From: a virus | Reading direction: 5' to 3' (one strand) | Virus record (IMG/VR): IMGVR_UViG_3300042922_000850 | Location: 64,001-128,000 of that record | Length of the DNA stretch: 64,000 nucleotides | Shown here: positions 1-64,000 of the stretch, piece after piece | How positions within the stretch are numbered: position 1 is the first letter of the stretch | Layout: each line of letters begins with the position of its first letter | Program-made: the position numbers and the translations under genes | Notes under the pieces: generated by a model | Told to the model about the DNA's origin: nothing | Seen by the model: the letters and a program-made list of their open reading frames with translations, nothing else | Databases searched by the model: none

Positions 1-1
1 T

Positions 2-409
2 AAAACCTCTGAATATGTTCAAGACAACGACCGTCTTGCTATTGTTCCAAGGAAAGAAGACGAAGAGATATTCAGAGATAAATTAAAGGCTTATAAGGGT
101 AAATTAAAGGTATTTAAGGTAAAGAGTGATGTGCATATCAGGTGGATAAATCTGTGCAAAGAACGCAATTTAAGCGTTCCCATCCGTATGAGACTAATTG
201 ATTATTTTCCTGTTAACAGAAGTGCGAAAAGCTCTATTGGTCCCATTGATGGAGTTCTGTTTTGTTATTATGAAACGGATGGTAACTTCTTTGCGGCGAA
301 TAATTATAAACTTCCTGATGGATTTGAGGAAATTAAAGCGAGCGAGTATTGGAAAGCTATCGAGGATTATTATGAAAGATCAAACGAACCAATGCCTAAA
401 GGAGTGTAG
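2..409 (+). CDS. hypothetical protein, 5'-truncated by window edge
   Basis: Frame of ORF 131..409 stays open back to position 2. Confidence 0.7.
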   Translation, partial: KTSEYVQDNDRLAIVPRKEDEEIFRDKLKAYKGKLKVFKVKSDVHIRWINLCKERNLSVPIRMRLIDYFPVNRSAKSSIGPIDGVLFCYYETDGNFFAANNYKLPDGFEEIKASEYWKAIEDYYERSNEPMPKGV

Positions 410-412
410 ACC

Positions 413-1090
413 ATGACTGGACGAGAATTAATTAAGTATCTATTGGATGGGTTTCCGTTAGACCAAGAAACAGGAATAGATGGATTCTATTCGTTACCAA
501 ATCAAGATCGTATATACCCAATGGCAAAGATAACTGGTAACACATCAGATGGTTATCATACATTTGATGAACTTTACGCACACCGTACGGTTTTGTTTGC
601 TGTAATCTGCAATCAAAACCACGGCATCTCTTGGAGATCAAAACTTCACAATGACGGCACTATGTTTGAAGGTATGTTTATCGCCGGAATGGACTTGCCA
701 TATTATGGTCAGGTGACATACCATTGCGAAGATAAGTATTGGGATTTATTTAATGGTAGTCAGATATTACTGCATGCTCCTGCATGGGATGGCCATCAGC
801 CTAATGATGTAATTGAAAGAATGACCTCGTATAGAAATATAGAGGTCATGCGCAATAACCAAGAACTCGTTAACCATGTAGGTTTGGTAGCTGTTACGGA
901 AATGGCTGCATTTTATTTTAATCAAGCTATTCAACAGCAGTACAAAGACCTTAATTTAAATGCCGATCTCCAGAAACAATATTTTGGAACGAAATTGCTG
1001 ACATTCTTCCCGGAAGATTTTAAACGTATTGATGAAAGATTCAGAATGTCCAGGGAATGGGTTAATGAAATACAAAAATACTTAAACTAA
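413..1090 (+). CDS. WDGH-motif phage protein
   Basis: SDGYHTFDELYAHR and APAWDGH motifs. Confidence 0.7.
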   Translation: MTGRELIKYLLDGFPLDQETGIDGFYSLPNQDRIYPMAKITGNTSDGYHTFDELYAHRTVLFAVICNQNHGISWRSKLHNDGTMFEGMFIAGMDLPYYGQVTYHCEDKYWDLFNGSQILLHAPAWDGHQPNDVIERMTSYRNIEVMRNNQELVNHVGLVAVTEMAAFYFNQAIQQQYKDLNLNADLQKQYFGTKLLTFFPEDFKRIDERFRMSREWVNEIQKYLN

Positions 1091-1104
1091 GTGGGGGGAC
1101 TATT

Positions 1105-1794
1105 ATGGATAACGACAAACAAAAAATTATTATTCACACAAAAGGTAAGAGATTTTCATTAGATCTAGAGCCTACAGAAGCAGATGACATGTTCTTTGCG
1201 CTTTTAAAAACAGTGGTGACAGCAAGTTCTGATGTGAACTCATCACCGATGTTAAAAGAACTATTCGAGCAGCACCGTAACTCTTCGATAGTTTCAACTA
1301 AGGCGATAGAAGAAGGAAGCGCCTCTGTAGAAGACTCCGAGGATGTTCCTTCTAATATAACAGAAGCTTGCGATGAAACCCAGAGTAGATTAGCTTTTGT
1401 TGACATCCCATATGAAATCAAAGACGAGATAAGAAACAGAGATACCGAAACGCAGACAGTTGCAGACAAGGTGATGGAACAAGCTCGTAATGCCGGAAAC
1501 CGAGGATACCGTGGATTTGTAATGATCCGATGTAAACATTGCGGAGCGGTAAAGGCCACTGCACTGAAAGATTATCTGACGACATTCAAATGTCGCGAAT
1601 GTGGGACCGAAACTGAGTTAGAAAATTTGAAAACGATGTACGTGAACTGTGAATGTGGCGGCAGATATAGATACCAAACAAATTTTACAGCCGATGACAC
1701 ACTGTTTGACGTAGATTGTCTCGGCTGTAATTCACCGGTTACTGTAAGATATAATAGTAACTCTGAAACATTTCAGTCATTAAATCGATATTAA
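1105..1794 (+). CDS. multi-zinc-ribbon protein
   Basis: CKHC, CREC, CEC, CLGC in the C-terminal half. Confidence 0.7.
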   Translation: MDNDKQKIIIHTKGKRFSLDLEPTEADDMFFALLKTVVTASSDVNSSPMLKELFEQHRNSSIVSTKAIEEGSASVEDSEDVPSNITEACDETQSRLAFVDIPYEIKDEIRNRDTETQTVADKVMEQARNAGNRGYRGFVMIRCKHCGAVKATALKDYLTTFKCRECGTETELENLKTMYVNCECGGRYRYQTNFTADDTLFDVDCLGCNSPVTVRYNSNSETFQSLNRY

Positions 1795-1816
1795 TAATCA
1801 AACGGAGGAATTAATT

Positions 1817-2149
1817 ATGAATGAATGTGATTTTGATATTCTTCTCCTTGAATTAATTAACAAGGGGATACTACAACTAGTAAAGAATATGGACGATTGT
1901 ACAATTTCTGATGTGCATCATAAAGACCTTGGACATTTTGTAATAAGAACGTCTGAGGAGGAAGTCTATTATCTATCTGTTAAAAAGTCGGCAGGAGCGA
2001 TAAGCAATAGACTTGTTATTAATACCAGAAATGTCATCGTTCCATCGGTGGCAGCCGATACCGGCTATAACGACGCAGCCACGACGACAGCTACCATAAC
2101 CACCACGGCCACGACTAAGAACAAAGCTTGTCAGCCACCAGTATTTTAA
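1817..2149 (+). CDS. hypothetical protein, Thr-rich tail
   Basis: GGAGG RBS, ORF. Confidence 0.6.
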   Translation: MNECDFDILLLELINKGILQLVKNMDDCTISDVHHKDLGHFVIRTSEEEVYYLSVKKSAGAISNRLVINTRNVIVPSVAADTGYNDAATTTATITTTATTKNKACQPPVF

Positions 2150-2195
2150 AAATAAGAAGATTAACTGGGTTATAACCCAGTTAATCTTCTTATTT
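2150..2195. terminator. 46-bp perfect palindrome, probable terminator
   Basis: AAATAAGAAGATTAACTGGGTTA|TAACCCAGTTAATCTTCTTATTT directly after stop codon. Confidence 0.7.
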
Positions 2196-2205
2196 AAATT
2201 TTCTC

Positions 2206-2220
2206 GTATAAGTAAGAAAA
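2206..2220 (+). promoter_or_regulatory. class I promoter-like motif GTATAAGTAAGAAAA
   Basis: One of about 35 copies found at transcription-unit starts. Confidence 0.7.
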
Positions 2221-2270
2221 GAGGGAATAATATTATTCCCTCTTTTCTAAATAATCATGGGAGGAATGTT

Positions 2271-2429
2271 ATGTATGTAGAAATGGAACGTAAAAGAAAG
2301 AGGCGCAAAAAAATACTGCGAATTACATTTAATATTATCGGTGTAACTGTCGTGTGTTTGTTTGTCGCTGTCGTCGTTGTTGGCGCAATTTATGTAGCGG
2401 ATATATTTACAAACCAAGGAGGATATTAG
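2271..2429 (+). CDS. small membrane protein (52 aa, not in ORF track)
   Basis: GGAGG RBS; basic N-terminus followed by a hydrophobic helix. Confidence 0.65.
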   Translation: MYVEMERKRKRRKKILRITFNIIGVTVVCLFVAVVVVGAIYVADIFTNQGGY

Positions 2430-2430
2430 G

Positions 2431-2748
2431 ATGGAAGGGCCGGAAGTTGCTCAAGTTTTTCGTAAAATCGCGAGTGCGCTAGAGAAAGGTGAAATGGTAT
2501 ACAAAATCAATATTACCAGTGATTTTGTATGGCCGGAGAATTGTGTTATCGTTGTGAACAAATCAGAAGATGTTCCTGGAATTGATATAACCTTTAAACA
2601 GATTGAACTATCAACAGAAAAGTATCTGGCAATGAAGCTTATCAGCGATAAAGTGATGCCACTTAATGGCGACACCAAAGTCTGTATTTCAGTCGAATCT
2701 GATGTGTTGCCAGTTGTGTCGGAATTATCAGAATTATTCAAAAATTAG
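2431..2748 (+). CDS. hypothetical protein
   Basis: RBS, operon packing. Confidence 0.65.
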   Translation: MEGPEVAQVFRKIASALEKGEMVYKINITSDFVWPENCVIVVNKSEDVPGIDITFKQIELSTEKYLAMKLISDKVMPLNGDTKVCISVESDVLPVVSELSELFKN

Positions 2749-2762
2749 GGAGGGTTATTAAA

Positions 2763-3776
2763 ATGAAATGTATTAAACCAAGCTTTGAGATTTCAATTCA
2801 ACCGGAGGATCCAAAGGGAGTTCTGCAACACATTGAGAAAGTTGCAAGGGTGTGTTATAAGTCCGAGGGGAATATTACAGAAGATGGCGAGAGCGCAAAG
2901 AAACTTTGCACCAATTTAATTAGTAGGGGCCACGAAGCTATGATCGAACACTCTTCTTACATACTTCGCATGAGTGACACATTTTATAAAATCTGCACAA
3001 ATTATATTACAAACTTCGAAGAACATGGCTATAATTTGTTTCTTCGACGTACGTCAGATGGCAATTCACGCCATATTGTTTCCGGAAACGTAAGAGCGTG
3101 GAGAGATTTTATGAGAGCCGCTATCAATATAACTGGTTCTATACCTCCGTGGCTTAGTGTGTTCTTTACTAATGATGTGGACAAAGTGAATTTGTTCGGA
3201 GATTTACCTTTTGTTCATAGTGGACCACAAGATGACGCATGTTGTGAAAAAGAGGTATATATCATTGGCAAAAACGATCTAGAGACCTTGGTAGAAAAAA
3301 GAGTTCATTATGATATCTCTGTAAAATTTATCGTCGACCGCGGCGTATCTCATGAATTAGTTCGCCACAGAGTTGCTAGTTTCGGACAAGAAAGTACAAG
3401 ATACTGCAACTACAGTAACGATAAATTCGGTAGTAGTATTACCGTAATTGATCTTTTCGGCGGCATTAAATTAGATGCCGCGATGGGGAAATTAACATTG
3501 AGCCAGGTTGCCAGTATTTTGGCTGAATGGGAAGCTGCAATGGAAGATGCGGAGAAACATTATCTCAAAATGATGGAACTCGGTGCAACCGCACAAATTT
3601 CTCGTTCCGTTCTTCCGAACTCAACAAAAACCGAAATTACATTTACATCTAATATAGGTGAGTGGCAACAATTCTTCTCTCTGAGATTACCTGCTACGGC
3701 ACATCCTCAAATGAGAGAGGTAACGAGTGGTTTACATAAGAATTTTGTGGAATTATTTCCAGATTCATTTCAATAA
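2763..3776 (+). CDS. thyX: flavin-dependent thymidylate synthase
   Basis: SHELVRHRVASFGQESTRYCNY ThyX motif, GHEAMIEH, AHPQMRE. Confidence 0.95.
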   Translation: MKCIKPSFEISIQPEDPKGVLQHIEKVARVCYKSEGNITEDGESAKKLCTNLISRGHEAMIEHSSYILRMSDTFYKICTNYITNFEEHGYNLFLRRTSDGNSRHIVSGNVRAWRDFMRAAINITGSIPPWLSVFFTNDVDKVNLFGDLPFVHSGPQDDACCEKEVYIIGKNDLETLVEKRVHYDISVKFIVDRGVSHELVRHRVASFGQESTRYCNYSNDKFGSSITVIDLFGGIKLDAAMGKLTLSQVASILAEWEAAMEDAEKHYLKMMELGATAQISRSVLPNSTKTEITFTSNIGEWQQFFSLRLPATAHPQMREVTSGLHKNFVELFPDSFQ

Positions 3777-3797
3777 CACTGCGCAATTATATTTCCA

Positions 3798-3830
3798 AGA
3801 ATGGCTGTGAGTTCGTTTCACAGCCATTCT
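3798..3830 (+). terminator. hairpin after thyX
   Basis: AGAATGGCTGTGA/TCACAGCCATTCT arms. Confidence 0.6.
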
Positions 3831-3849
3831 ATTTTAAAGGAGAATTGAC

Positions 3850-4047
3850 ATGAGGAAAGTAATAAAAGTAATCTTTGGTATTATCATCCTAAGTGTGTTT
3901 GGTTTGTTCTGCATTAATAATATTGCCAATACAGCAGACAAAAACTTACAGGCGGTTGCTCTCGGGCTTGCAATTGGGTTTGTGATTTTCATATATGCTT
4001 GGGTGTGCGAAATAATTGATATGATAAGTAAGTGTAGAAAGGGATAA
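3850..4047 (+). CDS. small two-TM membrane protein
   Basis: Two hydrophobic segments, RBS. Confidence 0.65.
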   Translation: MRKVIKVIFGIIILSVFGLFCINNIANTADKNLQAVALGLAIGFVIFIYAWVCEIIDMISKCRKG

Positions 4048-4053
4048 GCTGCC

Positions 4054-4488
4054 ATGAATAAAAAGGAATACATCTTTTTGGTAAAAGATGTTGAGGCCGA
4101 GTACCAAAATCATGTTATACTCACAACTGATGTGGAGAAAGCTATGTTGAATTTCTGCCAAGAGATGCCGAATTATAGTTATGGCAGACAGCTCGAAGTG
4201 TGGTGCGACAACGAATGCATAATTCACCAATTAAAATATGTAGCGTCTCAAATTGGCAGGATATCAGAACTTCTAAGGACCACTTTGGAAGAAGATAGTC
4301 CTGAATTACTGGATATCATGTTAGGCTATCTTCTAAAGGAAAAGGCGCGTTACGAAGATAGCCAGCGATTAGCAAAAGAGGCGGAGGAACAGCGACAGCG
4401 AGAAATCGATTTAAGGCAGCTTGAGGCTCTAAAAGAAAAGTATCCTGATCAATTTCTTAGGCAAATAAGTAAACGGTTTAATTTCTAG
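4054..4488 (+). CDS. hypothetical protein
   Basis: ORF in operon. Confidence 0.65.
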   Translation: MNKKEYIFLVKDVEAEYQNHVILTTDVEKAMLNFCQEMPNYSYGRQLEVWCDNECIIHQLKYVASQIGRISELLRTTLEEDSPELLDIMLGYLLKEKARYEDSQRLAKEAEEQRQREIDLRQLEALKEKYPDQFLRQISKRFNF

Positions 4489-4513
4489 GCTTCTACGCTG
4501 AAAAGGAGAGACA

Positions 4514-4855
4514 ATGGAAACAAGGCAAATAACAGAAGTAAGATTATGTATTTTGAAATTAAATATGATGAGAAACGAACATGTAGAAAATGTGGATATA
4601 GCTGCTATATCCACATCGCTCACAGCTCTGCAAAATTGGTATGAAAGTTTATTGGTACCAGTATATAAAGAGCCGGACGAAGGTATTTGCGGCCCGAGAA
4701 CACTTTGCAAAAGCTTTCGAAAAGGTAGTCCATTGGAATATTACAACCCGATAAGTTGGGGACACGGAGGAATATCATCACAATGGGTCCCTATAGATTC
4801 ATTAAGTGAGATACGGTCGCAATTTTATTTTGTTGAAGAAGGAGGGTTTAATTAA
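4514..4855 (+). CDS. hypothetical protein
   Basis: AAGGAG RBS. Confidence 0.65.
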   Translation: METRQITEVRLCILKLNMMRNEHVENVDIAAISTSLTALQNWYESLLVPVYKEPDEGICGPRTLCKSFRKGSPLEYYNPISWGHGGISSQWVPIDSLSEIRSQFYFVEEGGFN

Positions 4856-5106
4856 TGTTTGGGAGAAAGTTCTACTGGTATTATGTATTGACCGATGGCG
4901 ATGGAATTAGATGCGGTGTTGCAATTACAAAGAGCAACGCATTTCCACTTAGTGGCGTAGTTGAGTTATACAAAAACAACTTTGGGCGCACCCATAATGT
5001 CACCTTTTTTGCAAGAATTAGCAAAAAAGAAAGTGAGCAGATTAAAGATGAAAAGGAGACGGAATTCCTTTATGACGGGGCCAATGTTTCTGCGAAAGAA
5101 GGATGA
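4855..5106 (+). CDS. hypothetical protein
   Basis: TAATG coupling, GGAGG RBS. Confidence 0.65.
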   Translation: MFGRKFYWYYVLTDGDGIRCGVAITKSNAFPLSGVVELYKNNFGRTHNVTFFARISKKESEQIKDEKETEFLYDGANVSAKEG

Positions 5107-5110
5107 AACT

Positions 5111-5452
5111 ATGAGTGTGATTGAAAAAGTGAAAGAGACTATTCAAGATATTGTAGAAAACACTGTTGCGTCAAAAGAAATGCAAGGATTTACGGCCACA
5201 GAGTTAATAGAACTACAAAATAAGTTAAGAAAGGTAGTATACCGGTCTCTCGGAAATGTACTTAGTCAGAGAGATGATATTTTTGCCATCCGTTTTGCCG
5301 TTGATATCGACGATACTATGTTGTCGGAATACAGACAACATAGTATCTTAATGACGAACCAGAGATTAGAGTTGCAGCAATTTGATCCCGTAGCAGAGGA
5401 TTGGATAAAATTAAGGGATATAAAAGGAGAAGATGATTATGAGCCAAGATAA
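5111..5452 (+). CDS. hypothetical protein
   Basis: Start reassigned to ATG 5111 after AAGGA. Confidence 0.6.
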   Translation: MSVIEKVKETIQDIVENTVASKEMQGFTATELIELQNKLRKVVYRSLGNVLSQRDDIFAIRFAVDIDDTMLSEYRQHSILMTNQRLELQQFDPVAEDWIKLRDIKGEDDYEPR

Positions 5453-6224
5453 TGAAAACAAATCAAATGAGACGTTAGAGTCTGCTGTTCTGCAAGCAAT
5501 TACCGTAGAGTTACAAAGCGATTTAATTCCCAATCTTGTAAAGAAATACCTGGAAAAAGGTATTTCTGATGTTCTTGCAGACTTAACTGGATACGGCGGG
5601 GATGTTAGAAAAGTATTGAAACAGAAACTCAGGGATACTATGGTTCCTTGCATTGAACAAAATGATTTTAATGTATACATGGTTAAGCTAGACACTGTGT
5701 TAACCGAAATTATCAACAAAACATCACTTATTGAGAATAAAGAGATCCTTGATAATTTCAAGGATCTGATGGCAGAGCCCGATAAAGGGTCAATCAAGCT
5801 CTCAGAAATCTTCGTAGAGTGGCAGAAACATGTAGCTGCTAATGTGAACACATCAGGATTAGATGCGAATTGTGAAGATGGGGAACCAAGCTACGAATTG
5901 GTTGAGGTTACCATGAGTGTTGATATCCAGAACAGAGGCAGCGGATATTATAAATCTAATTATGATGATGCAACAGTATTCTTTAAATGCGAGCACGACC
6001 CTGAAATGGACTTCGAATTTCGTCTTTATAAGCATAAGGACACGAAGGTATGGAAAAACATTGGTCTTAACGAATATTGCAACGTAAATGGGTTAAGACA
6101 TCTTGGTGATTTCCAAATCTTTTTGATGAAACTAAATCGAGCCTTTGTTGAGATTGAAATAGACGATCAGGAAGATAGTGCCGAAGTTGAACCAGATGCT
6201 AAACCGGAATGGGAATTAAACTGA
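5433..6224 (+). CDS. acidic hypothetical phage protein
   Basis: 263-aa ORF. Confidence 0.7.
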   Translation: MIMSQDNENKSNETLESAVLQAITVELQSDLIPNLVKKYLEKGISDVLADLTGYGGDVRKVLKQKLRDTMVPCIEQNDFNVYMVKLDTVLTEIINKTSLIENKEILDNFKDLMAEPDKGSIKLSEIFVEWQKHVAANVNTSGLDANCEDGEPSYELVEVTMSVDIQNRGSGYYKSNYDDATVFFKCEHDPEMDFEFRLYKHKDTKVWKNIGLNEYCNVNGLRHLGDFQIFLMKLNRAFVEIEIDDQEDSAEVEPDAKPEWELN

Positions 6225-6268
6225 CCCGAGGTTGATAAGAAAGATGCAGAGAAGGGAGACAATAACTA

Positions 6269-6781
6269 GTGGAGATTGAAAGAAAATGGCTGTTTGATGA
6301 TTTATTTTATAGAGACATAAAGGAAGATGTAAAGCGTGTTGGATATAATAGATATGGCCAAGCGTATTTGAGCATCTGTCCAGAAATACGAATACGCTGG
6401 AAACAGGGTCTTAATGGTGAGAAAAGCTATAAACTCTGTGTTAAGAGCAAGGGCAAAATTGAGCGCATTGAGGTAGAAAAAGATTTAACAGAAGATGAGT
6501 TTAATCAACTCATGATTGTAGGGAATTTAAAGGCCGAGGATTTTATCATAAAGGATACTTTGTTATTTGAGGATGCCGGCGGTAATATCCTGGCTGTTGG
6601 TAATACAGATATTTACCGTGACACAAGGTTTGTCTATGGAGAAATTGAATTCAAGTCTGTTGAAGAAGCTAACGCTTTCGTTACACCGGAATGGTTTGGC
6701 AAAGAAGTAACAGAAGATGATTATTATAAAATGGCGAACTATTGGAAGCGTACCAGAATTGATACTATTGAAGCGAGGTAA
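6269..6781 (+). CDS. CYTH (triphosphate tunnel) domain protein
   Basis: N-terminal EIERKW, QAYL, RIR, EIEF and PEWFGKEVT motifs. Confidence 0.85.
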   Translation: MEIERKWLFDDLFYRDIKEDVKRVGYNRYGQAYLSICPEIRIRWKQGLNGEKSYKLCVKSKGKIERIEVEKDLTEDEFNQLMIVGNLKAEDFIIKDTLLFEDAGGNILAVGNTDIYRDTRFVYGEIEFKSVEEANAFVTPEWFGKEVTEDDYYKMANYWKRTRIDTIEAR

Positions 6782-6786
6782 AGCGT

Positions 6787-7332
6787 ATGAAACTCAGAAT
6801 AGGTAATGCCTATTTACTTGATGATGATATTTTCTTAAAAGGGACTATTCAAAAGAAAGGGCTTCGAAAAATATTCGTTCCGGATACAGGCATTGGATGC
6901 GGATTTTCTTACCAAGTTATAACAAGAAAATCCATCGGGAAGAATTTGTTTTTTAGCCTAGAAGATATTAAATCAGATGAGCGTTTAAAGAATTTTGAAA
7001 TTGTAACCGCTGAGAATGTTCTTAAAAATAATGCCACGATCGGAGAGCTTGTTTATATTTATGAGCGCCCTCACGGAGGTTGTGAGCGTGAGGAAAACGC
7101 TCATGCAATGTATACCTATTTTAAAGAGAAGTCTAACGATAATACCGTAATGAAAGCATACTTCTCTTTAGAAACTTGGTTATACGGTGACGGGAAAGAC
7201 AAACCCCTTGAAATAAAGTCTGCAATGTTGTGGGGTGGGCTTATGGTAGCACATAAGCATGGAGATATTTCGTGGGACCAAATGAGAGAGATGTATGGTG
7301 AGTATATAAGCAAGGCAATGAATTTAAGATAA
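6787..7332 (+). CDS. hypothetical protein
   Basis: GAGG RBS, ORF. Confidence 0.65.
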   Translation: MKLRIGNAYLLDDDIFLKGTIQKKGLRKIFVPDTGIGCGFSYQVITRKSIGKNLFFSLEDIKSDERLKNFEIVTAENVLKNNATIGELVYIYERPHGGCEREENAHAMYTYFKEKSNDNTVMKAYFSLETWLYGDGKDKPLEIKSAMLWGGLMVAHKHGDISWDQMREMYGEYISKAMNLR

Positions 7333-7337
7333 ATCTG

Positions 7338-7385
7338 GTATAAGTAATAAAAGGAAGATATCGATATCTTCCTTTTATTACTTAT
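7338..7385 (+). promoter_or_regulatory. class I motif embedded in a 46-bp perfect palindrome
   Basis: ATAAGTAATAAAAGGAAGATATC|GATATCTTCCTTTTATTACTTAT (7340-7385). Confidence 0.7.
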
Positions 7386-7402
7386 TTTAAGGAGGAAAGT
7401 TT

Positions 7403-7657
7403 ATGAGCGCATATGATAACAATGTAAATTCAACACAATCTGCAACAACCGGAATAGGAACTACATACACCTCGGCTGAACAGTCAGTAAGTAGTGCATT
7501 ATTGCCTACGAAGCATGGTTTTGAACAATTCGTAATTCTTCCGACCAAATTAAACACAGGTTGGGTTGGTATCAGTAACACCGCAATTGAAAACAACAAT
7601 CTTCAGCAAGCGCCATCATCTGCAGCTGAACGTGTGAGCCGATTATTTAGTATATAA
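7403..7657 (+). CDS. hypothetical Ser/Thr-rich protein
   Basis: AAGGAGG RBS. Confidence 0.6.
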   Translation: MSAYDNNVNSTQSATTGIGTTYTSAEQSVSSALLPTKHGFEQFVILPTKLNTGWVGISNTAIENNNLQQAPSSAAERVSRLFSI

Positions 7658-7670
7658 GAAAGGCAATGGT

Positions 7671-7922
7671 ATGAAAGAAAATTACTACGCCTTATTAATC
7701 TGTATTCTTCGACCAGTCTCAATCGAAAGAAGCTTGCAGATGATGGTTGATGAAGAATTTACAAGGCAAAGAGATGAAAATATCAATGATGAAGATATCG
7801 AAAGCATGATTAAGATGAAAAAGAGCGGCATGACTTATGGAAAAATCGGTGAGATTTTCGGCCTTGCAGAAAGCGCTACCTATAGGAGAATTAAAAGATA
7901 CAAAGAAAGGATGAAAAAGTAA
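7671..7922 (+). CDS. small HTH DNA-binding protein
   Basis: GMTYGKIGEIFGLAESATYRRIK. Confidence 0.75.
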   Translation: MKENYYALLICILRPVSIERSLQMMVDEEFTRQRDENINDEDIESMIKMKKSGMTYGKIGEIFGLAESATYRRIKRYKERMKK

Positions 7923-8021
7923 GATGCTATTACGAGTAACAAATCTGGGAGAGAACCGTATAACGTCCAGAGGTTATATGTGGTCGTTATCTTCTTCAAT
8001 AACAGCAAGGAGGAATAGAAT

Positions 8022-8507
8022 TTGGGGAAAGTAATTGGCGGCACCGGACATAGGCCTGATAAATTATATGGTTACGATATGAGCAACCCAAAGTATCGCA
8101 CTATGATAGATTGGGTTAAGAAGGAGCTGGTTAGCGAAGATTGCGATGAAGCGATATGCGGTATGGCGCTTGGCTTTGACCAGATTTTTGGTCTTGCTGT
8201 CATCGAATTAAAAGATGAAGGGTATGATATCAAATTGCATTGCGCCATACCTTGCCTGAACTATACTAAGAAGTGGTACAAACAATCTGATATTAACCGC
8301 TATAATTTCATCCTCTCAAGAGCTGATGTTATCAAAATAGTACATGAGGATGAATATAAACCATGGTATCTCGATGATCGCAATAAATATGTTGTGGACT
8401 TATCTGATAAAATGCTTGCTGCGTGGAACGGTAGCAAAGGTGGCACATATAATTGTGTGAAGTACGCGATGAAAAATAATAAACCAATCATTCAAATGGT
8501 ATTCTAA
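8022..8507 (+). CDS. SLOG-family protein (YspA/DUF1273-like)
   Basis: TGHRP, GMALGFD, RNKYVVD and GGTYNCVKYA motifs. Confidence 0.85.
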   Translation: MGKVIGGTGHRPDKLYGYDMSNPKYRTMIDWVKKELVSEDCDEAICGMALGFDQIFGLAVIELKDEGYDIKLHCAIPCLNYTKKWYKQSDINRYNFILSRADVIKIVHEDEYKPWYLDDRNKYVVDLSDKMLAAWNGSKGGTYNCVKYAMKNNKPIIQMVF

Positions 8508-8522
8508 GGAGGATTTATCGGT

Positions 8523-9458
8523 ATGGCAAAGAAACAAACTATCTTGATAACGGAAAGCAATATAAAACAAATTTATTCCAGGTTAGGCGCATTTTTCCGC
8601 TCATGCGAGCATTGTAAACAATATAAGTCAACATCTCCAAGCGGTGAAGCCATTGGAGATGTTTACCCCGTACATAGTAACCAAGCAAATGATTTAATGT
8701 TATCTGCAGACAAGCCCGCGATCCATTTATTTGCGTCTATCTCTGTAAGCATTTATCCAGGGGAACGTATTTATATCGACTCAAACAAGATTATTATCCA
8801 GAAAAAAAATAAAGAACTAGTGACGAAAACTAAAGGTAAAACCTTTGGTGAAAATTGTTGCTATATAATTTTCGAGAGGGATTATAAATATTATCGCTCG
8901 GTTCAGGTTGATGGTGTAAAATACAGAGTTCTCTACAATTTACTTGGTACCACCTTAAATAAATGTGTCCAGAAACTTATTGAATCTGATGAGAAGGGGG
9001 TTAAAGCTATGATAGAATTTAATGGCCATAGCTTTTATTCTGACACAGTAACATTAGATAGTGCTTATATGGAGATACAGGGTAAAACGTATTCGGAATT
9101 TGTTGCGGATCAGGAAACAGCGCTTGCGCGGTGGAATAAAGAAAGGGCAGAAGACGAAGCTCTTTTACCGGCTAGGATAGAAAGACTTAAAAAAGCCGGT
9201 AGGGAATTAATTCACAAAGAACTTTGGGAAGATTGGGATAAGATGGTTACGGTTAGAGCTAAAGATATATACAAGGGATTTGAAGTCGATAGCTCGTTGA
9301 AAATCATCAAAGTACTGACAGAGGACGAAGACATTGAAAGTGCTGTCAAAGTAATTAGATCACAAGGCCATTCAGGAATGTCTTACAGCCTCGTACGTGA
9401 GATTGTAAGACGGTTTGGGGTTAGAGGTGAAGAATTTGCCGAGGCTTGCGGAAAATGA
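8523..9458 (+). CDS. hypothetical protein
   Basis: 311-aa ORF, AAGGAGG RBS. Confidence 0.7.
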   Translation: MAKKQTILITESNIKQIYSRLGAFFRSCEHCKQYKSTSPSGEAIGDVYPVHSNQANDLMLSADKPAIHLFASISVSIYPGERIYIDSNKIIIQKKNKELVTKTKGKTFGENCCYIIFERDYKYYRSVQVDGVKYRVLYNLLGTTLNKCVQKLIESDEKGVKAMIEFNGHSFYSDTVTLDSAYMEIQGKTYSEFVADQETALARWNKERAEDEALLPARIERLKKAGRELIHKELWEDWDKMVTVRAKDIYKGFEVDSSLKIIKVLTEDEDIESAVKVIRSQGHSGMSYSLVREIVRRFGVRGEEFAEACGK

Positions 9459-9487
9459 GTTTAATAGAGATTTGGGAGGATTAATTT

Positions 9488-9652
9488 ATGTCGGTGCTTT
9501 GGTGTGAATTCTTAAATATGTGGTGTAGCGACATTGATGATGAGGATAGAAGCGAGATGTGCCCTCATGGTCCAGACAGTAAGTGTAAAGGATGTTGCGA
9601 TAGCATGGATATTCCTTCGTCTAAAGAAGAAATGAGGAGGCAGTGGGAATGA
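9488..9652 (+). CDS. small Cys-rich protein (54 aa, not in ORF track)
   Basis: GGAGG RBS; six Cys residues. Confidence 0.55.
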   Translation: MSVLWCEFLNMWCSDIDDEDRSEMCPHGPDSKCKGCCDSMDIPSSKEEMRRQWE

Positions 9653-9858
9653 TGAGGAAATGTCAGGGTTCTTATTATGTAAATAAAGTGTGGGCTGCAT
9701 TTGAGGATGGATTGTTCCATCCTTGGGGCTCAGACTATGAAGAGTTTGATAATGGTGCGGTTAACTTTACTGTGGCCATTGTTGAGTTACCTAATGGAGG
9801 AATAATAGAGGTCCTGCCAGAAAAATTACGATTTACAGATAAGGATGAACAGCTATGA
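9643..9858 (+). CDS. hypothetical phage protein
   Basis: FHPWG...AIVELPNG; start uncertain. Confidence 0.6.
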   Translation: MGMMRKCQGSYYVNKVWAAFEDGLFHPWGSDYEEFDNGAVNFTVAIVELPNGGIIEVLPEKLRFTDKDEQL

Positions 9859-10136
9859 GCGAAGAAGAAATGAAAGCAAAGCCACCGAGAGAGCGTATTC
9901 TGGAATACATCAGTGCATACATATTCGAGCATGGGTATTCTCCATGCATAAGAGAGATTGGCGCGGCAGTTGGCTTAAAATCAATGGCATCAGTTAGTTA
10001 TCATGTTAATACCATGTTGTCTATGGGAACGCTAGAGACCGATACAGAGCCAGGAACACCTAGAGCGCTTCGTGTTCCTGGCTTAATGGTTATACGGCGC
10101 GAAGAATTCAAGAAATACGAGAAAAAAGAGGTGTAA
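9855..10136 (+). CDS. LexA-type DNA-binding domain protein without protease domain
   Basis: ILEYI..YIFEHGYSPCIREIGAAVGLKS..SVSYH...PRALR. Confidence 0.85.
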   Translation: MSEEEMKAKPPRERILEYISAYIFEHGYSPCIREIGAAVGLKSMASVSYHVNTMLSMGTLETDTEPGTPRALRVPGLMVIRREEFKKYEKKEV

Positions 10137-10137
10137 A

Positions 10138-10605
10138 ATGACAAAGCAGGAATATCTAGAAAGTATTTTATCAAAAAATCAGATTAAAGAAATTGAGAGA
10201 GCCATCAAAAATGGCTCTCCGGTATTTATTGGCGGTGAAAACCAAGCAACAGGGAAAAGTTCTTTGATGCAATTTCTAAGGATAGCTTATCGTGAGCATA
10301 ACCCTCAAGTATATGATCTTAGCGAAAAGAACATGCAAACGGTCATATATCTCAATCAACCATTAACTGAGCAGATACCCGATATCATTGGAAAAATTGA
10401 TGATATCACAACAAAAAAACCACAACCAAGATATGATGGAAAGTATAATGTCTTATCGCTCCCATCTAATCCGCGTGATTGTTGCCCAGAATATAAGTGC
10501 CCTGTGTGCGGTGAAAGATTTAATGGTTATCTAATAAATCATAATGACGCACATTGCCCAAATGCTGCATGCAATGTAAAACTGTGTGATCCGGGAAACT
10601 TCTAG
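10138..10605 (+). CDS. hypothetical protein with P-loop-like motif and zinc ribbon
   Basis: GENQATGKS, CPVC, CPNAAC. Confidence 0.55.
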   Translation: MTKQEYLESILSKNQIKEIERAIKNGSPVFIGGENQATGKSSLMQFLRIAYREHNPQVYDLSEKNMQTVIYLNQPLTEQIPDIIGKIDDITTKKPQPRYDGKYNVLSLPSNPRDCCPEYKCPVCGERFNGYLINHNDAHCPNAACNVKLCDPGNF

Positions 10606-10610
10606 AAGAG

Positions 10611-10943
10611 GTGAAAGCGATGTTCGGCCGAGAAAAATTAAAAGATCAGATAGATAAGTTAACGCGGCAGTTAAGTCTAAAAGATAAGGAGATCACATAT
10701 CTGAATTCTCTTCTTAAAGAGAATTCTGTAGACCCTGAAAAAGGAAGATTTAAAGTGGTTCCTTTCAATCCGGTAACGGTTGATGGTGTTGAAAGGAAAG
10801 TTAAGAAAGTTTACATGGGCACAGGGGGCGGCAAGTCGGCAGAGTGCGACAAAATCCTTGATAAGATGACCGGAAGGTTTTACATAGTTGCTCGTCATAA
10901 AAAAGATGACGAGCAAAAAATAGAAAATACGGAGGAAGATTAA
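10611..10943 (+). CDS. hypothetical protein
   Basis: ORF in operon. Confidence 0.6.
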   Translation: MKAMFGREKLKDQIDKLTRQLSLKDKEITYLNSLLKENSVDPEKGRFKVVPFNPVTVDGVERKVKKVYMGTGGGKSAECDKILDKMTGRFYIVARHKKDDEQKIENTEED

Positions 10944-10945
10944 TT

Positions 10946-11350
10946 ATGGATCCTAAGTTAAAGAAATGGGTTGGATTTAACTTTGACCTAAATAAAACAT
11001 TTGAGAAACCACCAAGAGAAGGAACCGATGAATCTGATGAAATGAAACAGTTCTTCAAAGATTTGAAGTCGGATATAAAAAAGGCTCTTGGTAGCAAGGG
11101 TATTAAAATAATTCGCATGAAGCCGAATTATTACAGCACAACAATTGTTGTTGGTGACGGAAAAGAAAAATATGCATATATTTCTTTTGGCGATATGCGA
11201 TGGAACGGACTGTGGAATAGCCAAATTCTAGTGCGAACGATGAAACACGATAAAGACTGGAGTGGTGGTCATAATAACTTTGTTAATTATGATGGTATTC
11301 CTGATAAAATATTGGAATTATGGGAAAGGTCAGCTTCAGAAAAAAGGTGA
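10946..11350 (+). CDS. hypothetical phage protein
   Basis: GGAGG RBS. Confidence 0.65.
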   Translation: MDPKLKKWVGFNFDLNKTFEKPPREGTDESDEMKQFFKDLKSDIKKALGSKGIKIIRMKPNYYSTTIVVGDGKEKYAYISFGDMRWNGLWNSQILVRTMKHDKDWSGGHNNFVNYDGIPDKILELWERSASEKR

Positions 11351-11357
11351 CGAGAAC

Positions 11358-11708
11358 ATGAGAATAGTTACATCAGTGTCAAGAAGAAGACTAAAGAATA
11401 TGCTCCGCTGGTTTAAAAACAAAGGTCAGGAAGTTAAAATCTCATACATCTATAATAATTCTAGGGGGCAGCACGAGGAGCGTTCTTACATAGGGATTAT
11501 AAAATCTTTTACTGTGGAGAAAGACGAAGAATACGGAGAATTTAAAATATCTGTACTCTTCACAGATGATTCTTCTATGAAAGAATGCTTAGACTCTTGG
11601 TGGGAATTTTATGACCTTGGAAAATTAAGAATGTGTAATAGTGGACCATATTGTTATTTCTCAATATGGTTTACAGAAAGAAATAAGGAGAAAAGTAATG
11701 GCGCTTAG
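11358..11708 (+). CDS. hypothetical protein
   Basis: Start reassigned after AAGGTG. Confidence 0.6.
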   Translation: MRIVTSVSRRRLKNMLRWFKNKGQEVKISYIYNNSRGQHEERSYIGIIKSFTVEKDEEYGEFKISVLFTDDSSMKECLDSWWEFYDLGKLRMCNSGPYCYFSIWFTERNKEKSNGA

Positions 11709-11895
11709 CTTGTGGAATTTCATAGTAATTGATGGTGATGGTAACAGTAGCGTTTACGTAGCAACCACTATCTCAAATGCAATTGACAGTATAGCCGATG
11801 CGTTTGAACCAACAGCAATATTAAGAACCACATTGTACAGTAATAACTGTAATGATTATGATAACGTAGTTACAGTTAATTATTCGGGTACGTAA
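11698..11895 (+). CDS. hypothetical protein
   Basis: Start reassigned after AAGGAG. Confidence 0.55.
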   Translation: MALSLWNFIVIDGDGNSSVYVATTISNAIDSIADAFEPTAILRTTLYSNNCNDYDNVVTVNYSGT

Positions 11896-11908
11896 TTAGG
11901 AGGATACA

Positions 11909-12121
11909 ATGGCAAAAGATAGTTCACTGCATTGCAAAATGGATGGCCGAGTGTTTCAAATGAGGGATGGGTCTTCTCACAGACCCATCCCTTTTTCGTC
12001 GGCAAAGCATAATTATACTAAAGGTGATATGGACCGATTGAAAGTTGGTCAAAGCGTTAGTTTTATGCCGATGTTTGGGAACGCAAACCCGGTGTACAGT
12101 AGTTTAGTGAGAATAAGATAG
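11909..12121 (+). CDS. hypothetical protein
   Basis: AGGAGG RBS. Confidence 0.6.
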   Translation: MAKDSSLHCKMDGRVFQMRDGSSHRPIPFSSAKHNYTKGDMDRLKVGQSVSFMPMFGNANPVYSSLVRIR

Positions 12122-12132
12122 AAGGAGTAAAT

Positions 12133-12714
12133 ATGAAAGCTTGGAAACATTTTAAGTTAATATCCCTGCATAAATGGTATGTGTTCAAAAATTGTTGCAG
12201 AGCAGGTATTTATCTACAAGGGATTACCCATGATGTATCGAAATATTCACCAACAGAATATTTCGAATCTATCAAATATTATACCGGAACAAGAAGTCCA
12301 ATAGAAGCCTGCAAAGAATTAAATGGTTACAGCATGGCTTGGTTCCATCATAGAGGACGTAATAAACACCATTGGGAATATTGGGTTGATAATTTTGAAC
12401 AAGGAATGACATACACTCTAATTCCTTATAAATATGCCGTAGAATTGCTATGCGATTGGATTGGCGCAGGTCAAGCTTACGAAAAAGAAAACTGGAGTTT
12501 TCAATCGCAGTATCGTTGGTGGAAGAAGAAAGTAAAGACAGCAAAATTACATCCAGTAATAGCTCATTTTATCGATACGATACTCGCTTTAATGTCGATA
12601 AATAATACTTATTTATATTTGAATAAGGAACATACCAGAGATATTTATGATACTATGGTGACTTTATATGGCCAAGGGATTTTAGAGGAGGCCTGTCCTT
12701 ACTACCCGGAATAA
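12133..12714 (+). CDS. DUF5662-like HD-superfamily protein
   Basis: HKWYV, HDVSKYSPTE, AWFHH..RNKHHWEYW, CDWIGAG. Confidence 0.8.
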   Translation: MKAWKHFKLISLHKWYVFKNCCRAGIYLQGITHDVSKYSPTEYFESIKYYTGTRSPIEACKELNGYSMAWFHHRGRNKHHWEYWVDNFEQGMTYTLIPYKYAVELLCDWIGAGQAYEKENWSFQSQYRWWKKKVKTAKLHPVIAHFIDTILALMSINNTYLYLNKEHTRDIYDTMVTLYGQGILEEACPYYPE

Positions 12715-12730
12715 AAGACAAGGAGGATTT

Positions 12731-12931
12731 ATGAAAATGGCTAGATCTATAATTGGAGCACTCATGATTATTGCTGGGGTAATAATCATATTTGTCCTGT
12801 CTGCAATTAATCCAGATATGACGGAATGGAGGTTATTTTTAACCTATTGGAAAGAGTATCTAGGCGTAGTAGTCTTGTTTATACTAGGTCAATACATTTT
12901 ATTAAGTGATGGAAGGAGAAAGAAAAAATGA
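12731..12931 (+). CDS. small membrane protein
   Basis: Two hydrophobic helices. Confidence 0.65.
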   Translation: MKMARSIIGALMIIAGVIIIFVLSAINPDMTEWRLFLTYWKEYLGVVVLFILGQYILLSDGRRKKK

Positions 12932-13137
12932 TAGTAATTGGCCAAGACGAAAGAGAACACGAGACCCGTGAGGTAGAACAAAAAGGATTGAAGATTTATT
13001 GCATCCCAGGGAAAGATAGAAGAAAGAAAGAATTGGTTGGGGAATACAAGGATCTTATGCGAGCTTGCGAAGTATTTGCAAGTATTTATGTTGCGAATAA
13101 AGATAAGCAAGCTTCATTTACAATGCCAAAAGAGTAG
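12928..13137 (+). CDS. hypothetical protein
   Basis: ATGA overlap with upstream gene. Confidence 0.6.
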   Translation: MIVIGQDEREHETREVEQKGLKIYCIPGKDRRKKELVGEYKDLMRACEVFASIYVANKDKQASFTMPKE

Positions 13138-13139
13138 GT

Positions 13140-13189
13140 TTTAGAGGGGCAATTGCCCCTCTAAACTTTCCTCCCATTTCTTGTATAAG
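13140..13189 (+). repeat. cassette-boundary repeat, copy 1 (22-bp palindrome plus class I motif)
   Basis: TTTAGAGGGGCAATTGCCCCTCTAAACTTTCCTCCCATTTCTTGTATAAG. Confidence 0.9.
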
Positions 13190-13219
13190 TAATAAAAGAA
13201 ATGGGAGGATAAAAATAAA

Positions 13220-13609
13220 ATGGCAATAAGTGATAAGGAAATAGCATTTGTAGCAATGAACGGAATAGCATTAACAGTAATGGGGCTGATAACAGCATAT
13301 ACAACAAAGAGGTTATCTGAAGAAAAGATAAAAAATATAAAGAAAGGGCAAGAAGTTGAGACACTGAAGACAAATCTTAATAAAATGGAAGATTTTATGG
13401 AATGGGAAATTAGTTACATGGAGGATAAAATAAATCTAAATATGATTCAGCTTAGATCAGTGGATATGTATCGATTTGCAGAAAGAGAATTGAAAGAAAT
13501 TAAAGGAGTAACAGAGGTATACGCAAAAGAAGAATTATTAGCAGGAATACGACAGAGAGTGAATACAATTAGAACATTATTAAATAGTGACGAGGAGGCA
13601 ACAAAATAA
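13220..13609 (+). CDS. N-anchored membrane / coiled-coil protein
   Basis: N-terminal hydrophobic helix; purine-rich codons. Confidence 0.7.
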   Translation: MAISDKEIAFVAMNGIALTVMGLITAYTTKRLSEEKIKNIKKGQEVETLKTNLNKMEDFMEWEISYMEDKINLNMIQLRSVDMYRFAERELKEIKGVTEVYAKEELLAGIRQRVNTIRTLLNSDEEATK

Positions 13610-14184
13610 TGAAAATTAGAATGTCAGCAAAGGATTTAGAGAGATTGAGTAATTTAAAAGAGCAGTTAGACAGGGATGTGCATGAATTGGAAATAATAGA
13701 CAATATGGAAGAAAAAGCAGATTTACAAGATAGTATTGAACGCACAAAAAATGTAATCAAAGGAATAAAAGAAGAACCGATAAGAAATATAATTATTATC
13801 GCGGGCGTGGTAAGCGTTGTAATAGGAACAGGTATTATTGTGTCGGAAATATATAAGTTACACAAGAAAATTCGGAAGATAGATACGATGAAGGTGGCAG
13901 AGAACATTTTAGCAGAGAAGGCTAAATTAGAAACAGAACTGGAAGAAGTAATAGAGAATGAAATTGTAAGTGAAGAGATTGAAGAGATAATTGGAAATGA
14001 TGCGGAGGAAGAATTCGCAGTAAGCGAAGTAGTAGCAGAAGATATTAAACAGACGGAGCCAGATGTAAAAGAAGCATTTGAACAGGAGGTTATAAACGCA
14101 GAGGAGCAGAGAAGCAAGAAGTTAGGTGATTTCGGAGAAAGATTAGCTAAAAAGAGAGACAAAATGAAAGCAAAGAAAGCATAG
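13609..14184 (+). CDS. single-TM acidic coiled-coil protein
   Basis: Central IIIIAGVVSVVIGTGII helix. Confidence 0.7.
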   Translation: MKIRMSAKDLERLSNLKEQLDRDVHELEIIDNMEEKADLQDSIERTKNVIKGIKEEPIRNIIIIAGVVSVVIGTGIIVSEIYKLHKKIRKIDTMKVAENILAEKAKLETELEEVIENEIVSEEIEEIIGNDAEEEFAVSEVVAEDIKQTEPDVKEAFEQEVINAEEQRSKKLGDFGERLAKKRDKMKAKKA

Positions 14185-14185
14185 A

Positions 14186-14235
14186 TTTAGAGGGGCAATT
14201 GCCCCTCTAAACTTCCCTTCCATTTCTTGTATAAG
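14186..14235 (+). repeat. cassette-boundary repeat, copy 2
   Basis: 48/50 identical to 13140-13189. Confidence 0.9.
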
Positions 14236-14269
14236 AGATAAAATATAAACAATAAAGGAGGAATTAGTT

Positions 14270-15112
14270 ATGAGAACAAAAATGAGATTAGTAATTTTAG
14301 CAATGGTAATGGTATTAACGGGGTTACAATCAACAACAGCATTTGCTGAGACAGTGATTTACGGAGAGCGTGTTGAAGAAACAATGTATGACATTGGACT
14401 ATGTGTGAGACTTAGTGAGACAGATATTACACTTAAATATCTTAACAGAAGTGGTCGAGAATTAGATCACATGTTGGAAAAAATGTTTGAACCAACAGGA
14501 ATTAGTAACATGAATATTGGCGTATCAGAAGAAATAGATTATTATACATTAAAGCTATGGCAAATGTCATGGGATGTCGAAACATATGACTATTATGACG
14601 GGTATTACACAGTCAATCTTTATCTGGAATACAGGGAAACAGCAGATGAAACAGCATTTGTAATTCAAAAAGTAAAAGAGTTTGTTCGAGCAAATAAGAA
14701 AAAAGTAGCCGGACTTTCAGATGCAGAGAAATACAGATGGATTTATGATCACCTTATTAACAATATGGATTATGATTATACAGAAGAAAATGATTCATGC
14801 TATGAGGCAATAACGTACGGAACAGGTACATGTGTAGCATACTCAGGATTATACTATCTGATTGCAGTAAATATGGGATTACCATGTAAAATAGTGTACG
14901 GCAAAGCAGGAGGCGGAGATCACGCATGGAATTTAGCAAGGTTAGATGGAAAATGGTATTACGTAGATGCAACGTGGGGCGATGATTATAGTGAGGAATA
15001 TTTCATGAGAGCAAAAAAGAATGTAACTACACATAAAATTAACGAAGAAGCAGCATCAAACAGTATTGATGAGAACGGAGTAATTGTATTTGCAAGGGAA
15101 GATTACAGATAA
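14270..15112 (+). CDS. exported transglutaminase-like Cys-His-Asp protein
   Basis: Signal peptide ending AFA; GTCVAYS, HAWN and YYVDATW motifs. Confidence 0.85.
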   Translation: MRTKMRLVILAMVMVLTGLQSTTAFAETVIYGERVEETMYDIGLCVRLSETDITLKYLNRSGRELDHMLEKMFEPTGISNMNIGVSEEIDYYTLKLWQMSWDVETYDYYDGYYTVNLYLEYRETADETAFVIQKVKEFVRANKKKVAGLSDAEKYRWIYDHLINNMDYDYTEENDSCYEAITYGTGTCVAYSGLYYLIAVNMGLPCKIVYGKAGGGDHAWNLARLDGKWYYVDATWGDDYSEEYFMRAKKNVTTHKINEEAASNSIDENGVIVFAREDYR

Positions 15113-15115
15113 AAA

Positions 15116-15142
15116 TAGAGGGGCAATTGCCCCTCTAAACTT
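15116..15142 (+). repeat. cassette-boundary repeat, copy 3 (palindrome only); probable bidirectional terminator
   Basis: TAGAGGGGCAATTGCCCCTCTAAACTT between convergent genes. Confidence 0.85.
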
Positions 15143-15932
15143 CTTTTTTATTGTATCGCTCTTGCATTTTTAAAATCTCTGTTTGTAGCCGGTTAACACT
15201 ATTGGCTATTAAGTCCAACTCCTCAGGACAATTCTTATTAAAATGTTCCTCTAATTTTTCTGGAATGCGTGAAGATGGCCATGTAGAAACACCATACTTT
15301 CTCAACACATCTAAAATAACGTTTAAGAGTTCAATTTGCTCTTTAGCATTGTATAGCTGGTCAATCTGCTTCTGCATCTCTTGCATATCTCTTGCCATCT
15401 TGGTTCCTAGTGATCTGCCGATATATTTTTTCTTACCTATGTCAGCGAGATAGCTTTCTGCAAACTCTTGCTTAGAACTGCAGAAGGGAATTCTATCACT
15501 ATCTAATTTGTTCATGATGATATACATAAGTAAATTCGGATCTAGTTCAATCTTTTTATATACCGCTTTTTTCACTGTGCGAATTGCACCAGTTACCGGA
15601 TCATAATATTTTAAACCAACACTTTCGGGAAGTTCCTCTTTCTTTACCATCCCTTTAGGCACAACAAAGTAAAATTCATGGCAATATGGAACATAACATT
15701 GCCATTTACCATCTTGTAAGAAATCACCTCGACTAACCTTTACTTCGTATATAGTGATATCAGGGTTTGACCAACTCTTAGCAATTGCAATTGCATCAAA
15801 TATCAATAACCCGTTGCCCACAGGGTTATAAGTCGGTCCATTTTTACACTCGGTGGCGAAGAAATCTTTAACATGATACTGTGCCAGCGCCCGCTTAATC
15901 ATCATAGATGTTACTTTTATGTTATCTGCCAT
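15135..15932 (-). CDS. MmcB-like PD-(D/E)xK nuclease with coiled-coil tail
   Basis: FDAIAI, YEVKVSRGDF, KWQCY..YCHEFYFVVP. Confidence 0.8.
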   Translation of the reverse strand: MADNIKVTSMMIKRALAQYHVKDFFATECKNGPTYNPVGNGLLIFDAIAIAKSWSNPDITIYEVKVSRGDFLQDGKWQCYVPYCHEFYFVVPKGMVKKEELPESVGLKYYDPVTGAIRTVKKAVYKKIELDPNLLMYIIMNKLDSDRIPFCSSKQEFAESYLADIGKKKYIGRSLGTKMARDMQEMQKQIDQLYNAKEQIELLNVILDVLRKYGVSTWPSSRIPEKLEEHFNKNCPEELDLIANSVNRLQTEILKMQERYNKKEV

Positions 15933-15941
15933 AATGCACCT

Positions 15942-16388
15942 CTAAAAACGCGTTTTTTGAAATCCGTCATAAGGGGCGCTATAGCAAAACCCGTTCTCTT
16001 TGATCTCAAACTTAACTCCGCATGCCTCACTAATAATCGGAGCAATTTCATCAAACTCTTCTTTACTTAATAGTTCCAGATGACGGCTATAAAACTTCAT
16101 TGTAAGAAACTTTGATGCTCCGCCCATGATCGGCTTATTAGCGTTCCATTCACAGTCTTCATCGAACCCGCCGTGACCAAGTTCAACAATTTCTCCCGCC
16201 TTAGGATTAGGAATACTGACATAGAATTTATGTGGCCAACCATATTTCCAATCAGAACCAGACATTATAGCTTTACCTTCTTTAATTAATTCTGCAAGCT
16301 GTTTAGGATATAAGCTGCCGCAGTAGCCACAACATTCATATCCATCTCTTTCGTAACGCTCCGCTTCTTCACAACTTCTAGATAACAT
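15942..16388 (-). CDS. hypothetical protein, possible zinc binding
   Basis: CGYCGS, DWKYGWPHKFY. Confidence 0.65.
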   Translation of the reverse strand: MLSRSCEEAERYERDGYECCGYCGSLYPKQLAELIKEGKAIMSGSDWKYGWPHKFYVSIPNPKAGEIVELGHGGFDEDCEWNANKPIMGGASKFLTMKFYSRHLELLSKEEFDEIAPIISEACGVKFEIKENGFCYSAPYDGFQKTRF

Positions 16389-16417
16389 AGTCTTCGCACT
16401 CCTTTTAAATTTTATTA

Positions 16418-16633
16418 TTATTTAACATTAAGATATGGCCCGTTGCAAGGGCAGTTCTTTTCTGGGCCATATAACATTTCGTCAGGATCATCATGACCGA
16501 TATACTCGGGAACACAATCGCAACAACCTCCACCATGGCACTCTTTTGGTCTTTTGTTTTTATATGATTGCCGATAAATACATTTTGCACATACACACCC
16601 ATTTTTATAGCATTCATTCGAGAAGCTAGACAT
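16418..16633 (-). CDS. small Cys-rich protein
   Basis: AGGAGG RBS; ten Cys residues. Confidence 0.6.
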   Translation of the reverse strand: MSSFSNECYKNGCVCAKCIYRQSYKNKRPKECHGGGCCDCVPEYIGHDDPDEMLYGPEKNCPCNGPYLNVK

Positions 16634-16639
16634 AGTTAT

Positions 16640-16810
16640 CTACCTCCTTTTAGATTTTTTATTATTCTTTGCAGCATAGACCGGACACATATCTTTATCT
16701 TTACTAAAATCTTGCTTTAATTGTAAATGTCTTATCTCTGCGTCTATTTTGGATATATGCGTAAAACAATAGTTTTTTATCAAACAGGTTTCGCTATTAC
16801 AGAATATCAT
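16640..16810 (-). CDS. small hypothetical protein (56 aa, not in ORF track)
   Basis: AAAGGAG RBS; MIFCNSETCL... Confidence 0.5.
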   Translation of the reverse strand: MIFCNSETCLIKNYCFTHISKIDAEIRHLQLKQDFSKDKDMCPVYAAKNNKKSKRR

Positions 16811-16859
16811 TACAACCACTCCTTTAATTATAAATTCCCTTGTAGAGGTATCTTTTATA

Positions 16860-16888
16860 AGTATAATACAAAAGAAAGCTTATGTAAA
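16860..16888 (-). promoter_or_regulatory. sigmaA-type promoter
   Basis: TTTACA-17 nt-TATACT on the minus strand, upstream of the 16810-15135 operon. Confidence 0.6.
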
Positions 16889-16902
16889 TATCCTTGTGCT
16901 AT

Positions 16903-16938
16903 AAAAAAAGAGTTGGCAACATTGCCAACTCTTTTTTT
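16903..16938. terminator. bidirectional intrinsic terminator
   Basis: A7-GAGTTGGCAA-CA-TTGCCAACTC-T7. Confidence 0.85.
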
Positions 16939-16951
16939 AGGCTGTAAATGA

Positions 16952-19900
16952 TTATTCTTCGAAAGACTGTGCGCTCTCTGAATAGATTTCACCACCAAGG
17001 TCGTGGGAAGGCGCTGACATTTCGGTTACATTGCTAATTTCTTTTGGGGTTATTCCACCAAGTGCACCACACTCCGGGCAATAGCCTAAGTTATCTGGTT
17101 GACCTTTGTAACTGCACACTTCACAATTAATGTCTTTTAATCCGGTTTTAGGATCAATTGTGGGTTCCTCAGGAACAACATTACTTTCTTTCTTTGCCTC
17201 TTCCTTTGTCGGAACATTCATCTCTGCCTCTTTAAACAGTTCATCAAGTTCTTCGGAAGCTAACTTCGAGACTTTTACATTTTTGACCGCATTTTTTATC
17301 GCTTTGACTCCGGCTCCTGCAAGTGCTCCAATTCCTACACCTGCAGCTCCTCCTGCGATAGCGTTGCTTGCAGCTTCACTACCATAATCAGATGGTAGTG
17401 CGGTTGGATTAACTTCTTTTGCTTGGTCAACCGACTTTTGATAAGCTGCTCCACTACCCATAAGACCGCCAATAGCTGCACCACTAAGTGCGCTAGCTTC
17501 TTTAGCGAGTTCATCGAGTTCTTCAGATGCATGCTTAACCGCTTTTGATTTTGCCACATCTTTTACAAGTGCCGGTAAAGATGTAACGATATTGCCAACT
17601 GCTCCCGCACTCGCACCCAATAAACCACCTTTTACCGCTCCTTTAAGAACAGCTTTGGGGTTCTCTTCACTTTCTTTTTTTTTACCTTCTATACCACCAA
17701 GAACTGTTCCTACTCCGGCACTAAATGGAATGAGGCCGGCACCTGCTTCTTTCTCCGCAGACTCATCGGTTGCTTCAAAAGATTGTTTTTCCACATGATT
17801 TTTAAATTCTTCTTGCATTTTTGCCTTAGCTGCTTCAAATTTCTGAGTCCCTTGCTCTGATGCTTTCTGAACCACCTTAGCGCCAAGTGCACTACTAGCC
17901 AAATTCGCGCCTAGCCCAATTCCGGCTCCAGCTAACGCACCTTTAGCAACGCCTTTTAAAGTTTTGTCACGATCGTTTTCTTTGGAAGTTTTAAGACCAC
18001 CAATTGCCCCGCCAACAATTGCACCAGGGAGAACAAACCCTGCTTCTTTCTCCATAATCTCCGTCATATCATATTTTGCCGAACAAACATCGTATGCGAC
18101 TTTATGAAGGTGATCGATTTGTTCAATAGCGGCTTGAATATAATTAGGGCTAACTACTTGGTTACGGTTTTTATACTGCATTACCTTTAATTGCATAAGG
18201 TCACAAGCAACTCTCTCTAATATATCACGATTTTCTATAATATCCTTAGATACTTCATAAATTCTCGGATAATTATGAGTTTCATTAGCTGTTGATGCAA
18301 CCTTTTCTGCGAAGAAGGATGATAAGCTCATAATCTTTGCTACTTCCAAAGCTGATTGCGATTCTCTTTCTAAAGCAATCTTCTCAAACACAGACGATAA
18401 TGTCTTACCCTCAGATGCAACGTTACCTAATTGTGCTGCGATGTCTTTAACTGCACTCGGTGCTCCGCTAAGTCCATCCGATAACATGCTTGCGATTACA
18501 GAAGTTGCAAGAACACCTGCAAGTTCTTTGGGTTTTACCATTGACTTTACGGTATTTTGTATCTTTTTACCTGCAAGAGATTGAACTCTTGCGCCTTGAA
18601 GTGCTTCGATATTCGGATTAGCAGGTAAAGCATAGGTCATTTGAGGATTGTTATTTACTTTGAAGATGATCTCTTGAAACTCCGCCTGATTAAATCCAAG
18701 GAGTTTAAGAACTAACTTTAAATCGTCTTTGGAAATTCTTGTATATGTCTTTACAAATCGTTTCAATATAGCTTTTTTTGTATCAACGTAATTAATTTCC
18801 ACATCGTATGCGCCGAGTTGCTTATCTCTGCATACGATTTTAATTTTATTCTTTTCTACTGCGGCAACCTTTTCAAAAGTATCTTCGTAGCTTTCTACGT
18901 AAGCAAGTTTATCGAGATCTTCTTTGTTCTGAAGATAATCTTTAATAATGCCCTTGATTAAGATTACTCTGGTTTCCGGATCCGTTGCAAGGACAAGGTT
19001 GGTTTCTGTCCTTGCGGGCCCCTGCGTTGCATAAGGGTTTTTATCAACTTTATGATAATTGATACAGATAGAACCTTTTGACATTAGGTTAGATAGCTTA
19101 AATTCGTCCATTGCAAGTTCTTTGGATTTCTTCGCAATGAAATCACCATAGGGCATTTCAAAGAACTTTGCCCCATCAAGAGTGCAAAGATTAACTCTGA
19201 TATTAACATTTAAGATATTCTGAGTTTCACTTGTTGTTAATAAGTTTGCGATTTCTGAGTTATCATAAATGGGCGATAACTCATAGCTTTTTGTTGAGAT
19301 ATCGTTTTTGCGGTCACCGCTACCATAAGTTCTTTCGTTTATCCAATTTACTTTTGAGGGGAATAAAGCTTTGTCTCCATCGAATGCCATGAAGATATCG
19401 CCTTCTTGCAATGTGGACAGGCTCTCCATCTTTATGGAAAATTTTGTCTCTGGCGCTTTTAAGCAAAGGAAACGTTCCGAGTTGCTGAGAATTTTCACAC
19501 GAGCATCGGCGGTGATGACTAATTTTACCTTCTTCGGAGCTTTGTCAGCAAAGGACATAAAATTATCGACAACAATGCCGTTAGTCATGGAAATCTCGTT
19601 ACCATTTTTCTCAGGAAAAGCAATGACTGTGCCGTTTGGTAATTTAATAGCATCGTCATATTGTAAGTTCTTCGCCTTTTCAAATAATTTAAGTTTCTCT
19701 TGGTCATCTGGGACGTTAATCTCAGCCGCCATTTTCTCCATTTCAAGTTTCACTTCTTCTGAAGCTTTTCTCTCAAACTCTTGATTAAGAACTTTCAGGT
19801 CAGCTTCAGTGAATTCTTTAATTGTTGCAGCCTTTTCAAGGAGTTCATCAATCTTCTCTGCAGCATAGATATAATTTTGGCCAGATGGACTACTATGCCC

Positions 19901-20461
19901 AACCGCTTGATCTCTAATTTGCAGAACGTTTCCAAGAAATCCTGTACTTGTAGCTGGGTTGTTCCTGGTATCAAGACCAACATAAGGGTCATCTGTATTA
20001 TTTTGGCGGTCTTTCTCCTGTAATTGCTGTATAGCGTAAACGACCTTTTTCATGTTTTCTCTAGAGTAAGGAACTCTGGTTCCTTCGGATTGAATAACAT
20101 CAAAAGGGATAAGTTCTCCATCAATAACCATAAACGGGAGTTCAATTACTTTGCCAAAATATTTGATTGCAACTACACCATTCGCATCTGAAACATAATC
20201 AGAATGTGCTTTATCCATCTCTTCGGGGTTTAGTTGTATAGCCACATTCGGTGTGCTTGGGAAGAAGGCTAATTCATTAAGCACGTACTTTCTAATAAAA
20301 GTCTCTATATTATCTGCTGTCGGCTGATAAATATCTATCCCTGCATATTTCTTAATAGCAAGATCCTCTTTGCTTAAAGAATAGTCTCTTGCTTCTTTCT
20401 CAAAGCCAAAAGACAAAGATGCTCCAAAGGCATTCGATATATTTCTCAATCTCTTATCCAT
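16952..20461 (-). CDS. large putative virion-internal protein with recurring K-x-A motifs, three glycine-zipper modules and a C-terminal zinc ribbon
   Basis: Start at ATG 20461 (GAGGTG RBS); many EKEA/EKxA/KxASEE motifs; CEVC...CPEC. Confidence 0.6.
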   Translation of the reverse strand: MDKRLRNISNAFGASLSFGFEKEARDYSLSKEDLAIKKYAGIDIYQPTADNIETFIRKYVLNELAFFPSTPNVAIQLNPEEMDKAHSDYVSDANGVVAIKYFGKVIELPFMVIDGELIPFDVIQSEGTRVPYSRENMKKVVYAIQQLQEKDRQNNTDDPYVGLDTRNNPATSTGFLGNVLQIRDQAVGHSSPSGQNYIYAAEKIDELLEKAATIKEFTEADLKVLNQEFERKASEEVKLEMEKMAAEINVPDDQEKLKLFEKAKNLQYDDAIKLPNGTVIAFPEKNGNEISMTNGIVVDNFMSFADKAPKKVKLVITADARVKILSNSERFLCLKAPETKFSIKMESLSTLQEGDIFMAFDGDKALFPSKVNWINERTYGSGDRKNDISTKSYELSPIYDNSEIANLLTTSETQNILNVNIRVNLCTLDGAKFFEMPYGDFIAKKSKELAMDEFKLSNLMSKGSICINYHKVDKNPYATQGPARTETNLVLATDPETRVILIKGIIKDYLQNKEDLDKLAYVESYEDTFEKVAAVEKNKIKIVCRDKQLGAYDVEINYVDTKKAILKRFVKTYTRISKDDLKLVLKLLGFNQAEFQEIIFKVNNNPQMTYALPANPNIEALQGARVQSLAGKKIQNTVKSMVKPKELAGVLATSVIASMLSDGLSGAPSAVKDIAAQLGNVASEGKTLSSVFEKIALERESQSALEVAKIMSLSSFFAEKVASTANETHNYPRIYEVSKDIIENRDILERVACDLMQLKVMQYKNRNQVVSPNYIQAAIEQIDHLHKVAYDVCSAKYDMTEIMEKEAGFVLPGAIVGGAIGGLKTSKENDRDKTLKGVAKGALAGAGIGLGANLASSALGAKVVQKASEQGTQKFEAAKAKMQEEFKNHVEKQSFEATDESAEKEAGAGLIPFSAGVGTVLGGIEGKKKESEENPKAVLKGAVKGGLLGASAGAVGNIVTSLPALVKDVAKSKAVKHASEELDELAKEASALSGAAIGGLMGSGAAYQKSVDQAKEVNPTALPSDYGSEAASNAIAGGAAGVGIGALAGAGVKAIKNAVKNVKVSKLASEELDELFKEAEMNVPTKEEAKKESNVVPEEPTIDPKTGLKDINCEVCSYKGQPDNLGYCPECGALGGITPKEISNVTEMSAPSHDLGGEIYSESAQSFEE

Positions 20462-20512
20462 AATAAGCTTCACCTCTCTTAATAATATTAAACGTTATAT
20501 CCGTCTGGAAAT

Positions 20513-20523
20513 ATTATAGCACA
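20513..20523 (-). promoter_or_regulatory. class II extended -10 (TGTGCTATAAT)
   Basis: About 50 nt upstream of the 20461 start. Confidence 0.55.
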
Positions 20524-20550
20524 AATGAGTTCAATTTTAAAAGTCTATCT

Positions 20551-21095
20551 ATTATATGTCCATGGACATATAATTTGGACACGAAAAATTATATGTCCAG
20601 AAATAAATTACCCTCTGCTACAGTATTTAAAAAAATCCGTGGACATGTAATTTTATTGTAAAAATTTAGATGTCCATGATATTTCGTTGATATACAATGG
20701 TTTCGTCTTTTTTGGACATGAAAACGTGGACTTTTGAAAAACAAACCCCTCTCGGTAGAATTTTTTTTAATGATATTTATATCTTATGTCCATTTTTTGA
20801 AAAAAATTTTTTATTTAAGGTATATGTCTGCAAAAGAAAAGTCCATTAATTTGGTTTTACCATAGCTATCATTATTATTATTATTTATATATATATAATA
20901 GAATAGTTGATAATAAGCGCATACGTCATTTGGGACAAGCCAACAGTTTGGGAAATTATGTATGGGTATGGTAAAACACCGTGGACTTTGACATAGGTTT
21001 TCGTGGACTTTGACATGGACTTTGACATACCTAAATGGACATATGGGGTAAAAAATGGACTTTTGACGTCCAAATTATCATCAAGAAGAGGTCCA
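20551..21095. repeat. non-coding iteron cluster around an AT-rich core; origin or terminus candidate
   Basis: 17 TGGAC/GTCCA copies, 24-bp palindrome at 20551-20574, three TGGACTTTGACAT copies. Confidence 0.75.
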
Positions 21096-21186
21096 AATGG
21101 CAAAACCCTTCATCTTTGACCTAGCATTTTAACTTTACCTCTTTTCCAGTATAAGAGATAAAACAAAACACAGGAGGAATAAAATT

Positions 21187-21381
21187 ATGAGACAAATAAG
21201 TAAAAAGACAATGGCAAAGTTAGACATTGTATCCGGAGTAATAGAAGTAACAGTGGGAGTTTTAGGAATGGTTACATTGGGAAAATCACCAAAGAGTTTG
21301 ATTGCAGCAGCATCATTGGTATTTGGAGCAGCAAATGTATGCTTTGGCATAGACGAAGCAGTGGAAGCAGCACAGGAATAA
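21187..21381 (+). CDS. small hydrophobic hairpin protein
   Basis: Cassette gene, AGGAGG RBS. Confidence 0.7.
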   Translation: MRQISKKTMAKLDIVSGVIEVTVGVLGMVTLGKSPKSLIAAASLVFGAANVCFGIDEAVEAAQE

Positions 21382-21394
21382 ACACAAGGATAGA

Positions 21395-21424
21395 GAAACA
21401 AAAGGACATATGTCCTTTTGTTTC
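21395..21424. terminator. 30-bp perfect palindrome
   Basis: GAAACAAAAGGACAT|ATGTCCTTTTGTTTC. Confidence 0.7.
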
Positions 21425-21431
21425 CGTTTCA

Positions 21432-21507
21432 ACCACGCCCACCACGTTGTTAATGATATCCGATGCCCAGCTTTATTCCTGCTGTTTTTCTAGTATAAGA
21501 GATAAAA
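21432..21507 (+). repeat. composite upstream element, copy 1
   Basis: ACCACGCCCACCACG, degenerate GGACA-N5-TGTCC, TTTATTC, class I motif. Confidence 0.75.
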
Positions 21508-21527
21508 CAAAACACAGGAGGAATAAA

Positions 21528-21752
21528 ATGAAAACAATAAAAACAATAATCGCATTTTTAAAGATAATAGGAAAGGTATTATTTAGTACAAGAGAAGAAA
21601 AAGAAAATATGAAATCAGTATTGAAAGCATATAACGATGCAGTACAGTCATATATGAAAGAAAATAATGTGAGTAGGGAAGTAGCAGAAGATGAAATGAA
21701 TGCAAGACTTCAGCGAGAAGCAATGAAAATGGAAAACAAGACAAGAGCGTAA
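21528..21752 (+). CDS. cassette protein, family A
   Basis: Start reassigned to ATG 21528; similar to 25802 and 27349. Confidence 0.7.
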   Translation: MKTIKTIIAFLKIIGKVLFSTREEKENMKSVLKAYNDAVQSYMKENNVSREVAEDEMNARLQREAMKMENKTRA

Positions 21753-21772
21753 GGCTCTTGTCTTTCGCTTCA

Positions 21773-21848
21773 ACCACGCCCACCACGTTGTCAAGGACAT
21801 CAGGTGTCCAGTTTTATTCTCGTCGTTTTTCTAGTATAAGAGATAAAA
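21773..21848 (+). repeat. composite upstream element, copy 2
   Basis: ACCACGCCCACCACG, GGACATCAGGTGTCC, class I motif. Confidence 0.8.
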
Positions 21849-21870
21849 TAAACAAATGGAGGAATTAAAA

Positions 21871-22164
21871 ATGGGTATGAGTATGGCAGGAAGAATTGTT
21901 GTATTAACAGAAAACGGAGCATTTGCAGTAGAAGAAGTAAAAGTTAAGGTTATAGAAGAATCAAGACAGTTTATAGTAAAGGAATGGGATGATACATTAA
22001 GTAAAGTAACAGCGTATGTAAGAGAAGATGGTTATGTAGATATGATTTACGAAGACGGGGTATGTCACACAGTAAATAAGGTATATTTTGAATCAATAGC
22101 ATTTGAAGGTGAGCTTGAAAATCAGAAGCAGATGGCAATAGAAGCAAAATTAATCAAAGCATAA
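21871..22164 (+). CDS. cassette hypothetical protein
   Basis: GGAGG RBS precedes ATG 21871. Confidence 0.7.
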   Translation: MGMSMAGRIVVLTENGAFAVEEVKVKVIEESRQFIVKEWDDTLSKVTAYVREDGYVDMIYEDGVCHTVNKVYFESIAFEGELENQKQMAIEAKLIKA

Positions 22165-22170
22165 ACAAAA

Positions 22171-22186
22171 GGGAGCGAAAGCTCCC
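22171..22186 (+). terminator. GGGAGC-GAAA-GCTCCC hairpin; identical copies at 23548 and 23857
   Basis: Follows stop codons in all three places. Confidence 0.75.
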
Positions 22187-22316
22187 TGTGTCTTTTTCCT
22201 TTACCCCGTCCACCTCGTGCACGAGGTTCTCTCGGACATGCCGTGTCCGTTTTATTCTCCATGTTTTTTTCCTATAAGAAAGAAAATAAAACAGAAAGAT
22301 AAAGAGGTAAGAGATT

Positions 22317-22535
22317 ATGAAAAAAGTAATGAAGGCAACAGTAATAGGATTAGGAATATTTATGATGGGAATGTATAGTTATGAAAGAGGAGTAAAGGAT
22401 ACAAAGGAAATATATGAAAAGGTATTAAGTAATCGAAACGAAGAATTAAATCAATTATTCAAAGAGGTATTGGATGAAAAGAATGAGAAAATTAGAGCAT
22501 TGAAAGCAGAAATATATAGGATGTCAGAGGCGTAA
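22317..22535 (+). CDS. N-anchored coiled-coil cassette protein
   Basis: Hydrophobic N-terminus. Confidence 0.7.
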   Translation: MKKVMKATVIGLGIFMMGMYSYERGVKDTKEIYEKVLSNRNEELNQLFKEVLDEKNEKIRALKAEIYRMSEA

Positions 22536-22664
22536 GCCTCGCATCTTTTTCTTCCAATGCTCTAATTTTCTCCGCTCACCATGCTGACCGGACATCCCAT
22601 GTCCACTTTATTCTCCCTGTTTTTCTCCTATAAGAAAGAAAACAATATTAGGAGGTAACACAAA

Positions 22665-22952
22665 ATGAAATTAGAAGAGTTCGGAATACAGGCAGTATTG
22701 GAAGTAAAAAGAATTAGAGTAACACCATGTTATGAAAGTAAATGGGAAATTATGTTAAAGTTAGATGACAGTGAAAAGGTATATGGGGAAAATATAAAAA
22801 ATCACGGGTATGTAGAAATATATAAAGGAAAGGCAATCGTAGGGCTAACGAGGTTAGACACTGAAACACAGGAAAAAATGGAAGATTTGGTACATATGTG
22901 TAAAACGGTAAAAGAAGTATGTGATTTATATTTTGAGGTTTATTATGACTAA
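22665..22952 (+). CDS. cassette hypothetical protein
   Basis: AGGAGG RBS. Confidence 0.7.
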   Translation: MKLEEFGIQAVLEVKRIRVTPCYESKWEIMLKLDDSEKVYGENIKNHGYVEIYKGKAIVGLTRLDTETQEKMEDLVHMCKTVKEVCDLYFEVYYD

Positions 22953-23031
22953 GGGCATTTGCCCTTAGTTTTATTTTCCCTATTTTCCACGTATAAGTAA
23001 GAAAATAAACAAAAGAAAGAAGGAATAAATT

Positions 23032-23541
23032 ATGAAATCAAGCATTAAGATAGTAGGAGCAACAACGGTAACAGCAACAGTGGCATTAGTAATTGGAATG
23101 ATGGCAAAGAGAAAAGTGAATCATCGAAGAAAAGAGAAAGAAGGATATTTATTAAAAGAATATTATGAGCACGGATATAGTGAAGGGCATAAGGACGGAT
23201 ACGAAGAGGGACAGCAGAAAATGGAGATTAAACCGGAGAAAACGGGAAGAAGTTATAGTTATGAGAAGTTCATGGACACTTTAAGAAGAAGTGAAGCAGG
23301 TGAGTTTGATTACACCGGATGGAAGATGGTAACATCGGAACAGTCAGGATTTGACAGAAATTATTACAACGGAAGAGTTGTATGGGGATATGATGGAGCA
23401 CCAGATGATGAGTTTTACTTCACAGTAGTAACAGAAGATGGGCACAACGCAAGGATAGTAAGCGTTATGAGAGCAGATGGAACAGAAATCAATTATGATG
23501 AATCATTTATTGTACAGTATTTTATACTGAGAACGTTTTAA
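23032..23541 (+). CDS. N-anchored protein with GxxxG repeats
   Basis: HGYSEGHKDGYEEG. Confidence 0.7.
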   Translation: MKSSIKIVGATTVTATVALVIGMMAKRKVNHRRKEKEGYLLKEYYEHGYSEGHKDGYEEGQQKMEIKPEKTGRSYSYEKFMDTLRRSEAGEFDYTGWKMVTSEQSGFDRNYYNGRVVWGYDGAPDDEFYFTVVTEDGHNARIVSVMRADGTEINYDESFIVQYFILRTF

Positions 23542-23624
23542 ACAAGAGGGAGCGAAAGCTCCCTTAAACTTTTCTCTTTTTCTCCTATAAGTAAGAAAAC
23601 AACGAAAGAGAGGATTTAAAGATT

Positions 23625-23846
23625 ATGGACAACGATAAAGTAATTAAAGAATGTAACATTGAAAGACAAACAGGATTTGCGGCAGAAAACAAAGTAAACG
23701 TAGTTTACGAGGACGGAATGGCAGAGAAGATATTAAATTATTACCCGGATGAATTATCATTCAGCGAAGAAGAATTTATAGGATTAACGAAGCAGCAGGC
23801 GAAGGATTTATTCCATAAAAAAGACATAGCATATTTACAAAGCTAA
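23625..23846 (+). CDS. cassette hypothetical protein
   Basis: YYPDELSF...DIAYLQS. Confidence 0.7.
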   Translation: MDNDKVIKECNIERQTGFAAENKVNVVYEDGMAEKILNYYPDELSFSEEEFIGLTKQQAKDLFHKKDIAYLQS

Positions 23847-23891
23847 ATAAATAAAAGGGAGCGAAAGCTCCCTGGACTTTTTCTTTTTGTA

Positions 23892-24809
23892 TCAGGCTTT
23901 TCTTGGAGATTTGTCAAAGAATATCGATCGCTTCGTATACGGGGTGACTTTGTGAACTCCGATATAATCTTGATTGGGATTTATAATTCTCTCTATTCTG
24001 TTCTTTTCTCCAAGTATCTCGGATTCTTTAATTGCTGCGGCAACATCATTATTTAACAACGGATAATGAGTCTCTTTATATCGCTGTAATTTATCATAAA
24101 TCTCCGGAGACCGCTTTGATCCTTGTTCTAAGTGTGTTAACTGTCTCTTTTTTGTTAAGTCCCCAGAAACTCCGTTATAACGAGAGATCCCACCCGACAT
24201 ATCAGTTATAAGATGGTTCCTTTTTGGGAATGCCAAGTTTTTCGGAAGGACATCTGATACTTTAATATTTTTTGGCAAATACTTACGAGAATGCTCATCT
24301 GTAATGCGGCGAATTTCTTTAATCTTCTTTTGATTTTTTGGTGTATCTCCAATTTCCTCAATCTCACCTACTATTCTATCAACAGTTCTCATCTCTTGTA
24401 GCTCTTTAATTTTACGCTCACCCTCATTAATAGGATGAGTGTGTAGATTTGAATAAGTGGAGTTATTGTTAATACGTGAATCCACTCTATGCTCTCTGAC
24501 CGGACCCGTTTTAATAGCCTTTACTTCACCTTTGTCTATCAGGGCAGCCAATTCTGTTTCACTTGGGAGTTTACGAGAAGTACTTTTTATTTTTTGATAT
24601 GCATTATTAGAAACATCTCCAAGCCCCATTTTTGCCTCAGCAAGCTCTCTTCCCGCTAACGCATTACCCTTTCTATCTCTTAGTTTGCGAAGTGCCCACT
24701 TCCAATTACCATCTGGGACTAAGCGAACCTTTTTTGCAATCTCATGGGCTTTACTTGCGGTTAAGGCCTCTTTATATATTTCGTTCTCATAATGAACCAC
24801 TTTATCCAC
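23892..24809 (-). CDS. basic protein with MDKVVHYENEIYKEA leader and HTHP motif; putative virion-internal protein
   Basis: GTG start 10 nt after AAGGAG; class II -10 at 24838-24847. Confidence 0.65.
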   Translation of the reverse strand: MDKVVHYENEIYKEALTASKAHEIAKKVRLVPDGNWKWALRKLRDRKGNALAGRELAEAKMGLGDVSNNAYQKIKSTSRKLPSETELAALIDKGEVKAIKTGPVREHRVDSRINNNSTYSNLHTHPINEGERKIKELQEMRTVDRIVGEIEEIGDTPKNQKKIKEIRRITDEHSRKYLPKNIKVSDVLPKNLAFPKRNHLITDMSGGISRYNGVSGDLTKKRQLTHLEQGSKRSPEIYDKLQRYKETHYPLLNNDVAAAIKESEILGEKNRIERIINPNQDYIGVHKVTPYTKRSIFFDKSPRKA

Positions 24810-24953
24810 GCCAACCACGCTCCTTCCTTTTGTAGTAATTATATCACAAACCTGTCGACCACGCACACCACGTTTTTCTGGTATAAGTAATAAAAGGAGG
24901 ATGTTAATGCCTTCTTTTGTAATCGACACAATAACAGAAAGGAGGGGCAGTTA

Positions 24954-25109
24954 ATGAATACCTCAATCAAAATAACTATTAAAGTACTTGGTTTTGTACC
25001 ATCGGTGTTTTTGAATTTAGCTTTGATATCTGCGGGTACAGGGGTAGCGCTAAGTGCTGGGAAAAACTTGGTAACGATATGTTCTAATGTAATGAAGACA
25101 GAGTTATAG
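24954..25109 (+). CDS. small hydrophobic cassette protein (51 aa, not in ORF track)
   Basis: AAAGGAGG RBS. Confidence 0.6.
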   Translation: MNTSIKITIKVLGFVPSVFLNLALISAGTGVALSAGKNLVTICSNVMKTEL

Positions 25110-25215
25110 CAGAGATATAGCAAGGAAGACAGAGTGGCAGTGCCACTCTGTCTTCACCATTATACCGCTTTTATCTGGTATAAGTAATAAAATAAAGAGA
25201 ATGGAGAATTTGATC

Positions 25216-25413
25216 ATGGAAGAGAAATTATACACAGAACAAGAAGTAATCGAGCATATGATAAGAGCAGTTAAGACTTATAAGGATGGGATAACCCTTG
25301 GCAGAAAAGAGGGAGCAGTAATAGGTATAGTAATTGGGGTGGTATTAGTAGCATCAATAGAAATTGGGAATGCGATTAGCCGAATGAAAGCTAAGAAGGA
25401 GGCAGAGGCGTAA
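25216..25413 (+). CDS. small single-TM cassette protein
   Basis: GAVIGIVIGVVLVAS. Confidence 0.65.
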   Translation: MEEKLYTEQEVIEHMIRAVKTYKDGITLGRKEGAVIGIVIGVVLVASIEIGNAISRMKAKKEAEA

Positions 25414-25485
25414 GCCTCTACTCTTTATTTTCTACTATTTTCTGGTACAAGAGATAAAATAAAGAGAATAGAGGAGAAATTAACT

Positions 25486-25632
25486 ATGGGAGCAAAAATC
25501 AGGATGGCAATAAGAACAATTGAAGCAATACAAGCAATGGGAGCAGTAATAGTAGTTGCGGCAGCAGCATATGGTGTAGGTTATAAACAAGGACACGAAG
25601 ACGGGCGGAGACAAGGCGTTAGATATAGATAA
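25486..25632 (+). CDS. small TM protein with GxxxG repeats (48 aa, not in ORF track)
   Basis: GAGGAG RBS; GYKQGHEDGRRQG. Confidence 0.6.
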   Translation: MGAKIRMAIRTIEAIQAMGAVIVVAAAAYGVGYKQGHEDGRRQGVRYR

Positions 25633-25801
25633 ATAGATGATTAACAGGGTGAGGAGCAATAGGCTCCTCCTGTTATTTGTCTGACCACGCCCACCACGTG
25701 CGCGATGTTTACAGCATGGTTATAAACTGCTATAAATTCTTGTATAAGTAATAAAAGAAGAACAACAATGTTCTTCCAAATATATTTTATGGAGGGTTTT
25801 C

Positions 25802-26050
25802 ATGAAAAAAACCGCATTTTATTTTAATGTAATACGTATAAGGTTATTTGGCACAAAAGAAGAGAGAGAAGACGAAAGAAGAGTGAGAAATCTTTATAAT
25901 AATATGATAATCGGATATATGGAAAAAGAAGGGCTGAAGAGCAAGCGAAAGGCAGAACGGCAATTAATTAACAGTCTAGAATTTTCTGCTCAAGAGGCAA
26001 GGAAAAAACGCGAAGAACAACGAAAATTGTGGAGGAAAGGTAATGTTTAA
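25802..26050 (+). CDS. cassette protein, family A
   Basis: LFGTKEE...YN...YM...AE. Confidence 0.7.
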   Translation: MKKTAFYFNVIRIRLFGTKEEREDERRVRNLYNNMIIGYMEKEGLKSKRKAERQLINSLEFSAQEARKKREEQRKLWRKGNV

Positions 26051-26234
26051 AGTAAAGGTATTTCCAGTCCCGTTTCGCAATATCGGGCTCGGATGTTATA
26101 TTGACACCCTCCATATAGGTCTTATCCCATTTATTAATCTTATTACAATGGAAGACACCCCATCCAGGCACCGAATTGATATTGGTTGGCTGTGCTTTTC
26201 TATCTTAATCCTTACCGGAAAGCGCAATACCTAA
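26043..26234 (+). CDS. cassette protein, family B (WLCF)
   Basis: Similar to the two repeats in 32893. Confidence 0.65.
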   Translation: MFKVKVFPVPFRNIGLGCYIDTLHIGLIPFINLITMEDTPSRHRIDIGWLCFSILILTGKRNT

Positions 26235-26247
26235 CCACGCCCACCAC

Positions 26248-26356
26248 GTGTGTCACACTACCTAGTAAATATATAAGGGGAGTGTGACACACAGTATGTT
26301 GTCAACCGCATATGATTGCAAACCAAGCTTGCAATCATATGCGGTTGACAACATAC
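26248..26356. repeat. two adjacent inverted repeats (12-bp and 28-bp arms)
   Basis: GTGTGTCACACT/AGTGTGACACAC; GTATGTTGTCAACCGCATATGATTGCAA with its perfect reverse complement. Confidence 0.9.
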
Positions 26357-26426
26357 ACTATACCGGTCTTTAATTCACGCCCTTTTCTGGTACAAGAAAT
26401 AAAACAAACAATAGGAGGAAGATAAA

Positions 26427-26624
26427 ATGAAAATCGGAACAGTAGTAGTAATCAGTACATTAACAGCAGCATTAGGATTTACAATAGGCATATTTGTAGG
26501 CGCAGTAGCAGGTGCAATAGCAGTATCAGAAATAATAACAGATAAGGAAGATGAAGACAGCAACGAAAGTGAAAGCAGTAATGAAAGTGAAAGCAGTAAA
26601 GACGTCTTCTCATTCCTTGTATAA
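26427..26624 (+). CDS. small TM protein with acidic tail
   Basis: Hydrophobic N-terminal half. Confidence 0.7.
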   Translation: MKIGTVVVISTLTAALGFTIGIFVGAVAGAIAVSEIITDKEDEDSNESESSNESESSKDVFSFLV

Positions 26625-26655
26625 GTAATAAAATAAAGAGAAAGGAGAGAGTATT

Positions 26656-26856
26656 ATGCAAAGCAGTATTACAATAGACGGCGGAGTTAATTTAGAAGCA
26701 CAAGAGATTAAAATAAGTAATATAGAAGGAAAGGCTGTCATTGAAATTGGAGCAATAAAAACAATTTTAGACGAAGGGGAATCTATTACAATCAAGTGTC
26801 AACAGGGGTTGCAATCATTAGAAATAGGGGATTTTGTCGTAGCATCAAAACAGTGA
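26656..26856 (+). CDS. cassette hypothetical protein
   Basis: AAAGGAG RBS. Confidence 0.65.
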   Translation: MQSSITIDGGVNLEAQEIKISNIEGKAVIEIGAIKTILDEGESITIKCQQGLQSLEIGDFVVASKQ

Positions 26857-26932
26857 TAGTGAAGAGGGGTTAAACCCCCTCTTCTTTCCTCGTATAAGTA
26901 ATAAAATAAAGAACGCAGAGGAGGAAGAATAT

Positions 26933-27136
26933 ATGGATTTAACAGCAGTGATAGCAAGAGTAAGAGCAGATGGTCACACTATAAGAGAGACAGAAAGTAC
27001 ATATCAGTTTTATGCAAATGACGAGTATATTAAATCGTTAGAAGTAAGAGGATTATTAGTGAAGGGAGATTGTCATAAGATAAGGAATAGCACATTTAGG
27101 CTATACAAAGAAAAATGGTACAAAAGGGCAAAGTAA
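26933..27136 (+). CDS. cassette hypothetical protein
   Basis: GAGGAGG RBS. Confidence 0.65.
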   Translation: MDLTAVIARVRADGHTIRETESTYQFYANDEYIKSLEVRGLLVKGDCHKIRNSTFRLYKEKWYKRAK

Positions 27137-27217
27137 TTGCCCTTTTGTCTCTTCTCTCATAAAATCCTTTATCTTATTGTATAAGTAATAAAATAAGAGA
27201 AAGGAGGTAATTTATAT

Positions 27218-27346
27218 ATGAAAGATAAGATAAAGGATTTAAGTACGGCAATGATGATAGTCATTACAGTAGGAGCAGCAGTTATAGCTGGAGCAATTGT
27301 ATTAGTTATATCTCGAATTAGAGATGCGATTAAGGGGAGACTTTAA
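27218..27346 (+). CDS. small single-TM protein (42 aa, not in ORF track)
   Basis: AAAGGAGGT RBS. Confidence 0.6.
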   Translation: MKDKIKDLSTAMMIVITVGAAVIAGAIVLVISRIRDAIKGRL

Positions 27347-27348
27347 TT

Positions 27349-27549
27349 ATGATGGTATTGATCGGGAGGATATTTAAAAACGTATTTGGCAAGAAAATGC
27401 AAGTAGATGATGTACAAGTTTTAGTTGAGGACCATGATGAAATAGTCTATCAATATATGAAGACTAATAAAGTAGATAGAGCAGCCGCAGAGAAGGAAGT
27501 AAACAAAATGATATTGGACTTAAAGGTAGTGAGAGAAAAGAGAGGTTAA
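27349..27549 (+). CDS. cassette protein, family A
   Basis: YMKTNKVDRAAAEKEVN. Confidence 0.65.
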   Translation: MMVLIGRIFKNVFGKKMQVDDVQVLVEDHDEIVYQYMKTNKVDRAAAEKEVNKMILDLKVVREKRG

Positions 27550-27628
27550 AACCTCTCTTTCACTATCATCTGGTATAAGTTATAAAACAAGAGAAGTCTT
27601 GTTATTTTATTTTTAAGGAGGTAAGGTT

Positions 27629-27847
27629 ATGTCCAACCCAATTAGGGACTGTGCAAATGCCCATAAGCGCACGGGAGAAATGTTAAATGATTTTCTTTAT
27701 GAAGATGGAAAACCATTATTGAAAGGAGGTAAACCGGGTGTGCGTAAGGACCATACAAAAGAAGAATTAGAACAGATGCTAGAAGGGATATTAATAAGTT
27801 CTTTTGAAAATTATAATGATATTGCGAATGAACTTGGCTGGGAATGA
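27629..27847 (+). CDS. hypothetical protein
   Basis: AAGGAGGT RBS. Confidence 0.65.
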   Translation: MSNPIRDCANAHKRTGEMLNDFLYEDGKPLLKGGKPGVRKDHTKEELEQMLEGILISSFENYNDIANELGWE

Positions 27848-27868
27848 TTTATATTAAGGAGGAGAAAG

Positions 27869-28201
27869 ATGAGCAACCAGAAGAAAAGATATTTTATCAT
27901 CACAATAATAGCACTTGTAGCTGTTATTGCAGGAGGCACTATTTTTAATAGCCGACTATTAGGTTCTATCGGATTAACAGCTTATGTAATAAATGCCACA
28001 ATAGACCTTGTACTTGCTTTTAAAAGAGATGAATTAATTTCACTAAGAGACCTGAGAATTTACAAAGAGTTTTTTGTGGACAATAAAGGCGTTTACATCT
28101 CGGCGGTTCTAATGTTTATAATAACATTACTGACCCCTGTAGTAATGTATGCTTTCTTTATAATCATCTGGATAAATACGATCAAAGAGTTTATAGGTTA
28201 A
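27869..28201 (+). CDS. multi-TM membrane protein
   Basis: About three hydrophobic helices. Confidence 0.7.
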   Translation: MSNQKKRYFIITIIALVAVIAGGTIFNSRLLGSIGLTAYVINATIDLVLAFKRDELISLRDLRIYKEFFVDNKGVYISAVLMFIITLLTPVVMYAFFIIIWINTIKEFIG

Positions 28202-28213
28202 GGAGGAAAGATT

Positions 28214-29104
28214 ATGGATTTATATTCAGTTGGACTAATGATTACTAAGCGGTGTAATTTCCATTGCGGGCATTGTATGTTTTCATGCAACGCAAAGGGT
28301 GACAATATGTCTGATGAGGTAATTAAAGCTGCAGGCTATTTTATTAGAGAAAATAACGTTGACCATGTAGCCATCTACGGCGGAGAACCATTTTTAAACA
28401 TCCCGCTCTTTGATAAAGTGCTTGACGAAGTTTATGATAGGGATATAGGATTTTTTGTGTCTACAAATGGGAGTTTTATGGGATCCAAGGCAAAAAGAGA
28501 GTATGTGTATAAACTGTTGTGTCGGATGAAAAACAATAGCTCTGAATTTACGGGCATCAGGGTATCAAACACCGTTTTTCATAATGCGTGTCGAACAGAA
28601 AAACAAAAGGCGTCTATCAAACAATTAAAATGGTGGATTAGTGATCCATATTCTTGGGTCGAAGATAATTATGACAGCTACGAAGAATGCTATGACGAAA
28701 ACCCTTTTGACTTTCCAAGGGGAAGGGGGTCATTATACATTGACCCGGAGAACGCGAGTGAAAAAATGAATCCTAGTGGGCGAGCTTTAAAACATGCTGA
28801 TATTCATGATAAAGCATGTCATTGTTCAATGACATGCAATACAAATGAGATTTATGACGAGTTTGAAATGAATATCAGTACGAACGGGGATATTTCAGTA
28901 TGTTGTTATTGCGACGGATGCGTTGTAGGAAATATACTAGAGGAAAATATTTGTCCAAGCGTAATATTCGAACGTACAAAGAAGCTGAATGAGTTTTTTA
29001 AAGAGAAGTATGATGTTCATCAAAAGACGAAGATGGTAGATATCTGCCAAATATGTAAGAAATACCGGATTGGACCAGATGGCATAAGAAAATATAGGAG
29101 GTAG
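28214..29104 (+). CDS. radical SAM protein with SPASM/twitch-like Cys-rich C-terminus
   Basis: CNFHCGHC, GGEPF, STNG; C-terminal NGDISVCC and CQIC. Confidence 0.9.
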   Translation: MDLYSVGLMITKRCNFHCGHCMFSCNAKGDNMSDEVIKAAGYFIRENNVDHVAIYGGEPFLNIPLFDKVLDEVYDRDIGFFVSTNGSFMGSKAKREYVYKLLCRMKNNSSEFTGIRVSNTVFHNACRTEKQKASIKQLKWWISDPYSWVEDNYDSYEECYDENPFDFPRGRGSLYIDPENASEKMNPSGRALKHADIHDKACHCSMTCNTNEIYDEFEMNISTNGDISVCCYCDGCVVGNILEENICPSVIFERTKKLNEFFKEKYDVHQKTKMVDICQICKKYRIGPDGIRKYRR

Positions 29105-29110
29105 TACATA

Positions 29111-29383
29111 GTGGCGATATACGAAATAACGATCACAAGAACAATTGAAGAGAAGCAAAAAATTTATGTTGAAAGCAGCACTGGGGTAATTCATAAGGTC
29201 CTCAGTAAACAAAATAATATCGACCAGAGTTTGGAGAGTTATGTTAAGAACGTTGGGAGAGAAATTGAAATATTAGATAAAGAGAAACCTAAGGTAAGAA
29301 AGCTCACAATGGGTTCAATATCACATTGGTGCAAACGAATTGGTCCAGGACAATATATTTGGAATGATGCACCGGGGAGGTAA
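29111..29383 (+). CDS. hypothetical protein
   Basis: AGGAGG RBS, GTG start. Confidence 0.6.
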   Translation: MAIYEITITRTIEEKQKIYVESSTGVIHKVLSKQNNIDQSLESYVKNVGREIEILDKEKPKVRKLTMGSISHWCKRIGPGQYIWNDAPGR

Positions 29384-29384
29384 T

Positions 29385-29597
29385 ATGACAAGAAAAGAAA
29401 TGTTTGTTAATTGGGCGGTAACTACTTCGGGTGTCTATTTTATAAATGTTATGATGTTTTCATTTACGAATGATATGATGGCCTTCAGAGCGATCAATCC
29501 CACCGCTTATACAGCTGTAGGCATAGGACAAATAATTGCCGATGTTATTTTAATAATAGCTCTTTCTCGTTATCTTTTTAAACGAAAGAGTAAATAA
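29385..29597 (+). CDS. small two-TM protein
   Basis: Start reassigned after GGAGG. Confidence 0.6.
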   Translation: MTRKEMFVNWAVTTSGVYFINVMMFSFTNDMMAFRAINPTAYTAVGIGQIIADVILIIALSRYLFKRKSK

Positions 29598-29639
29598 AAA
29601 TTTTAGGAATAAAAATATTCTGGTATAAGAAAGAAAAGG

Positions 29640-29711
29640 AAAGCAGTAGCTCAGATGGGAGAGCACCAGTATTAATACTGAGGGTGGCAGGTTCGATACC
29701 TGTCTGCTTTT
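29640..29711 (+). tRNA. tRNA-like RNA or pseudo-tRNA; anticodon undetermined (6-nt loop), no encoded CCA
   Basis: Acceptor AAAGCAG/CTGCTTT; D arm GCTC-AGATGGGA-GAGC; T arm GCAGG-TTCGATA-CCTGT; anticodon arm 16 nt. Confidence 0.8.
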
Positions 29712-29783
29712 GTTTTCATTGTTTTTAAAAAACAATGTATTTCTAGTATAAGGAATAAAACAAAACAAAGGAGGTTCATAAGT

Positions 29784-29996
29784 ATGAACGAGGAAGTATA
29801 CGAGACAACAGAAGAGGTAACAGAGGCAGTAGCAGGTATGGATGACAATCGAATAAAGATTGCAGTAGTAGCAGTAGCGGGGGTTGTATTATTAGCAGGA
29901 GCAGGTTTTACATGGCTGAAGTTAAGAAAGAAAAAGAAATTGGCAGTATCAGATGCAGACATCGATTTAGATGAAGTTGCAGCAGACGAACAATAA
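29784..29996 (+). CDS. small single-TM protein
   Basis: TM helix followed by LRKKKK. Confidence 0.7.
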   Translation: MNEEVYETTEEVTEAVAGMDDNRIKIAVVAVAGVVLLAGAGFTWLKLRKKKKLAVSDADIDLDEVAADEQ

Positions 29997-30093
29997 GGTT
30001 TAAGAACCGGGGGCATATGCCCTTGGTTCTTTTCTGCTAATTGAGCGGATTTTATTGTATAAGAAATAAAACAAATGAAAGGAGAATTAAAGT

Positions 30094-30279
30094 ATGGACG
30101 CAACAACAGATAAGAAAGTAGGAGAGGTATTAGTACAGACAATTGTATTAACTTCAAAAGAAGGAACATTAAAAGGATTTATCGCAGGATGTATTGTAAC
30201 AGGGATAGCAATAGGTGGTATTTATATTGCAAACAAACATGGAATAGCAATTAAAAGCTTCATCAAAGAAAAGATTTAA
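30094..30279 (+). CDS. small single-TM protein
   Basis: GFIAGCIVTGIAIGG. Confidence 0.65.
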   Translation: MDATTDKKVGEVLVQTIVLTSKEGTLKGFIAGCIVTGIAIGGIYIANKHGIAIKSFIKEKI

Positions 30280-30375
30280 ATATATAGGAGGCGCTTGCCT
30301 CCTATATTCTTTCTTTTGATGTTGAATTTTCTTGTATAAGAAATAAAAGAATAATAGATAATGGAGGATACGAGA

Positions 30376-30552
30376 ATGAGAAAGTTGATAAGAAGAAAAA
30401 TCAAAGAGACAATGGTAAGCGTAGGATTTAAGTTAGTAACTACAGTTATGGCACTTGTAATGACGGCAAAAGAGTTGTGGAATATGAGAGAAACCAGGAA
30501 AGACATTAATAAAATGAAAAGAATGTGGAGCGAATGGGCAAACGAAAAATAA
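30376..30552 (+). CDS. small basic cassette protein
   Basis: GGAGG RBS before ATG 30376. Confidence 0.6.
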   Translation: MRKLIRRKIKETMVSVGFKLVTTVMALVMTAKELWNMRETRKDINKMKRMWSEWANEK

Positions 30553-30581
30553 AGAAAAGAGGAGGCGTTGCCTCCTCTAAG

Positions 30582-31547
30582 TCATTTTTTTATTCCAAAT
30601 AAGCTACTAACATAATCGGATACATTCTTGCTAGCGACTATAGGGGCTCTTTTTTTGAAATTTTCTTCTGCTACTTGCTTTTCCATTTGGTCAGCAAGTT
30701 TTTTATCATAAACACCGCTATCACCATATTTTAAACCATAAGTTTCATAAGTTTTACCCTTCTGAAACTTCTTAGCGCCAGGATACATTTTTAAATATTT
30801 AGGGTCTGCAGTTTCTCCTGAAGTGGCCCGAAGTGCTTTATAGAAATTTCTTGTGTGCAAAGGAGCAACTGCAACATTAGCAGATTCCCTTGCAATTACT
30901 TTGGGAGATACGTGAGCACTATTGCCGATTTGCTCTGGCCGAAAATCATGTTTAATCATGCCATTCTTCTTGTTTTTTAATTTCTTCTCAACCTGTTGAG
31001 TAGCTCTGTTTTCATCTACTTCATGTCTAAGACTAATCGCCTTATTCCATTTATCAAAATCTTTTTTTACCGGTTTACTCATGCTAAAAACATGTTCTTT
31101 CTGATAAACATTATCTGCAAACTCTTGGTCAATTTTTGATTTTGATGGTGCATAAGCTACCCTGCTCTTCGACACAGATCCGGCACCGTCTTTTACTCCG
31201 GATATACTCCGAGAAGCGGCTTCAAAATTTACCTTCAGCGCTTTTTCAGCAGGATTAATACCCTTGCTTTTAAATTTTTGTTCGGCTACATATTCTGCAT
31301 TAGGCTTATGGATATCCTTAAACAGTGCTTTTCCATAAGTTAGTGGATTGGATGTTGTCTTAACCTTATAATCTTTAGCGATTGCTTTCGTTCCCTTTTC
31401 CAATCCCTTTAGTTCCCTGTTGTAATTTAGGATATTCTTTTTTACTAACTCTCTACGAGCAAGATCAGATAAAGTACCGAGTTCTCGTTTCCATGCTCTA
31501 CTGGCTTCTTTATAAATTAGTTCTTCATATGCTGCGATTTTATCCAT
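30582..31547 (-). CDS. basic protein with MDKIAAYEELIYKEA leader; putative virion-internal protein
   Basis: AAGGAG RBS; class II -10 at 31581-31590; LRHEVDE motif. Confidence 0.7.
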   Translation of the reverse strand: MDKIAAYEELIYKEASRAWKRELGTLSDLARRELVKKNILNYNRELKGLEKGTKAIAKDYKVKTTSNPLTYGKALFKDIHKPNAEYVAEQKFKSKGINPAEKALKVNFEAASRSISGVKDGAGSVSKSRVAYAPSKSKIDQEFADNVYQKEHVFSMSKPVKKDFDKWNKAISLRHEVDENRATQQVEKKLKNKKNGMIKHDFRPEQIGNSAHVSPKVIARESANVAVAPLHTRNFYKALRATSGETADPKYLKMYPGAKKFQKGKTYETYGLKYGDSGVYDKKLADQMEKQVAEENFKKRAPIVASKNVSDYVSSLFGIKK

Positions 31548-31689
31548 CTATACAAGTCTCCTTTGCTTGGGTTTAGAATAATTATATCACGACCTCGCCC
31601 ACAACGCACTTCACTGCATTTCACCGTACCCTTTATTCCATGCTCTTTTCTAGTATAAGAAATAAAACAATACATAGGAGGAAAATAGC

Positions 31690-32004
31690 ATGACAGAGGT
31701 AATGAAAGAAGCAATGAAAGAACTTGAAGTTTTAAGAAAGCAAGAAGAAAGAGTGAAGACAATAATTTTTAATGAACTGGCTGATAAAGATGGGCCAATG
31801 TTAGAAGAAGGGTTTACAATTCACGCAAAGAAATTTAGCAGTGTAGAAGTGGCAAAGCTTTTAGGAGTACACGTACATACATTACGCAGATGGATACAAT
31901 CTGGTAAATTAGTGGCAGAAACAGGAATGGGACCGCATGGAATACAAATACATGAATGGGCGTTAAAAGAGTTTATTAGAAAAAACAGAGAGGTTTTTAT
32001 TTAA
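31690..32004 (+). CDS. excisionase/MerR-like HTH protein
   Basis: FSSVEVAKLLGVHVHTLRRWIQSGKL. Confidence 0.8.
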   Translation: MTEVMKEAMKELEVLRKQEERVKTIIFNELADKDGPMLEEGFTIHAKKFSSVEVAKLLGVHVHTLRRWIQSGKLVAETGMGPHGIQIHEWALKEFIRKNREVFI

Positions 32005-32108
32005 AGAGGCAACCGCCTCTTTAAAATTTGTTGTTTTATTGTATAAGAAATAAAACAACAAATAATAGTAACAGAAAGTGGGGAATAATAAATAGGAGGA
32101 TACGTATT

Positions 32109-32216
32109 ATGGGAGTAATTAAAAGCGTAAACAAGCAAACGATTGTATTGGTAGTAATTGGATCAGCAATAGGATTTATTACAACTTTGGCAGCGGAAGC
32201 ATCCAGAAGAAAATAG
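32109..32216 (+). CDS. 35-aa single-TM peptide
   Basis: AGGAGG RBS. Confidence 0.55.
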   Translation: MGVIKSVNKQTIVLVVIGSAIGFITTLAAEASRRK

Positions 32217-32346
32217 GATAAGAGGAATTAGGGGAGAGTCAGCTCCCCTAAACCTTCGTCTTTTTGTCAAAAACTTATATTATAAAACCAGACAGGTTTC
32301 TAGTATAAGAAAGAAAAGAAGTATATAAGAAAGAAGGAGAGATAGT

Positions 32347-32697
32347 ATGAAAATGCAGAATGTAATTTTAGGAACAGTTGTAGTAGGGATAGCAATTATT
32401 GTAACAACAGCGGTAATAACGACAAAAGTTATAAAAAAGAAGGCAGGTGATAAGCAAACACCAGAACATCTGGAGGAGAGTGGTGAAGTATCTTTTTATA
32501 AAGAAAAGTTTAATATCGATACAGAGGCGGCAGAAGCAATCGCATCGACTATGGATATCGTCATGGCAGAATTAGAGGAAGCGGATAGACCGGCATCGAG
32601 AGAGAATTTAATCGAAGCAATACAAGATGAATTTAATATAGGGGTTAACCCGGAAGACATTGTGGATGCATACATAGCATATTGCAACATGGATTAG
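32347..32697 (+). CDS. N-anchored acidic protein
   Basis: N-terminal TM helix. Confidence 0.7.
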   Translation: MKMQNVILGTVVVGIAIIVTTAVITTKVIKKKAGDKQTPEHLEESGEVSFYKEKFNIDTEAAEAIASTMDIVMAELEEADRPASRENLIEAIQDEFNIGVNPEDIVDAYIAYCNMD

Positions 32698-32892
32698 AGG
32701 ATGAGGGACATTAAGTGTCCCTCAAATTTTCTTCATCTTATCGTATAAGTAATAAAAGAAAAAGGTGAATAGAAATAAATATATAAGATAGGCGCCTATT
32801 CACACCGCAGTTTGACAAAATGCGGTATATAATGTGCAGACAGCAATAGCAGACAAATATTTGTCTGACTTTTATTTTTAGGGGGTAATTTT

Positions 32893-33288
32893 ATGAAAAA
32901 AATGAAGACATTTATTCAAAATGAAAGGCTTAATTTGGGTGTAGGTATAGATACCGGTGAATGGCAGTTAACACCATCCTTTAGTATCTATTTTGAGAGA
33001 GATTGGTACAATAGCCGGCTAATCCAGTTTTCATGGCTCTGCTTCTTTATCGCCGGTGTAGTGTATAGTAAAGAGCATTTGCATGCACAGGCGATAAAAG
33101 ATATTGAAAAAACCAACTACCTTTTTACTAACAAAAAGGTAGTTGTAATGGCTAAGATTGCCACATATACATGGGAAGTCTTGCCGGTAATTGGATATGC
33201 CCAATTACCGGATAATCCCGAACACGGAACTATATTTGAAGTAACATGGTTATGTTTCACGTTCGGTGCATCTTTTTATAAACAATAA
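32893..33288 (+). CDS. family B protein with two WLCF repeats
   Basis: FSWLCF and VTWLCF. Confidence 0.7.
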   Translation: MKKMKTFIQNERLNLGVGIDTGEWQLTPSFSIYFERDWYNSRLIQFSWLCFFIAGVVYSKEHLHAQAIKDIEKTNYLFTNKKVVVMAKIATYTWEVLPVIGYAQLPDNPEHGTIFEVTWLCFTFGASFYKQ

Positions 33289-33413
33289 AGAGATAAAAGA
33301 GCGGGGGATTTTGCCCTAACTGGTTCACTTTTGAGGTACAAAATCAAAAATAAATATTTTAAAAGGTTAAATTAAAATTCAGGGCATTAATAAGTAGTGC
33401 AGATTGGAGAAAA

Positions 33414-33572
33414 ATGAACGTTGAAAGAATGGGAAAAAACTTTGAATTATGTATCAGAGACGAATCCAATCTTATAGTTGCATGGCAAGCGGGGATGTCA
33501 GAAGAAGATATTAATGATATGTTAAAAAGACATTTTGGATGGCGAAGAAGTCATGCATATGTAGAGAGCTAA
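33414..33572 (+). CDS. small hypothetical protein (52 aa, not in ORF track)
   Basis: GGAG RBS. Confidence 0.5.
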   Translation: MNVERMGKNFELCIRDESNLIVAWQAGMSEEDINDMLKRHFGWRRSHAYVES

Positions 33573-33667
33573 ACTGAAAAGTAGCGGTGGGTGAAAATAT
33601 ATTCTTCGCTCCTGAGTTTTTCCTTTTTCTGGTATAAGAAACAAAAGGATTAAAGGAGGATAATATT

Positions 33668-33811
33668 ATGAACGAAGCAAGTATGGGGTTAGACCAAGAA
33701 CAACGAATGAAAGAAGTTGAACGAAGAGTTCAGAACGAAATAAGTCACGGAGAGATTTTAACTGAGAAGGAATTTAACAGCATTATAGAGGATGTAATGA
33801 AAACAAATTGA
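33668..33811 (+). CDS. small cassette protein (47 aa, not in ORF track)
   Basis: AAAGGAGG RBS after class I motif. Confidence 0.6.
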   Translation: MNEASMGLDQEQRMKEVERRVQNEISHGEILTEKEFNSIIEDVMKTN

Positions 33812-33964
33812 GAGAGGAGCTTATGCTCCTTTTTAATTTCTTCTTTTTTTTGGTATAAGAAAGAAAATAAGAGAATGTAATGTAATTCTCTTAAGTTTGT
33901 TTTCATTTGTAACATAGGAAGTAAGACAAAAGAAAATATTAAATAATTCAAGGAGGATTCACAA

Positions 33965-34492
33965 ATGCAGATTTTAACAAAGGGAACAATGATTGCAACG
34001 GTTATCGTGTCAGGGGCAACAGCAGTAACATCTATAGTAGTATCCGCAAGAGAGAAAAAGAAATCAGGTAAACTTCTAAGTGAAATGTGTGATGCATATG
34101 AGGAGTTGTCAAAGAAAAATGCCGATATGAGCAAAACTATTGAGGCGAACAACGCTTTTATGTCTAGGGCGGAAAACGAACTTACAGAAAGAGCTAAGAA
34201 CATCCGTGAACTATCCAGAGATAAAGTTTCTCTCGAAGGAAAACTTACTATTGAGAAAAACATATCGAAAACGTCATTTAACAATGGATTTTCAGCAGGT
34301 GACGAAGCAGGATATGCTCGTGGTTATGAAACTGGATTTAAAGAAGGCAAGAAAGCCGGAGTAAAAGAAAGTAAGAAGATTGATAAGGAAACTACCGATA
34401 GCACAGCTGCTCCTGGTAAAGAACGCAAAAAGAGAGAAAGTAAGAGCACAGAGAGTAAGAATGTGGCTGGCGAAGAAACGTTGGGCAAATAA
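33965..34492 (+). CDS. N-anchored coiled-coil protein with GxxxG repeats
   Basis: GFSAGDEAGYARGYETGFKEGKKAG. Confidence 0.7.
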   Translation: MQILTKGTMIATVIVSGATAVTSIVVSAREKKKSGKLLSEMCDAYEELSKKNADMSKTIEANNAFMSRAENELTERAKNIRELSRDKVSLEGKLTIEKNISKTSFNNGFSAGDEAGYARGYETGFKEGKKAGVKESKKIDKETTDSTAAPGKERKKRESKSTESKNVAGEETLGK

Positions 34493-34503
34493 GGATAATG
34501 GGC

Positions 34504-34531
34504 TATCAGGAGGCTACATAGCCTCCTGATA
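34504..34531 (+). terminator. hairpin
   Basis: TATCAGGAGGCTA-CA-TAGCCTCCTGATA followed by TTTT. Confidence 0.7.
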
Positions 34532-34698
34532 TTTTGCTATGTCAATTTAGCAAAATGCTTTTATTTTTTACTTCTCGTATAAGAAAGAAAAGGGGGATAT
34601 TTTCTTCTTTTCTTTCTTGCTATCATGATTTTACAATGATAAAATAGAAAGAAAAATGCGTTACAAAGGGTAAAAATATTAATATAGGAGGCAAAATT

Positions 34699-34932
34699 GT
34701 GGAGAAACAAGTACCGGGTAATGAGCCAGTGGGAACAGGCTTTTTAAACACAGCTGATATACTGGGCAATCCCTGTGATATAAGAAACAGTTCAATTATG
34801 ACTGTTCTTTATTACTTACAAAACGCAACAAATTTTGTTATTTGTGACGAGCAAGGTAATAGATACTTGATATCTGAAACAAAGTATGAAAAAGAAACTG
34901 GATCAATACTATTAGAAATTAAAAGAAAGTAA
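34699..34932 (+). CDS. hypothetical protein
   Basis: AGGAGG RBS. Confidence 0.6.
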   Translation: MEKQVPGNEPVGTGFLNTADILGNPCDIRNSSIMTVLYYLQNATNFVICDEQGNRYLISETKYEKETGSILLEIKRK

Positions 34933-34944
34933 GGGAGATAAATT

Positions 34945-35925
34945 ATGATGACCTATGATGAATTTAAAGCAAATGTTTCAACGGATGTTCTTAATTATTT
35001 ACCAGGTGGAGCAGACGAATGGATAGCGGGAGTTAAACCTATCAGAAAGACAAACCAAATTCTTGATGGCCTTTTGATCTTAAGAACAAATCAGGAAACA
35101 GAGAAAGTGGCCTGCCCTATTATATATCTAGAGCAATGTTACAAATATATAAAAGAGGGTGCCCATTCATACGAAAACGTATTAGAGAGTATTGCTGATG
35201 GATACCTAAAGGAACTGAAGGCGCACGAACAGATTGTCGATAAAGCGGACATCTGTAAAGAAAGCGCATCCGATCATCTTTTTTGCACTGTAATTAACGT
35301 GGAAAAGAACGAGAAATTACTTGCCTGCACCCCCCATCAAATCAAACATGGCCTTGCGATTATTTGCAAGTGGCTTTTTAGCAAGGATGAGGATGGGTTA
35401 GTAACAGCTTTGGTCAATGAAGGCATTATGAAAGAGCAATTAAACATGGATGAGGATGAAATGTTTTCGCTTGCAATGAAGAATACAAAACGGATGTTCC
35501 CAACAAAGATCTGCCCTATCTGTGTGAGTGTTGAAAAAACATTGGAACGGATGGGAATGCCAAAAGAAATGATAAAGAAAGCAGTAAAAGAAATTACTCC
35601 AGAAAACGATATGTTTGTTGTCTCAAACGATATTGGGCAAAACGGAGCCATCAACTTTTTATATGATGAAACGTTACTTCGGTTATCAGATATAATGAAA
35701 GGTAATTTTTATATTCTGCCCTCTAGTATTCACGAAGTGATTGCAGTAAGAGATCCTAACAAATATACTGGGTATAGCGAACAAGTGGCACGGAATATGC
35801 TGGAAACGGTTATGGAGGTAAACAAGACCGAGGTTTCTGCCCCCGATTTTTTATCAGACAGCGTTTATTATTATGAATGGCTATCTGAGAAGATGACCAT
35901 AAAGAAAGCAAGCACACAACAATAA
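34945..35925 (+). CDS. DUF5688-like protein
   Basis: FYILPSSIHEVI, MEVN...FLSDSVYYY. Confidence 0.8.
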   Translation: MMTYDEFKANVSTDVLNYLPGGADEWIAGVKPIRKTNQILDGLLILRTNQETEKVACPIIYLEQCYKYIKEGAHSYENVLESIADGYLKELKAHEQIVDKADICKESASDHLFCTVINVEKNEKLLACTPHQIKHGLAIICKWLFSKDEDGLVTALVNEGIMKEQLNMDEDEMFSLAMKNTKRMFPTKICPICVSVEKTLERMGMPKEMIKKAVKEITPENDMFVVSNDIGQNGAINFLYDETLLRLSDIMKGNFYILPSSIHEVIAVRDPNKYTGYSEQVARNMLETVMEVNKTEVSAPDFLSDSVYYYEWLSEKMTIKKASTQQ

Positions 35926-35944
35926 TATTAAGGTAGGTGAAAGA

Positions 35945-36454
35945 ATGTTTCATATAGTAAAAACCTTAGTATACCGGGGAGTGGATATCTTCTTGGTACA
36001 GCAAGAAGAAGATGATAAAATCTATATCCCTAGAGATTGCATCAGAAAAGCTCTGCAATATGTTAATAGCGGACAAATATCGAAGATGCAATCTCGATAT
36101 AGCAAGATTTTTCAATCCGAGTACATCCGTGATTTTACACTGCAGGTTCCTGAGGGTGGAGTTGTAAATGGTACCGGGTTATACACTATACGAGGAATGG
36201 TTGAGGTGTGTTCCCATACACAAAAATTTAGAGCTGCAGATGCGCTCATGGATTTCTTAAAACATGAGTTAAATATCATGGGCGTGCAAGAGCTGTTCCC
36301 TGAAATTGCACAGATTCATCCGTTTACTGTTTTTGATAAAACAGAGCGGGAGTTATTAATACAAATCAATCTTCATATGTCCAAGATAGAGAAGATATTG
36401 GAAGATATCAAAGAGAGGTTAACTGAGGAGGATAATCATGGACAAACAGAATAA
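35945..36454 (+). CDS. BRO-N-like DNA-binding protein
   Basis: IYIPRDCIRKALQY...LYTIRGMVEVC. Confidence 0.5.
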   Translation: MFHIVKTLVYRGVDIFLVQQEEDDKIYIPRDCIRKALQYVNSGQISKMQSRYSKIFQSEYIRDFTLQVPEGGVVNGTGLYTIRGMVEVCSHTQKFRAADALMDFLKHELNIMGVQELFPEIAQIHPFTVFDKTERELLIQINLHMSKIEKILEDIKERLTEEDNHGQTE

Positions 36455-36770
36455 ACTGGTCGACAGGGTTAAATACCAAACGATAAAAAAGTTTACTTAT
36501 GATCAGATGCAAAATTTTTTAATAGACATTTATACAATAGGATATAAATCGGCTGTAGAACAAATTAATCCTTCGATTAAAAGCATTGATGAAAGCGCTG
36601 TGGAAAGGGCGATAAAGGAATTAATCCGGAAAGAGTTTGGCATAGGAGAAAAACGATATTCTGCTGCCGGCATGGAACAAAAGATTAAAGAAGCTCTGGA
36701 TGGTAGCTTTGAAGATTTAGACGTTGCTGAAATTAGTGTTAAACTTGATGAAAAGAGGCGAGAACTTTAG
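36438..36770 (+). CDS. hypothetical protein
   Basis: GGAGG RBS. Confidence 0.65.
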   Translation: MDKQNKLVDRVKYQTIKKFTYDQMQNFLIDIYTIGYKSAVEQINPSIKSIDESAVERAIKELIRKEFGIGEKRYSAAGMEQKIKEALDGSFEDLDVAEISVKLDEKRREL

Positions 36771-37175
36771 ATGGTATACACTACATATTTTGGGAGACTT
36801 AAAAAGATACCTGTTCTTTCAAGAAAAATTATTGTAGCAAGATACGTGCCACCACAGTTCAATCTGAAAGCTGCGGCAAATACATATCACTACCCGCAGC
36901 TTTCTCCATCAACATCTTTATTAAAATCATATAAAGATGGGTTATGCGATTGGGATACTTTTGCCGAGGAATACCGACAGGAAATGGAGAATCGCCCAGA
37001 CCTTATAAAATGTATCGATGCCATGGCAAAGTATATAAAAGAACATGGTGATGAAGATATTTTTTTAGTCTGTTATGAAAAGGATCCAAACTCTTGTCAT
37101 CGGTATCTGTTGGCGCTTCATTTAAAAGAAAAATATCAAATTGATTGTGAGGAGTGGAGAGATGGAAGTATTTAA
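36771..37175 (+). CDS. DUF488-like protein
   Basis: YTTYF, LSPS..LL, LVCYE...CHR. Confidence 0.8.
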   Translation: MVYTTYFGRLKKIPVLSRKIIVARYVPPQFNLKAAANTYHYPQLSPSTSLLKSYKDGLCDWDTFAEEYRQEMENRPDLIKCIDAMAKYIKEHGDEDIFLVCYEKDPNSCHRYLLALHLKEKYQIDCEEWRDGSI

Positions 37176-37452
37176 AATTGAAAAGGATTTAAGTTTTGAC
37201 CTTGAGTTCTGGCTTGAAAAGTTAGCTGTGAAATCAAATGACATCCTTTTAATGAAAACATCTAGTGAAATACCTGATGTTGTGACAAAAAATGTAGTAG
37301 AACAATTTGCCGCATTAGTACAGGGTGAAGAGAAATTCGAAGGCGTAAAGATGTTTATCATCCCAAGCTCAGGCATAGACATATCGTTGTTAACTGACCT
37401 GCAATTAGAAGAAATGGGATTAATGCGCATCCCAAAAAAGAAAAAGAAATAA
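37162..37452 (+). CDS. hypothetical protein
   Basis: Start reassigned. Confidence 0.6.
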   Translation: MEVFKIEKDLSFDLEFWLEKLAVKSNDILLMKTSSEIPDVVTKNVVEQFAALVQGEEKFEGVKMFIIPSSGIDISLLTDLQLEEMGLMRIPKKKKK

Positions 37453-37486
37453 CTTTAAAACATTAGCGAAAGTAGGCAAATCTATT

Positions 37487-37738
37487 ATGGCAAATATCAT
37501 TCAGTTTCCTACAAAGAAGATTAAAGTTAGTCTTGATATGATGCGTTTGATCGGGTCTCCAGTGCCACACCGGATAATTGTGGCGGCCATAGAATTAGAG
37601 TTAAAGAATTGCAATTGTTCTTATCGCGAGCAACATGATGATATAGCCAACGGAGGAACAAAATTAACTTGCATTGTTGATAAAATGCCAAGGGATAATG
37701 AGATGTTAGGGATACGTTGGGAAGTAATAGAAGAATAA
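37487..37738 (+). CDS. hypothetical protein
   Basis: ORF in operon. Confidence 0.6.
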   Translation: MANIIQFPTKKIKVSLDMMRLIGSPVPHRIIVAAIELELKNCNCSYREQHDDIANGGTKLTCIVDKMPRDNEMLGIRWEVIEE

Positions 37739-37749
37739 AGGAGGATCTT

Positions 37750-38097
37750 ATGCCAAGCTTTGATGAATTGGGAAGGCCAGGGAAGTGTGATGTATGTAGT
37801 AAGGAGGCAAATGTAGTTGTTCTCTCATCAAGTATGGGGCCAATAAGTTGGGCTTACTGCGAAAATTGTGCGACTAAAAGATTGGAACCATACGGCGGTA
37901 TGATAGCATATATTTCATCGTTAAATTACCCAGATGATGTTAATCCGGATTATGTAAAGGAAATCCGAAGAATATTAAAAGAATTGGGCAAAACAGAAGA
38001 GGAATTTATTGCAGACTGTAAAAAATCCAATGAGGAATATACGGAATATCTTAAAAATCAGTCGGAAGAACTTTGTGAAGAGAGTGAGGAAGAATAA
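37750..38097 (+). CDS. zinc-finger protein
   Basis: CDVC...CENC. Confidence 0.65.
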   Translation: MPSFDELGRPGKCDVCSKEANVVVLSSSMGPISWAYCENCATKRLEPYGGMIAYISSLNYPDDVNPDYVKEIRRILKELGKTEEEFIADCKKSNEEYTEYLKNQSEELCEESEEE

Positions 38098-38098
38098 C

Positions 38099-38650
38099 AT
38101 GAACCAAGAAGATTTTAGCATCAGCCAGTTTACAAGTAGCACCGCAGTTTATCTATTAAACGCGATAGCAGAAACCATTGAATTTGAAATGGGGGAGGAA
38201 GATGCTATCGATCATATAGTTGAAGCATTTAATAAGCTTGCAACAGTAATAGAGCGGAAAAACGTCAATATCTCTGATTTTCAGAACGATAACAACTTTA
38301 TATTGCAAACAGCAAAGGATCTAATAGTTTTAATTAATGATGAAAATCCATATGCAGTAATTAAAGAAAAATATAATAACTTAAGAGACGAATATATTAC
38401 AAGCTTCGGTAATTCTTTTATTTCAATGAACAGAAAAGACCTCGAAAATTTGGGATTTGCTTTCTGGCAACCATCAGAGCCTCTGATGTTAATACCAATC
38501 TGGGCTTATCGGCTGCTCCCGACAGACCTAGAGCTTACGTCAATTAATGGGGACAAGGCAATTGCGTTTAATCCAATTATTCGGGTTGACCGTAGTTCAG
38601 ATATTCGATTTGGTCATCTTGGATGGGGATTTTACTTAAGAAAGGAGTAA
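38099..38650 (+). CDS. hypothetical protein
   Basis: Start reassigned after GAGGA. Confidence 0.65.
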   Translation: MNQEDFSISQFTSSTAVYLLNAIAETIEFEMGEEDAIDHIVEAFNKLATVIERKNVNISDFQNDNNFILQTAKDLIVLINDENPYAVIKEKYNNLRDEYITSFGNSFISMNRKDLENLGFAFWQPSEPLMLIPIWAYRLLPTDLELTSINGDKAIAFNPIIRVDRSSDIRFGHLGWGFYLRKE

Positions 38651-38653
38651 ACA

Positions 38654-39178
38654 ATGTTTGGTAGAGTACTGTGGTTCGACGATAATAAAGGATATGGATT
38701 TATAGGTTCCTCGGATGCAAGCTGCGATATTAAGGAGGACATCTTCTTTCATTACAGCGAGATAAAAACGGAAGAATCATTCAAAACACTTATGTATGGA
38801 CAACCTGTAGAATTTGACATGCAAACTACGGGGACAGCAAAGGATCGTGTTATCGCGGTTAATATAAAGCCAATGCCATTTATTAACGAGAATACGAATA
38901 AGCCATTTCTATTGACAAGCTTTGTTGAATTTACAGATGAATCACCTTTAGGCTGCACCTTGCAAGAGTTTCAAACAGTTATTGGTTCCAAGGAGAAGAA
39001 GGGTATTAAACATATCTTTTCCTATCCGAGCTCCGGAATGCTCTTAGGACTTAGTCGTCCTGCCTCAGATTTTAATGGTCAGGAATTGAGCCGGATAGCA
39101 GAAACTATTCTTGATAACCGGTATAGGAAGATCATAGAAACAGGAGACTGGCTTAGTTACGATATATTACAAGTATAA
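38654..39178 (+). CDS. cold-shock domain protein with C-terminal extension
   Basis: GRVLWFDDNKGYGFI (RNP1), DIFFHYSEI (RNP2). Confidence 0.85.
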   Translation: MFGRVLWFDDNKGYGFIGSSDASCDIKEDIFFHYSEIKTEESFKTLMYGQPVEFDMQTTGTAKDRVIAVNIKPMPFINENTNKPFLLTSFVEFTDESPLGCTLQEFQTVIGSKEKKGIKHIFSYPSSGMLLGLSRPASDFNGQELSRIAETILDNRYRKIIETGDWLSYDILQV

Positions 39179-39190
39179 GGTGGGTGTTTT

Positions 39191-39625
39191 ATGGACCGAA
39201 GAGAGATATTAACTAATAAGGCAATTTGCGTTTGCGTAGAAGCGCGAAAAGCTGTCGAGCGGCAAACCGTTAAAATGGGATCAGCTAACGAAAAAAGACA
39301 AAAGGGCATAATAGGTTTGATTTTTGACACGGAAAGTATTTTGAAAAAATCTCATATTGAAAGAAACACGACAGTTTCGCTAGAATATCTGGAAAAGGGT
39401 CTAAATAATATATGCCTAATTGATTTAAAAATGAAGGGGATGAAAAATATTTATAGCCCTGTGCGCGAGATATTCCCGGAGATTGTTAAATGTACCGTCA
39501 AACTTGCCCACGACGCAGACAATGCGGGCAGCGTAGACGATGTGAACGGTATTTTCATTCCCTTCCCTTCTCCGGAACAATTTGCTAACCTTGCAAGACA
39601 GCTATTTTCAAGAGGAGGTGAGTAA
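39191..39625 (+). CDS. hypothetical protein
   Basis: ORF in operon. Confidence 0.6.
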   Translation: MDRREILTNKAICVCVEARKAVERQTVKMGSANEKRQKGIIGLIFDTESILKKSHIERNTTVSLEYLEKGLNNICLIDLKMKGMKNIYSPVREIFPEIVKCTVKLAHDADNAGSVDDVNGIFIPFPSPEQFANLARQLFSRGGE

Positions 39626-39829
39626 ATGGATTATTATCAGGAAAAATACGAAACACTATTACGCGATTATAAGAAGCTACAAAGGAAATGCGACGATTTA
39701 GAGGAGAATAATCGGAAACTGTATGACCAGTTAGATAGTGCAAATTTCCGAATAAGACAAGAATTGGAGCCCAGAATAAAACGCGAAGGAAGAAGATATG
39801 ATGCGTGGGTAACTGATCCAGAAAGATAG
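39626..39829 (+). CDS. small coiled-coil protein
   Basis: GGAGG RBS. Confidence 0.6.
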   Translation: MDYYQEKYETLLRDYKKLQRKCDDLEENNRKLYDQLDSANFRIRQELEPRIKREGRRYDAWVTDPER

Positions 39830-39854
39830 GAAATAAGTTTAATTTGAAAGGAGG

Positions 39855-40130
39855 ATGTTTATGTTATTAAAGCAAGTCGTTAAAGATATAGGAGTCGAGG
39901 TAGAGAGTCATTATATCAGTACACGTAGGATATTTGATATTAACTTTATCAATTCTGATTTATATCAAATATTTAATATTAGCTTTATCAATTCTGATGG
40001 AGACAATGACGAAACTCAGTTTGAGGCACAAAACATCGATGAGTTAGATGCGCTGTATACCGAGTTTTGTAAAGAGAATGGGTTTAAAACTGACACAGTG
40101 TATGGTATAACCATCGTTGCGCCAGATTAA
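39855..40130 (+). CDS. hypothetical protein
   Basis: ORF with internal IF(D/N)I(N/S)FINSD duplication. Confidence 0.6.
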   Translation: MFMLLKQVVKDIGVEVESHYISTRRIFDINFINSDLYQIFNISFINSDGDNDETQFEAQNIDELDALYTEFCKENGFKTDTVYGITIVAPD

Positions 40131-40149
40131 AATTAATGGAGGAAAGAAT

Positions 40150-40428
40150 ATGAAAATGAATGTTATTTTTAAATGTGGGGGAGTAATGGTAAACAAACAT
40201 TCTGATGGCGGTAAACACAATGGGTGGAATAATCCATTTGGGGAAAATTTGCCGGCTGTAGGAGATTATATTGAACTTGGAGAGCACACAGAAAAATTTA
40301 CTCATTTAGAATATACCCCAATGAAAAGATATATTGTAAAATCAAGGGCATTTTCTGCCATTGAAGATAGCAATAATCTTTATTCTTCGCCAACCTGTGT
40401 AATTGAATTGGAGGAAGTGTCTAAGTAA
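40150..40428 (+). CDS. hypothetical protein
   Basis: Start reassigned after GGAGG. Confidence 0.6.
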   Translation: MKMNVIFKCGGVMVNKHSDGGKHNGWNNPFGENLPAVGDYIELGEHTEKFTHLEYTPMKRYIVKSRAFSAIEDSNNLYSSPTCVIELEEVSK

Positions 40429-40461
40429 CCATTTCTATAAACAAAGACTTCGTGAGGTAAA

Positions 40462-40839
40462 ATGATGATCAGATGTAGTAACTCGGCTCTTTTACGAACA
40501 AACTGTTGTGTGGAGTGTGCGGCTCAAAACTTAGAGGACGAACGATGTTCCTGTATTATTGCAGAGGAGTTAGGATTTGATAAATGGAAAATTGTAAAGT
40601 ACTGCAAGTATGCGGTTTTAATAAGAGGATGGAGAGCAAGTAGCGAAGTTCATTTCGGTGACAAAGAACAGAAATTCGATGATAAAGAACAGAAAGTGGG
40701 TGGCAAAATTCGTTTTAACGGCGAAGAACATGAAGTGGAAGTAGAGATAAAGGACGACCAGTTATTTATTCACTTCTCGGAGGGTGCTAACACATCAAAT
40801 TGGTATCACGCCGTATATATTGACCACAAACGCAGCTAA
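40462..40839 (+). CDS. hypothetical protein, Cys-rich N-terminus
   Basis: ORF. Confidence 0.6.
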   Translation: MMIRCSNSALLRTNCCVECAAQNLEDERCSCIIAEELGFDKWKIVKYCKYAVLIRGWRASSEVHFGDKEQKFDDKEQKVGGKIRFNGEEHEVEVEIKDDQLFIHFSEGANTSNWYHAVYIDHKRS

Positions 40840-41234
40840 TGTTAAGAAAGGATGATAGTAGCATGTCAATTGCAAAGAAGGACAGATTTATAAACACAAA
40901 TTTAAGACTAGCTCTTACATTCCAAGGCAGAGAAGTTTCCTTCCCTCCAGAAGCTTTTTATTATGAAGGGAATGAATATATTATTCTCGGGAAATCAAAC
41001 AAGGATGACCTAATCCCTATTAATGTGACGGACATCGAAATGCAAAAGATTGTTACGATGGGAGAGTTAGGGCAATATATCTGCACAAACATCGCAGGAG
41101 ATATATTTGATGCTTGTATATATAGAGGAGAAGATGGTGAGCACGCCTTCCTGCTTGCAATCCGAACAAGAGAGAAACCGGAGAAACAAAAGGGCGCACA
41201 AACCACAACAGGAAAGACGGAGGATGGAGAATAA
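40839..41234 (+). CDS. hypothetical protein
   Basis: TAATG coupling. Confidence 0.6.
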   Translation: MLRKDDSSMSIAKKDRFINTNLRLALTFQGREVSFPPEAFYYEGNEYIILGKSNKDDLIPINVTDIEMQKIVTMGELGQYICTNIAGDIFDACIYRGEDGEHAFLLAIRTREKPEKQKGAQTTTGKTEDGE

Positions 41235-42253
41235 TGAAATTAATGTATTTTACGGACCCACATGTACGTGTGAAATCTCCCCTATATCGATTAGATGATT
41301 ACGGGGAACGTATTCTCAAGAAACTTAATTACGTGGCGCAATTGGGCCATGAACACAACGTAGACGGATATATCTGTGGCGGTGATATACTTGACCGCCC
41401 GGATATACCATATTCAATGATGGCGAAACTCATATCTGTTCTAATAAAATTTGAAAAGCCAATTTATACCGTTATTGGAAATCATGAGGAATTCGGATAC
41501 AACCCAAATTCACACCCACGTACAGCATTATCTATTGTGACAGCGTCAGGGTTGCTTACAAGACTTTCAATGAACAACCCCATCATTCTTACGGACGCTC
41601 TGGGAAACAAAGTGTCTTTAACCGGATGCGACGCACATTCCGAACTTGATAAGTATGGCAGAGTATCTGATTATGTAGATATACCAGAGGTTACAAACGC
41701 AGTAAGAATTCATGTTGTGCATGGGTTCCTGGCGAAGCGCCCATGGCCTCAAGTGCCTGTCACCACAATCGACGATATTTTACACACAAAAGCACATCTT
41801 GTTCTTTCTGGCCACGAACACAGCGGTTTCGGAGTAGTCAGAAAGGGCGGGAAAGTGTTTTGTAATCCGGGTGCACTTGGTCGTGTAACTGCGTCGGTAG
41901 GTGATGTAAATTTGGATGTTAAAGTTGCTTTGATTGATACAGGAGTAGCTGTTGATAGTGACGGAATTAATATCGACCTTCTTAAATTCCCTATTGAAAT
42001 TGCTCCTCCGGCAAACGAGGTTATTGATCGCGAGAAACTTGAATTGGAAAAAGAGCATAAACAAGCGCAGGCTGCATTCGTGGCATCTGCAAAAGAAGCA
42101 ATCAAGAAATTTAATTTTGAAGAGGGATTTAACCTTTATTCAATGCTTGATTTCCTTATCCTTGAAGATGAAATTCCGGAAGAAGTACAGAAACTCATGA
42201 GATATTATATTGAGAAGGCAGAGGAAGAATTATCGAAAGGCGGCGGAGAATAA
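41234..42253 (+). CDS. sbcD: SbcD/Mre11-like metallophosphoesterase nuclease
   Basis: TDPH, GGDILD, GNHE, HG, SGHEH, NPG motifs. Confidence 0.85.
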   Translation: MKLMYFTDPHVRVKSPLYRLDDYGERILKKLNYVAQLGHEHNVDGYICGGDILDRPDIPYSMMAKLISVLIKFEKPIYTVIGNHEEFGYNPNSHPRTALSIVTASGLLTRLSMNNPIILTDALGNKVSLTGCDAHSELDKYGRVSDYVDIPEVTNAVRIHVVHGFLAKRPWPQVPVTTIDDILHTKAHLVLSGHEHSGFGVVRKGGKVFCNPGALGRVTASVGDVNLDVKVALIDTGVAVDSDGINIDLLKFPIEIAPPANEVIDREKLELEKEHKQAQAAFVASAKEAIKKFNFEEGFNLYSMLDFLILEDEIPEEVQKLMRYYIEKAEEELSKGGGE

Positions 42254-42259
42254 TACCTC

Positions 42260-42439
42260 ATGGATGAAAAATTAAAGCAAAAATTAAAAGACCACATCGA
42301 CAGTCTTAAGCCAAAGGAAATAGCAGAAATTAAATATTCTGAGTGCGGGATTTGTTTAGACCCAAAAGAATGCGGGAAAACAACTTTGGAAAACTGCAAA
42401 AGAAAGTTAAGAAAACATCTGAAAGATGGTTTATCATAA
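42260..42439 (+). CDS. small hypothetical protein (59 aa, not in ORF track)
   Basis: GGAG RBS; CGIC..C..C. Confidence 0.5.
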   Translation: MDEKLKQKLKDHIDSLKPKEIAEIKYSECGICLDPKECGKTTLENCKRKLRKHLKDGLS

Positions 42440-42510
42440 TTTGTTATCGTGCTTTATTTTGTTGCAGAGCTCTGCATACAGTGCGATAATAAATTAATGG
42501 AGGTGCAGAT

Positions 42511-43035
42511 ATGAAAGCAGATAAAGAATTAACATTGGAAGAGATAGGGGGAGGAATAGCTCAGCTTATAACCGACACTATTAATAAAAACCCTTCAGTT
42601 AATGTCCGTAATGATTCCGAGGGCAGGGATATTTTGAAAAATCGGATACTTGAATTTGCGGAAGAATTTATAAAAGTCGACCCTTTGCTTAAGATTGATA
42701 ATGAAACACACACAATTTATATTTACGATATTTTTGACATGAATATCTTAACAAGAGCTCCTCTCACTTATCCTGAAATTAAAATGAACTGCGAGTATAA
42801 AGTTATAGCAGAAGATGATAAGGTGTTTGGGACAATAGTTTGGGAACGTGAAGAGAAGGAGTGTAGCTTTACCTTTACCACATGTTACACTCCTTCTCAG
42901 ACGCTAGAGTATATTTCACTAGCAATAAATGTGAAAGGAGGTGAAGAGCAACATGATGGAGAAATATGGAACAGATATGGAGAATCTTCCATTGACGGAC
43001 GATCAGTACCGTCAATTGATGAGATTAGCTTCTGA
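42511..43035 (+). CDS. hypothetical protein
   Basis: GGAGGTG RBS. Confidence 0.65.
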   Translation: MKADKELTLEEIGGGIAQLITDTINKNPSVNVRNDSEGRDILKNRILEFAEEFIKVDPLLKIDNETHTIYIYDIFDMNILTRAPLTYPEIKMNCEYKVIAEDDKVFGTIVWEREEKECSFTFTTCYTPSQTLEYISLAINVKGGEEQHDGEIWNRYGESSIDGRSVPSIDEISF

Positions 43036-43126
43036 TAATCCGCAGGAAGAATTTAAAATGCCTACAAATCGTAAGGCCGCAGATGAATTAATTGAAAAGT
43101 TGGCAGGTGAAGCATATGAGAGATAA
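42953..43126 (+). CDS. small hypothetical protein
   Basis: AAAGGAGGTG RBS; overlaps the upstream ORF. Confidence 0.55.
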   Translation: MMEKYGTDMENLPLTDDQYRQLMRLASDNPQEEFKMPTNRKAADELIEKLAGEAYER

Positions 43127-43436
43127 GCAAGAATATAATTTAGATCAATTTAATCTTTCAGCATTTGATGAAGTGGCCAGTGAAACAAACCATTCAATAG
43201 AAGATGGATTAGATCCAATTACACATGCACAACAGATGACTGTCTACTCTCTATTTGGGCAGCTGGGACTGGATAAAACTGATTTTAAAATTGAGAAAGT
43301 AAGCAAGATGACAAAAGCTCAGGCCATGGACTTAATAGATCAGTTGATTAAAATGCAGGAAGAAAAAGAAGAAAGAGATGCTGAGGATGACTTTGAAGAT
43401 TACTATGGAGAAATTGGAGAGGACTTAAAATTTTAA
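43116..43436 (+). CDS. acidic hypothetical protein
   Basis: Start reassigned after AGGTG. Confidence 0.6.
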   Translation: MRDKQEYNLDQFNLSAFDEVASETNHSIEDGLDPITHAQQMTVYSLFGQLGLDKTDFKIEKVSKMTKAQAMDLIDQLIKMQEEKEERDAEDDFEDYYGEIGEDLKF

Positions 43437-43457
43437 ATGACGAGGGGGGTAAGACCA

Positions 43458-44366
43458 ATGGACATCGCTACATTGTCGACTGTGAAGGAAGGGTCAAAAA
43501 TTGATATCCGTGCCATGATCACAGATAAGAAGACATTATTAAAAACAAATAAAGAAAGTTATCTTTCTTTAGACATTCAGGATGCTACAGGTAAAATAAA
43601 CTTTCCTATATGGGATAATATCGCTACATTGGATAGCGCATTGGAAGTCGGGACACTTGTGGATATTGCCGATGCAATCCTCGGTTCATGGAATGGCGCT
43701 ATCCAGCTGAAAAATCCCAGGTTCCACGTTTTAACAGAAGAGGAGTTAGAGACGGTAGACATCAATCAATTTATCCCATCTTATAATATTCCTCCGGAAC
43801 TGATAGATTATATGGAGCAAACGATTACAAATATGGATGAACCGTATAAAACAATTGCAACCTGCGCCACAGGAGCGTTGGGCTATAATACTCAGCGATG
43901 GAAGGCATTTACTGAATGTGTTGCAGCGGAAAAGCATCACGGAAATAAGCGCGGCGGCTTATTTCTACATACTTACGGTGTTCTCATTAATTCGGAGAGC
44001 GTTATAAATGCATATGTAACAAAACCATTCTTTTGTGACGCAAAAGAAGTTATCAATCCGTCTCGCCTGCGTTTAAAAGCAATTCTCCACGATATCAAAA
44101 AAGTGGATGAATACGAGTACCAAACAAATATCCGAAGAAAACCGGGCAGACCTCTCGGACACATTTATGATGGGGTAAGTTATCTAAGCGAAATCAATAA
44201 AGAAGCTGGATACGTTTTGTCCAAAGAAGAAGAGAATGATATTGCATGGTCAATCTTAACACATCACGGTCAATATGGACCTGCTAATCCTGAGACTTTA
44301 GAGGAATGGATATTACACTTGTCAGATATGATAGATAGCAGGGTTGTAGGATCTGTGGAAAAATAA
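43458..44366 (+). CDS. YhaM/Cbf1-like OB-fold plus HD 3'-5' exonuclease
   Basis: YLSLDIQDATGKI..PIW; KHH...GGLFLHT; LHDIKK; GH; ILTHHG; DMIDSR. Confidence 0.85.
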   Translation: MDIATLSTVKEGSKIDIRAMITDKKTLLKTNKESYLSLDIQDATGKINFPIWDNIATLDSALEVGTLVDIADAILGSWNGAIQLKNPRFHVLTEEELETVDINQFIPSYNIPPELIDYMEQTITNMDEPYKTIATCATGALGYNTQRWKAFTECVAAEKHHGNKRGGLFLHTYGVLINSESVINAYVTKPFFCDAKEVINPSRLRLKAILHDIKKVDEYEYQTNIRRKPGRPLGHIYDGVSYLSEINKEAGYVLSKEEENDIAWSILTHHGQYGPANPETLEEWILHLSDMIDSRVVGSVEK

Positions 44367-44373
44367 TAATATC

Positions 44374-44415
44374 GTATAAGAAATAAAAGAGGATGAACAA
44401 TATCCTCTTTTATTT
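44374..44415 (+). promoter_or_regulatory. class I motif followed by hairpin
   Basis: GTATAAGAAATAAAAGAGGAT...ATCCTCTTTTATTT. Confidence 0.65.
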
Positions 44416-44441
44416 TATTTAATTAAAAGGAGGATATAAAA

Positions 44442-44951
44442 ATGGAACGAGTTATTTTAAATAGGCTCAGGGAAGAATTAAAGAGCCTATCAGTAAAGGA
44501 AAGAGAAGAGTATGCACAGGAGTTGGGAATTATTTTGGCAGAAAGACCCGTCGCTCGGATTGAAACATTGGCAGCGGAAGAGGAAGTAAGTAAAGAAATA
44601 TCGATCTTTGAGATCAAAGAACTGTTGAGAAAGTTTGGTATGCCAACCAATATCAAGGGTTATACTTTCGTTGCAGATGCGATCAACCTCTGTCTTACTG
44701 ATCCATCTTCCAGTGCAGCGTGGGTGAAGTGTATTTATATAGACGTTGCCTTAAAGAATGACACCACGCCTTCTCGTGCAGAAAGAGCGATGCGTCATGC
44801 AATTGAAATGGTCTGTAATCGTGCTCGAAATGACGGACTATTATATGAAATATTTGAAGCGGAAATGGATTCCGAGGGCGGCAAAGTTTGCAATAGCCGT
44901 TTTGTCTCAGGTCTCGTAGAATATCTTAAAGAAAAGCACTCTATTCAATAA
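44442..44951 (+). CDS. Spo0A C-terminal effector-domain protein without receiver domain
   Basis: GMPTNIKGY..., TTPSRAERAMRHAIE, NSRFV. Confidence 0.9.
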   Translation: MERVILNRLREELKSLSVKEREEYAQELGIILAERPVARIETLAAEEEVSKEISIFEIKELLRKFGMPTNIKGYTFVADAINLCLTDPSSSAAWVKCIYIDVALKNDTTPSRAERAMRHAIEMVCNRARNDGLLYEIFEAEMDSEGGKVCNSRFVSGLVEYLKEKHSIQ

Positions 44952-44982
44952 AAAATAACTTTAAAATGTGGAGGTAATTTAT

Positions 44983-46098
44983 ATGAGTTTCGATGCAAGG
45001 GAAACCAACAAGAATAACGTCATAGCAAAATTATTAGGCGAAAATGGAACAAGTAGTAAACTACTACAATTCACTCAAGATAATCCGGGAGAAAGAATAG
45101 GCAATTTTAACAATTTAAGGGATATGGCGTATGATATTCATAAGAACAGCAAGGATTATACGGTAGCCTTAAAGGATATGGTAGCTTACTCAGAGATGCG
45201 CGATGATATTGAAAATCTGTATTTGGGTGTAGACTTACCGGAGAAATATTTTGATAGTAAGTTCCTGTTTAGCAACAACGGTTTATCTGGAATTTGCGGA
45301 CAATTAGATATTCCTGCTGCATACATAAGGAAATGTTTAGAAGAAAATGTTACAGAGCATGCAGCTCACACTCTTAATTATTGGATAAGCCGCGCAAAGA
45401 ACAGTGCAAAAGAGATGCTCCTTCGCACCACTTCGTCCCGTATTCATGGCGTACTATCAAGTAAATATTCTGTTTTTGATGATCATGAAGTATTTGATAT
45501 AACGGAAGGTATCCTTGGTCAGCGCAACAATTACGAGGTAAAAAACTATCACCTAGACCCTGAGTTCATGAAGCTTCGTATCGTATCTAGAGATAAAGTT
45601 AATATCAACGGCAGACCACTAAGCTTCGGTTTTGATATTAATAATTCTAGAGTGGGTAGAAGTTCGTTAGAATTGAGCGTAATTATCTTCGACCATATCT
45701 GTCGTAACGGAATGATCATGGGTGGCGGCGCAGGTTTATTTTATAATAAGAGACATGTCGGCATAAGCAGAGAGACTTTCGTTACAGAGTTTACCGACAT
45801 GCTAGACAATGCCCCTGACACAGTCGCTTTTATCCAAAAGGCTATAAATTCGGCAGGCAATGAAAAATTAAACAGTGAGACAATTCAGCGTTATCTGGAT
45901 AAGTTTAAGGCCGAGAATATGTCTAAGAATATCAGCGGCAGGGTAGAACAAATGTTTGCCGAAAAATACGATAACAATTTATTCGGATTTGTAGGTGCGG
46001 TAACAGAGGTTGCACAGGACTACAATTTAGAAGTCAGAGAACGAATGGAAAAATTCGCAGGCACATTAATATATCAGTCCGGTAGAAAAATCTCTTAA
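44983..46098 (+). CDS. DUF932-like protein
   Basis: GVLSSKYS.FD, GFDINNSRVG, ICRNG, RH. Confidence 0.75.
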   Translation: MSFDARETNKNNVIAKLLGENGTSSKLLQFTQDNPGERIGNFNNLRDMAYDIHKNSKDYTVALKDMVAYSEMRDDIENLYLGVDLPEKYFDSKFLFSNNGLSGICGQLDIPAAYIRKCLEENVTEHAAHTLNYWISRAKNSAKEMLLRTTSSRIHGVLSSKYSVFDDHEVFDITEGILGQRNNYEVKNYHLDPEFMKLRIVSRDKVNINGRPLSFGFDINNSRVGRSSLELSVIIFDHICRNGMIMGGGAGLFYNKRHVGISRETFVTEFTDMLDNAPDTVAFIQKAINSAGNEKLNSETIQRYLDKFKAENMSKNISGRVEQMFAEKYDNNLFGFVGAVTEVAQDYNLEVRERMEKFAGTLIYQSGRKIS

Positions 46099-46113
46099 AA
46101 CTAAATATTATTT

Positions 46114-46143
46114 CTTCTGACGGGTAATTTTACCCGTCAGAAG
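46114..46143. terminator. hairpin
   Basis: CTTCTGACGGGTAA-TT-TTACCCGTCAGAAG. Confidence 0.7.
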
Positions 46144-46154
46144 TCGTCATAACC

Positions 46155-46168
46155 GTGCTATAATAAAA
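46155..46168 (+). promoter_or_regulatory. class II extended -10 (GTGCTATAATAAAA)
   Basis: Heads the replication operon. Confidence 0.55.
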
Positions 46169-46199
46169 TCTCATTAAAAGTTAGGAAGGAGAAAGATTT

Positions 46200-46607
46200 A
46201 TGTCTAAATTGGTAAGCGCTAAATGCAAAAAATGCGGGAACTATCTTAATTTTGATATTGGAAATATGGATAAAGAAGAAGCTGAGAACTCGCTTAAAGC
46301 AATCCGCAGTTGGCAATGTTCTGCCGGCAATCATGTAGAATTGATGTCACCCTTTGATTTATACGAATTTGATTGGGATAATATCACAGAGAACGAACCC
46401 GTAACAGAAGAACAGTTTCAAGCAGATTTAAAAGAAAAGTTTAAGGAAGTATATTCTTCTGACGAATTTGGAGAAGCATATAGTATTGATAGCTTTGCTT
46501 TAGGGAAGTGCCTTTGCCACCCTCGCAATGGTGACGAGGATAGTATGATCATCTTTGACTTTATTCACGGACCAAGCGGAAAGAGATATTATATATCCAT
46601 GTTATAG
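46200..46607 (+). CDS. hypothetical zinc-binding protein
   Basis: CKKC...CSAGNH. Confidence 0.65.
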   Translation: MSKLVSAKCKKCGNYLNFDIGNMDKEEAENSLKAIRSWQCSAGNHVELMSPFDLYEFDWDNITENEPVTEEQFQADLKEKFKEVYSSDEFGEAYSIDSFALGKCLCHPRNGDEDSMIIFDFIHGPSGKRYYISML

Positions 46608-46623
46608 AAAGGAAACCTCAATT

Positions 46624-47931
46624 ATGAGAAAAATTAAACTGGTAATTCTGCATAATTTTAAGTCTCATGCTCACAGCGAAATTCCATTCGATGATTTTAC
46701 TGCGATAATCGGCCCATCGAATAGTGGCAAGTCAACAGTTTTTAAGGCTATTCGTCTGTGCTTATATAATGAACCATCAGGAGATCGATTCATTACGCAT
46801 GGCGAAAAATTATGTTATGTAGAGGTAAGATTTGATGATAACTCCGGGATACGAAGAACTCGTGGTAAGGATGACCAGGAGATAAACCTCTATGAAATCA
46901 TTCATACAGATGGTAAAGTTGATCCCTATACAAATTTCGGGGCAGGTCCGGTTGCTCCCATTATCGCATTTCATGGTATGCCAAAAGTAAATTTATTTGG
47001 CGAAGAGGAATGTTTGAATATGGCAGACCAATTTTCTGCACCCTTTTTGCTAACCTCGACTTCTGAAAAACGGGCAAAAATGATTGGTAAAATAGCTAAG
47101 ACTGACGTCGCTGACCTTGCTCTCTCAAATCTTAATTCTGAGGTAAGAAATAGAACTGCCTTAAAGAAGAAATATACCAAGGAACTCAAAGAAAAACATG
47201 AATCACTCAAGGAACTAAAGGATTTGCCTTATGCTGAAAGCTTGATAGATTCGCTAGACCTAAAACTTGATAAGGCGAAGAATATCGACAATAGACTAAG
47301 GCGAATTATGGTTATACAAAAAGAATTAGAAGCGCTGACGAAGAAAAAAGACAGTCTCTTTGATTTCATTCAAAAAGAAGCTGACATAAATAATCTGATC
47401 AATCAATTAGATGGGATATTGGCCTTAGACCACAGAATGACAAAGATAATAACCATCCAGAGGAATTTGATAAAGGCTATCGGAGAAAAAGATGCTACGC
47501 AAAGATTAATCGATACCGTAGATATGGATCAGCTTGGCGCTATTTGTATAGATATGGATAAGCTTCTTTCCGTTACTGCAGATGTATTCCATATTCAAAA
47601 GATACAAGAAAAATTAGAGTCAGAGATAAAACGGAAGGGTATCGCAGAAAAAACAATTAAAGATGTTCCAGATGTTGATCTTATTGTCAGTGAATTGGAA
47701 AATTGCCGCTCAACCCTGCTAAGCTTAAACAATATTCTTTCGATTAAGTCAAAACTTGATACAGAAAAGTTAAGGGTACCGAGAGGAAGAGAGGTTATAG
47801 CAAACCTTGAAAAACAATATACTGGTAAATTCGAAATATATAAGCAAGCTCTGATTGATAATAAACAGTGTCCTGTCTGTCAATCAGAAATAACAGAGGA
47901 GAAAGTGGCCGCAATCACAGACTTGATGTAA
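46624..47931 (+). CDS. sbcC: SbcC/Rad50 N-terminal half (Walker A to zinc hook)
   Basis: NFKSH, GPSNSGKS, Q-loop, coiled coil, ends shortly after CPVC. Confidence 0.85.
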   Translation: MRKIKLVILHNFKSHAHSEIPFDDFTAIIGPSNSGKSTVFKAIRLCLYNEPSGDRFITHGEKLCYVEVRFDDNSGIRRTRGKDDQEINLYEIIHTDGKVDPYTNFGAGPVAPIIAFHGMPKVNLFGEEECLNMADQFSAPFLLTSTSEKRAKMIGKIAKTDVADLALSNLNSEVRNRTALKKKYTKELKEKHESLKELKDLPYAESLIDSLDLKLDKAKNIDNRLRRIMVIQKELEALTKKKDSLFDFIQKEADINNLINQLDGILALDHRMTKIITIQRNLIKAIGEKDATQRLIDTVDMDQLGAICIDMDKLLSVTADVFHIQKIQEKLESEIKRKGIAEKTIKDVPDVDLIVSELENCRSTLLSLNNILSIKSKLDTEKLRVPRGREVIANLEKQYTGKFEIYKQALIDNKQCPVCQSEITEEKVAAITDLM

Positions 47932-47943
47932 GGAGGTGGCATA

Positions 47944-50900
47944 ATGCAAGAAGAAAAAGATCGCGATAAGTTTACTCATTTGCACGTACATACCCAAGGT
48001 TCGTTAGCAGATTCTATGTTAAAAGAAATTGAACTTGCAAAAGCAATTAAAGCAAAAGGGATGCACGCAGTTGCGATTACAGATCACGGTAATATGTTCA
48101 ATGTAATAAAGTTCTATAAAGCTTGTAAGCGTGAGGGTATTAAGCCAATAATCGGTATGGAAGCTTATGTCGCCCCGAGATCTAATTTATTAAAACAACA
48201 TAAAATAGATGATGCAAATTACCATTTGGTTCTACTCGCAGAAAACAATGATGGTTATCAGAATTTAATGAGTATTGCTTCAGATTCATCAATTAACGGT
48301 ATGTACTATAGGCCTAGAACAGACAAGTCGAAACTAAGAGAATGGAGCAAAGGCATAATCGCTTTATCTGCTTGTTTAGGTGGAGAGGTTCAGCAATATA
48401 TTCTCGAAAAAGATTACAATACGGCAAAGAAAGTTGCTTTAGAATATCAAGATATTTTTGGAGTTGGTAATTTCTTTTTAGAATTGCAAGACCATGGCCT
48501 GCCTGAACAAAAGATGGTAAATGAAGCTTTGCTTAAAATGAGCAAGGAGACGAATATACCTCTGGTTTGCACAAATGACTGCCATTATCTAACCAATGGC
48601 GATTATGAGCCACACGACGTTCTCATGGCTATCCAAGCAAAGACCACAGTAGATAGCGAAAAACGAAAAAAGTATGGATCGGATCAATTCTATGTAAAAA
48701 CGCAAGAAGAAATGGAACAACTATTCAGTTATATCCCAGAGGCGCTTGAAAATACAGTAAAGATTGCAGAGCGATGTAATGTGGTAATTGATTTTCACTC
48801 TAATAAATTACCGCCATTCCGGTTACCGGCTAACTTTACTGGGACTAATTTCGAATATCTTATGATGCTTACGTATAAAGGTTTGAAGAAATTTTATGGT
48901 GAAATAACGCCAGAGATTAAAGAAAAAGCTGAATACGAAGCAAATGTTGTAAATGGTATGGGTTATGTAAATTACTTCTTAATTGTGTGGGACTTTTTCC
49001 GGTTCTGCATTGAGGGAACTGATGAACCAGGCCAACCAAGTCCTCCAGGATGGATACCAATTTTAACAGGTCCAGGCAGAGGAAGCGGAGCAGGAAGTAT
49101 TCTGTTATATGCCTTAGAAATTACTAAAATAGATCCAATAAGATATGACCTTTTGTTCGAGAGATTTTTAGACCCATCTCGTGTTTCCATGCCAGATGTG
49201 GATAGCGATTTCGAATATGAGAGAAGACAGGAGGTTATTGATTATGTAATTCGAAAATACGGAAGACAATCTGTGTGCCAGATTATAACGTACGGCACAT
49301 TAGCAGCAAGGGCCGCTATTCGAGCAGTTGGTAAAGCGCTTGATTTGCCGTATAGTATTTATGATGAAACGGCAAAAATGATACCGATTGAACCGGGGAT
49401 TACAATTAAAGATGCTCTGGAACAAAATCCAGATTTATTTCGTAAGTACGATAATGATGAAATCATACATCGTCTGCTTAATATTTCTATGAGACTAGAA
49501 GGACTACCGACTTATACAAGTACTCATGCTGCAGGTGTGTTAATCACGGATGATCGTGGAGTTACCGCACACGTTCCGGTTTGGGCAAATGAGGGCGCGA
49601 TTGTATCTCAATATGATATGAATATACTTGAAGAGTTAGGGCTTCTGAAAATGGACTTCCTTGGGCTTCGTACACTAGGAGTAATTCGAGAAGCTATGGA
49701 CATGATTAAGAAAAACCATGGGGTTACAGTTGACCTTGATCAGGTTTATCAATGTCTGGATATGGCTCCGCTACGATTACTTGAAGAAGGGAAGACAGAT
49801 GGTATTTTCCAGTTAGAAGGTGGCGGTCTAACTGAGTTTGTAAGAGAGTTAAAGCCAAAGAGCATGGAAGAGTGGATTGCTGTAATTTCTCTCTATCGCC
49901 CAGGACCAATGGATTCAATTCCACAATATATGGCCAATCGAAGAAACCCGGACCTTATCCAATATCCGTTCGAGGTATTACGAGAAGTGCTTGGGGAAAC
50001 CTTTGGAGTCCTCTGCTATCAAGAGCAATGTATGAAATCTGTTATTATTGTATCAGGATATGATAAATCCGACTCTGATGGCTTTCGTAAGGTTATTTCG
50101 AAGAAGAAGAAAGACCTAATCCCATTACATCGAAAATGGTTTATCGACGGAAGAAACCAAGTGGATTTGGACGAATACGGAAAGCAAAAGGACTATGGGC
50201 ACGTTATACCAGGAGGCATTACAAAAGGGCAAGCAAGAGAAGCTTTAGAGAGGTTCTTCGATAAGATGGAGGACTTTGGTAAATATGCTTTTAACAAATC
50301 CCATGCCGCAGCGTATGCCGTTGTTGGATATGTAACTGCGTGGCTGAAGTTCTATTATCCAGTAGAATTTATGGCGGCATTAATGAATTCTTTAGCAGGA
50401 GCTACAAAGCAAACAAAAACCGCTCGTTATATTAACCACTGCAGAAACAGTCTTGGTATTGATATTGTTGCACCAGATATTAACACGAGTGAGGAAAGAT
50501 TTGTTGCCACAGAAGATGGAAAAATCATCTTTACATTAAACGCAAAAAATGTATCAGCGACTAGCTTGCAAATCATTAAAGCGCAAAGAGCCACATCTAA
50601 ATTTAGAGACTTTGATGACTTTATACGCAGAACTCTCGACGGAGTGGGAAAACAAGATATTACTGCGTTCGCTTCTATAGGAGCATTTGATAGCCTTGGT
50701 AGCATAAGTTCACAAATCACTGCAGGAGCCGCCGATATTGCTGACAAGATGTCCAAAACCAAACAAGCAAGAGCCAGAGCAAGAAATTCGGGGAGAGCAT
50801 TTGAAATTGAAAAATGGTTAACCCTCGATGTAGCTATACCTTATGGTATAAAAGAGTTTCCGAACAGAGTTCGTTGGGCTTTGGAAAAAGAATATCTGGG

Positions 50901-51501
50901 ATTATATCTAACAGGCCACCCAATCTATGACTATCTTTATTACTCAGAACAATACTCTAATTTTAAGCTATCCGAGTTAGATTACGAGATCGATGAAGAA
51001 ACCGGATTGGTAATTATGAGTACACCAATCCACGGAAGAAAAACAGTAAGGTTTGTTGGAATGTTTAGCAGCATAAAGAAAACCATTACAAGAAAGAATA
51101 AAGAAAAGATGGCTATCGCAGAAGTTGAAGACTTAACCGGTACCGCAAAGATGATGATATGGCCAAATAATTATCTGGCTGTGGAAGACTTATTATCTAC
51201 GGATAAGGTCTACGACTTTACAGGATATATTAAAACAGATCCAGAGGAACCACCGGTCATTGTCCTAACTTCTCTCGAACCACTTGAAATACCAAAAATC
51301 AAGAAGCTCGTTATTCGAGAAAACGACAGGTTTAAACTCAAATCCGTTGTTGATTCCATTCGTTACAACAGACTTTTTAGAGGAGATACTCCGGTATATG
51401 TGGAGTGTGGTAATATCAGGTTGCTGCTTGATAATAAATGCTGGGTAAACTTGGACACAATAGACTTGAGTGAGTGCGAATATCAAATTATTGACAAATA
51501 A
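47944..51501 (+). CDS. dnaE: DNA polymerase III alpha subunit (family C)
   Basis: PHP HLHVH/TDHG, GPGRGSGAGS, FERFL, MPDVDSDF, KMDFLGL, YAFNKSHA, C-terminal OB fold. Confidence 0.97.
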   Translation: MQEEKDRDKFTHLHVHTQGSLADSMLKEIELAKAIKAKGMHAVAITDHGNMFNVIKFYKACKREGIKPIIGMEAYVAPRSNLLKQHKIDDANYHLVLLAENNDGYQNLMSIASDSSINGMYYRPRTDKSKLREWSKGIIALSACLGGEVQQYILEKDYNTAKKVALEYQDIFGVGNFFLELQDHGLPEQKMVNEALLKMSKETNIPLVCTNDCHYLTNGDYEPHDVLMAIQAKTTVDSEKRKKYGSDQFYVKTQEEMEQLFSYIPEALENTVKIAERCNVVIDFHSNKLPPFRLPANFTGTNFEYLMMLTYKGLKKFYGEITPEIKEKAEYEANVVNGMGYVNYFLIVWDFFRFCIEGTDEPGQPSPPGWIPILTGPGRGSGAGSILLYALEITKIDPIRYDLLFERFLDPSRVSMPDVDSDFEYERRQEVIDYVIRKYGRQSVCQIITYGTLAARAAIRAVGKALDLPYSIYDETAKMIPIEPGITIKDALEQNPDLFRKYDNDEIIHRLLNISMRLEGLPTYTSTHAAGVLITDDRGVTAHVPVWANEGAIVSQYDMNILEELGLLKMDFLGLRTLGVIREAMDMIKKNHGVTVDLDQVYQCLDMAPLRLLEEGKTDGIFQLEGGGLTEFVRELKPKSMEEWIAVISLYRPGPMDSIPQYMANRRNPDLIQYPFEVLREVLGETFGVLCYQEQCMKSVIIVSGYDKSDSDGFRKVISKKKKDLIPLHRKWFIDGRNQVDLDEYGKQKDYGHVIPGGITKGQAREALERFFDKMEDFGKYAFNKSHAAAYAVVGYVTAWLKFYYPVEFMAALMNSLAGATKQTKTARYINHCRNSLGIDIVAPDINTSEERFVATEDGKIIFTLNAKNVSATSLQIIKAQRATSKFRDFDDFIRRTLDGVGKQDITAFASIGAFDSLGSISSQITAGAADIADKMSKTKQARARARNSGRAFEIEKWLTLDVAIPYGIKEFPNRVRWALEKEYLGLYLTGHPIYDYLYYSEQYSNFKLSELDYEIDEETGLVIMSTPIHGRKTVRFVGMFSSIKKTITRKNKEKMAIAEVEDLTGTAKMMIWPNNYLAVEDLLSTDKVYDFTGYIKTDPEEPPVIVLTSLEPLEIPKIKKLVIRENDRFKLKSVVDSIRYNRLFRGDTPVYVECGNIRLLLDNKCWVNLDTIDLSECEYQIIDK

Positions 51502-51515
51502 AGGAGGCTATTTAT

Positions 51516-51770
51516 ATGGCGACAATTACAGAAAATGATATCTTAAAAGTAAAAAACGAGGCTCTTGCAATCAGAGACCAGGTGATTTCTGCAAAATCAA
51601 CACTTGAAAACGTAACAACTAATATTAAAAATTATGAGGAAGAATTGAGACAATTAGATGTTGACCCAGATAAGATAGATGAAAAAATTGCCGAGATGTC
51701 AGCACAGCGAGATGAGATTTACACATCTTCCTTACAAACCATAAATGATTGGAAATCAAAAATGGTTTAG
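51516..51770 (+). CDS. small coiled-coil protein, possible middle piece of split SbcC
   Basis: All-helical heptads; gene position. Confidence 0.6.
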   Translation: MATITENDILKVKNEALAIRDQVISAKSTLENVTTNIKNYEEELRQLDVDPDKIDEKIAEMSAQRDEIYTSSLQTINDWKSKMV

Positions 51771-51781
51771 GGGGAAGATGA

Positions 51782-52762
51782 TTGCTCGGTAAACCGTGGA
51801 CAGATGCAGATAAAGACTTCTTAATTAAGTCATACGCTGAAGAAAGTATCGAATACATATCTGATTATCTAGGCAGAAGTAAAAATGCTGTTATGGCCAA
51901 AGCCAGAGAACTTGACTTGAAAAAGATAGTCAAAAAGAATACTTGGACAGAACAAGAGATTTCTTATTTGGTAAAGATGTACCCTAAACAAAGTGCCAAA
52001 TACATCGCTAAGAAATTAGGGCGTGGGGTCGATGCGGTCTTCCGTATGGCACACAAAATGAATTTAACAAAGAAAAGGGGCAGAAAAGCAAAACCCAGAT
52101 GGACACAAGACGAAATATTCTACCTCACAAATTTATATGCAACAAAAGATATTAAAAAGATTGCGGAAAGATTAGGAAGAACGGAATCGGCTGTAATTCA
52201 TAAGGCTTCACAACTTCATTTATTCAGGGAGAAGAATTACAATCGAAACGGTGTTCCTTGGGCAGACTCGGAGTTCGATTATCTGAGAAAACACTATGCA
52301 ACAAAGAATACCGTAACGCTATCCATTGAGATGGATCGCCCAATAAGCACTATTCAGGAGTATGCAGCTAGGATGGGTATACACAAGAAAAGAGCCGCCG
52401 CACCTAAGCCACTTCGAAAAATAAGTCATGGCGGTATAGGGAAGTGGACGGATTGGGAATCGCAATATCTTAGAGAGACGTATGATATATTCCATTGGAA
52501 ACACATGCGTTATGATGCATTGTGTCGTTCTCCCAAGTCAATCAACAAAAGATTAAAAACCATGGGACTATACGAACTACGTGTACGAAGAGTTCGTAGT
52601 TATACGGTAGTTTTTTATTACCGAACAGAAGAAGAACTGAGACAAAAATGGGAATATGTGAATTTTTGGAAAGAGGTGACAAACGATGCTTACCCAGGAT
52701 CAAGAAAAGATGGCTACAGATTTCGAGGCAGCATTGCAGCAGTTGAAAGAGGCTGTAAGTAA
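51782..52762 (+). CDS. protein with five tandem Myb/HTH-like repeats
   Basis: W(T/A)xxE..YL...Y......IA..LGR...AV...A..L repeated five times. Confidence 0.8.
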   Translation: MLGKPWTDADKDFLIKSYAEESIEYISDYLGRSKNAVMAKARELDLKKIVKKNTWTEQEISYLVKMYPKQSAKYIAKKLGRGVDAVFRMAHKMNLTKKRGRKAKPRWTQDEIFYLTNLYATKDIKKIAERLGRTESAVIHKASQLHLFREKNYNRNGVPWADSEFDYLRKHYATKNTVTLSIEMDRPISTIQEYAARMGIHKKRAAAPKPLRKISHGGIGKWTDWESQYLRETYDIFHWKHMRYDALCRSPKSINKRLKTMGLYELRVRRVRSYTVVFYYRTEEELRQKWEYVNFWKEVTNDAYPGSRKDGYRFRGSIAAVERGCK

Positions 52763-53378
52763 AATGCGATTTAGAAAGGAAACTCTTCTAAACGACTCTG
52801 AAAAGTTACAAAAAGACATCGATGATTTAAAGATTGGTGATTATGATAAGGCAGCTATCCTGATGAATAAATTAGCAAACAATCAACGGGCAGCGGCAAG
52901 TGAACAGTTATCTAAATTAGGGACGATGGCGTTACAGTATACTTTTGGCCCTAACTATGAGATGCAAATTGAAATGGCAGGGACTTTGAAAAAGCCTAAA
53001 GCAGACATATGGTTTATTCAAGATGGAAAAGTCGATGAAAGAGAAGATCCGATGGAAGACAATGGTGGTGGCGTTGTCGATATTATTGGTTCCTCCATGC
53101 GCGTAGTGATTATGGATAACTATTCTGATGCTTCAAAAGGAATTCCTTATATTGATGGACCGATCCTATTTGATGAACCCTTCAAGATGGTTAGTAGTGA
53201 ATACATACCTCAAATGAGCGAATTTATTTCTAACGTAGCGAAGGATTTTAACCGACAGGTTATTGCGGTAACCCATAACGATTATCTATCATCTATGACA
53301 GACTCAAACATTTTTATCTCATTGGATGAGAACAAAAGGAGCGTTGTCGTTATACAAAAGAACAAAAAGGAGGAATAA
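52686..53378 (+). CDS. sbcC: SbcC/Rad50 C-terminal half
   Basis: Signature-like NGGG, Walker B ILFDEPF, H-loop AVTH. Confidence 0.85.
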   Translation: MLTQDQEKMATDFEAALQQLKEAVSKMRFRKETLLNDSEKLQKDIDDLKIGDYDKAAILMNKLANNQRAAASEQLSKLGTMALQYTFGPNYEMQIEMAGTLKKPKADIWFIQDGKVDEREDPMEDNGGGVVDIIGSSMRVVIMDNYSDASKGIPYIDGPILFDEPFKMVSSEYIPQMSEFISNVAKDFNRQVIAVTHNDYLSSMTDSNIFISLDENKRSVVVIQKNKKEE

Positions 53379-53660
53379 ATGCCCATGCTATTATTCGGGA
53401 AGAAAGAAAGTGTTTGTGCACCAACCCCAAAGTATCGGACCGAAATTTCCAAATTGGTTGATGAGCGAAAAGCAGTACAAAATGTAATGCGGTTTATCTG
53501 TGATCCGGATTTGTATAATGTTTACCAGGATAAGTTACAGAATATTGATGCGGAACTTGGTTTACTATATAAAAAGGCTCGCACAGAAAACGAAAGGAAT
53601 GATCAGTTGTATGTTGTCACCTCAACTATTAAGCAATATCAAAAAAATCTTTATCAATAA
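53379..53660 (+). CDS. hypothetical protein
   Basis: AAGGAGG RBS. Confidence 0.6.
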   Translation: MPMLLFGKKESVCAPTPKYRTEISKLVDERKAVQNVMRFICDPDLYNVYQDKLQNIDAELGLLYKKARTENERNDQLYVVTSTIKQYQKNLYQ

Positions 53661-54075
53661 AATTGAATTGATGCAACAACGCGATGAATTACGAACCTCC
53701 GTCGCAAATGGAAAAGACTTTTTTTATAAGTACGCAAAGTCTGGTGATGGCAAGCTTCTTGGCGATGGTGCTCAAAGGATGTTGGAGATAATCCAGCGGA
53801 TAGCGGACATTGAGAGTGAAATAAAAAGGATGGATACTCTGATTATTTCAAACCTAGAAATGGAAATTAACCAAGTTAATTTTAAGTTTGTCATCCCGCA
53901 ACACCCAAATGATGCGGGCGATATTATACAAAGCACAGAATATTTTGTAACAAATGAGGATACTTCAAGAGAAAATAGCTTGGATATTAATGATTTATGG
54001 ACTATTATACTTTTGAAGGAGATGTTTGATGTTAAAAACGTTGAGCTAATTCCGAAAGAGAAAGGTGGTGAATAA
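53500..54075 (+). CDS. hypothetical protein; true start probably downstream
   Basis: ORF overlaps the upstream gene. Confidence 0.55.
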   Translation: MIRICIMFTRISYRILMRNLVYYIKRLAQKTKGMISCMLSPQLLSNIKKIFINKIELMQQRDELRTSVANGKDFFYKYAKSGDGKLLGDGAQRMLEIIQRIADIESEIKRMDTLIISNLEMEINQVNFKFVIPQHPNDAGDIIQSTEYFVTNEDTSRENSLDINDLWTIILLKEMFDVKNVELIPKEKGGE

Positions 54076-54328
54076 GATGTTTATTAATTTTTACGATGAG
54101 TTAGAAATGATCGACGAGTTAAAACAGAGAGTTGGCGAACTTGTAGTTTTACACTATGAGTGTGAAGACTGCGGGACCGATCAGGTAACAGATGAGTTAG
54201 AGATAACTTCTGACATGATTGATGATTTACAAGCAGATGGATATTTTATGTGTAGTTGGCCTTGTACTGATTGCGGCGCAAACACTAAGTTTATGAGAAC
54301 AGACATGATGAGGGGAATTGAGTACTAG
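54065..54328 (+). CDS. acidic zinc-ribbon protein
   Basis: CEDC...CTDC. Confidence 0.65.
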   Translation: MVNKMFINFYDELEMIDELKQRVGELVVLHYECEDCGTDQVTDELEITSDMIDDLQADGYFMCSWPCTDCGANTKFMRTDMMRGIEY

Positions 54329-54514
54329 GCATACGGGGGTAAAGTGGAATGTGTATTTTTAAGAAGGTTGCTACTGCTATATTAAAGTTCGTGACAGTAG
54401 TTGTTGTACCAGCTACATATCTTTTAATCAAAGGGTTCGTTGATTCTATGTTCCCGTCTTCTGCACGAGAAATATTTGAAAATTCATAATCTCAAATATT
54501 TCTCGTATAAGAAA

Positions 54515-54670
54515 GGTGAAGCGGGGCAACCCCGCCTGGAAACGATAATATACAGGCTTGTTATATAGTATGTTTGTAAGGTTAGCAAATAAAACAAATA
54601 ACCATATTATCAACGAAATACAAAATATAACTATAATACTAGGCTCTTGGCGGTTTGCCAAGAGCTATTT
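54515..54670 (+). ncRNA. candidate structured small RNA
   Basis: Class I-like motif at 54505, no RBS-led ORF, several stems, terminal hairpin GCTCTTGGC/GCCAAGAGC. Confidence 0.4.
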
Positions 54671-54762
54671 ATTTCATTAAATTTTATGGTATAAGAAAGA
54701 AAAGGTAGAGAAGACACGATTCTCTACCTTTAAATAATTTTATTTAAAGGAGGATAAAAACT

Positions 54763-55701
54763 ATGACTCAAAATTTAGAATCAGTTTTATCATTTTTATT
54801 AAGACCGGCGGTAGAATATAACCTGCCGCAGAAAAAATATTGGGGAACAGTGGTTAAAGAAAATTCAATGTTAGTTGCTTCTGGTAGTTTCACAATTGAA
54901 ATCGGGAACATTCATTTCGACAAAAAGCCAGATGGAGAGTATTTTAGTTTTCTGGAGAGCAAGTTTGCTGAGTTTGCATATCCGCTAAATCCGGCTCAGA
55001 TTCAAGAAAAAGTGAGTTCTCAGTGCAGCTTTGTTGGCAAGGTGGTATTCCCATTAACAAATATTATTAACCGGTTGTCTGATATCGATAAGCAACTCGT
55101 ACCTAATGGCAAGGATTCTATATTGAAACGCTGTAGACTTATCGTGTCTCCTGGGTTTTTAGAATCTGGAGATATGACACTAAAGTTTACAGACAATGGA
55201 AACGGGTGGGAATTCAAACATGCTTCTCTACCAAAACCAGTTCGCCTACACAAAGATTCTGTAATAGGACCTGACGGAATAAGAAAAGATACTGTGTACA
55301 GGTGCGAATTAAAAGATAGCGATGATCTTCTTGTAAATGTAATTGAACCGTATGGAAAAATGAGACTTGGTATTTTATATTCTCCAAAAGGATTTGTACC
55401 GGTGAATTTAGAGGAGATTAACCGAATGAGCGGTAAAATACCACCCGACATGATAATCTGTTCAAATATAATTGAACCGAACCCAATCCCGGCTCCACCA
55501 ATTCATTTAGACGCTAGTACAATGTTCGATTTATTAAATGTATTTTTAATGTGCCAGAACACAGAAAAGATAGAAATGCACTTACCTGATGATCCCAACA
55601 AACCGGTAATGTTTACTAACGTTCCTACGAGTGATGATGATTTAAGAATAAGAGTTGTTGTGGGAACGCTCAACCCGTTCTACGGAGCACAGAGGAGGTA
55701 A
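54763..55701 (+). CDS. putative diverged sliding-clamp (DnaN-like) protein
   Basis: C-terminus IHLDASTMFDLLNVF..EKIEMHL....KPVMF...VVVG resembles beta-clamp domain III. Confidence 0.4.
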   Translation: MTQNLESVLSFLLRPAVEYNLPQKKYWGTVVKENSMLVASGSFTIEIGNIHFDKKPDGEYFSFLESKFAEFAYPLNPAQIQEKVSSQCSFVGKVVFPLTNIINRLSDIDKQLVPNGKDSILKRCRLIVSPGFLESGDMTLKFTDNGNGWEFKHASLPKPVRLHKDSVIGPDGIRKDTVYRCELKDSDDLLVNVIEPYGKMRLGILYSPKGFVPVNLEEINRMSGKIPPDMIICSNIIEPNPIPAPPIHLDASTMFDLLNVFLMCQNTEKIEMHLPDDPNKPVMFTNVPTSDDDLRIRVVVGTLNPFYGAQRR

Positions 55702-55708
55702 TTAGCTA

Positions 55709-56227
55709 GTGTATAGTACTTTTCATGAAAGGTTGGAAGAAGATGCGGATATTGACCTTGAGCACTTCAGTGTCTTGAGGCATACAGGCAAGGAGTTAAT
55801 AGCGCAAGGGGAGAATATCGCCTATCCAATTTTCGCATATGGATGGGACTATCTTCTTTCAAGTACGTTGATTACAATCCATAACAATGACTTCAGGAAG
55901 GAAGTTAAAACAAAGTATCAAGAGGCATTTATTGATGCGGATGACCTGGACTTCATTCCAAGTGTACTAGAAGTCGCAGATGCTATTGATGAATATAATA
56001 TGATTGTTATCCATGATTTTTATAAAAATAATGGATATTCTATCGATGATATTGATGTTATCATTGGAAATTATATTCAAGAGTTCTCATGCTCCATGGA
56101 GGATTGGGTTGAAGAAGTTTTTAGAGATTTTGGATACGCTTATTATGGTTCATCCGTAAGTCGGTGCCACGATATTACGGATGAATATGCTCCACAGAAT
56201 ATACTTCTAGTGGAATTTTTAAGATAG
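55709..56227 (+). CDS. acidic paralog 1 (QN-motif family)
   Basis: APQNILLVEF. Confidence 0.7.
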   Translation: MYSTFHERLEEDADIDLEHFSVLRHTGKELIAQGENIAYPIFAYGWDYLLSSTLITIHNNDFRKEVKTKYQEAFIDADDLDFIPSVLEVADAIDEYNMIVIHDFYKNNGYSIDDIDVIIGNYIQEFSCSMEDWVEEVFRDFGYAYYGSSVSRCHDITDEYAPQNILLVEFLR

Positions 56228-56240
56228 GAGGCACTAATTT

Positions 56241-56885
56241 ATGAACAACCTCGCAATAAAAGGGGACCATTCCTTAGAAACTAGTGACACCCCACGGGTA
56301 TATTTCTATAACAAATATTATAATATGCCGGAAGCATACGACGCGGATACACTATGTAGTATGGTTATTAATCATCCACAGTATACAGAAGATAAGGAGG
56401 AGAACGAGAAGAGAATACTTCAAATCTATAATGATGTAATGGAACAGATGGGTGGCGAAGCTATCCCATCATTTATCGATATTACCGCTTCTGTTTCATC
56501 GTATAATGAAAATATATTTTATAATATAGCTGTTCTTCAAGTAATGGAAAATGGTTCATATTTGGATGTGGACGATATTGAGGAGCTGCTCGAAGAGGAA
56601 ACAACTTCCGTAATGGAGTGGTTTAGTTATAATTTAGAATATTGTAATTTGGATGACTCTATATTTGAACTGTTGCATAGAAATAAATTGTCCTTTTCGG
56701 TGTCTGAAGATGACTCACAATATGAAGATTTAATAAGAGTAGATGAGGTTGTTAGAACTTTGCCAGAAGGCGGAAAAGAATATGACATTATAATTGCTGA
56801 TTGCCAGAACATAATTCTCCCGTGCTTTGGAATTCGTGATTTCTTTTTACAAGACAACCTTATCTTATATAGACCTGGGGAGTGA
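56241..56885 (+). CDS. acidic paralog 2
   Basis: ADCQNIILPCF. Confidence 0.7.
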   Translation: MNNLAIKGDHSLETSDTPRVYFYNKYYNMPEAYDADTLCSMVINHPQYTEDKEENEKRILQIYNDVMEQMGGEAIPSFIDITASVSSYNENIFYNIAVLQVMENGSYLDVDDIEELLEEETTSVMEWFSYNLEYCNLDDSIFELLHRNKLSFSVSEDDSQYEDLIRVDEVVRTLPEGGKEYDIIIADCQNIILPCFGIRDFFLQDNLILYRPGE

Positions 56886-56889
56886 AAAA

Positions 56890-57546
56890 ATGTTTGATTT
56901 AGATTTTGTCAACAAAAGTTTGGGTTTATGCGACGAACCATACATGTCAAACGAAGATTTTCACAATCGGACAGAAGAAATACTAGGTTCGCTATTCTTA
57001 AGATCAAATTGCGTTACAAAAAAGGATTACCGAAAACATTGTGATTACATTTTCAAATCATATGAGATTAACTTTAAAGCTGTGGGTGGGCCGCCAGATA
57101 TTGAAGATATTATTCTTAATATTGAAACTGACAATTGGGAAAAAATGTTGGAACTTGGTAAATTAGATTTATGTTACGGACAAGGGAAACAGGGGTATTT
57201 AAAATTTATCAGCTATCAGGATTTTGAAAAAGACTTTATGGCGGAACAAGCAATTGAGAAATTGGCCGAAATGTGGTATACCGATTATCATTTTGAGGAT
57301 TCTGACGATATGTTCGAATATGTTATGAAAATCTTGAATGAGCACAATTTAGCATACACTTATCCAGAATCTAAATTGATTGAGTATCGCAAGGGTAAAA
57401 GAGAGATTGTTTGCTTCAACGACTGTCAGAATTTATTACTCCCGGAATGGCAGCTCCATATGATTATTTCGCGAGGTGGCAGCCATGAATATACAGCGGA
57501 TGAAATCAAAGCCCTGTTGAGTGTATCTATTATATCAAAAGATTAA
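56890..57546 (+). CDS. acidic paralog 3
   Basis: NDCQNLLLPEW. Confidence 0.7.
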   Translation: MFDLDFVNKSLGLCDEPYMSNEDFHNRTEEILGSLFLRSNCVTKKDYRKHCDYIFKSYEINFKAVGGPPDIEDIILNIETDNWEKMLELGKLDLCYGQGKQGYLKFISYQDFEKDFMAEQAIEKLAEMWYTDYHFEDSDDMFEYVMKILNEHNLAYTYPESKLIEYRKGKREIVCFNDCQNLLLPEWQLHMIISRGGSHEYTADEIKALLSVSIISKD

Positions 57547-57558
57547 GGAGGGAATTGT

Positions 57559-58209
57559 TTGAGCAATGAGATTTCTGTAAAAAACGATTATTCCGAGCAA
57601 TTTGAAAACTTAATGAGTAAGATAGTCTCCTCTTTTGTGGACAAAGAGGAGACTCGTTATAAAGCCCAAGAAAAAATAATCACGGATGCTTATATGGAGG
57701 TCTTAAATTATGGAGGAGATAGTGCGCCCGACTTTTCAGAAATTGTCTTGAATATAGAAGAGCGGAATTCCGATATATTGGCAGAACTAGCTGCTATGGA
57801 TATGGAATGCGGAATGATGTGTCCGGAGCACTCTCATCAAGAACTGACATCATATTTTATGGGGCCGGCAGAAGACGAAGAAGATAATTTGTACTCAGCA
57901 TATTTAAGTGCATGGTATGAAGAATACTCGGCAGAATTTCGTTATGAGCTACCATATTTTATAAGCACAGTTTTGGAAGAATTGGGCTTTTGTTATTTGA
58001 TTAGTGACGAGGCTGATGGGCCTAAAGATTATCAATATGGCTTATCGAATAACTTTGCCATTTATGTTAATGATGCACAAAATTTATTACTACAAGATTG
58101 GCATCTTAAAATACTTGCTGGAGACCGATTAGGTAACTACAGTTATACACAGCAAGATATAGAAAATTTGCTTAACATCAGATTTGATTCAAAACCAGAA
58201 AGGGGGTAA
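57559..58209 (+). CDS. acidic paralog 4
   Basis: NDAQNLLLQDW. Confidence 0.7.
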   Translation: MSNEISVKNDYSEQFENLMSKIVSSFVDKEETRYKAQEKIITDAYMEVLNYGGDSAPDFSEIVLNIEERNSDILAELAAMDMECGMMCPEHSHQELTSYFMGPAEDEEDNLYSAYLSAWYEEYSAEFRYELPYFISTVLEELGFCYLISDEADGPKDYQYGLSNNFAIYVNDAQNLLLQDWHLKILAGDRLGNYSYTQQDIENLLNIRFDSKPERG

Positions 58210-58214
58210 ATAAT

Positions 58215-58844
58215 TTGTATGCTGTTGAAGAATCTAAAGAAACGCAACTATGCAGTTTCTACGAGGGGCGATTAGATGAATTGCTCGATGACATGTTTCT
58301 CGGGGAAAGCTGGATCGAGACACCTGAAGATTGGGAGCGCAAGGAAGAGAAGTTGATGGAAATCTATCAGGAGGTATGGACCAATGAGCTTGTTACAAAA
58401 ACAGCCGTGCCGGAATTATCAGATATTTTAGATGCTGTTTACGATCACAATATGGAAATACAATCAGAAATTGTGGCTCTCGATCTTGAATACGGCCAAT
58501 ATGGTGAACGGTCATTTTATGTAGAAGACTTTTACGACGATAAAGAAGATGCCCAAGAAGCTGTAGAAGAGGCTTGGGAAAACGACCTCAATATAGAGAC
58601 TAATTATATGTACAACACAGATAGTTTGGTATTAAAAATATTGCATAAATTAAAATGCTCTTTCTTGGCAAACGAACAGACATTGCACGAATTCTTTTGT
58701 GAAGACTGGCCAGAGGGGTGTGATGCAGTAGTTGGTGATTGCCAGAATTTATTGCTTCCAGAATGGCATTTAGCGTCAATGCAAGAATATGAACACTCTG
58801 TGACAGACGAAGAAAGAATATTGGTACAATTGGTATCGAGGTGA
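58215..58844 (+). CDS. acidic paralog 5
   Basis: GDCQNLLLPEW. Confidence 0.7.
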   Translation: MYAVEESKETQLCSFYEGRLDELLDDMFLGESWIETPEDWERKEEKLMEIYQEVWTNELVTKTAVPELSDILDAVYDHNMEIQSEIVALDLEYGQYGERSFYVEDFYDDKEDAQEAVEEAWENDLNIETNYMYNTDSLVLKILHKLKCSFLANEQTLHEFFCEDWPEGCDAVVGDCQNLLLPEWHLASMQEYEHSVTDEERILVQLVSR

Positions 58845-58848
58845 CGAC

Positions 58849-59214
58849 ATGAGTTATTTTTTAATACCGGACTACGGGACTCTTAATATAGGCTGTCCGT
58901 CAGGAGAAGATATATTAATCTATATGTACCGGGCTTACATGGATTGTTGCAAGCCGCATAAGGTATTTGGTTATCTCTCCGATACAGCGCCAAGTTTATT
59001 TGAGTTTTATGATAGTCTGACAGACCAAGTGCACTCATCAGATCGCAGAACATTTTTATTCCGAGGGATTGCATTAAACCGGGGAGAGCTAAGCGATCCA
59101 TATTTTGTGGAGATGCTTTTAAAAGACTTCCTGTTTCAATATACGAGAGATGATGGGATTGAGGGATGCGATTGCCAAAATATAATACTACAGGAGATGG
59201 TTGAAGATGAGTAG
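58849..59214 (+). CDS. acidic paralog 6
   Basis: CDCQNIILQEM. Confidence 0.7.
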   Translation: MSYFLIPDYGTLNIGCPSGEDILIYMYRAYMDCCKPHKVFGYLSDTAPSLFEFYDSLTDQVHSSDRRTFLFRGIALNRGELSDPYFVEMLLKDFLFQYTRDDGIEGCDCQNIILQEMVEDE

Positions 59215-59518
59215 AGAAAGCAAGATAATCGAGGAGAAGATACTCTCAGAATACTTCAAGATTATAAGTGAAGGATTTGTTCCTCAAACAAAAGCTTTAA
59301 GAGAAAAGGTAAAGTACCGTATGGATGTAGAATGTTTTGATCTTATATACGGTCAAACATTTGAAGACGAGATAACGGAAAACGCAATACACGATGTTCT
59401 GTCGCTTTATAAGCATGTGCATTATCATGACGGAAAGCGGTTTTTCGAATGTCAAAACCCATTATTTTTCGAGTGGTTTTCTTATCAGAAAATTCTACTG
59501 CTAACACAAAATCCTTAA
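59207..59518 (+). CDS. paralog 7
   Basis: FDLIYGQ; FECQNPLFFEW. Confidence 0.7.
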   Translation: MSRESKIIEEKILSEYFKIISEGFVPQTKALREKVKYRMDVECFDLIYGQTFEDEITENAIHDVLSLYKHVHYHDGKRFFECQNPLFFEWFSYQKILLLTQNP

Positions 59519-59545
59519 TTATAAATGAGAGAGGATATATAGACT

Positions 59546-60286
59546 ATGATTAATACAAAATATCAAGCAGTAGAATGTTTTACGTTTTTGCAAAAGATTT
59601 GCTCCAGAAATGGATGTGAGGAATGTGAGGAGAAGTCATGCGGAGTTTTGTTTGTCGGCCAACACGCTTACTCTGCTACTGCCAATATTGTTGGGAGAAT
59701 AGGTGTTAATGATAATCTTCCGATGGACAATCCAATTTTCTGGAGCTACGGCAGGGAGGGAGAAATTAATCGCCCAAGCCAAGATAAGTTTCTACTAAAC
59801 ACGAAGGGATACATTAAAAATAATCCATCCATGGGAGCATTTTTAAGCAGCGGTTTTATAGATCGCTTTGATCATTACTTGAACAAAGCTCCTGCGAATG
59901 ATTTCCGTATTCGCAGGAAAGATCTATTGGATCACTTAGACAGTCAAGGCTTAAGTTCGGCAAAACAAAACAAAATGAAAATACAAATTGGCTCAGCATT
60001 AACGGACGTGACATTTAATGCTGAGCCAATTAAATGGACAAAGGCAATGGATAGTCCATTTTCATTTGAGTTGCCTCGCTTTGTATACCCTGGTACATAT
60101 CAAAAAAGCAATATCGATAAAAACGTGGTCTGTTCTATCAATTTGCTATCTTTCTATGAAATTATTGCAAATGGGTTTACAGAGTATGAAATTATCCGTA
60201 TTAAATACGACAACGCTGGCCCTGTTGTTATCGAGGGAAAAGCAAGAAATAAAAGTGAGGTTTTCTTTGCTGTATCTCAAATATGA
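59546..60286 (+). CDS. second putative diverged sliding-clamp-like protein
   Basis: FRIRRKDLLDHL; SINLLSFYEII...IRIKYDNAGPVVI...FFAV. Confidence 0.35.
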   Translation: MINTKYQAVECFTFLQKICSRNGCEECEEKSCGVLFVGQHAYSATANIVGRIGVNDNLPMDNPIFWSYGREGEINRPSQDKFLLNTKGYIKNNPSMGAFLSSGFIDRFDHYLNKAPANDFRIRRKDLLDHLDSQGLSSAKQNKMKIQIGSALTDVTFNAEPIKWTKAMDSPFSFELPRFVYPGTYQKSNIDKNVVCSINLLSFYEIIANGFTEYEIIRIKYDNAGPVVIEGKARNKSEVFFAVSQI

Positions 60287-60303
60287 TAACATAAAATTCT
60301 ATC

Positions 60304-60411
60304 GTATAAGTAACAAAACAGGGAGAGTATAGGATAAAGTGGGCTAAAAAATAAAGTCACTTCCTATATTTTTACTCTTTAAAAGTGCCATAACAAAGTG
60401 GTATAATAAAA
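60304..60411 (+). promoter_or_regulatory. tandem class I (60304) and class II (GTGGTATAATAAAA, 60398) motifs
   Basis: Upstream of the primase gene. Confidence 0.55.
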
Positions 60412-60441
60412 ATTACTGAAAGAATAGGGGGCCAAGGTCGC

Positions 60442-63400
60442 ATGAACAAAAAGGAATGGTATGAGCAAACAATAGAATTCATCACAAACGATCTTGAGGA
60501 TTTTTACCAGCATTTTTATAAAAATGATGAGAAAGGTTTTAAACTCGTTTCTATTGGGAGCGGTTACAGACTAAACCCATGTCCGGTATGTGGGCACAAC
60601 GATTGCGCAACTGTAGGAGAAGCCGTGAATTGTTTTTCTTGCCATTGGTCTGGTACCCATATTAGTGCATGGTACGAGTATGCTACAGGAGTGTTGGGTA
60701 TTCCGCTAAGGGATGCTATTGCGAAACTAGACATATTTACAGGTCTTAGATTTCCAAACTCAGCCGGTAGCAATATTGAGGACTATGCGCAGGAAATAGC
60801 TAGACAGAACATCTTAAGAGTTGCTGAAAAACACTATCATGAACAGCTGATAAAATGTACTCAAACATTTAATGTGGGAACCCGGTGGGTAACCCCGTTA
60901 GATTATCTCCTGAAAATAAGACAGAGAAAAATGACAACTATTGAAGATATGAAAATAGGCTTCATATCGAATTATTTTGATCTGCATAAACTACTTATTT
61001 CTATGGGGTATACCAAACAACAAATCAAAGATGCAAAAGCATGGGCTCCAGAAGGATTATTTATCTATTACTACAAAGATCCTCTTACAAAAGATATCAC
61101 GAGGATTAATACGAAAAACCCATTTCAAGCCAAGATACAGAAAAAAGATGATAGTGGCAGCACCATCGAGGGCGATGTTATTCAAGGATACTCAGTTGGT
61201 GATAAAGTGCCAATGTTTACCCCGCGGTTTTCTTTTAAGAAACCTTTTGTGGCGGTCGAAGGGGAAAATGACCTCGGTGCAATTTACGAAAACGGAGCTA
61301 CTAATTCAAGTTGTATCGGTGGTAACCTTTCCGATGAACAATTTGAAGCTGCCTTCGAAAATGCTGAAAATATCATATATGTAATGTTCGACAATGATGA
61401 AAAGGGCAATGAATATGTTGATAGGATGAACAGGCTTCTTCCTGATAAAGATATAAGAAAGATTGAATATCCCTTGAATTTCAATGACCCAGATGATTAT
61501 TACCGAAGCCCCGAGGCTAAGCATATAGACATCTTGATAAAGGACGCGAAGAGACTTGAAACGGAAGGATATAAAATATCTCATATTGGCAATGCATGGA
61601 CAATTGCGAACCGCCACAGAAAAGTTGAATTTATTATCGATATGCACAGTTCCGACAAAGGTCAAATGGTCGGAACTGTGAATCTCTTTAGCGATGGAAT
61701 ATTAATTGATAGGGAAGTCGATAAGGACTTAACTAAATGCAAAGCTAATAAGAAGCCATTCAATTTTTATCTACATGATAAGATTAATGAGCACTTTAAT
61801 TCCGGATTAGGTGAAAAATCTGCTGATGAGCTAGCGGACATTTATTGGTGTTCTGCAAAGAAACAGGAAATTGTAAGGCGATTAGCTAAAATCTTATTTG
61901 ATTCAAATAATGATGATAAGATTGTTAATATGCTGAAGATAAAACTAAAGACTTCGGACGGAAGAGAGGATGTCATTGACGCTATTTTAAAAGAAGCTAA
62001 TGATGTTCAGAATAAGCTTGTCGGGGCGTACGTCGGAAGCAATATTCCAAAAATCAAAGTATCACAATATTTTAATATTGGTAATAACGACGGTTATTTT
62101 TATTTCATGAACTACAAGCAAGATGGTGATTCTCTAAGAAGATTGCCTTTCTTATTGAGAAATGATAAAACTTTAATCCGTCTAGATTTACTAAAAAGAA
62201 AGGATCCACAATGTCTGCTTCTTGTGGATAATAAATATGAGCTGCCAGTTGAAATTAATGAAGCTATTATGGATTCCGATGAGTGCTCCCTTACTCAGGC
62301 AAATGTATATAAGTACATAGACGGGCAAATACCATTAGAGGAGCTAGACCCCAAGAATTTAGCAGATGTTTTAACTGAGTATTTTGAGAAGTTTTATTAC
62401 TCCACGGATAGCTCGGTATATAAAATACTATCTTTGTACACCATTCTTACTTACTACTATGAATTATTTGATAGTATCCCTTATCTTTATATTAATGGTC
62501 AGAAGGGATCAGGAAAGTCTGTAATCGGTTCTGGACTTCACCTGTTCTGCTTTAATGCAAAGATGGCAACGGATATTTCAGATGCATCATTATTTCGTAT
62601 GACTAGTTTAGAGGGCGGTACTTTAATTCTTGATGAAATGGAGCAATTAACTTCAAGAAAGAAGGGTTCAGAAAGCACTATGGGTATTGTTTTAAAAGGT
62701 GGGTATAAACGGGCAAGTAATGTTTATCGCGCGGATGTGGAGACCACCTTAAAGACAAATCGATATGATAGCTACGGTCCTAAAGTAATCATCAATATCT
62801 TCGGACTTGATGATGTTATTAAAGATAGGTGTATTCAAATCAATACATTCAGGTACAAATTAACCAGAGAAACAAAGAGAGAAGACCCGAAAAGTTATTT
62901 AAATAGGCTGGGGGGTATCCGTGATTTAACCAGTAAGTTATGCTTATCTGCTTTGGAACATTTTCAGGAGGTAAACAAAATTAAACAAAGTTGCTTCTTT
63001 GAAACCAACAATGACAAGGCTAGACTGTCCGAGATTCTAACCCCAATTCTCGTTATGGCAAAGTTTGTAGATGCCAAAGAGCGCAAAGCTATGACTGAGA
63101 AAGATCTTTCATTAACTAATGGAGACTGTATTGGGTCTTATGAAAAAGCGGTTCAAGATTTCTACATAAATGTCATAAAGGGTGACAAGGAGGACACTGA
63201 CCGCAATACGCCAGAGGGTATTATTACAGCGTGTATTCCTCAAATTGCAAAAGAACTTTATGGAATTATCCCAGATCCAGAGAAAGTCTATACCATTCCA
63301 ACCTCTCATAAATACACAGAACCAATTAAATACAGTGTAGAAGAGGGGTGGTTTGATGTTAACGTAATTCATTTAAAGTGTTTTGTGGAAGAGCATCAGC

Positions 63401-63654
63401 CAGGAGAAACCGCTCATACCAAAATTGTAGTGAGATGGTTAAAGACGTGTTTTGATATTCCTTACAAGGATATTAAGAGATCTATTGCAAATATTGAAAA
63501 CGAAGACTTGATCAGAGAATTCAAGGGGAATGCAAAGCCAAAGATAAACACGTACCGATTTTATTTCAGAGACTTTATCGATTCTATAGGCGAACAATTT
63601 TTAGATAAAACACCTAGATCAAAAGCACCTGAAAAGAAAGTTACATTATTCTAA
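60442..63654 (+). CDS. DNA primase (zinc finger plus TOPRIM) fused to a P-loop ATPase/helicase-like domain
   Basis: CPVC..CFSC; VEGEND, FDNDEKG, DPDD; GQKGSGKS, LILDEME. Confidence 0.85.
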   Translation: MNKKEWYEQTIEFITNDLEDFYQHFYKNDEKGFKLVSIGSGYRLNPCPVCGHNDCATVGEAVNCFSCHWSGTHISAWYEYATGVLGIPLRDAIAKLDIFTGLRFPNSAGSNIEDYAQEIARQNILRVAEKHYHEQLIKCTQTFNVGTRWVTPLDYLLKIRQRKMTTIEDMKIGFISNYFDLHKLLISMGYTKQQIKDAKAWAPEGLFIYYYKDPLTKDITRINTKNPFQAKIQKKDDSGSTIEGDVIQGYSVGDKVPMFTPRFSFKKPFVAVEGENDLGAIYENGATNSSCIGGNLSDEQFEAAFENAENIIYVMFDNDEKGNEYVDRMNRLLPDKDIRKIEYPLNFNDPDDYYRSPEAKHIDILIKDAKRLETEGYKISHIGNAWTIANRHRKVEFIIDMHSSDKGQMVGTVNLFSDGILIDREVDKDLTKCKANKKPFNFYLHDKINEHFNSGLGEKSADELADIYWCSAKKQEIVRRLAKILFDSNNDDKIVNMLKIKLKTSDGREDVIDAILKEANDVQNKLVGAYVGSNIPKIKVSQYFNIGNNDGYFYFMNYKQDGDSLRRLPFLLRNDKTLIRLDLLKRKDPQCLLLVDNKYELPVEINEAIMDSDECSLTQANVYKYIDGQIPLEELDPKNLADVLTEYFEKFYYSTDSSVYKILSLYTILTYYYELFDSIPYLYINGQKGSGKSVIGSGLHLFCFNAKMATDISDASLFRMTSLEGGTLILDEMEQLTSRKKGSESTMGIVLKGGYKRASNVYRADVETTLKTNRYDSYGPKVIINIFGLDDVIKDRCIQINTFRYKLTRETKREDPKSYLNRLGGIRDLTSKLCLSALEHFQEVNKIKQSCFFETNNDKARLSEILTPILVMAKFVDAKERKAMTEKDLSLTNGDCIGSYEKAVQDFYINVIKGDKEDTDRNTPEGIITACIPQIAKELYGIIPDPEKVYTIPTSHKYTEPIKYSVEEGWFDVNVIHLKCFVEEHQPGETAHTKIVVRWLKTCFDIPYKDIKRSIANIENEDLIREFKGNAKPKINTYRFYFRDFIDSIGEQFLDKTPRSKAPEKKVTLF

Positions 63655-63657
63655 TTG

Positions 63658-63690
63658 TTAGCCGGATTTATTTGTCCGGCTAATTTTTAT
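63658..63690 (+). terminator. intrinsic terminator
   Basis: TTAGCCGGA/TCCGGCTAA followed by a T tract. Confidence 0.7.
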
Positions 63691-63710
63691 TTAAATCTAA
63701 GGAGGAAGAT

Positions 63711-63950
63711 ATGATGAATAGTAAGTTTCCAGATGAATACCGAAGAGATTTATTCGGGAAGTTCTCTATTTTCACTAATGAGGACGGGGAGCTTGAAATT
63801 GCAGACAATGAAAAGGAAATTGTGATGCAAAATAGAGAGACCGGCGTTTATCACAAAGTAAATTTAGAGATGTTTGTCGGATTAATTAAAAAGGTGTTTC
63901 CTTCAAAAGAGGAACAAAAGGAATTATTAATATCAATGTTTAGAGATTAA
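63711..63950 (+). CDS. hypothetical protein
   Basis: AAGGAGG RBS. Confidence 0.65.
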   Translation: MMNSKFPDEYRRDLFGKFSIFTNEDGELEIADNEKEIVMQNRETGVYHKVNLEMFVGLIKKVFPSKEEQKELLISMFRD

Positions 63951-64000
63951 AAAATAAAGGGTACGAGGAATGTGGCGCGATATTAGCATTTAAACTAATA

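What the first reader, a model, noticed from the sequence alone, without database searches (positions are those of the whole stretch)
2206..60318. Phage-specific promoter-like motif GTATAAG-N3-(T/G)AAAA, 35 copies, all on the + strand
Seen at 2206, 7338, 13183, 14229, 21149, 21493, 21834, 22272, 22628, 22991, 23585, 24881, 25178, 25445, 25742, 26390, 26619, 26892, 27179, 27573, 29623, 29746, 30057, 30334, 31653, 32041, 32303, 32743, 33632, 33853, 34577, 44374, 54505, 54689 and 60304, always at unit starts. It resembles a sigmaA -10 but has G in place of the near-invariant last T, a fixed downstream A4 block and no evident -35. Inference: it is read by a phage-encoded RNA polymerase or sigma factor encoded outside this window.
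Basis: partly seen in the sequence, partly recalled or inferred. Interest (0 to 1): 0.7.

Follow-up and report, generated by a model that had tools for sequence, protein, structure and literature searches.

The report
Private promoter of phage polymerase
A 22-base signal repeated 44 times on one strand of this 167-kb uncultured phage is a real promoter for its early and replication genes, and it is most likely read by the phage's own bacterial-type RNA polymerase with a phage sigma factor rather than by the host enzyme.

Summary
All 35 listed sites exist. 27 fit the stated pattern exactly (0.02 expected by chance) and 8 are one-base variants. Genome-wide there are 44 sites, all on the + strand, 43 of them intergenic. 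The full motif is TTTTCTnGTATAAGwAAkAAAA.

The start site must lie in the A block. A tRNA begins 16 nt after the first G of GTATAAG, and in relatives the ribosome-binding site follows directly. GTATAAG is therefore a -10-like box with G where housekeeping sigmas need T.

Outside the window the phage encodes a single-chain beta-beta' RNA polymerase (2301 aa) next to the portal gene. It also encodes two sigma factors.

An IMG/VR scan with the motif alone found two contigs with several copies. Both carry the same fused polymerase at 43-44% identity.

The TATAAG core also recurs, strand-specifically, in Salmonella phage Arash and Vibrio phage D69. All five genomes share one divergent sigma family. 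In Arash that sigma and the polymerase were detected in purified virions.

Best reading: an early/middle promoter class read by the phage holoenzyme, probably injected with the DNA. No transcript data could be obtained.

An earlier follow-up in this scan reached the same reading on neighbouring DNA of this genome.

The parts
2199..2220 (+). class I promoter; next start codon 2271
   Evidence: PWM 34.7 bits; strong hairpins both before and after
7331..7352 (+). class I promoter; next start 7403
   Evidence: PWM 28.6 bits
13176..13197 (+). class I promoter; next start 13220
   Evidence: PWM 34.2 bits; upstream terminator-like hairpin
14222..14243 (+). class I promoter; next start 14270 (transglutaminase-like)
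   Evidence: PWM 28.3 bits
21142..21163 (+). class I promoter; first of a dense array of one-gene units; next start 21187
   Evidence: PWM 30.0 bits
21486..21507 (+). class I promoter; next start 21528
   Evidence: PWM 34.2 bits
21827..21848 (+). class I promoter; next start 21871
   Evidence: PWM 33.4 bits
22265..22286 (+). class I promoter, CTATAAG variant; next start 22317
   Evidence: PWM 29.0 bits
22621..22642 (+). class I promoter, CTATAAG variant; next start 22665
   Evidence: PWM 34.1 bits
22984..23005 (+). class I promoter; next start 23032
   Evidence: PWM 28.7 bits
23578..23599 (+). class I promoter, CTATAAG variant; next start 23625
   Evidence: PWM 33.6 bits
24874..24895 (+). class I promoter; next start 24954
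   Evidence: PWM 35.8 bits
25171..25192 (+). class I promoter; next start 25216
   Evidence: PWM 33.2 bits
25438..25459 (+). class I promoter, GTACAAG variant; next start 25486
   Evidence: PWM 31.3 bits
25735..25756 (+). class I promoter; next start 25802
   Evidence: PWM 31.5 bits
26383..26404 (+). class I promoter, GTACAAG variant; next start 26427
   Evidence: PWM 34.0 bits
26612..26633 (+). class I promoter; next start 26656
   Evidence: PWM 30.6 bits
26885..26906 (+). class I promoter; next start 26933
   Evidence: PWM 33.5 bits
27172..27193 (+). class I promoter; next start 27218
   Evidence: PWM 30.3 bits
27566..27587 (+). class I promoter; next start 27629
   Evidence: PWM 27.5 bits
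29616..29637 (+). class I promoter abutting the tRNA gene
   Evidence: PWM 33.0 bits; tRNA starts 16 nt after the first G, which bounds the start site
29639..29712 (+). tRNA-Ile (anticodon AAT) transcribed from the promoter at 29623
   Evidence: ARAGORN
29739..29760 (+). class I promoter; next start 29784
   Evidence: PWM 31.0 bits
30050..30071 (+). class I promoter; next start 30094
   Evidence: PWM 33.6 bits
30327..30348 (+). class I promoter; next start 30376
   Evidence: PWM 36.4 bits
31646..31667 (+). class I promoter; next start 31690
   Evidence: PWM 35.8 bits
32034..32055 (+). class I promoter; next start 32109
   Evidence: PWM 31.8 bits
32296..32317 (+). class I promoter; next start 32347
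   Evidence: PWM 30.0 bits
32736..32757 (+). class I promoter; next start 32893
   Evidence: PWM 32.5 bits
33625..33646 (+). class I promoter (AAACAAAA variant); next start 33668
   Evidence: PWM 33.7 bits
33846..33867 (+). class I promoter; next start 33965
   Evidence: PWM 31.9 bits
34570..34591 (+). class I promoter heading the long replication operon; next start 34699
   Evidence: PWM 30.5 bits
44367..44388 (+). class I promoter inside the replication module, before the genes leading to Pol III alpha; next start 44442
   Evidence: PWM 27.3 bits; Pol III alpha at 47944-51501
54498..54519 (+). degenerate copy: GTATAAG without the A block; doubtful as a working promoter
   Evidence: PWM 13.7 bits
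54682..54703 (+). class I promoter; next start 54763
   Evidence: PWM 29.5 bits
60297..60318 (+). class I promoter (TAACAAAA variant) before the 1070-aa Toprim/primase-like gene at 60442; a plain TATAAT box lies between it and the gene
   Evidence: PWM 25.7 bits; Toprim hits; TATAAT at genome 124402

Best explanation
The motif is the promoter of the phage's non-structural genes on the + strand. These are many small one-gene units, nucleotide-metabolism and replication genes, one tRNA and one sigma gene.

GTATAAG acts as the -10 element, with G at the position where housekeeping sigmas require T. Transcription starts about 7 nt downstream, inside the conserved A block. A T-rich TTTTCT element just upstream and a weak TTTTA about 22 nt upstream add affinity. 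There is no canonical -35.

This is the single-chain beta-beta' polymerase (genome 25094-31999, - strand) bound to the divergent sigma encoded among the structural genes (genome 154055-154945, - strand).

Both proteins are made late, from plain TATAAT promoters, alongside portal and tail genes. They are probably packed into the capsid and injected. The motif-bearing genes would then be switched on at once and without the host enzyme.

Shown: the motif, its positions, the bound on the start site, the genes, and the co-occurrence across five genomes. Inferred: which enzyme reads it, and its delivery with the virion.
For: **Statistics and placement**
- 44 sites on the + strand and none on the - strand.
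- 43 of 44 are intergenic.
- The modal distance to the start codon is 35-45 nt.

**Bound on the start site**
- The tRNA begins 16 nt after the first G.
- In G001 the GGAGG follows the A block directly, with ATG 26 nt after the first G.
- In D69 and Arash, GGAGG lies 6 nt after TATAAG.
- Sequence upstream of the motif is not conserved between genomes, and in G000 it is often a terminator hairpin. The motif itself must therefore be the promoter.

**Class discrimination.** On the + strand, TATAAG...KAAAA occurs 39 times and TATAAT...KAAAA 0 times. A-11 and T-7 of the sigma70 -10 element are the flipped, pocket-bound bases (PMC7598289).

**Reader candidates**
- The fused polymerase has an intact NADFDGD motif. 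Its best solved relatives are Firmicutes beta and beta'.
- A profile of the divergent sigma family hits SigA structures at 1.5e-9.

**Co-occurrence**
- A scan of 2.9 million IMG/VR contigs with the motif alone gave two contigs with multiple copies.
- Both encode the fused polymerase at 43-44% identity. Their motif counts are 29/0 and 8/0 by strand, and in both the polymerase gene lies on the strand opposite to the motif.
- Arash has GGTATAAG 36/4 by strand. D69 has GTTATAAG 18/1.
- The divergent sigma family is present in all five genomes, always on the strand opposite the motif.
- The canonical sigma is found only in G000, with a distant one in Arash.

**Virion link**
- In Arash, the beta subunit Gp206 was the protein with most spectra in virion preparations. 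Beta' Gp216 and sigma Gp10 were also detected (PMC10585845).
- Gp10 is the homologue of the divergent sigma.
- Portal-then-polymerase synteny is shared with Arash. So is hydrolase-then-sigma synteny.

**Complex prediction** of the divergent sigma with polymerase residues 1100-1780 gave weak support.
- The score was 0.59, against 0.00 for the best of 3 controls.
- The pass mark was reached by 58 of 80 solved complexes and 2 of 110 mismatched pairs. At 0.60 or under, only 7 of those 80 passed, as did both passing mismatches.
- The runs agree in at least 72% of contacts, and the partner pLDDT is at least 71.
- Sigma-beta' complexes are solved, so the pass may only reflect likeness.
Against: - No transcript ends, RNA-seq or biochemistry are available.
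- The Arash virion list has 116 proteins, including metabolic enzymes. Its authors allow carry-over from the lysate.
- The polymerase lacks the N-terminal cargo tag seen on five other - strand proteins, so packaging in this phage is unproven.
- The canonical sigma gene sits behind a motif copy at genome 49408. That would also fit an auto-activating loop.
- No alpha subunit was found, so how the core assembles is unknown.
- Nothing excludes that the divergent sigma works with the host core.
Confidence: 0.62

Rival explanations
1. The canonical sigma (201 aa, regions 2 and 4, sigmaF-like; genome 49545-50150) reads the motif with host or phage core. Because it sits behind a motif copy, it would amplify its own synthesis.
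For: It is a clear sigma70-family protein and its best solved relative is sigmaF at 2.4e-24. Its gene lies 137 nt after a 25-bit motif copy.
Against: No homologue was found in G001, which is complete and has 29 motif copies, nor in D69, nor in the incomplete fragment G002.
Confidence: 0.1
2. The divergent sigma redirects the host core polymerase to the motif. The phage polymerase serves another class of genes.
For: Phage sigmas that appropriate the host core are the common case (established knowledge: T4 gp55, SPO1 gp28). The sigma family co-occurs with the motif.
Against: The polymerase co-occurs just as strictly. It is abundant in Arash virion preparations together with the sigma. The predicted contact with the phage beta' part has weak support only.
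Confidence: 0.12
3. Host sigmaA holoenzyme reads the motif unaided, as an unusually uniform strong early promoter like those of T4 or T5.
For: TATAA matches five of six -10 positions. Early genes of most phages use the host enzyme. Arash and about half of the G001 sites have TG two bases before TATAAG, like an extended -10.
Against: G replaces T-7 in 44 of 44 sites here and in all sites of four other phages. Meanwhile the same genome uses exact TATAAT elsewhere. There is no canonical -35. The same core is kept across phages of 35-53% GC whose hosts include Salmonella and Vibrio.
Confidence: 0.08
4. The motif is not a promoter. It is an RNA-level signal (processing site or translation enhancer) or the operator of a DNA-binding regulator.
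For: The A-rich block lies in what would be the 5' leader. Several sites are followed by a hairpin.
Against: Eighteen sites lie directly after strong terminator-like hairpins. One abuts a tRNA. No other conserved promoter-like element lies upstream. Orientation always follows the downstream gene.
Confidence: 0.03

Closest known systems
Early promoters of the virion RNA polymerases of jumbo phages phiKZ and AR9 (review PMC7598289)
   Same: Both are a roughly 10-nt, AT-rich, highly conserved motif centred near -10. Both can be found bioinformatically upstream of early operons, and both belong to a phage that encodes a multisubunit-type polymerase found in virions.
   Different: The phiKZ and AR9 enzymes are split and highly divergent, and have no sigma-family factor. 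Here the enzyme is one bacterial-type beta-beta' chain (Pfam E-values down to 1e-63) accompanied by sigma70-family proteins. The motif also keeps the TATAA of a bacterial -10 box.
Single-element promoters of phage sigma factors: T4 late TATAAATA (gp55) and phiEco32 gp36 promoters (from my own knowledge; not checked here)
   Same: Both are a -10-only element with little or no -35, read through a phage-encoded sigma-like factor. Both are highly uniform across the genome.
   Different: Those factors use the host core. Here a phage core polymerase co-occurs with the motif. The sequence differs (G at the last -10 position plus an A-block start region), and this class drives early and replication genes, not late ones.
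Bacterial housekeeping sigma -10 element T-12 A T A A T-7
   Same: TATAA is shared and the distance to the inferred start site is the same. A TG two bases upstream occurs in Arash and about half of the G001 sites.
   Different: T-7, one of the two flipped bases, is G in every site. A fixed A block and a TTTTCT element are added. There is no TTGACA.
RNAP-encoding Caudovirales (mReC) of Weinheimer and Aylward 2020, PMC7481178
   Same: Both are tailed phages from metagenomes with beta and beta' that cellular-RNAP HMMs detect.
   Different: That paper does not mention promoters or sigma factors (0 occurrences of either word). Its capsid marker PF07068 was not found here, so membership in that clade is not established.

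Membership tests
Housekeeping sigma70/sigmaA promoter | -10 hexamer TATAAT with T at -7 | tested here: not met
   G at that position in 44 of 44 sites. On the + strand TATAAT...KAAAA occurs 0 times against 39 for TATAAG.
Housekeeping sigma70/sigmaA promoter | -35 hexamer TTGACA about 17 bp upstream | tested here: not met
   Only a weak TTTTA lies at the corresponding place.
Housekeeping sigma70/sigmaA promoter | A at -11, and a start site about 7 nt after the hexamer | tested here: met
   A is invariant. The start site is bounded by the tRNA and Shine-Dalgarno positions. This is a bound, not a mapped end.
Virion-RNA-polymerase early promoter (phiKZ/AR9/N4 type) | Conserved motif upstream of early operons only | tested here: met
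   The motif lies only before non-structural + strand genes. It is absent from structural, portal, terminase and polymerase genes. That the motif-bearing genes are early is itself inferred from their functions.
Virion-RNA-polymerase early promoter (phiKZ/AR9/N4 type) | Polymerase present in the virion and injected | not testable with these tools
   Only by analogy: Arash Gp206, Gp216 and Gp10 were detected in virion preparations, and the polymerase gene sits next to the portal gene.
Virion-RNA-polymerase early promoter (phiKZ/AR9/N4 type) | Early transcription independent of the host polymerase and of new protein synthesis | not testable with these tools
   This needs rifampicin and chloramphenicol experiments.
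Sigma70 family (for the 296-aa divergent sigma) | Regions 2, 3 and 4 recognisable by sequence | tested here: met
   The family profile hits 41 PDB chains, nearly all sigma factors, best at 1.5e-9. In some hits the match spans regions 2 to 4. The single sequence gets only a sub-threshold region-3 Pfam hit.
T7-type single-subunit polymerase promoter | A T7-like polymerase gene (PF00940) in the genome | tested here: inconclusive
   No match, but the control genomes were also silent.
mReC clade (PMC7481178) | T4-type capsid protein PF07068 | tested here: not met
   No match at E <= 1.

The most novel reading that the evidence does not exclude
A widespread lineage of tailed phages carries a complete, portable, bacterial-type transcription system. 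It consists of a single-chain beta-beta' core, its own sigma family and a -10 box whose last base is G. The holoenzyme is injected with the DNA. Early genes therefore run independently of the host enzyme in hosts as far apart as Clostridia-like bacteria, Vibrio and Salmonella. If so, it would be a natural orthogonal sigma/-10 pair built on the T-7 pocket.
Probability: 0.45. Interest if true: 0.72.

Novelty: new variant of a known kind. Interest (0 to 1): 0.55.

Why it matters
Phage-private promoters are known for T7, N4, phiKZ and AR9. All of those enzymes are either single-subunit or very far from the bacterial enzyme.

Here the core is plainly bacterial in type, fused into one chain, and paired with a sigma-family factor. 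The promoter differs from the host -10 consensus mainly at T-7, one of the two bases that sigma flips into a pocket.

That gives a simple test of how a sigma can retune the T-7 pocket. It also offers a compact orthogonal expression system.

It supplies the first promoter model that I could find for the cellular-like RNAP-encoding phages. For these, the papers in the library (PMC7481178, PMC10585845) report none.

It also explains the layout of this window. Twenty-seven one-gene cassettes in 13.5 kb each carry their own promoter and mostly their own terminator.

Tried and rejected
- **Megablast against GenBank phages.** Window 44000-64000 found nothing.
- **Other polymerase-encoding phages.** The exact heptamer GTATAAG is not enriched or strand-biased in Yersinia phage YerA41, Cobetia phage Carin-5 or E. 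coli phage IME392. It is at most mildly strand-biased in Rhizobium phage TM30 (22/4 against control 19/12). The motif therefore belongs to one lineage, not to every RNAP-encoding phage.
- **Partial IMG/VR relatives.** L023 and L024 cover mostly the polymerase side and gave no informative promoters.
- **Literature.** Searches for the motif and for promoter work on such phages returned primers and unrelated papers.
- **GTATA as a sigmaF-type -35 box.** I considered this and rejected it. The -10 box and start site would then fall beyond the ribosome-binding site, and inside the tRNA.
- **The A block as the -10 box.** Rejected for the same reason.
- **First complex job.** I resent it without that row, as the tool's own note advises.
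- **Cargo tag on the polymerase.** The N-terminal tag MDK(I/V)A.YE..IYK.A is on five - strand proteins but not on the polymerase. In the divergent sigma family, K10 and A12 are invariant in 12 sequences. That fits the K-x-A site proposed elsewhere in this scan, but I did not test that code.

Full report
**1. The observation**

The stated pattern GTATAAG-N3-(T/G)AAAA occurs 27 times in the window, always on the + strand. Shuffles expect 0.02. The bare heptamer occurs 32 times on + and 2 on -.

- CTATAAG, three times.
- GTACAAG, twice.
- C in place of T/G before the A block, twice.
- One copy at 54505 that lacks the A block.

Aligning all 35 sites shows a longer signal, TTTTCTnGTATAAGwAAkAAAAnAA.

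The window is bases 64001-128000 of a 166,758-bp IMG/VR virus record. I built a weight matrix from the 35 sites and scanned the whole record.
- It finds 44 sites on the + strand and none on the - strand.
- The scores are cleanly bimodal: 41 sites at 25 bits or more and three at 13-17 bits.

**2. Placement**

- 43 of the 44 sites are intergenic. The exception lies in an ORF that is probably spurious.
- In 24 of 44 a Shine-Dalgarno sequence and start codon follow, with the start codon 35-45 nt after the first G.
- 18 sites lie just downstream of a strong hairpin with a T-rich tail, that is, after the terminator of the preceding unit.
- Between window 21149 and 34591 there are 27 sites in 13.5 kb, so nearly every small gene is its own unit.
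- The long replication operon has only two strong sites, at 34577 and 44374. It includes Pol III alpha at 47944-51501.

**3. Where transcription must start**

- The site at 29623 is followed by a tRNA-Ile gene that begins 16 nt after the first G.
- In the relative G001 the GGAGG follows the A block directly, and ATG can lie 26 nt after the first G.
- In Vibrio phage D69 and Salmonella phage Arash, GGAGG can lie only 6 nt after TATAAG.
- Sequence upstream of the motif is not conserved between genomes, and in G000 it is often a terminator hairpin.

The motif itself must therefore be the promoter. TATAAG takes the place of the -10 hexamer, and the start falls about 7 nt later, inside the A block. 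This is a bound from anatomy, not a mapped end.

**4. What distinguishes it from a host promoter**

The hexamer is TATAAG in all sites. In sigma70-type promoters, A-11 and T-7 are the two bases flipped into sigma pockets (PMC7598289).

The genome also uses exact TATAAT boxes, some with an extended-10 TG and one with TTGACA 18 bp upstream. These lie 20-40 nt before the starts of - strand genes: the polymerase operon, structural genes and the 1173-aa ORF. A few + strand genes have them too.

The A block is coupled only to the G form. On the + strand, TATAAG...KAAAA occurs 39 times and TATAAT...KAAAA never.

There is no TTGACA. A weak TTTTA lies 22-18 nt before the first G, and it persists in the 26 sites that have no upstream hairpin.

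**5. Candidate readers, all outside the window**

*The polymerase.* A 2301-aa ORF at genome 25094-31999 (- strand) carries the beta domains followed by the beta' domains.
- Pfam hits: Rpb2_6 at 1.2e-63, Rpb1_2 at 2.4e-33, Rpb1_5 at 2.4e-30.
- The NADFDGD motif is intact at residue 1526.
- Its best solved relatives are Firmicutes beta' and beta.
- The gene directly upstream in the same operon is the portal gene. The terminase gene lies nearby.
- No alpha subunit and no T7-type polymerase were found. The control genomes were also silent in the T7-type search.

*Two sigma-family genes.*
- A 201-aa protein at 49545-50150 (+). It has regions 2 and 4 and is closest to sigmaF. It lies behind a motif copy at 49408.
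- A 296-aa protein at 154055-154945 (-), among tail and lysis genes. On its own it gets only a weak region-3 hit. Its family profile, however, hits SigA structures at 1.5e-9.

**6. Comparative test**

I scanned 2.9 million IMG/VR contigs for the motif alone. This gave 68 stretches of DNA. Only two contigs had several copies: G001 (168 kb, 46% GC) and G002 (a 102-kb fragment, 35% GC).
- Both encode the fused polymerase at 43-44% identity. They share almost no nucleotide similarity with this genome.
- Motif counts by strand are 29/0 in G001 and 8/0 in G002. In both, the polymerase gene lies on the opposite strand.
- The invariant part across the three genomes is GTATAAGnnA(T/G)AAAA. TTTTCT is kept in G002 but not in G001.

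A tblastn search with the polymerase found cultured relatives.
- In Salmonella phage Arash (53% GC), GTATAAG occurs 36 times on one strand and 4 on the other. Its consensus is tGGTATAAGtaaaGTGTAaac, followed by a ribosome-binding site.
- In Vibrio phage D69, unbiased k-mer enrichment in upstream regions gave GTTATAAG, 18 against 1 by strand.
- TATAAGwAA is thus shared by all five genomes.

The divergent sigma family is found in all five, always on the strand opposite to the motif. The 201-aa sigma has no homologue in G001, G002 or D69.

Other lineages of polymerase-encoding phages (YerA41, Carin-5, IME392) do not show the heptamer bias.

**7. Link to the virion**

In Arash, mass spectrometry of purified particles found:
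- the beta subunit Gp206, the protein with the most spectra;
- beta' Gp216;
- sigma Gp10.

The authors note possible carry-over from the lysate, since 116 proteins were listed (PMC10585845). Gp10 is the homologue of the 296-aa sigma.

Two gene orders are shared between Arash and this phage: portal then polymerase, and cell-wall hydrolase then sigma.

In the sigma family, K10 and A12 are invariant. This would fit the K-x-A capsid-protease site proposed in another report of this scan, but I did not test that code. The polymerase lacks the cargo tag seen on five other proteins.

A complex prediction of the sigma with polymerase residues 1100-1780 gave weak support.
- The score was 0.59, against 0.00 for the best control.
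- The pass mark was reached by 58 of 80 solved complexes and 2 of 110 mismatches. At 0.60 or under, only 7 of the 80 passed, as did both passing mismatches.
- The runs agree in at least 72% of contacts, and the partner pLDDT is at least 71.
- Because sigma-beta' complexes are solved, this shows likeness rather than binding.

**8. Model**

- Late in infection, plain TATAAT promoters drive the portal, polymerase, divergent sigma and structural genes.
- Polymerase and sigma are probably packed and injected.
- On entry, the holoenzyme reads the 40-odd TATAAG promoters. This switches on small takeover-type genes, nucleotide metabolism, replication, a tRNA and the 201-aa sigma.
- That second sigma, or the host sigmaA, would then serve the TATAAT class.

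Confidence by step:
- It is a promoter: about 0.95.
- It is read by a phage-encoded factor: about 0.85.
- That factor is the divergent sigma on the phage core: about 0.6.
- The holoenzyme is delivered in the virion: about 0.5.

**9. Comparison and novelty**

The system works like the early promoters of virion polymerases (phiKZ, AR9, N4) and like the single-element promoters of phage sigmas (T4 gp55, phiEco32 gp36; these two are from memory). It differs in pairing a clearly bacterial-type, single-chain core with a sigma-family factor, and in a -10 box changed at T-7.

I found no paper describing promoters for such phages. I do not file the phage under the mReC clade, because its capsid marker was not found.

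An earlier follow-up of this scan (e1-5739495) reached the same reading for eight copies in the neighbouring window. I re-derived it independently here and added:
- the bound on the start site;
- the motif-only recovery of G001 and G002;
- the D69 variant;
- the distinction between the two sigmas.

Noticed in passing
window 2221-2250, 7353-7380, 25757-25780, 33868-33900, 44389-44420, 54704-54740: In about ten units a GC-rich hairpin followed by a T run begins right after the A block, so the transcript would start with a terminator-like stem-loop. This could be a 5' stabiliser, an attenuator, or a terminator for the preceding unit placed after the next promoter.
   Followed up: partly
window 29639-29712: tRNA-Ile with the unusual anticodon AAT, abutting a promoter so that its leader can be at most a few nucleotides long.
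   Followed up: no
genome-wide; in the window at 15586-ish, 20518-20593, 24843, 31586, 46159, 60402: A second promoter class: plain TATAAT(A/T)A boxes 20-40 nt before start codons, some with an extended-10 TG. It lies mainly before - strand genes, including the polymerase, the divergent sigma and the structural genes. In Vibrio phage D69 the corresponding structural-strand motif is TAAAATAT (17 against 2 by strand).
   Followed up: partly
genome 49545-50150 (outside the window; L011:13545-14150): A sigmaF/G-like 201-aa sigma factor behind a class I promoter. It is absent from the relatives G001, G002 and D69. It is a candidate late-switch factor or a sporulation-sigma mimic, and it hints at an endospore-forming Firmicutes host.
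   Followed up: partly
window 16952-20473 (-): A 1173-aa ORF with no Pfam or PHROG match. Three TATAAT boxes set in repeated GGACA/TGTCC palindromes precede it at window 20518-20593, which looks like an operator-controlled promoter.
   Followed up: no
window 20640-21060 and genome 13130-13530: Three 53-57-bp blocks at 88-98% identity are shared between the two places where coding switches from the - strand to the + strand. They may be duplicated divergent control regions or origins.
   Followed up: partly
genome 48621, 50395, 53913, 87892 (window 23892-24809), 94582 (window 30582-31547), all on the - strand: Five - strand proteins begin with the same tag, MDK(I/V)A.YE..IYK.A. One of them is an SNF2 helicase. 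This tag was reported elsewhere in the scan as a capsid cargo tag.
   Followed up: no
window 54498-54519: A degenerate promoter copy (GTATAAG without the A block) lies 184 nt before the working copy at 54689, followed by a GC-rich hairpin. It may be a decayed duplicate.
   Followed up: no

Follow-up and report, generated by a model that had tools for sequence, protein, structure and literature searches.

In the genome of an uncultivated phage (166.8 kb), about 29 self-contained mini-genes stand in a row over 13 kb, each equipped with a phage start signal and a stop hairpin. The row occupies 21149-34591 of the window, a 64,000-nucleotide stretch corresponding to positions 64,001 to 128,000 of IMG/VR record IMGVR_UViG_3300042922_000850. 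It is probably a hyperplastic early-class region of insulated phage-promoter cassettes, which are exchanged by general recombination at shared parts. The phage, probably lytic on a Clostridia-type host, carries a DnaE-type polymerase and a single fused beta-beta' RNA polymerase (RNAP) of 2301 aa, the gene for which is located on the late-type strand. No DNA match was found among 50,697 GenBank phage records. Integrase, resolvase, and RecA families, as well as PF00589 and PF00239 (tyrosine and serine recombinases), had no match anywhere in the genome; the lack of an integrase, previously noted for the window, therefore extends to all 166.8 kb. An SbcCD-like gene pair lies near the array.

The start signal, written as STAYAAG-N3-KAAAA, matches the window 32 times, always on the plus strand, against 0.14 expected from shuffles. 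Between 21149 and 34591 there are 26 exact copies of (G/C)TA(T/C)AAG-N3-(T/G)AAAA, again all on the plus strand, and a 27th array promoter at 33632 is a one-base variant with C replacing T/G; this agrees with the count of about 27 given by an earlier sequence-only reading. That reading treated the motif as a feature of the array, however, and here it needs correction: the exact pattern occurs 41 times on the plus strand of the whole genome and never on the minus strand, with 15 copies outside the array and 26 packed into 8% of the genome, a density of one promoter per about 500 bp in the array. Replication and sigma genes located well away from the array are also preceded by it; a SigF/G/E/K-like sigma gene lies downstream of a GTATAAG promoter. 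Minus-strand late-type genes carry TATAATwA boxes instead. The motif is strand-specific in relatives, too, whose RNAPs are 41 to 72% identical and whose GC contents span 32 to 46%, and the relatives that keep it share the fused beta-beta' enzyme. On this distribution, the motif is a candidate plus-strand promoter class of the entire phage and is not private to the array. The promoter logo, built from 43 sites, is conserved over ~25 nt (TTTTCTnGTATAAGwAAKAAAAnAA) and lacks TTGACA.

The arrangement around the motif supports the earlier proposal of autonomous cassettes, each consisting of a promoter, ribosome-binding site (RBS), ORF, and terminator. Of the 27 promoters, 20 are preceded within 100 nt by a hairpin with a dG of ≤ -11 kcal/mol, and terminator-like sites number 38, compared with 7.0 ± 2.8 in shuffles. 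The distance from the end of the motif to the ATG is 21 to 31 nt in 19 of 26 cases, with the RBS between. Twenty units are monocistronic and three bicistronic; one is a five-gene operon and one carries a tRNA. The ORFs encode 35 to 175 aa, the exception being a 296-aa radical SAM protein. Verbatim reuse of parts was confirmed for all repeats previously listed, with one adjustment of length: the promoter and 5' UTR run shared by cassettes 1 and 2 (21148 and 21492), in front of unrelated ORFs, is identical over 38 bp, not 37. The sequence GGGAGCGAAAGCTCCC is found at 22171, 23548, and 23857, and GAGGCGTAAGCCTC at 22527 and 25405. Composite intergenic segments of 132 nt recur at 77% identity, and cross-matches between cassettes are mostly 26 to 60 nt long. 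A second oriented element, CCACGCCCACCACG, is present as 8 copies and variants.

The array begins beside an origin-like noncoding region (20474-21148), which separates it from a divergent 1173-aa gene and contains an AT-rich stretch at ~20870-20905 and 14 TGGAC(A/T)T iterons; the window has 34 TGGACWT copies in all, and 14 of them fall in 20556-21062. The region is conserved at 2057-2570 in L096, the closest relative, and supports the earlier placement of the array next to a putative origin. The 127-bp overlap of the genome ends is an assembly overlap only. Cassette 1 (21149-21428; units are on the plus strand unless stated) comprises a promoter at 21149, an ORF at 21187-21381 (64 aa, two transmembrane [TM] segments), and a hairpin at ~21397-21426. 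Cassette 2 (21493-21769) has its promoter at 21493, an ORF at 21528-21752 (74 aa), and a terminator at 21738-21764, and cassette 3 (21834-22187) has its promoter at 21834, an ORF for an acidic 97-aa protein at 21871-22164, and a terminator at 22170-22187. The model of the 97-aa protein is an SH3/Tudor-like barrel plus a helix (pLDDT 75.6), for which no informative fold match was found; distant homologues of this protein are likewise preceded by that terminator-promoter unit, once with other genes around it. A three-cassette block (22188-23547) follows, with promoters at 22272, 22628, and 22991 and ORFs at 22317-22535, 22665-22952, and 23032-23541. Cassette 7 (23548-23888) consists of a terminator at 23548, a promoter at 23585, and an ORF at 23625-23846 (73 aa), and ends in a bidirectional terminator at 23856-23873.

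Embedded in the array, and correcting its earlier description, are two late-type genes in antisense orientation (23892-24818 and 30582-31547) and one tRNA. The first antisense gene (~308 aa; 23892-24848 on the minus strand with its upstream box) has a VDKVVHYENEIYKEA tag at its start and a TGATATAAT box at ~24836-24848; it had no match in Pfam or PHROG and is 40% identical to a gene in L093/L094. Beyond it lie nine units (24881-27567), with promoters at 24881, 25178, 25445, 25742, 26390, 26619, 26892, and 27179 and ORFs of 42 to 82 aa, five of which have a TM segment. ORF 26933-27136 has a counterpart at L096 8844-9020 with 41% identity. The sole long operon (27573-29622) starts with a promoter at 27573 and a leader hairpin, followed by ORFs at 27629-27847, 27869-28201 (three TM segments), 28214-29104 (radical SAM/SPASM), 29111-29383, and 29385-29597 (TM). 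The radical SAM/SPASM protein matches Pfam PF04055 and PF13186 and is 48% identical to L096 9914-10777; the NCBIfam peptide-maturase-like matches to its N terminus all fall under the cutoff. In the tRNA cassette (29623-29712), the promoter at 29623-29637 is followed by a tRNA at 29639-29712, a tRNA-Ile (aat) by ARAGORN with an Rfam tRNA score of 41.7 bits. Because the 5' end of the tRNA sits 2 nt past the motif, transcription is predicted to start inside the AAAA run.

Three monocistronic cassettes (29746-30578; promoters at 29746, 30057, and 30334) encode proteins of 70, 61, and 58 aa with a single TM segment each, and the block is closed by a bidirectional terminator at 30558-30578. The second antisense gene (321 aa; 30582-31591 on the minus strand) has a MDKIAAYEELIYKEA start and a TGATATAAT box at ~31580-31591, and is 41% identical to L096 11260-12117, where position and orientation are equal. 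Six further units (31653-34531) have promoters at 31653, 32041, 32303, 32743, 33632 (the C variant), and 33853; among them, ORF 31690-32004 encodes an excisionase/MerR-type helix-turn-helix protein, and ORF 33965-34492 a 175-aa TM protein weakly shared with L096. The last promoter, at 34577, opens a unit (34577-35925) with a structured leader common to L096 14041-14186. The genes that follow this leader, 34699-34932 and 34945-35925 (DUF5688), are missing from L096; the best relatives of the DUF5688 gene are 31% identical and named from Lachnospiraceae and Clostridia.

Family matches were obtained for 2 of 35 array proteins, leaving 33 ORFans, and 15 of 37 array genes encode a TM segment. No homology of array proteins to characterized proteins was found, and a PHROG scan identified no homologues of SPO1 products among them. 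Judging by the architecture of the array, the host is the probable target of its products early in infection, with takeover, superinfection exclusion, and counter-defense as examples of what they may do; with a family match in 2 of 35 proteins only, we use "early," "host-takeover," and "anti-defense" as inferred labels.

Comparison of the array rests on one relative, L096, whose corresponding region, equally placed, spans 12.3 kb and has 21 promoters. It shares 6 of the 37 array genes, in colinear order, whereas of the 18 genes in the module next to the array it shares 12. No reordering relative to L096 was found, all 6-8 anchors being colinear. Two junctions were mapped to the base, and the remaining replaced cassettes are too diverged for breakpoint placement. 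A three-cassette indel of 1360 bp is present here between two identical GGGAGCGAAAGCTCCC terminators and absent in L096, where the flanking homology tracts abut within the terminator; alignment and blastn boundaries place both ends at one 16-nt hairpin, the duplicated terminator. A two-gene insertion relative to L096 follows the shared promoter-leader (34577). In shared cassettes, homology sets in a short distance before the promoter and continues as far as the terminator.

Cassette 3 and L096 3716-4094 are 84% identical in nucleotides and 85% in amino acids (dN/dS 0.20, dS 0.40), and cassette 7 and L096 4078-4405 are 77% identical in nucleotides (dN/dS 0.30, dS 0.63), the low dS values being computed over 97 and 69 codons. 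Given these dN/dS ratios, the small ORFs appear to be real genes. Values of pS are 0.31 and 0.42 in two shared cassettes versus 0.75 to 0.83 in seven flanking or anchor genes; synonymous sites are saturated in all flanking genes, compared with a dS of 0.4 to 0.6 in the two best-conserved cassettes. The contrast in dS points to recent cassette exchange. The array had previously been described as a recombination-shuffled library, with gain, loss, and reordering of cassettes expected between relatives. Recombination is supported by the indel in a duplicated terminator and the low dS of two cassettes, but the order of the anchors is unchanged. On this comparison, the array is a hyperplastic region with turnover by replacement and indel and without shuffling of order.

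In the mechanism that we propose, an upstream message would be halted by an intrinsic terminator, and ~10 to 70 nt beyond it a phage-clade promoter of roughly 25 nt would initiate a short leader within its AAAA run. Next, ~12 to 20 nt downstream, would come a strong Shine-Dalgarno sequence and then a small ORF, often for a single-pass membrane protein. Near-identical terminators and promoter-leader segments would constitute islands of homology between unrelated cassettes, at which general, rather than site-specific, recombination between relatives infecting one cell together could delete, insert, or exchange entire cassettes. The set of genes would turn over fast, and the surviving anchors would stay colinear. 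We infer both the frequency of this recombination and the enzymes involved.

The promoter is most likely read by the phage's fused beta-beta' RNAP with a phage factor. This is preferred over host sigma-A polymerase because there is no -35 element in the 43-site logo and a G, invariant in 43 of 43 sites, occupies the position of sigma-70's T(-7); group 1 sigma factors require T at -7. A scan for sigma-70-type promoters showed no enrichment (55 versus 54.3 in shuffles), conservation continues through the start site to +5, as is typical of phage-polymerase promoters, and one perfect TTGACA-17-TATAAT promoter shows that the canonical form is used elsewhere in the genome. A less likely but serious alternative keeps the same architecture and has GTATAAG read by the host sigma-A RNAP: the sites would be early promoters of an extended -10-like type lacking a -35 element, just as SPO1 and T4 have them, and the phage RNAP would serve a later class. 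The TATAA core does resemble a -10 element, TGG precedes TATAAG in 9 of 27 array promoters in the manner of an extended -10, and the vicinity of -35 has a weak TTTTA and a T-rich tract resembling an UP element. Sigma and replication genes stand behind the promoter, so its reader must be present at infection, and retention of the motif across phages of 32 to 46% GC could be explained by the universally conserved sigma-A. Since the RNAP gene is on the late-type strand, "early" expression would need either a virion-delivered enzyme or the host polymerase. The bolder form of the phage-RNAP reading is a host-independent immediate-early program, in which a virion-packaged, injected RNAP fires the ~27 promoters as origin-side DNA enters and the clade trades cassettes via shared parts, CCACGCCCACCACG perhaps serving as recombination or anti-nuclease signals; we regard this as speculative and rather unlikely.

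Functional selection, rather than recombination, could keep promoters and terminators alike. Taken as the whole explanation, with convergent or purifying selection for strong signals and turnover by unrelated illegitimate events in which the motifs have no special role, it seems to us improbable. Similarity is bound to exist among promoters of one class, GC hairpins with a GNRA cap are a common form of terminator, and most cross-matches between cassettes are short; against this, the 132-nt composites are repeated, the 38-bp run precedes unrelated ORFs, the three-cassette indel has the same hairpin at either end, and the homology tracts of exchanged cassettes stop at the promoter-upstream and terminator edges. 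Numerous short cassettes with a repeated boundary motif, together with the oriented CCACGCCCACCACG, also recall an integron-like or other site-specific system in which the motif is a recombination site and not a promoter. Integrons have an IntI-type tyrosine recombinase, attI/attC sites, and promoterless cassettes, whereas here neither PF00589 nor PF00239 is matched and every cassette has its own promoter. The motif also lies at a fixed distance from the RBS/ATG and the tRNA 5' end and heads genes distant from the array, and the anchors are colinear; we give such a system very little credence.

Among the closest known systems are the promoter-early stem-loop (PeSL) cassettes of T4-type hyperplastic regions, terminator/promoter composites just 5' of small ORFans in a variable region, where recombination between nearby units gives encapsidated mini-circles and the promoters match the host sigma-70 consensus at -35 and -10 (Arbiol et al. 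2010, PMC2839356; Comeau et al. 2014, PMC4122927). The array likewise combines a stem-loop terminator and promoter with a Shine-Dalgarno sequence and a small gene, concentrated in an ORFan-rich variable region; relatives differ by insertion, deletion, or replacement at units (two junctions mapped here), and colinear core modules flank it. It differs in that the promoter is not sigma-70-like and is probably read by the phage RNAP, the hairpin precedes the promoter, whereas the two are interleaved in PeSL units, cassette density is higher, and the phage, with its DnaE-type polymerase, fused RNAP, and probable Clostridia host, is not T4-type. The SPO1 host-takeover module, as summarized from 1998 work cited in PMC6873191, has early host sigma-A promoters and mostly multigene operons within the terminal redundancy. 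Products of such a module shut down host processes or are toxic. The two are alike in size (~12 to 13 kb), in having some 25 to 35 small genes whose promoters and ribosome sites are strong, in belonging to a large phage of a Gram-positive host, and in presumed early host remodeling; the units here are mostly monocistronic and their promoter is noncanonical. The architecture thus fits both analogies drawn in the sequence-only reading, but the promoter, not being host sigma-70-like, departs from both. Jumbo phages of the phiKZ/AR9 type package a multisubunit RNAP in the virion and have two sets of split subunits (reviewed in PMC7598289). This phage resembles them in having a phage multisubunit RNAP, encoded among late/structural genes, and, on putatively early genes, a class of conserved promoters that are AT-rich and lack a -35 element; unlike them, it has one fused enzyme and a genome of <200 kb.

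We conclude that the array belongs to the PeSL/host-takeover kind and has a promoter of probably non-host type. It supplies a clean 25-nt candidate promoter for the fused RNAP, and its about 35 small, mostly membrane-directed ORFans form a screening set for takeover, exclusion, and counter-defense. The contrast in dS is direct sequence evidence of the movement of single cassettes between otherwise deeply diverged genomes. The principle of insulated, self-expressing mini-genes swapped at shared regulatory parts thereby extends to phages with a fused beta-beta' RNAP, a large and uncultivated clade whose hosts are probably Clostridia.

The motif (G/C)TA(T/C)AAG-N3-(T/G)AAAA that heads the units of the cassette array (21149-34591), termed here the GTATAAG promoter, was found 32 times in the window, on the plus strand only, against 0.14 expected. 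The array contains 26 exact copies, and a 27th at 33632 differs by one base. In the whole genome the exact pattern has 41 copies, every one on the plus strand, so the motif is a genome-wide signal, not an array-only one, and it is very dense in the array, where 26 of the 41 copies are packed into 8% of the genome. When 43 sites, taken as pattern matches allowing T, G, or C before AAAA, were profiled for information content, the signal extended to ∼25 nt, TTTTCTnGTATAAGwAAKAAAAnAA; the only further feature is a weak TTTTA at ∼22 nt upstream, and TTGACA is absent. Scanning the region for sigma-70-type promoters gave 55 sites versus 54.3 in shuffles, which is no excess. A tRNA gene (29639-29712) has its own GTATAAG promoter with hardly any 5' leader, starting 2 nt past the motif, which places the start site within the AAAA run. 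At 19 of 26 copies an ATG follows 21 to 31 nt past the motif end, after a strong AGGAGG-type site. Searching the literature for a phage promoter with the GTATAAG sequence returned nothing relevant.

Stable hairpins lie directly downstream of the GTATAAG promoters outside the array at 2206, 7338, 44374, and 54689, and immediately after the array promoters 25742, 27573, and 33853. In these hairpins the first AAAA is paired with a U-run (z-scores, -3.3 to -6.4); at most array promoters the leader is unstructured. Such a hairpin could be a 5' stabilizer, or a promoter-proximal terminator needing antitermination.

Each unit, as read from the sequence, would be an insulated promoter-RBS-ORF-terminator cassette. 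Terminator-like hairpins number 38 in the region, compared with 7.0 ± 2.8 in shuffles, a five-fold enrichment, and a stable hairpin lies ≤100 nt upstream of 20 of the 27 promoters. The sequence-only reading had described verbatim reuse of parts without an integrase, and both points were borne out: a 38-bp promoter-plus-leader run is identical before two unrelated ORFs, one 16-nt terminator is present in three copies and a second in two, and a family search of the whole genome, beyond the window alone, found neither a recombinase of the tyrosine or serine type nor a member of the RecA family. A 132-nt intergenic composite is also duplicated whole, at 77% identity. A C-rich element, (A/T)CCACGCCCACCACG(T) with its variants, is present in a single orientation at eight positions (21429, 21770, 22200, 24802, 24855, 25681, 26231, and 31589). 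The five copies that fit the tight pattern are all within the array, with none elsewhere in the genome; the elements are mostly directly 3' of terminators, and related copies are present in L096, the closest relative covering the array. CCACGCCCACCACG may or may not belong to the late promoters of the antisense genes: two copies precede TGATATAAT, and the others have no -10 box. It may serve as a regulator site or as a rut-like or Chi-like element.

Twenty array units are monocistronic and three bicistronic; the others are a five-gene operon and the tRNA unit. Pfam or PHROG families were found for 2 of 35 scanned proteins (radical SAM and an excisionase/MerR-type helix-turn-helix), and 15 of 37 array proteins have a hydrophobic segment of transmembrane length. 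No paralogues among the plus-strand cassettes were found in the genome; the array is therefore a set of unrelated genes rather than an expanded family, and paralogous expansion was rejected, the tagged antisense gene excepted. The two small ORFs with a close homologue gave dN/dS values of 0.20 and 0.30, which indicate that the small ORFs are, where testable, real genes. Neither an ESM Atlas search with the 169-aa protein nor a Foldseek search with an AlphaFold2 model of the 97-aa protein pointed to a function, a weak Tudor/SH3-like barrel in the latter being the only hint. The radical SAM/SPASM operon (27573-29597; 48% identical in L096) encodes a 296-aa protein together with two small membrane proteins and two other small proteins. 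The radical SAM N terminus resembles peptide-maturase and viperin-type models, all far below cut-off, and the operon may be a phage-borne peptide-modification system. The tRNA, the sole match in an Rfam scan, was assigned the anticodon AAT (Ile) by ARAGORN, which would be unusual for bacteria. Two late-type minus-strand genes, at 23892 and 30582, lie antisense within the array; they share an MDKIAxYExxIYKEA-type start tag that is present elsewhere in the genome, TGATATAAT boxes, and bidirectional terminators at their ends. Roles of the array products may include host takeover, exclusion, or counterdefense.

The motif is kept, and is strand specific, in relatives whose RNA polymerases (RNAPs) are 72%, 60%, 51%, 43%, and 41% identical; those retaining it include a 46%-GC phage, and a 32%-GC relative has the variant GTATAAGATATTAAAG. 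The densest 13.4 kb holds 8 to 10 promoters in distant relatives versus 26 in this phage, and the extreme promoter density characterizes the sub-lineage. An IMG/VR search for related loci with single flanking proteins found nothing. A homologue of the left-flank 1173-aa protein lies on a 94.9-kb JGI contig (L092/L096) of the same layout, with the large gene, an origin-like region, and then 21 promoters in 12.3 kb and an antisense tagged gene. Homologues in L096 (E < 1e-5) were identified for 6 of the 37 array genes, in unchanged order; the module directly downstream of the array has 12 of 18 genes in common with L096, nearly gene for gene. L093, a 45%-identical relative, has no plus-strand array gene in common, and its homologue of the antisense gene at 23892 is positioned outside the L093 array. 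The few, same-order genes shared with L096, and the lack of any shared plus-strand gene in L093, argue that the region is hyperplastic yet colinear. Of the cassette shuffling proposed earlier, gain, loss, and replacement are seen against L096, whereas reordering is not.

Contigs of the closest RNAP relatives (72 to 77% identical) stop at ∼62 to 64 kb of this genome's frame, short of the array. The 72% identical RNAP is encoded on two of them, L007 and L008; these contigs are independent, measure 79 and 122 kb, and stop right before the long run of small plus-strand genes; these ends may reflect an assembly break from repeats or strain variation in a variable region. Homologues of the right-flank DUF5688 protein were rejected as syntenic relatives, being ≤31% identical and not syntenic. 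The nearest (31% identical) are named from Lachnospiraceae, Eubacterium, Clostridium, Anaerosporobacter, and Clostridia, a hint to host range and to possible gene capture from host mobile elements.

Only two cassettes could be aligned with L096 at the nucleotide level. The match at 21812-22187 (84% identity) runs from 22 nt before the promoter through the last base of the terminator, and that at 23548-23888 (77% identity) opens with the first base of one terminator and closes slightly beyond the following one. In L096 both homology tracts overlap within one terminator; in this phage 1360 bp, comprising three cassettes, lie between the same tracts, with identical terminator copies on both sides. 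The expectation that breakpoints fall in shared parts is matched by this indel, which bears the mark of homologous recombination at the repeated terminators. In a second difference from L096, two extra genes, the DUF5688 gene and a 77-aa ORF (34699-35925), are inserted behind the promoter at 34577 and its leader, which L096 also has. Synonymous divergence (pS) is saturated, at 0.75 to 0.83, in seven genes that flank the cassettes or serve as anchors, versus 0.31 and 0.42 (dS, 0.40 and 0.63) in the two cassettes that align; judged by these distances, exchange of the two cassettes between the lineages must have come well after the genomes split. The 97-aa protein has distant homologues that are also directly preceded by a terminator-GTATAAG unit, one of them in a different gene neighborhood.

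An iteron-rich region of 675 bp (20474-21148) separates the first array promoter from the large divergent gene. It holds 14 of the 34 window copies of TGGAC(A/T)T (TGGACAT or TGGACTTTGACAT) plus an AT-rich run, and it is kept in L096 at 2057-2570, where one additional cassette separates it from the large gene. The iterons, the AT-rich run, and the conservation support its reading as an origin-like or other protein-binding region. It is a candidate replication origin.

The window spans positions 64001-128000 of an IMG/VR record 166,758 bp long, with a 127-bp overlap of its ends, giving a circular assembly. By megablast, the array had no DNA-level match among GenBank phages. A 2301-aa protein that combines Rpb2 (beta) and Rpb1 (beta') domains, a fused multisubunit RNAP, is encoded on the minus strand at genome positions 25094-31999 (L002:5094-11999), in a late-type operon adjoining terminase and head genes. 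The clade that it marks is large and uncultivated, with 220 confirmed IMG/VR loci and many contigs of 130 to 180 kb; one match carries the name Priestia megaterium. Nothing relevant came from a literature search on phage RNAPs of the fused beta-beta' kind. The phage also encodes a DnaE-type DNA polymerase III alpha, a primase, a Rad50/SbcC-like ATPase, and one SigF/G/E/K-like (sporulation-type) sigma factor (genome 49491-50150).

Which polymerase reads the GTATAAG promoter was weighed on its sequence features. An invariant G occupies the position of T(-7) of sigma-70, there is no -35, and conservation runs through the start site; these features argue for the phage's own RNAP, which we consider somewhat probable as the reader, and the enzyme would then have to arrive with the virion. 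Reading by host sigma-A, for which a TGG resembling an extended -10 in 9 of 27 promoters speaks and against which the same three features stand, is a lesser but appreciable possibility. GTATAAG promoters also head the phage sigma gene and replication genes, whereas the opposite-strand structural, tagged, and RNAP genes have TATAATwA boxes instead, which suggests that the GTATAAG class acts earlier in the cascade. Boxes of the form (C)ATATAAT(A/T)A without a -35 precede late-type minus-strand genes (for example, genome 1061-1522, 38771-40447, and 137439-137756), and they resemble sigma-E/K-type -10 elements, the phage sigma being SigF/G/E/K-like. The sole perfect TTGACA-17-TATAAT promoter (genome 25044, minus strand) precedes a 124-aa gene, with an HU-like gene, annotated by synteny with L007, next downstream.

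Taken at sequence level, the comparisons show apparently insulated units, a clade-wide signal, rapid colinear turnover, breakpoints in shared parts, and recent exchange. The closest described systems are the promoter-early stem-loop (PeSL) cassettes of T4-type hyperplastic regions (PMC2839356, PMC4122927) and the SPO1 host-takeover module (PMC6873191). Array architecture and evolutionary behavior agree with PeSL cassettes, but their defining sigma-70-like promoter and T4 lineage are absent from this phage. The locus would represent a PeSL-type array in a new phage clade, with a promoter that appears to be of non-host type.

Follow-up and report, generated by a model that had tools for sequence, protein, structure and literature searches.

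A tRNA-shaped RNA gene with a sealed anticodon arm in a large phage genome: a candidate non-decoding tRNA mimic

One gene in the stretch of phage DNA analysed here (the window; 64,000 nucleotides, bases 64001-128000 of a virus record that is complete at 166,758 bp and carries direct terminal repeats) encodes an RNA that is best classed as a tRNA-derived mimic or pseudo-tRNA and not a tRNA: it passes as a member of the Rfam tRNA family but lacks both the loop features of a decoder and the identity elements of the lysine and asparagine tRNAs. All the elements on which the L-shape of a tRNA depends are retained in the RNA (acceptor stem, both the D and the T arm, U8, A14, G18, G19, T-loop and the core triples), but it cannot decode in the normal manner, since the length and the pairing of its anticodon loop exclude this. 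Selection for a non-decoding tRNA mimic is the reading favoured here, tentatively and at somewhat less than an even chance. That the specific job of the RNA is to counter a tRNA-targeting defence is a narrower proposition and is considered unlikely. The features of the gene, its surroundings and a comparable unit in a second phage are collected in Table 1.

Table 1. Positions of the tRNA-like gene, its parts and neighbouring or related loci (window coordinates unless a contig is named).
Feature	Position	Strand	Description
Radical SAM/SPASM protein gene	28214-29104	+	0.5 kb upstream of the tRNA-like gene; SPASM signal weak
Copy of the repeated promoter-like motif	29617..29637	+	T-rich stretch, GTATAAG at 29623-29629, then A-rich AAGAAAA
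A-rich leader strand	29633-29639		can pair with the trailer
tRNA-like RNA gene	29640..29711	+	72 nt including discriminator U at 29711; Rfam RF00005
Acceptor stem	29640-29646 x 29704-29710		7/7 Watson-Crick pairs
D arm	29649-29664		4-bp stem; 8-nt loop with A14, G18, G19 and A21; followed by A26
Anticodon arm	29666..29681	+	16 nt; C27/A43 mismatch, four pairs and 6-nt loop AUUAAU (from the sequence)
Palindrome	29667-29680		14 nt, perfect
Variable loop	29682-29686		5 nt
T arm, 3' acceptor strand and U-rich trailer	29686..29716	+	resembles an intrinsic terminator (terminator-like score)
T arm	29687-29703		5-bp stem including one G-U pair; loop UUCGAUA
Trailer GUUUUC	29712-29717		can pair with the leader
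A+U-rich hairpin	29717..29737	+	9 bp; separates the tRNA-like gene from the promoter copy that follows (fold of 29636-29745)
GTATAAG of the next promoter copy	29746		follows the tRNA-like gene
DnaE-type polymerase III alpha gene	47944-51501	+	full length; PHP, polymerase, finger, HhH and OB domains
MazE-like/PemK-like gene pair of L006	L006:1527-2283		about 170 nt from the tRNA cluster
tRNA cluster of L006	L006:2454-3423	-	tRNA-Asn, tRNA-Ser and tRNA-Tyr, all normal, and two odd-looped tRNA-like genes
Odd-looped gene of L006	L006:2696-2785		23-nt loop with internal hairpin
Odd-looped gene of L006	L006:3340-3423		17-nt loop
tRNA-like unit of L006	L006:4935-5009		GTATAAG, 10 nt, A1-U72, A3-U70, U73, trailer GUUUUC

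Structure of the tRNA-like RNA

The match to the Rfam tRNA family reaches 41.7 bits, with 29 as the gathering threshold and an E-value of 2e-5 for the window. Its alignment spans model positions 1-71, which amounts to full-length coverage, and it is the single tRNA-type gene that Rfam recognizes in the whole genome. All arms outside the anticodon region have the dimensions expected of a tRNA, namely a 7-bp acceptor stem followed by U8 and A9, a 4-bp D stem whose loop places A14, G18, G19 and A21, and a 5-bp T stem closed by a loop of the UUCRANY type. The contacts of the tRNA core (8-14, 18-55, 19-56, 54-58, 26-44, 10-25-45, 13-22-46 and 9-23-12) can be formed, the sole odd one being the 15-48 pair, which is an unusual G/G. 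The minimum-energy fold of the RNA is the cloverleaf, with a z-score of -2.1. The discriminator U is followed directly by GUUUUC, so that CCA is not encoded. The initial annotation had listed a 7-bp acceptor stem, U8-A9, a D arm, a 5-nt variable loop, a T arm and the absence of CCA, and on each of these points it agrees with the sequence and with the Rfam alignment.

In the anticodon loop the Rfam alignment shows a one-base deletion. The loop sequence AUUAAU is self-complementary, so that the anticodon arm closes into a hairpin, and the perfect palindrome in the arm arises from the same self-complementarity. Folded by itself, the arm forms 5 bp around UUAA (-3.7 kcal/mol, z -8.4). Whereas a decoder carries a 7-nt loop in which U33 and purine 37 flank a 3-nt anticodon, the loop here is 6 nt long and complementary to itself. 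The 16-nt arm, the perfect palindrome and the loop of 4 or 6 nt had been described previously and are reproduced by the sequence, the Rfam alignment and the fold; the accompanying description of the RNA as non-decoding is supported by loop length and pairing. If the U run or the A run were one base longer, the loop would formally be a canonical one of 7 nt, and its anticodon would be UUA or UAA. The palindrome was also considered as a repeated operator and rejected, as the genome contains one perfect copy and near-matches occur at the level of the controls.

ARAGORN, which the initial annotation had proposed as a check, does call a tRNA at this position, but as tRNA-Ile(AAU) and through a forced register. 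The call needs an acceptor stem of 8 bp that starts from G-1, and the 7-nt loop obtained in this way leaves an anticodon stem in which two of the five positions are mismatched and one further pair is a G-U wobble. The assignment as tRNA-Ile(AAU) is a forced fit and is wrong.

Cassette and genome setting

The motif in front of the gene is a promoter-like element of about 21 nt that consists of a T-rich stretch, GTATAAG, one base (N) and AAtAAAA, with no conserved -35 element. It occurs in 18 copies between 24 and 36 kb of the window. Across the genome about 45 of the 57 plus-strand GTA[TC]AAG sites resemble it, and they are densest at window positions 21149-34591. Conservation runs past the -10-like element into the transcribed leader, and a motif of this shape suggests a phage-specific polymerase or sigma factor. 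Small genes of early type, every one headed by the motif, form a 13-kb array that includes the tRNA-like gene; the copy in front of this gene ends 2 nt before the tRNA body, which starts exactly 10 nt after GTATAAG. The earlier placement of the RNA directly behind a class I motif, in a cassette slot of its own, is confirmed by this GTATAAG.

Downstream of the body, the trailer can pair with the A-rich leader, as found in a fold of 110 nt and by hand, and the acceptor helix, containing one mismatch, then reaches about 12-13 bp. Other cassettes rely on simple GC hairpins. To judge from its sequence, the tRNA-shaped RNA gene is a self-contained cassette with its own copy of the promoter motif and a terminator-like end, and the layout would give a primary transcript of about 80 nt.

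The neighbours of the gene encode small membrane-like proteins or proteins without assignment. Several unrelated large phages also carry the gene of the upstream radical SAM/SPASM protein in an early region, and in relatives it is found near recognized anti-defence genes, namely Apyc1 (contig L098), Tad8 (L095) and a T7 gp5.9-like gene (L006). A functional link between this gene and the tRNA-like RNA is not supported, because in relatives the gene is retained without the RNA. Among 12 small early ORFs at 21-35 kb of the window, one shows a weak Pfam match to T4_Rnl2_C, the C-terminal domain of T4 RNA ligase 2 (E 7e-4), which loses significance on correction for multiple testing; the genome yielded no catalytic domain of an RNA ligase.

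Several roles that would tie a tRNA-like gene to the rest of the genome were rejected. Outside the small-gene array the standard code gives a coding coverage of 0.8-0.96; it already accounts for the genome, so that no suppressor or special decoder is called for, and stop-codon recoding with a suppressor tRNA was dismissed. A phage tRNA repair or maturation set was dismissed because no CCA-adding enzyme, RtcB or RNA ligase was found in the phage genome. Searches of the same genome found no PemK or RelA/SpoT-type toxin partner and no TROVE/Ro60 gene, and an ARAGORN tmRNA search of the whole genome returned only the tRNA call. An attachment-site copy of a tRNA was rejected since a search directed at tyrosine integrases found none in the genome, where direct terminal repeats and a phage-encoded DnaE-type polymerase are present. 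The phage DnaE is about 44% identical to bacterial-looking sequences.

Ancestry and relatives of the unit

Among GenBank phage sequences, those nearest to the tRNA body are the tRNA-Asn of Bacillus Bastille-like phages (83% over 57 nt) and phage tRNA-Lys. The CCAG/CUGA stem, the C27/A43 mismatch and the T arm are held in common with the tRNA-Asn(GUU) of Bacillus phage Janet, and of the 32 matches to the pattern of D arm, stem and variable loop in bacterial genomes, 29 are tRNA-Lys(UUU). Compared with canonical class I elongator tRNAs, in particular those for Lys and Asn, the window RNA has the same full cloverleaf and tertiary core, but it differs in its self-complementary 6-nt loop and in having neither an anticodon nor CCA. 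It also differs in its U73, which replaces A73 or G73, in the pairs A1-U72, A2-U71 and A3-U70, and in the G15/G48 combination. The loop region lies at least three events (substitutions and indels) from the Lys/Asn tRNAs and keeps the UUAAU block. A hand count against the nearest tRNA-Asn gives about three events in 9 nt of the loop region compared with seven differences in 49 nt.

Recognition as a Lys or Asn tRNA depends on the anticodon UUU or GUU and on discriminator A73 (Lys) or G73 (Asn). The window RNA has no such anticodon, its discriminator is U, and the similarity is one of the body alone. To our knowledge, the combination of U73, A1-U72 and A3-U70 matches no anticodon-independent synthetase identity set either. 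As these residues fit neither the Lys/Asn rules nor the anticodon-independent sets, the RNA is probably uncharged.

The phage lineage is very thinly sampled. A 94.9-kb JGI contig (L008) and a Logan contig (L095) encode many early proteins that are 45-85% identical to those of the window, and both have the promoter motif. In L008, the nearest relative that retains synteny, the corresponding position has no such cassette, and no tRNA-like gene is present in the stretches of L008 and L095 available for search.

A more distant phage, represented by a 160-kb JGI contig (L006), carries 13 copies of the same promoter motif on one strand, a radical SAM protein 40% identical to that of the window and a second tRNA-like unit (Table 1), which is identical in three assemblies. 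Leader-trailer pairing is common to this unit and to the window unit. The anticodon arm of the L006 unit is 18 nt long and forms either 5 bp with an 8-nt loop, AGAACGGU, or 6 bp with a 6-nt loop; it has no U33, and ARAGORN reads a four-base anticodon in it. The unit directly precedes a ribosome-binding site and an ORF, in the manner of a 5' leader, and its body is nearest to Phe, Arg and Ile tRNAs and less like Lys/Asn tRNAs. The two units have their design and their ends in common but not clearly their tRNA ancestor, and common descent is uncertain. As to conservation of the short loop in relatives, a check put forward in the initial annotation, L006 also departs from a 7-nt loop, with 8 nt and not 6, and L008 and L095 show no gene in the stretches searched. 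The non-standard loop predicted for L006 favours a loop that is non-decoding by design over a random slip. Among about 129 unique ARAGORN-predicted tRNAs in the other loci fetched, a non-standard anticodon was called only in L006, a background figure that is rough because ARAGORN misses long loop inserts.

Elsewhere in L006, on the minus strand, normal tRNA genes are clustered with two tRNA-like genes whose loops are odd (17 and 23 nt), and a MazE-like/PemK-like gene pair lies close to this cluster.

Wider searches did not extend the group. A blastn search with 1 kb around the gene against GenBank phages gave no further member, nor did exact and degenerate DNA patterns in IMG/VR, whose 16 and 3 matches are ordinary tRNAs or coding DNA. 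Protein-anchored searches with the radical SAM protein, a highly conserved early gene, DnaE and a neighbour gene of the L006 unit led only to L006, L008, L095 and a few more distant contigs, and no diverged copy of the window unit was found that would show purifying selection. The best DnaE matches, four human-faecal 'Bacteriophage sp.' records (L145-L148; MT835501.1, MT835604.1, MT835961.1 and MT835570.1), were set aside as bacterial-looking; they contain a THF riboswitch or a TwoAYGGAY RNA at a GC content of 41-72%, with no tRNA and no copy of the promoter motif. Lactococcus phage 1706 (L109; EU081845.1 31103-31155) contains a tRNA-like remnant that lacks an annotation and is missed by ARAGORN. 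Its D and T arms are good, but its anticodon arm has only 12 nt, and it was rejected as a member because its acceptor stem is imperfect.

The pattern of T arm and trailer, used in one metagenome scan, returned 68 matches, all unrelated, many of which represent a recurrent element next to cold-shock-type genes. This conserved element (L030, L033, L037, L054, L059 and about 15 more metagenome loci) is about 75 nt long and terminates with a hairpin resembling a T arm and with a U tract; in the two or three loci examined downstream, the next gene is of the cold-shock-protein type.

Possible roles of the RNA

Phage tRNAs that evade tRNA-cleaving defences by changes in the anticodon arm have been described in mycobacteriophages (PMC10264068); in phage T5, tRNA-Lys, tRNA-Thr and tRNA-Asn act against PARIS (PMC11464382, PMC12409363) and tRNA-Tyr acts against retron Eco7 (PMC11555353). 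The window RNA is likewise of a Lys/Asn-like target type with its changes concentrated in the anticodon arm. However, the defence-evading tRNAs keep a 7-nt loop, decode and replace the cleaved host tRNA, whereas the window RNA could only bind or act as a decoy; loop length and pairing bar it from decoding and place it outside that group. The tRNA-Other of Bacillus cereus, a pseudo-tRNA that does not work in translation (PMC3399842), resembles it in being tRNA-derived, in its low-GC setting and in being kept outside translation, but that gene is chromosomal and flanks a genomic island, and the comparison concerns origin and setting, not sequence. The effects reported for tRNA-Other on the cell wall and on antibiotic resistance (PMC3399842) have no counterpart in the phage unit.

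Bacterial Y RNAs of the YrlA type, some of them phage-encoded, contain a tRNA-like module bound by Ro60 (PMC4201824) and are, like the window RNA, non-decoding mimics of the tRNA elbow, but the two ends of the window RNA, 5' and 3', pair with each other in a normal acceptor stem. A YrlA/Ro60 pair was rejected, as tRNA is the sole family above the Rfam gathering scores in the window and TROVE is absent from the genome. Frameshift-suppressor tRNAs with 8-nt loops depart from a loop length of seven, as does the L006 unit with its 8 nt; the window loop differs from theirs in being 6 nt long and self-paired, with neither U33 nor purine 37 in register. A limited literature search turned up no account of tRNA look-alikes from phages in which the anticodon loop is sealed or shortened.

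If the RNA is a selected mimic, the stand-alone, early-transcribed gene would yield a tRNA-shaped small RNA that does not decode. Pairing of the A-rich leader with the U-rich tail would lengthen the acceptor helix of the transcript, and the RNA would occupy a protein that recognizes the tRNA body. The favoured target would be a host tRNA-cleaving defence enzyme aimed at Lys/Asn-type tRNAs, with a host tRNA-processing or tRNA-sensing factor as the alternative. The mimic is favoured because the body is fully preserved, because the gene has its own promoter and terminator, because the acceptor end is not that of a Lys/Asn tRNA and because another unit built in the same way likewise has a loop other than 7 nt. 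Roles as a decoy for T-boxes or for the ribosomal A site fit poorly, as there is no anticodon to read, and a synthetase decoy fits poorly given the lack of a match, among the anticodon-independent identity sets known to us, to the residues of the acceptor end.

A more specific version can be framed around PARIS. Its nuclease AriB targets Lys, Thr and Asn tRNAs and reads a UAAU motif beside the cut site together with distal D-loop contacts (PMC12409363). The window loop keeps UUAAU, but in paired form, and the connection to AriB and PARIS is a lead, not a result. Other host defences cut tRNA bodies or tails. On this version, the phages that use this promoter family would make early mimics with a sealed anticodon as pseudo-substrate inhibitors of nucleases resembling AriB of PARIS or PrrC, a proposal that is improbable as it stands. 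Such an inhibitor would combine a commonly targeted tRNA body with an uncleavable, closed anticodon hairpin that displays UUAAU, and leader-trailer pairing would close the acceptor helix. It would constitute an RNA-based anti-defence mechanism distinct from the supply of replacement tRNAs. The documented phage tRNA counter-defences all supply cut-resistant tRNAs that still decode, and a whole tRNA body in which decoding has been given up would suggest a second strategy, that of tying up a tRNA-binding enzyme or another tRNA-recognizing factor. As a compact unit complete with promoter, 72-nt RNA and terminator, it lends itself to direct tests in laboratory strains.

Some observations count against a mimic of any kind. 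A decoy must compete with a very large host tRNA pool, and such units occur in only two phage lineages, in bodies that resemble different tRNA types. L008 is without the cassette where synteny would place it, and the available stretches of L008 and L095 hold no such gene. Nor does the phage encode a CCA-adding enzyme, RNA ligase, RtcB, Ro60, PemK or RelA/SpoT-type partner that would hint at a pathway.

The same absence from the closest relatives, in the stretches fetched, indicates that the gene is dispensable, as would be expected if it were a recently disabled phage tRNA of the Lys/Asn or a similar type that lost a loop base, acquired a few substitutions and is still transcribed, functionless and not yet deleted. 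This explanation, though rather unlikely, is the main rival: no diverged homologue demonstrates constraint, a single added base in the U or A run restores a formal 7-nt loop, and the excess of change in the loop over that in the rest of the body is modest. Set against it are the integrity of all four stems and of the bases that make tertiary contacts, and an acceptor stem, with three A-U pairs at its top and U73, that is unlike that of working Lys/Asn tRNAs and puts the RNA more than one lesion away from a decoder. The parallel unit of L006, stable in three assemblies, also lacks a 7-nt loop, and large lytic phages tend to shed dead DNA. Of the tRNA mimic proposed in the initial annotation, then, the promoter-led, tRNA-shaped and non-decoding gene stands, while simple decay is still a live rival. 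Should the gene be merely a broken tRNA, the practical lesson would be that the tRNA-Ile(AAU) call of automatic finders is wrong.

The terminator-like score of the T arm and U tract, the pairing of leader with trailer and the position of the L006 unit immediately in front of a ribosome-binding site and ORF would also suit a cis-acting element built from a tRNA, serving as a terminator or insulator between cassettes, as a site of RNase P/Z processing or as a 5' stabilizing structure for neighbouring messages. Such a role is doubtful, as the unit and the next gene each have their own promoter, which leaves nothing to punctuate, simple GC hairpins serve the other cassettes, and a full tRNA tertiary core exceeds the needs of a terminator.

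An unconventional but working decoder, in which the closing U-A pair opens to give an 8-nt loop for four-base or shifted reading at a programmed frameshift, is very improbable. The window arm could in principle open in this way, and the L006 unit has an 8-nt loop with a four-base anticodon according to ARAGORN. Yet neither loop has U33 or purine 37 correctly placed, the opened pair would reduce the stem to three Watson-Crick pairs plus one mismatch, the identity elements correspond to those of no synthetase, and the genome reads well under the standard code.

The unit is reproduced in a second assembly, made independently. A 54-kb Logan contig from run SRR35179700 (L112) is 100% identical to window positions 28284-31496 (3,213 bp), a region that includes the whole unit, so that the same 6-nt loop is found there and in the IMG/VR record; this is at minimum an agreement of two assemblers, since the Logan run and the IMG/VR record may come from the same sample. 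That an ordinary tRNA gene has lost one base to an error of assembly, as the initial annotation allowed, or of sequencing is largely ruled out by this agreement and is scarcely credible, even though the missing base could fall in a short U or A run, because the restored anticodons would be odd too (UUA, a reader of stop codons, or UAA in a short-arm body with U73). Identity is 99.9% for a third contig, obtained from JGI sample 3300042923, which begins just downstream of the tRNA-like RNA.
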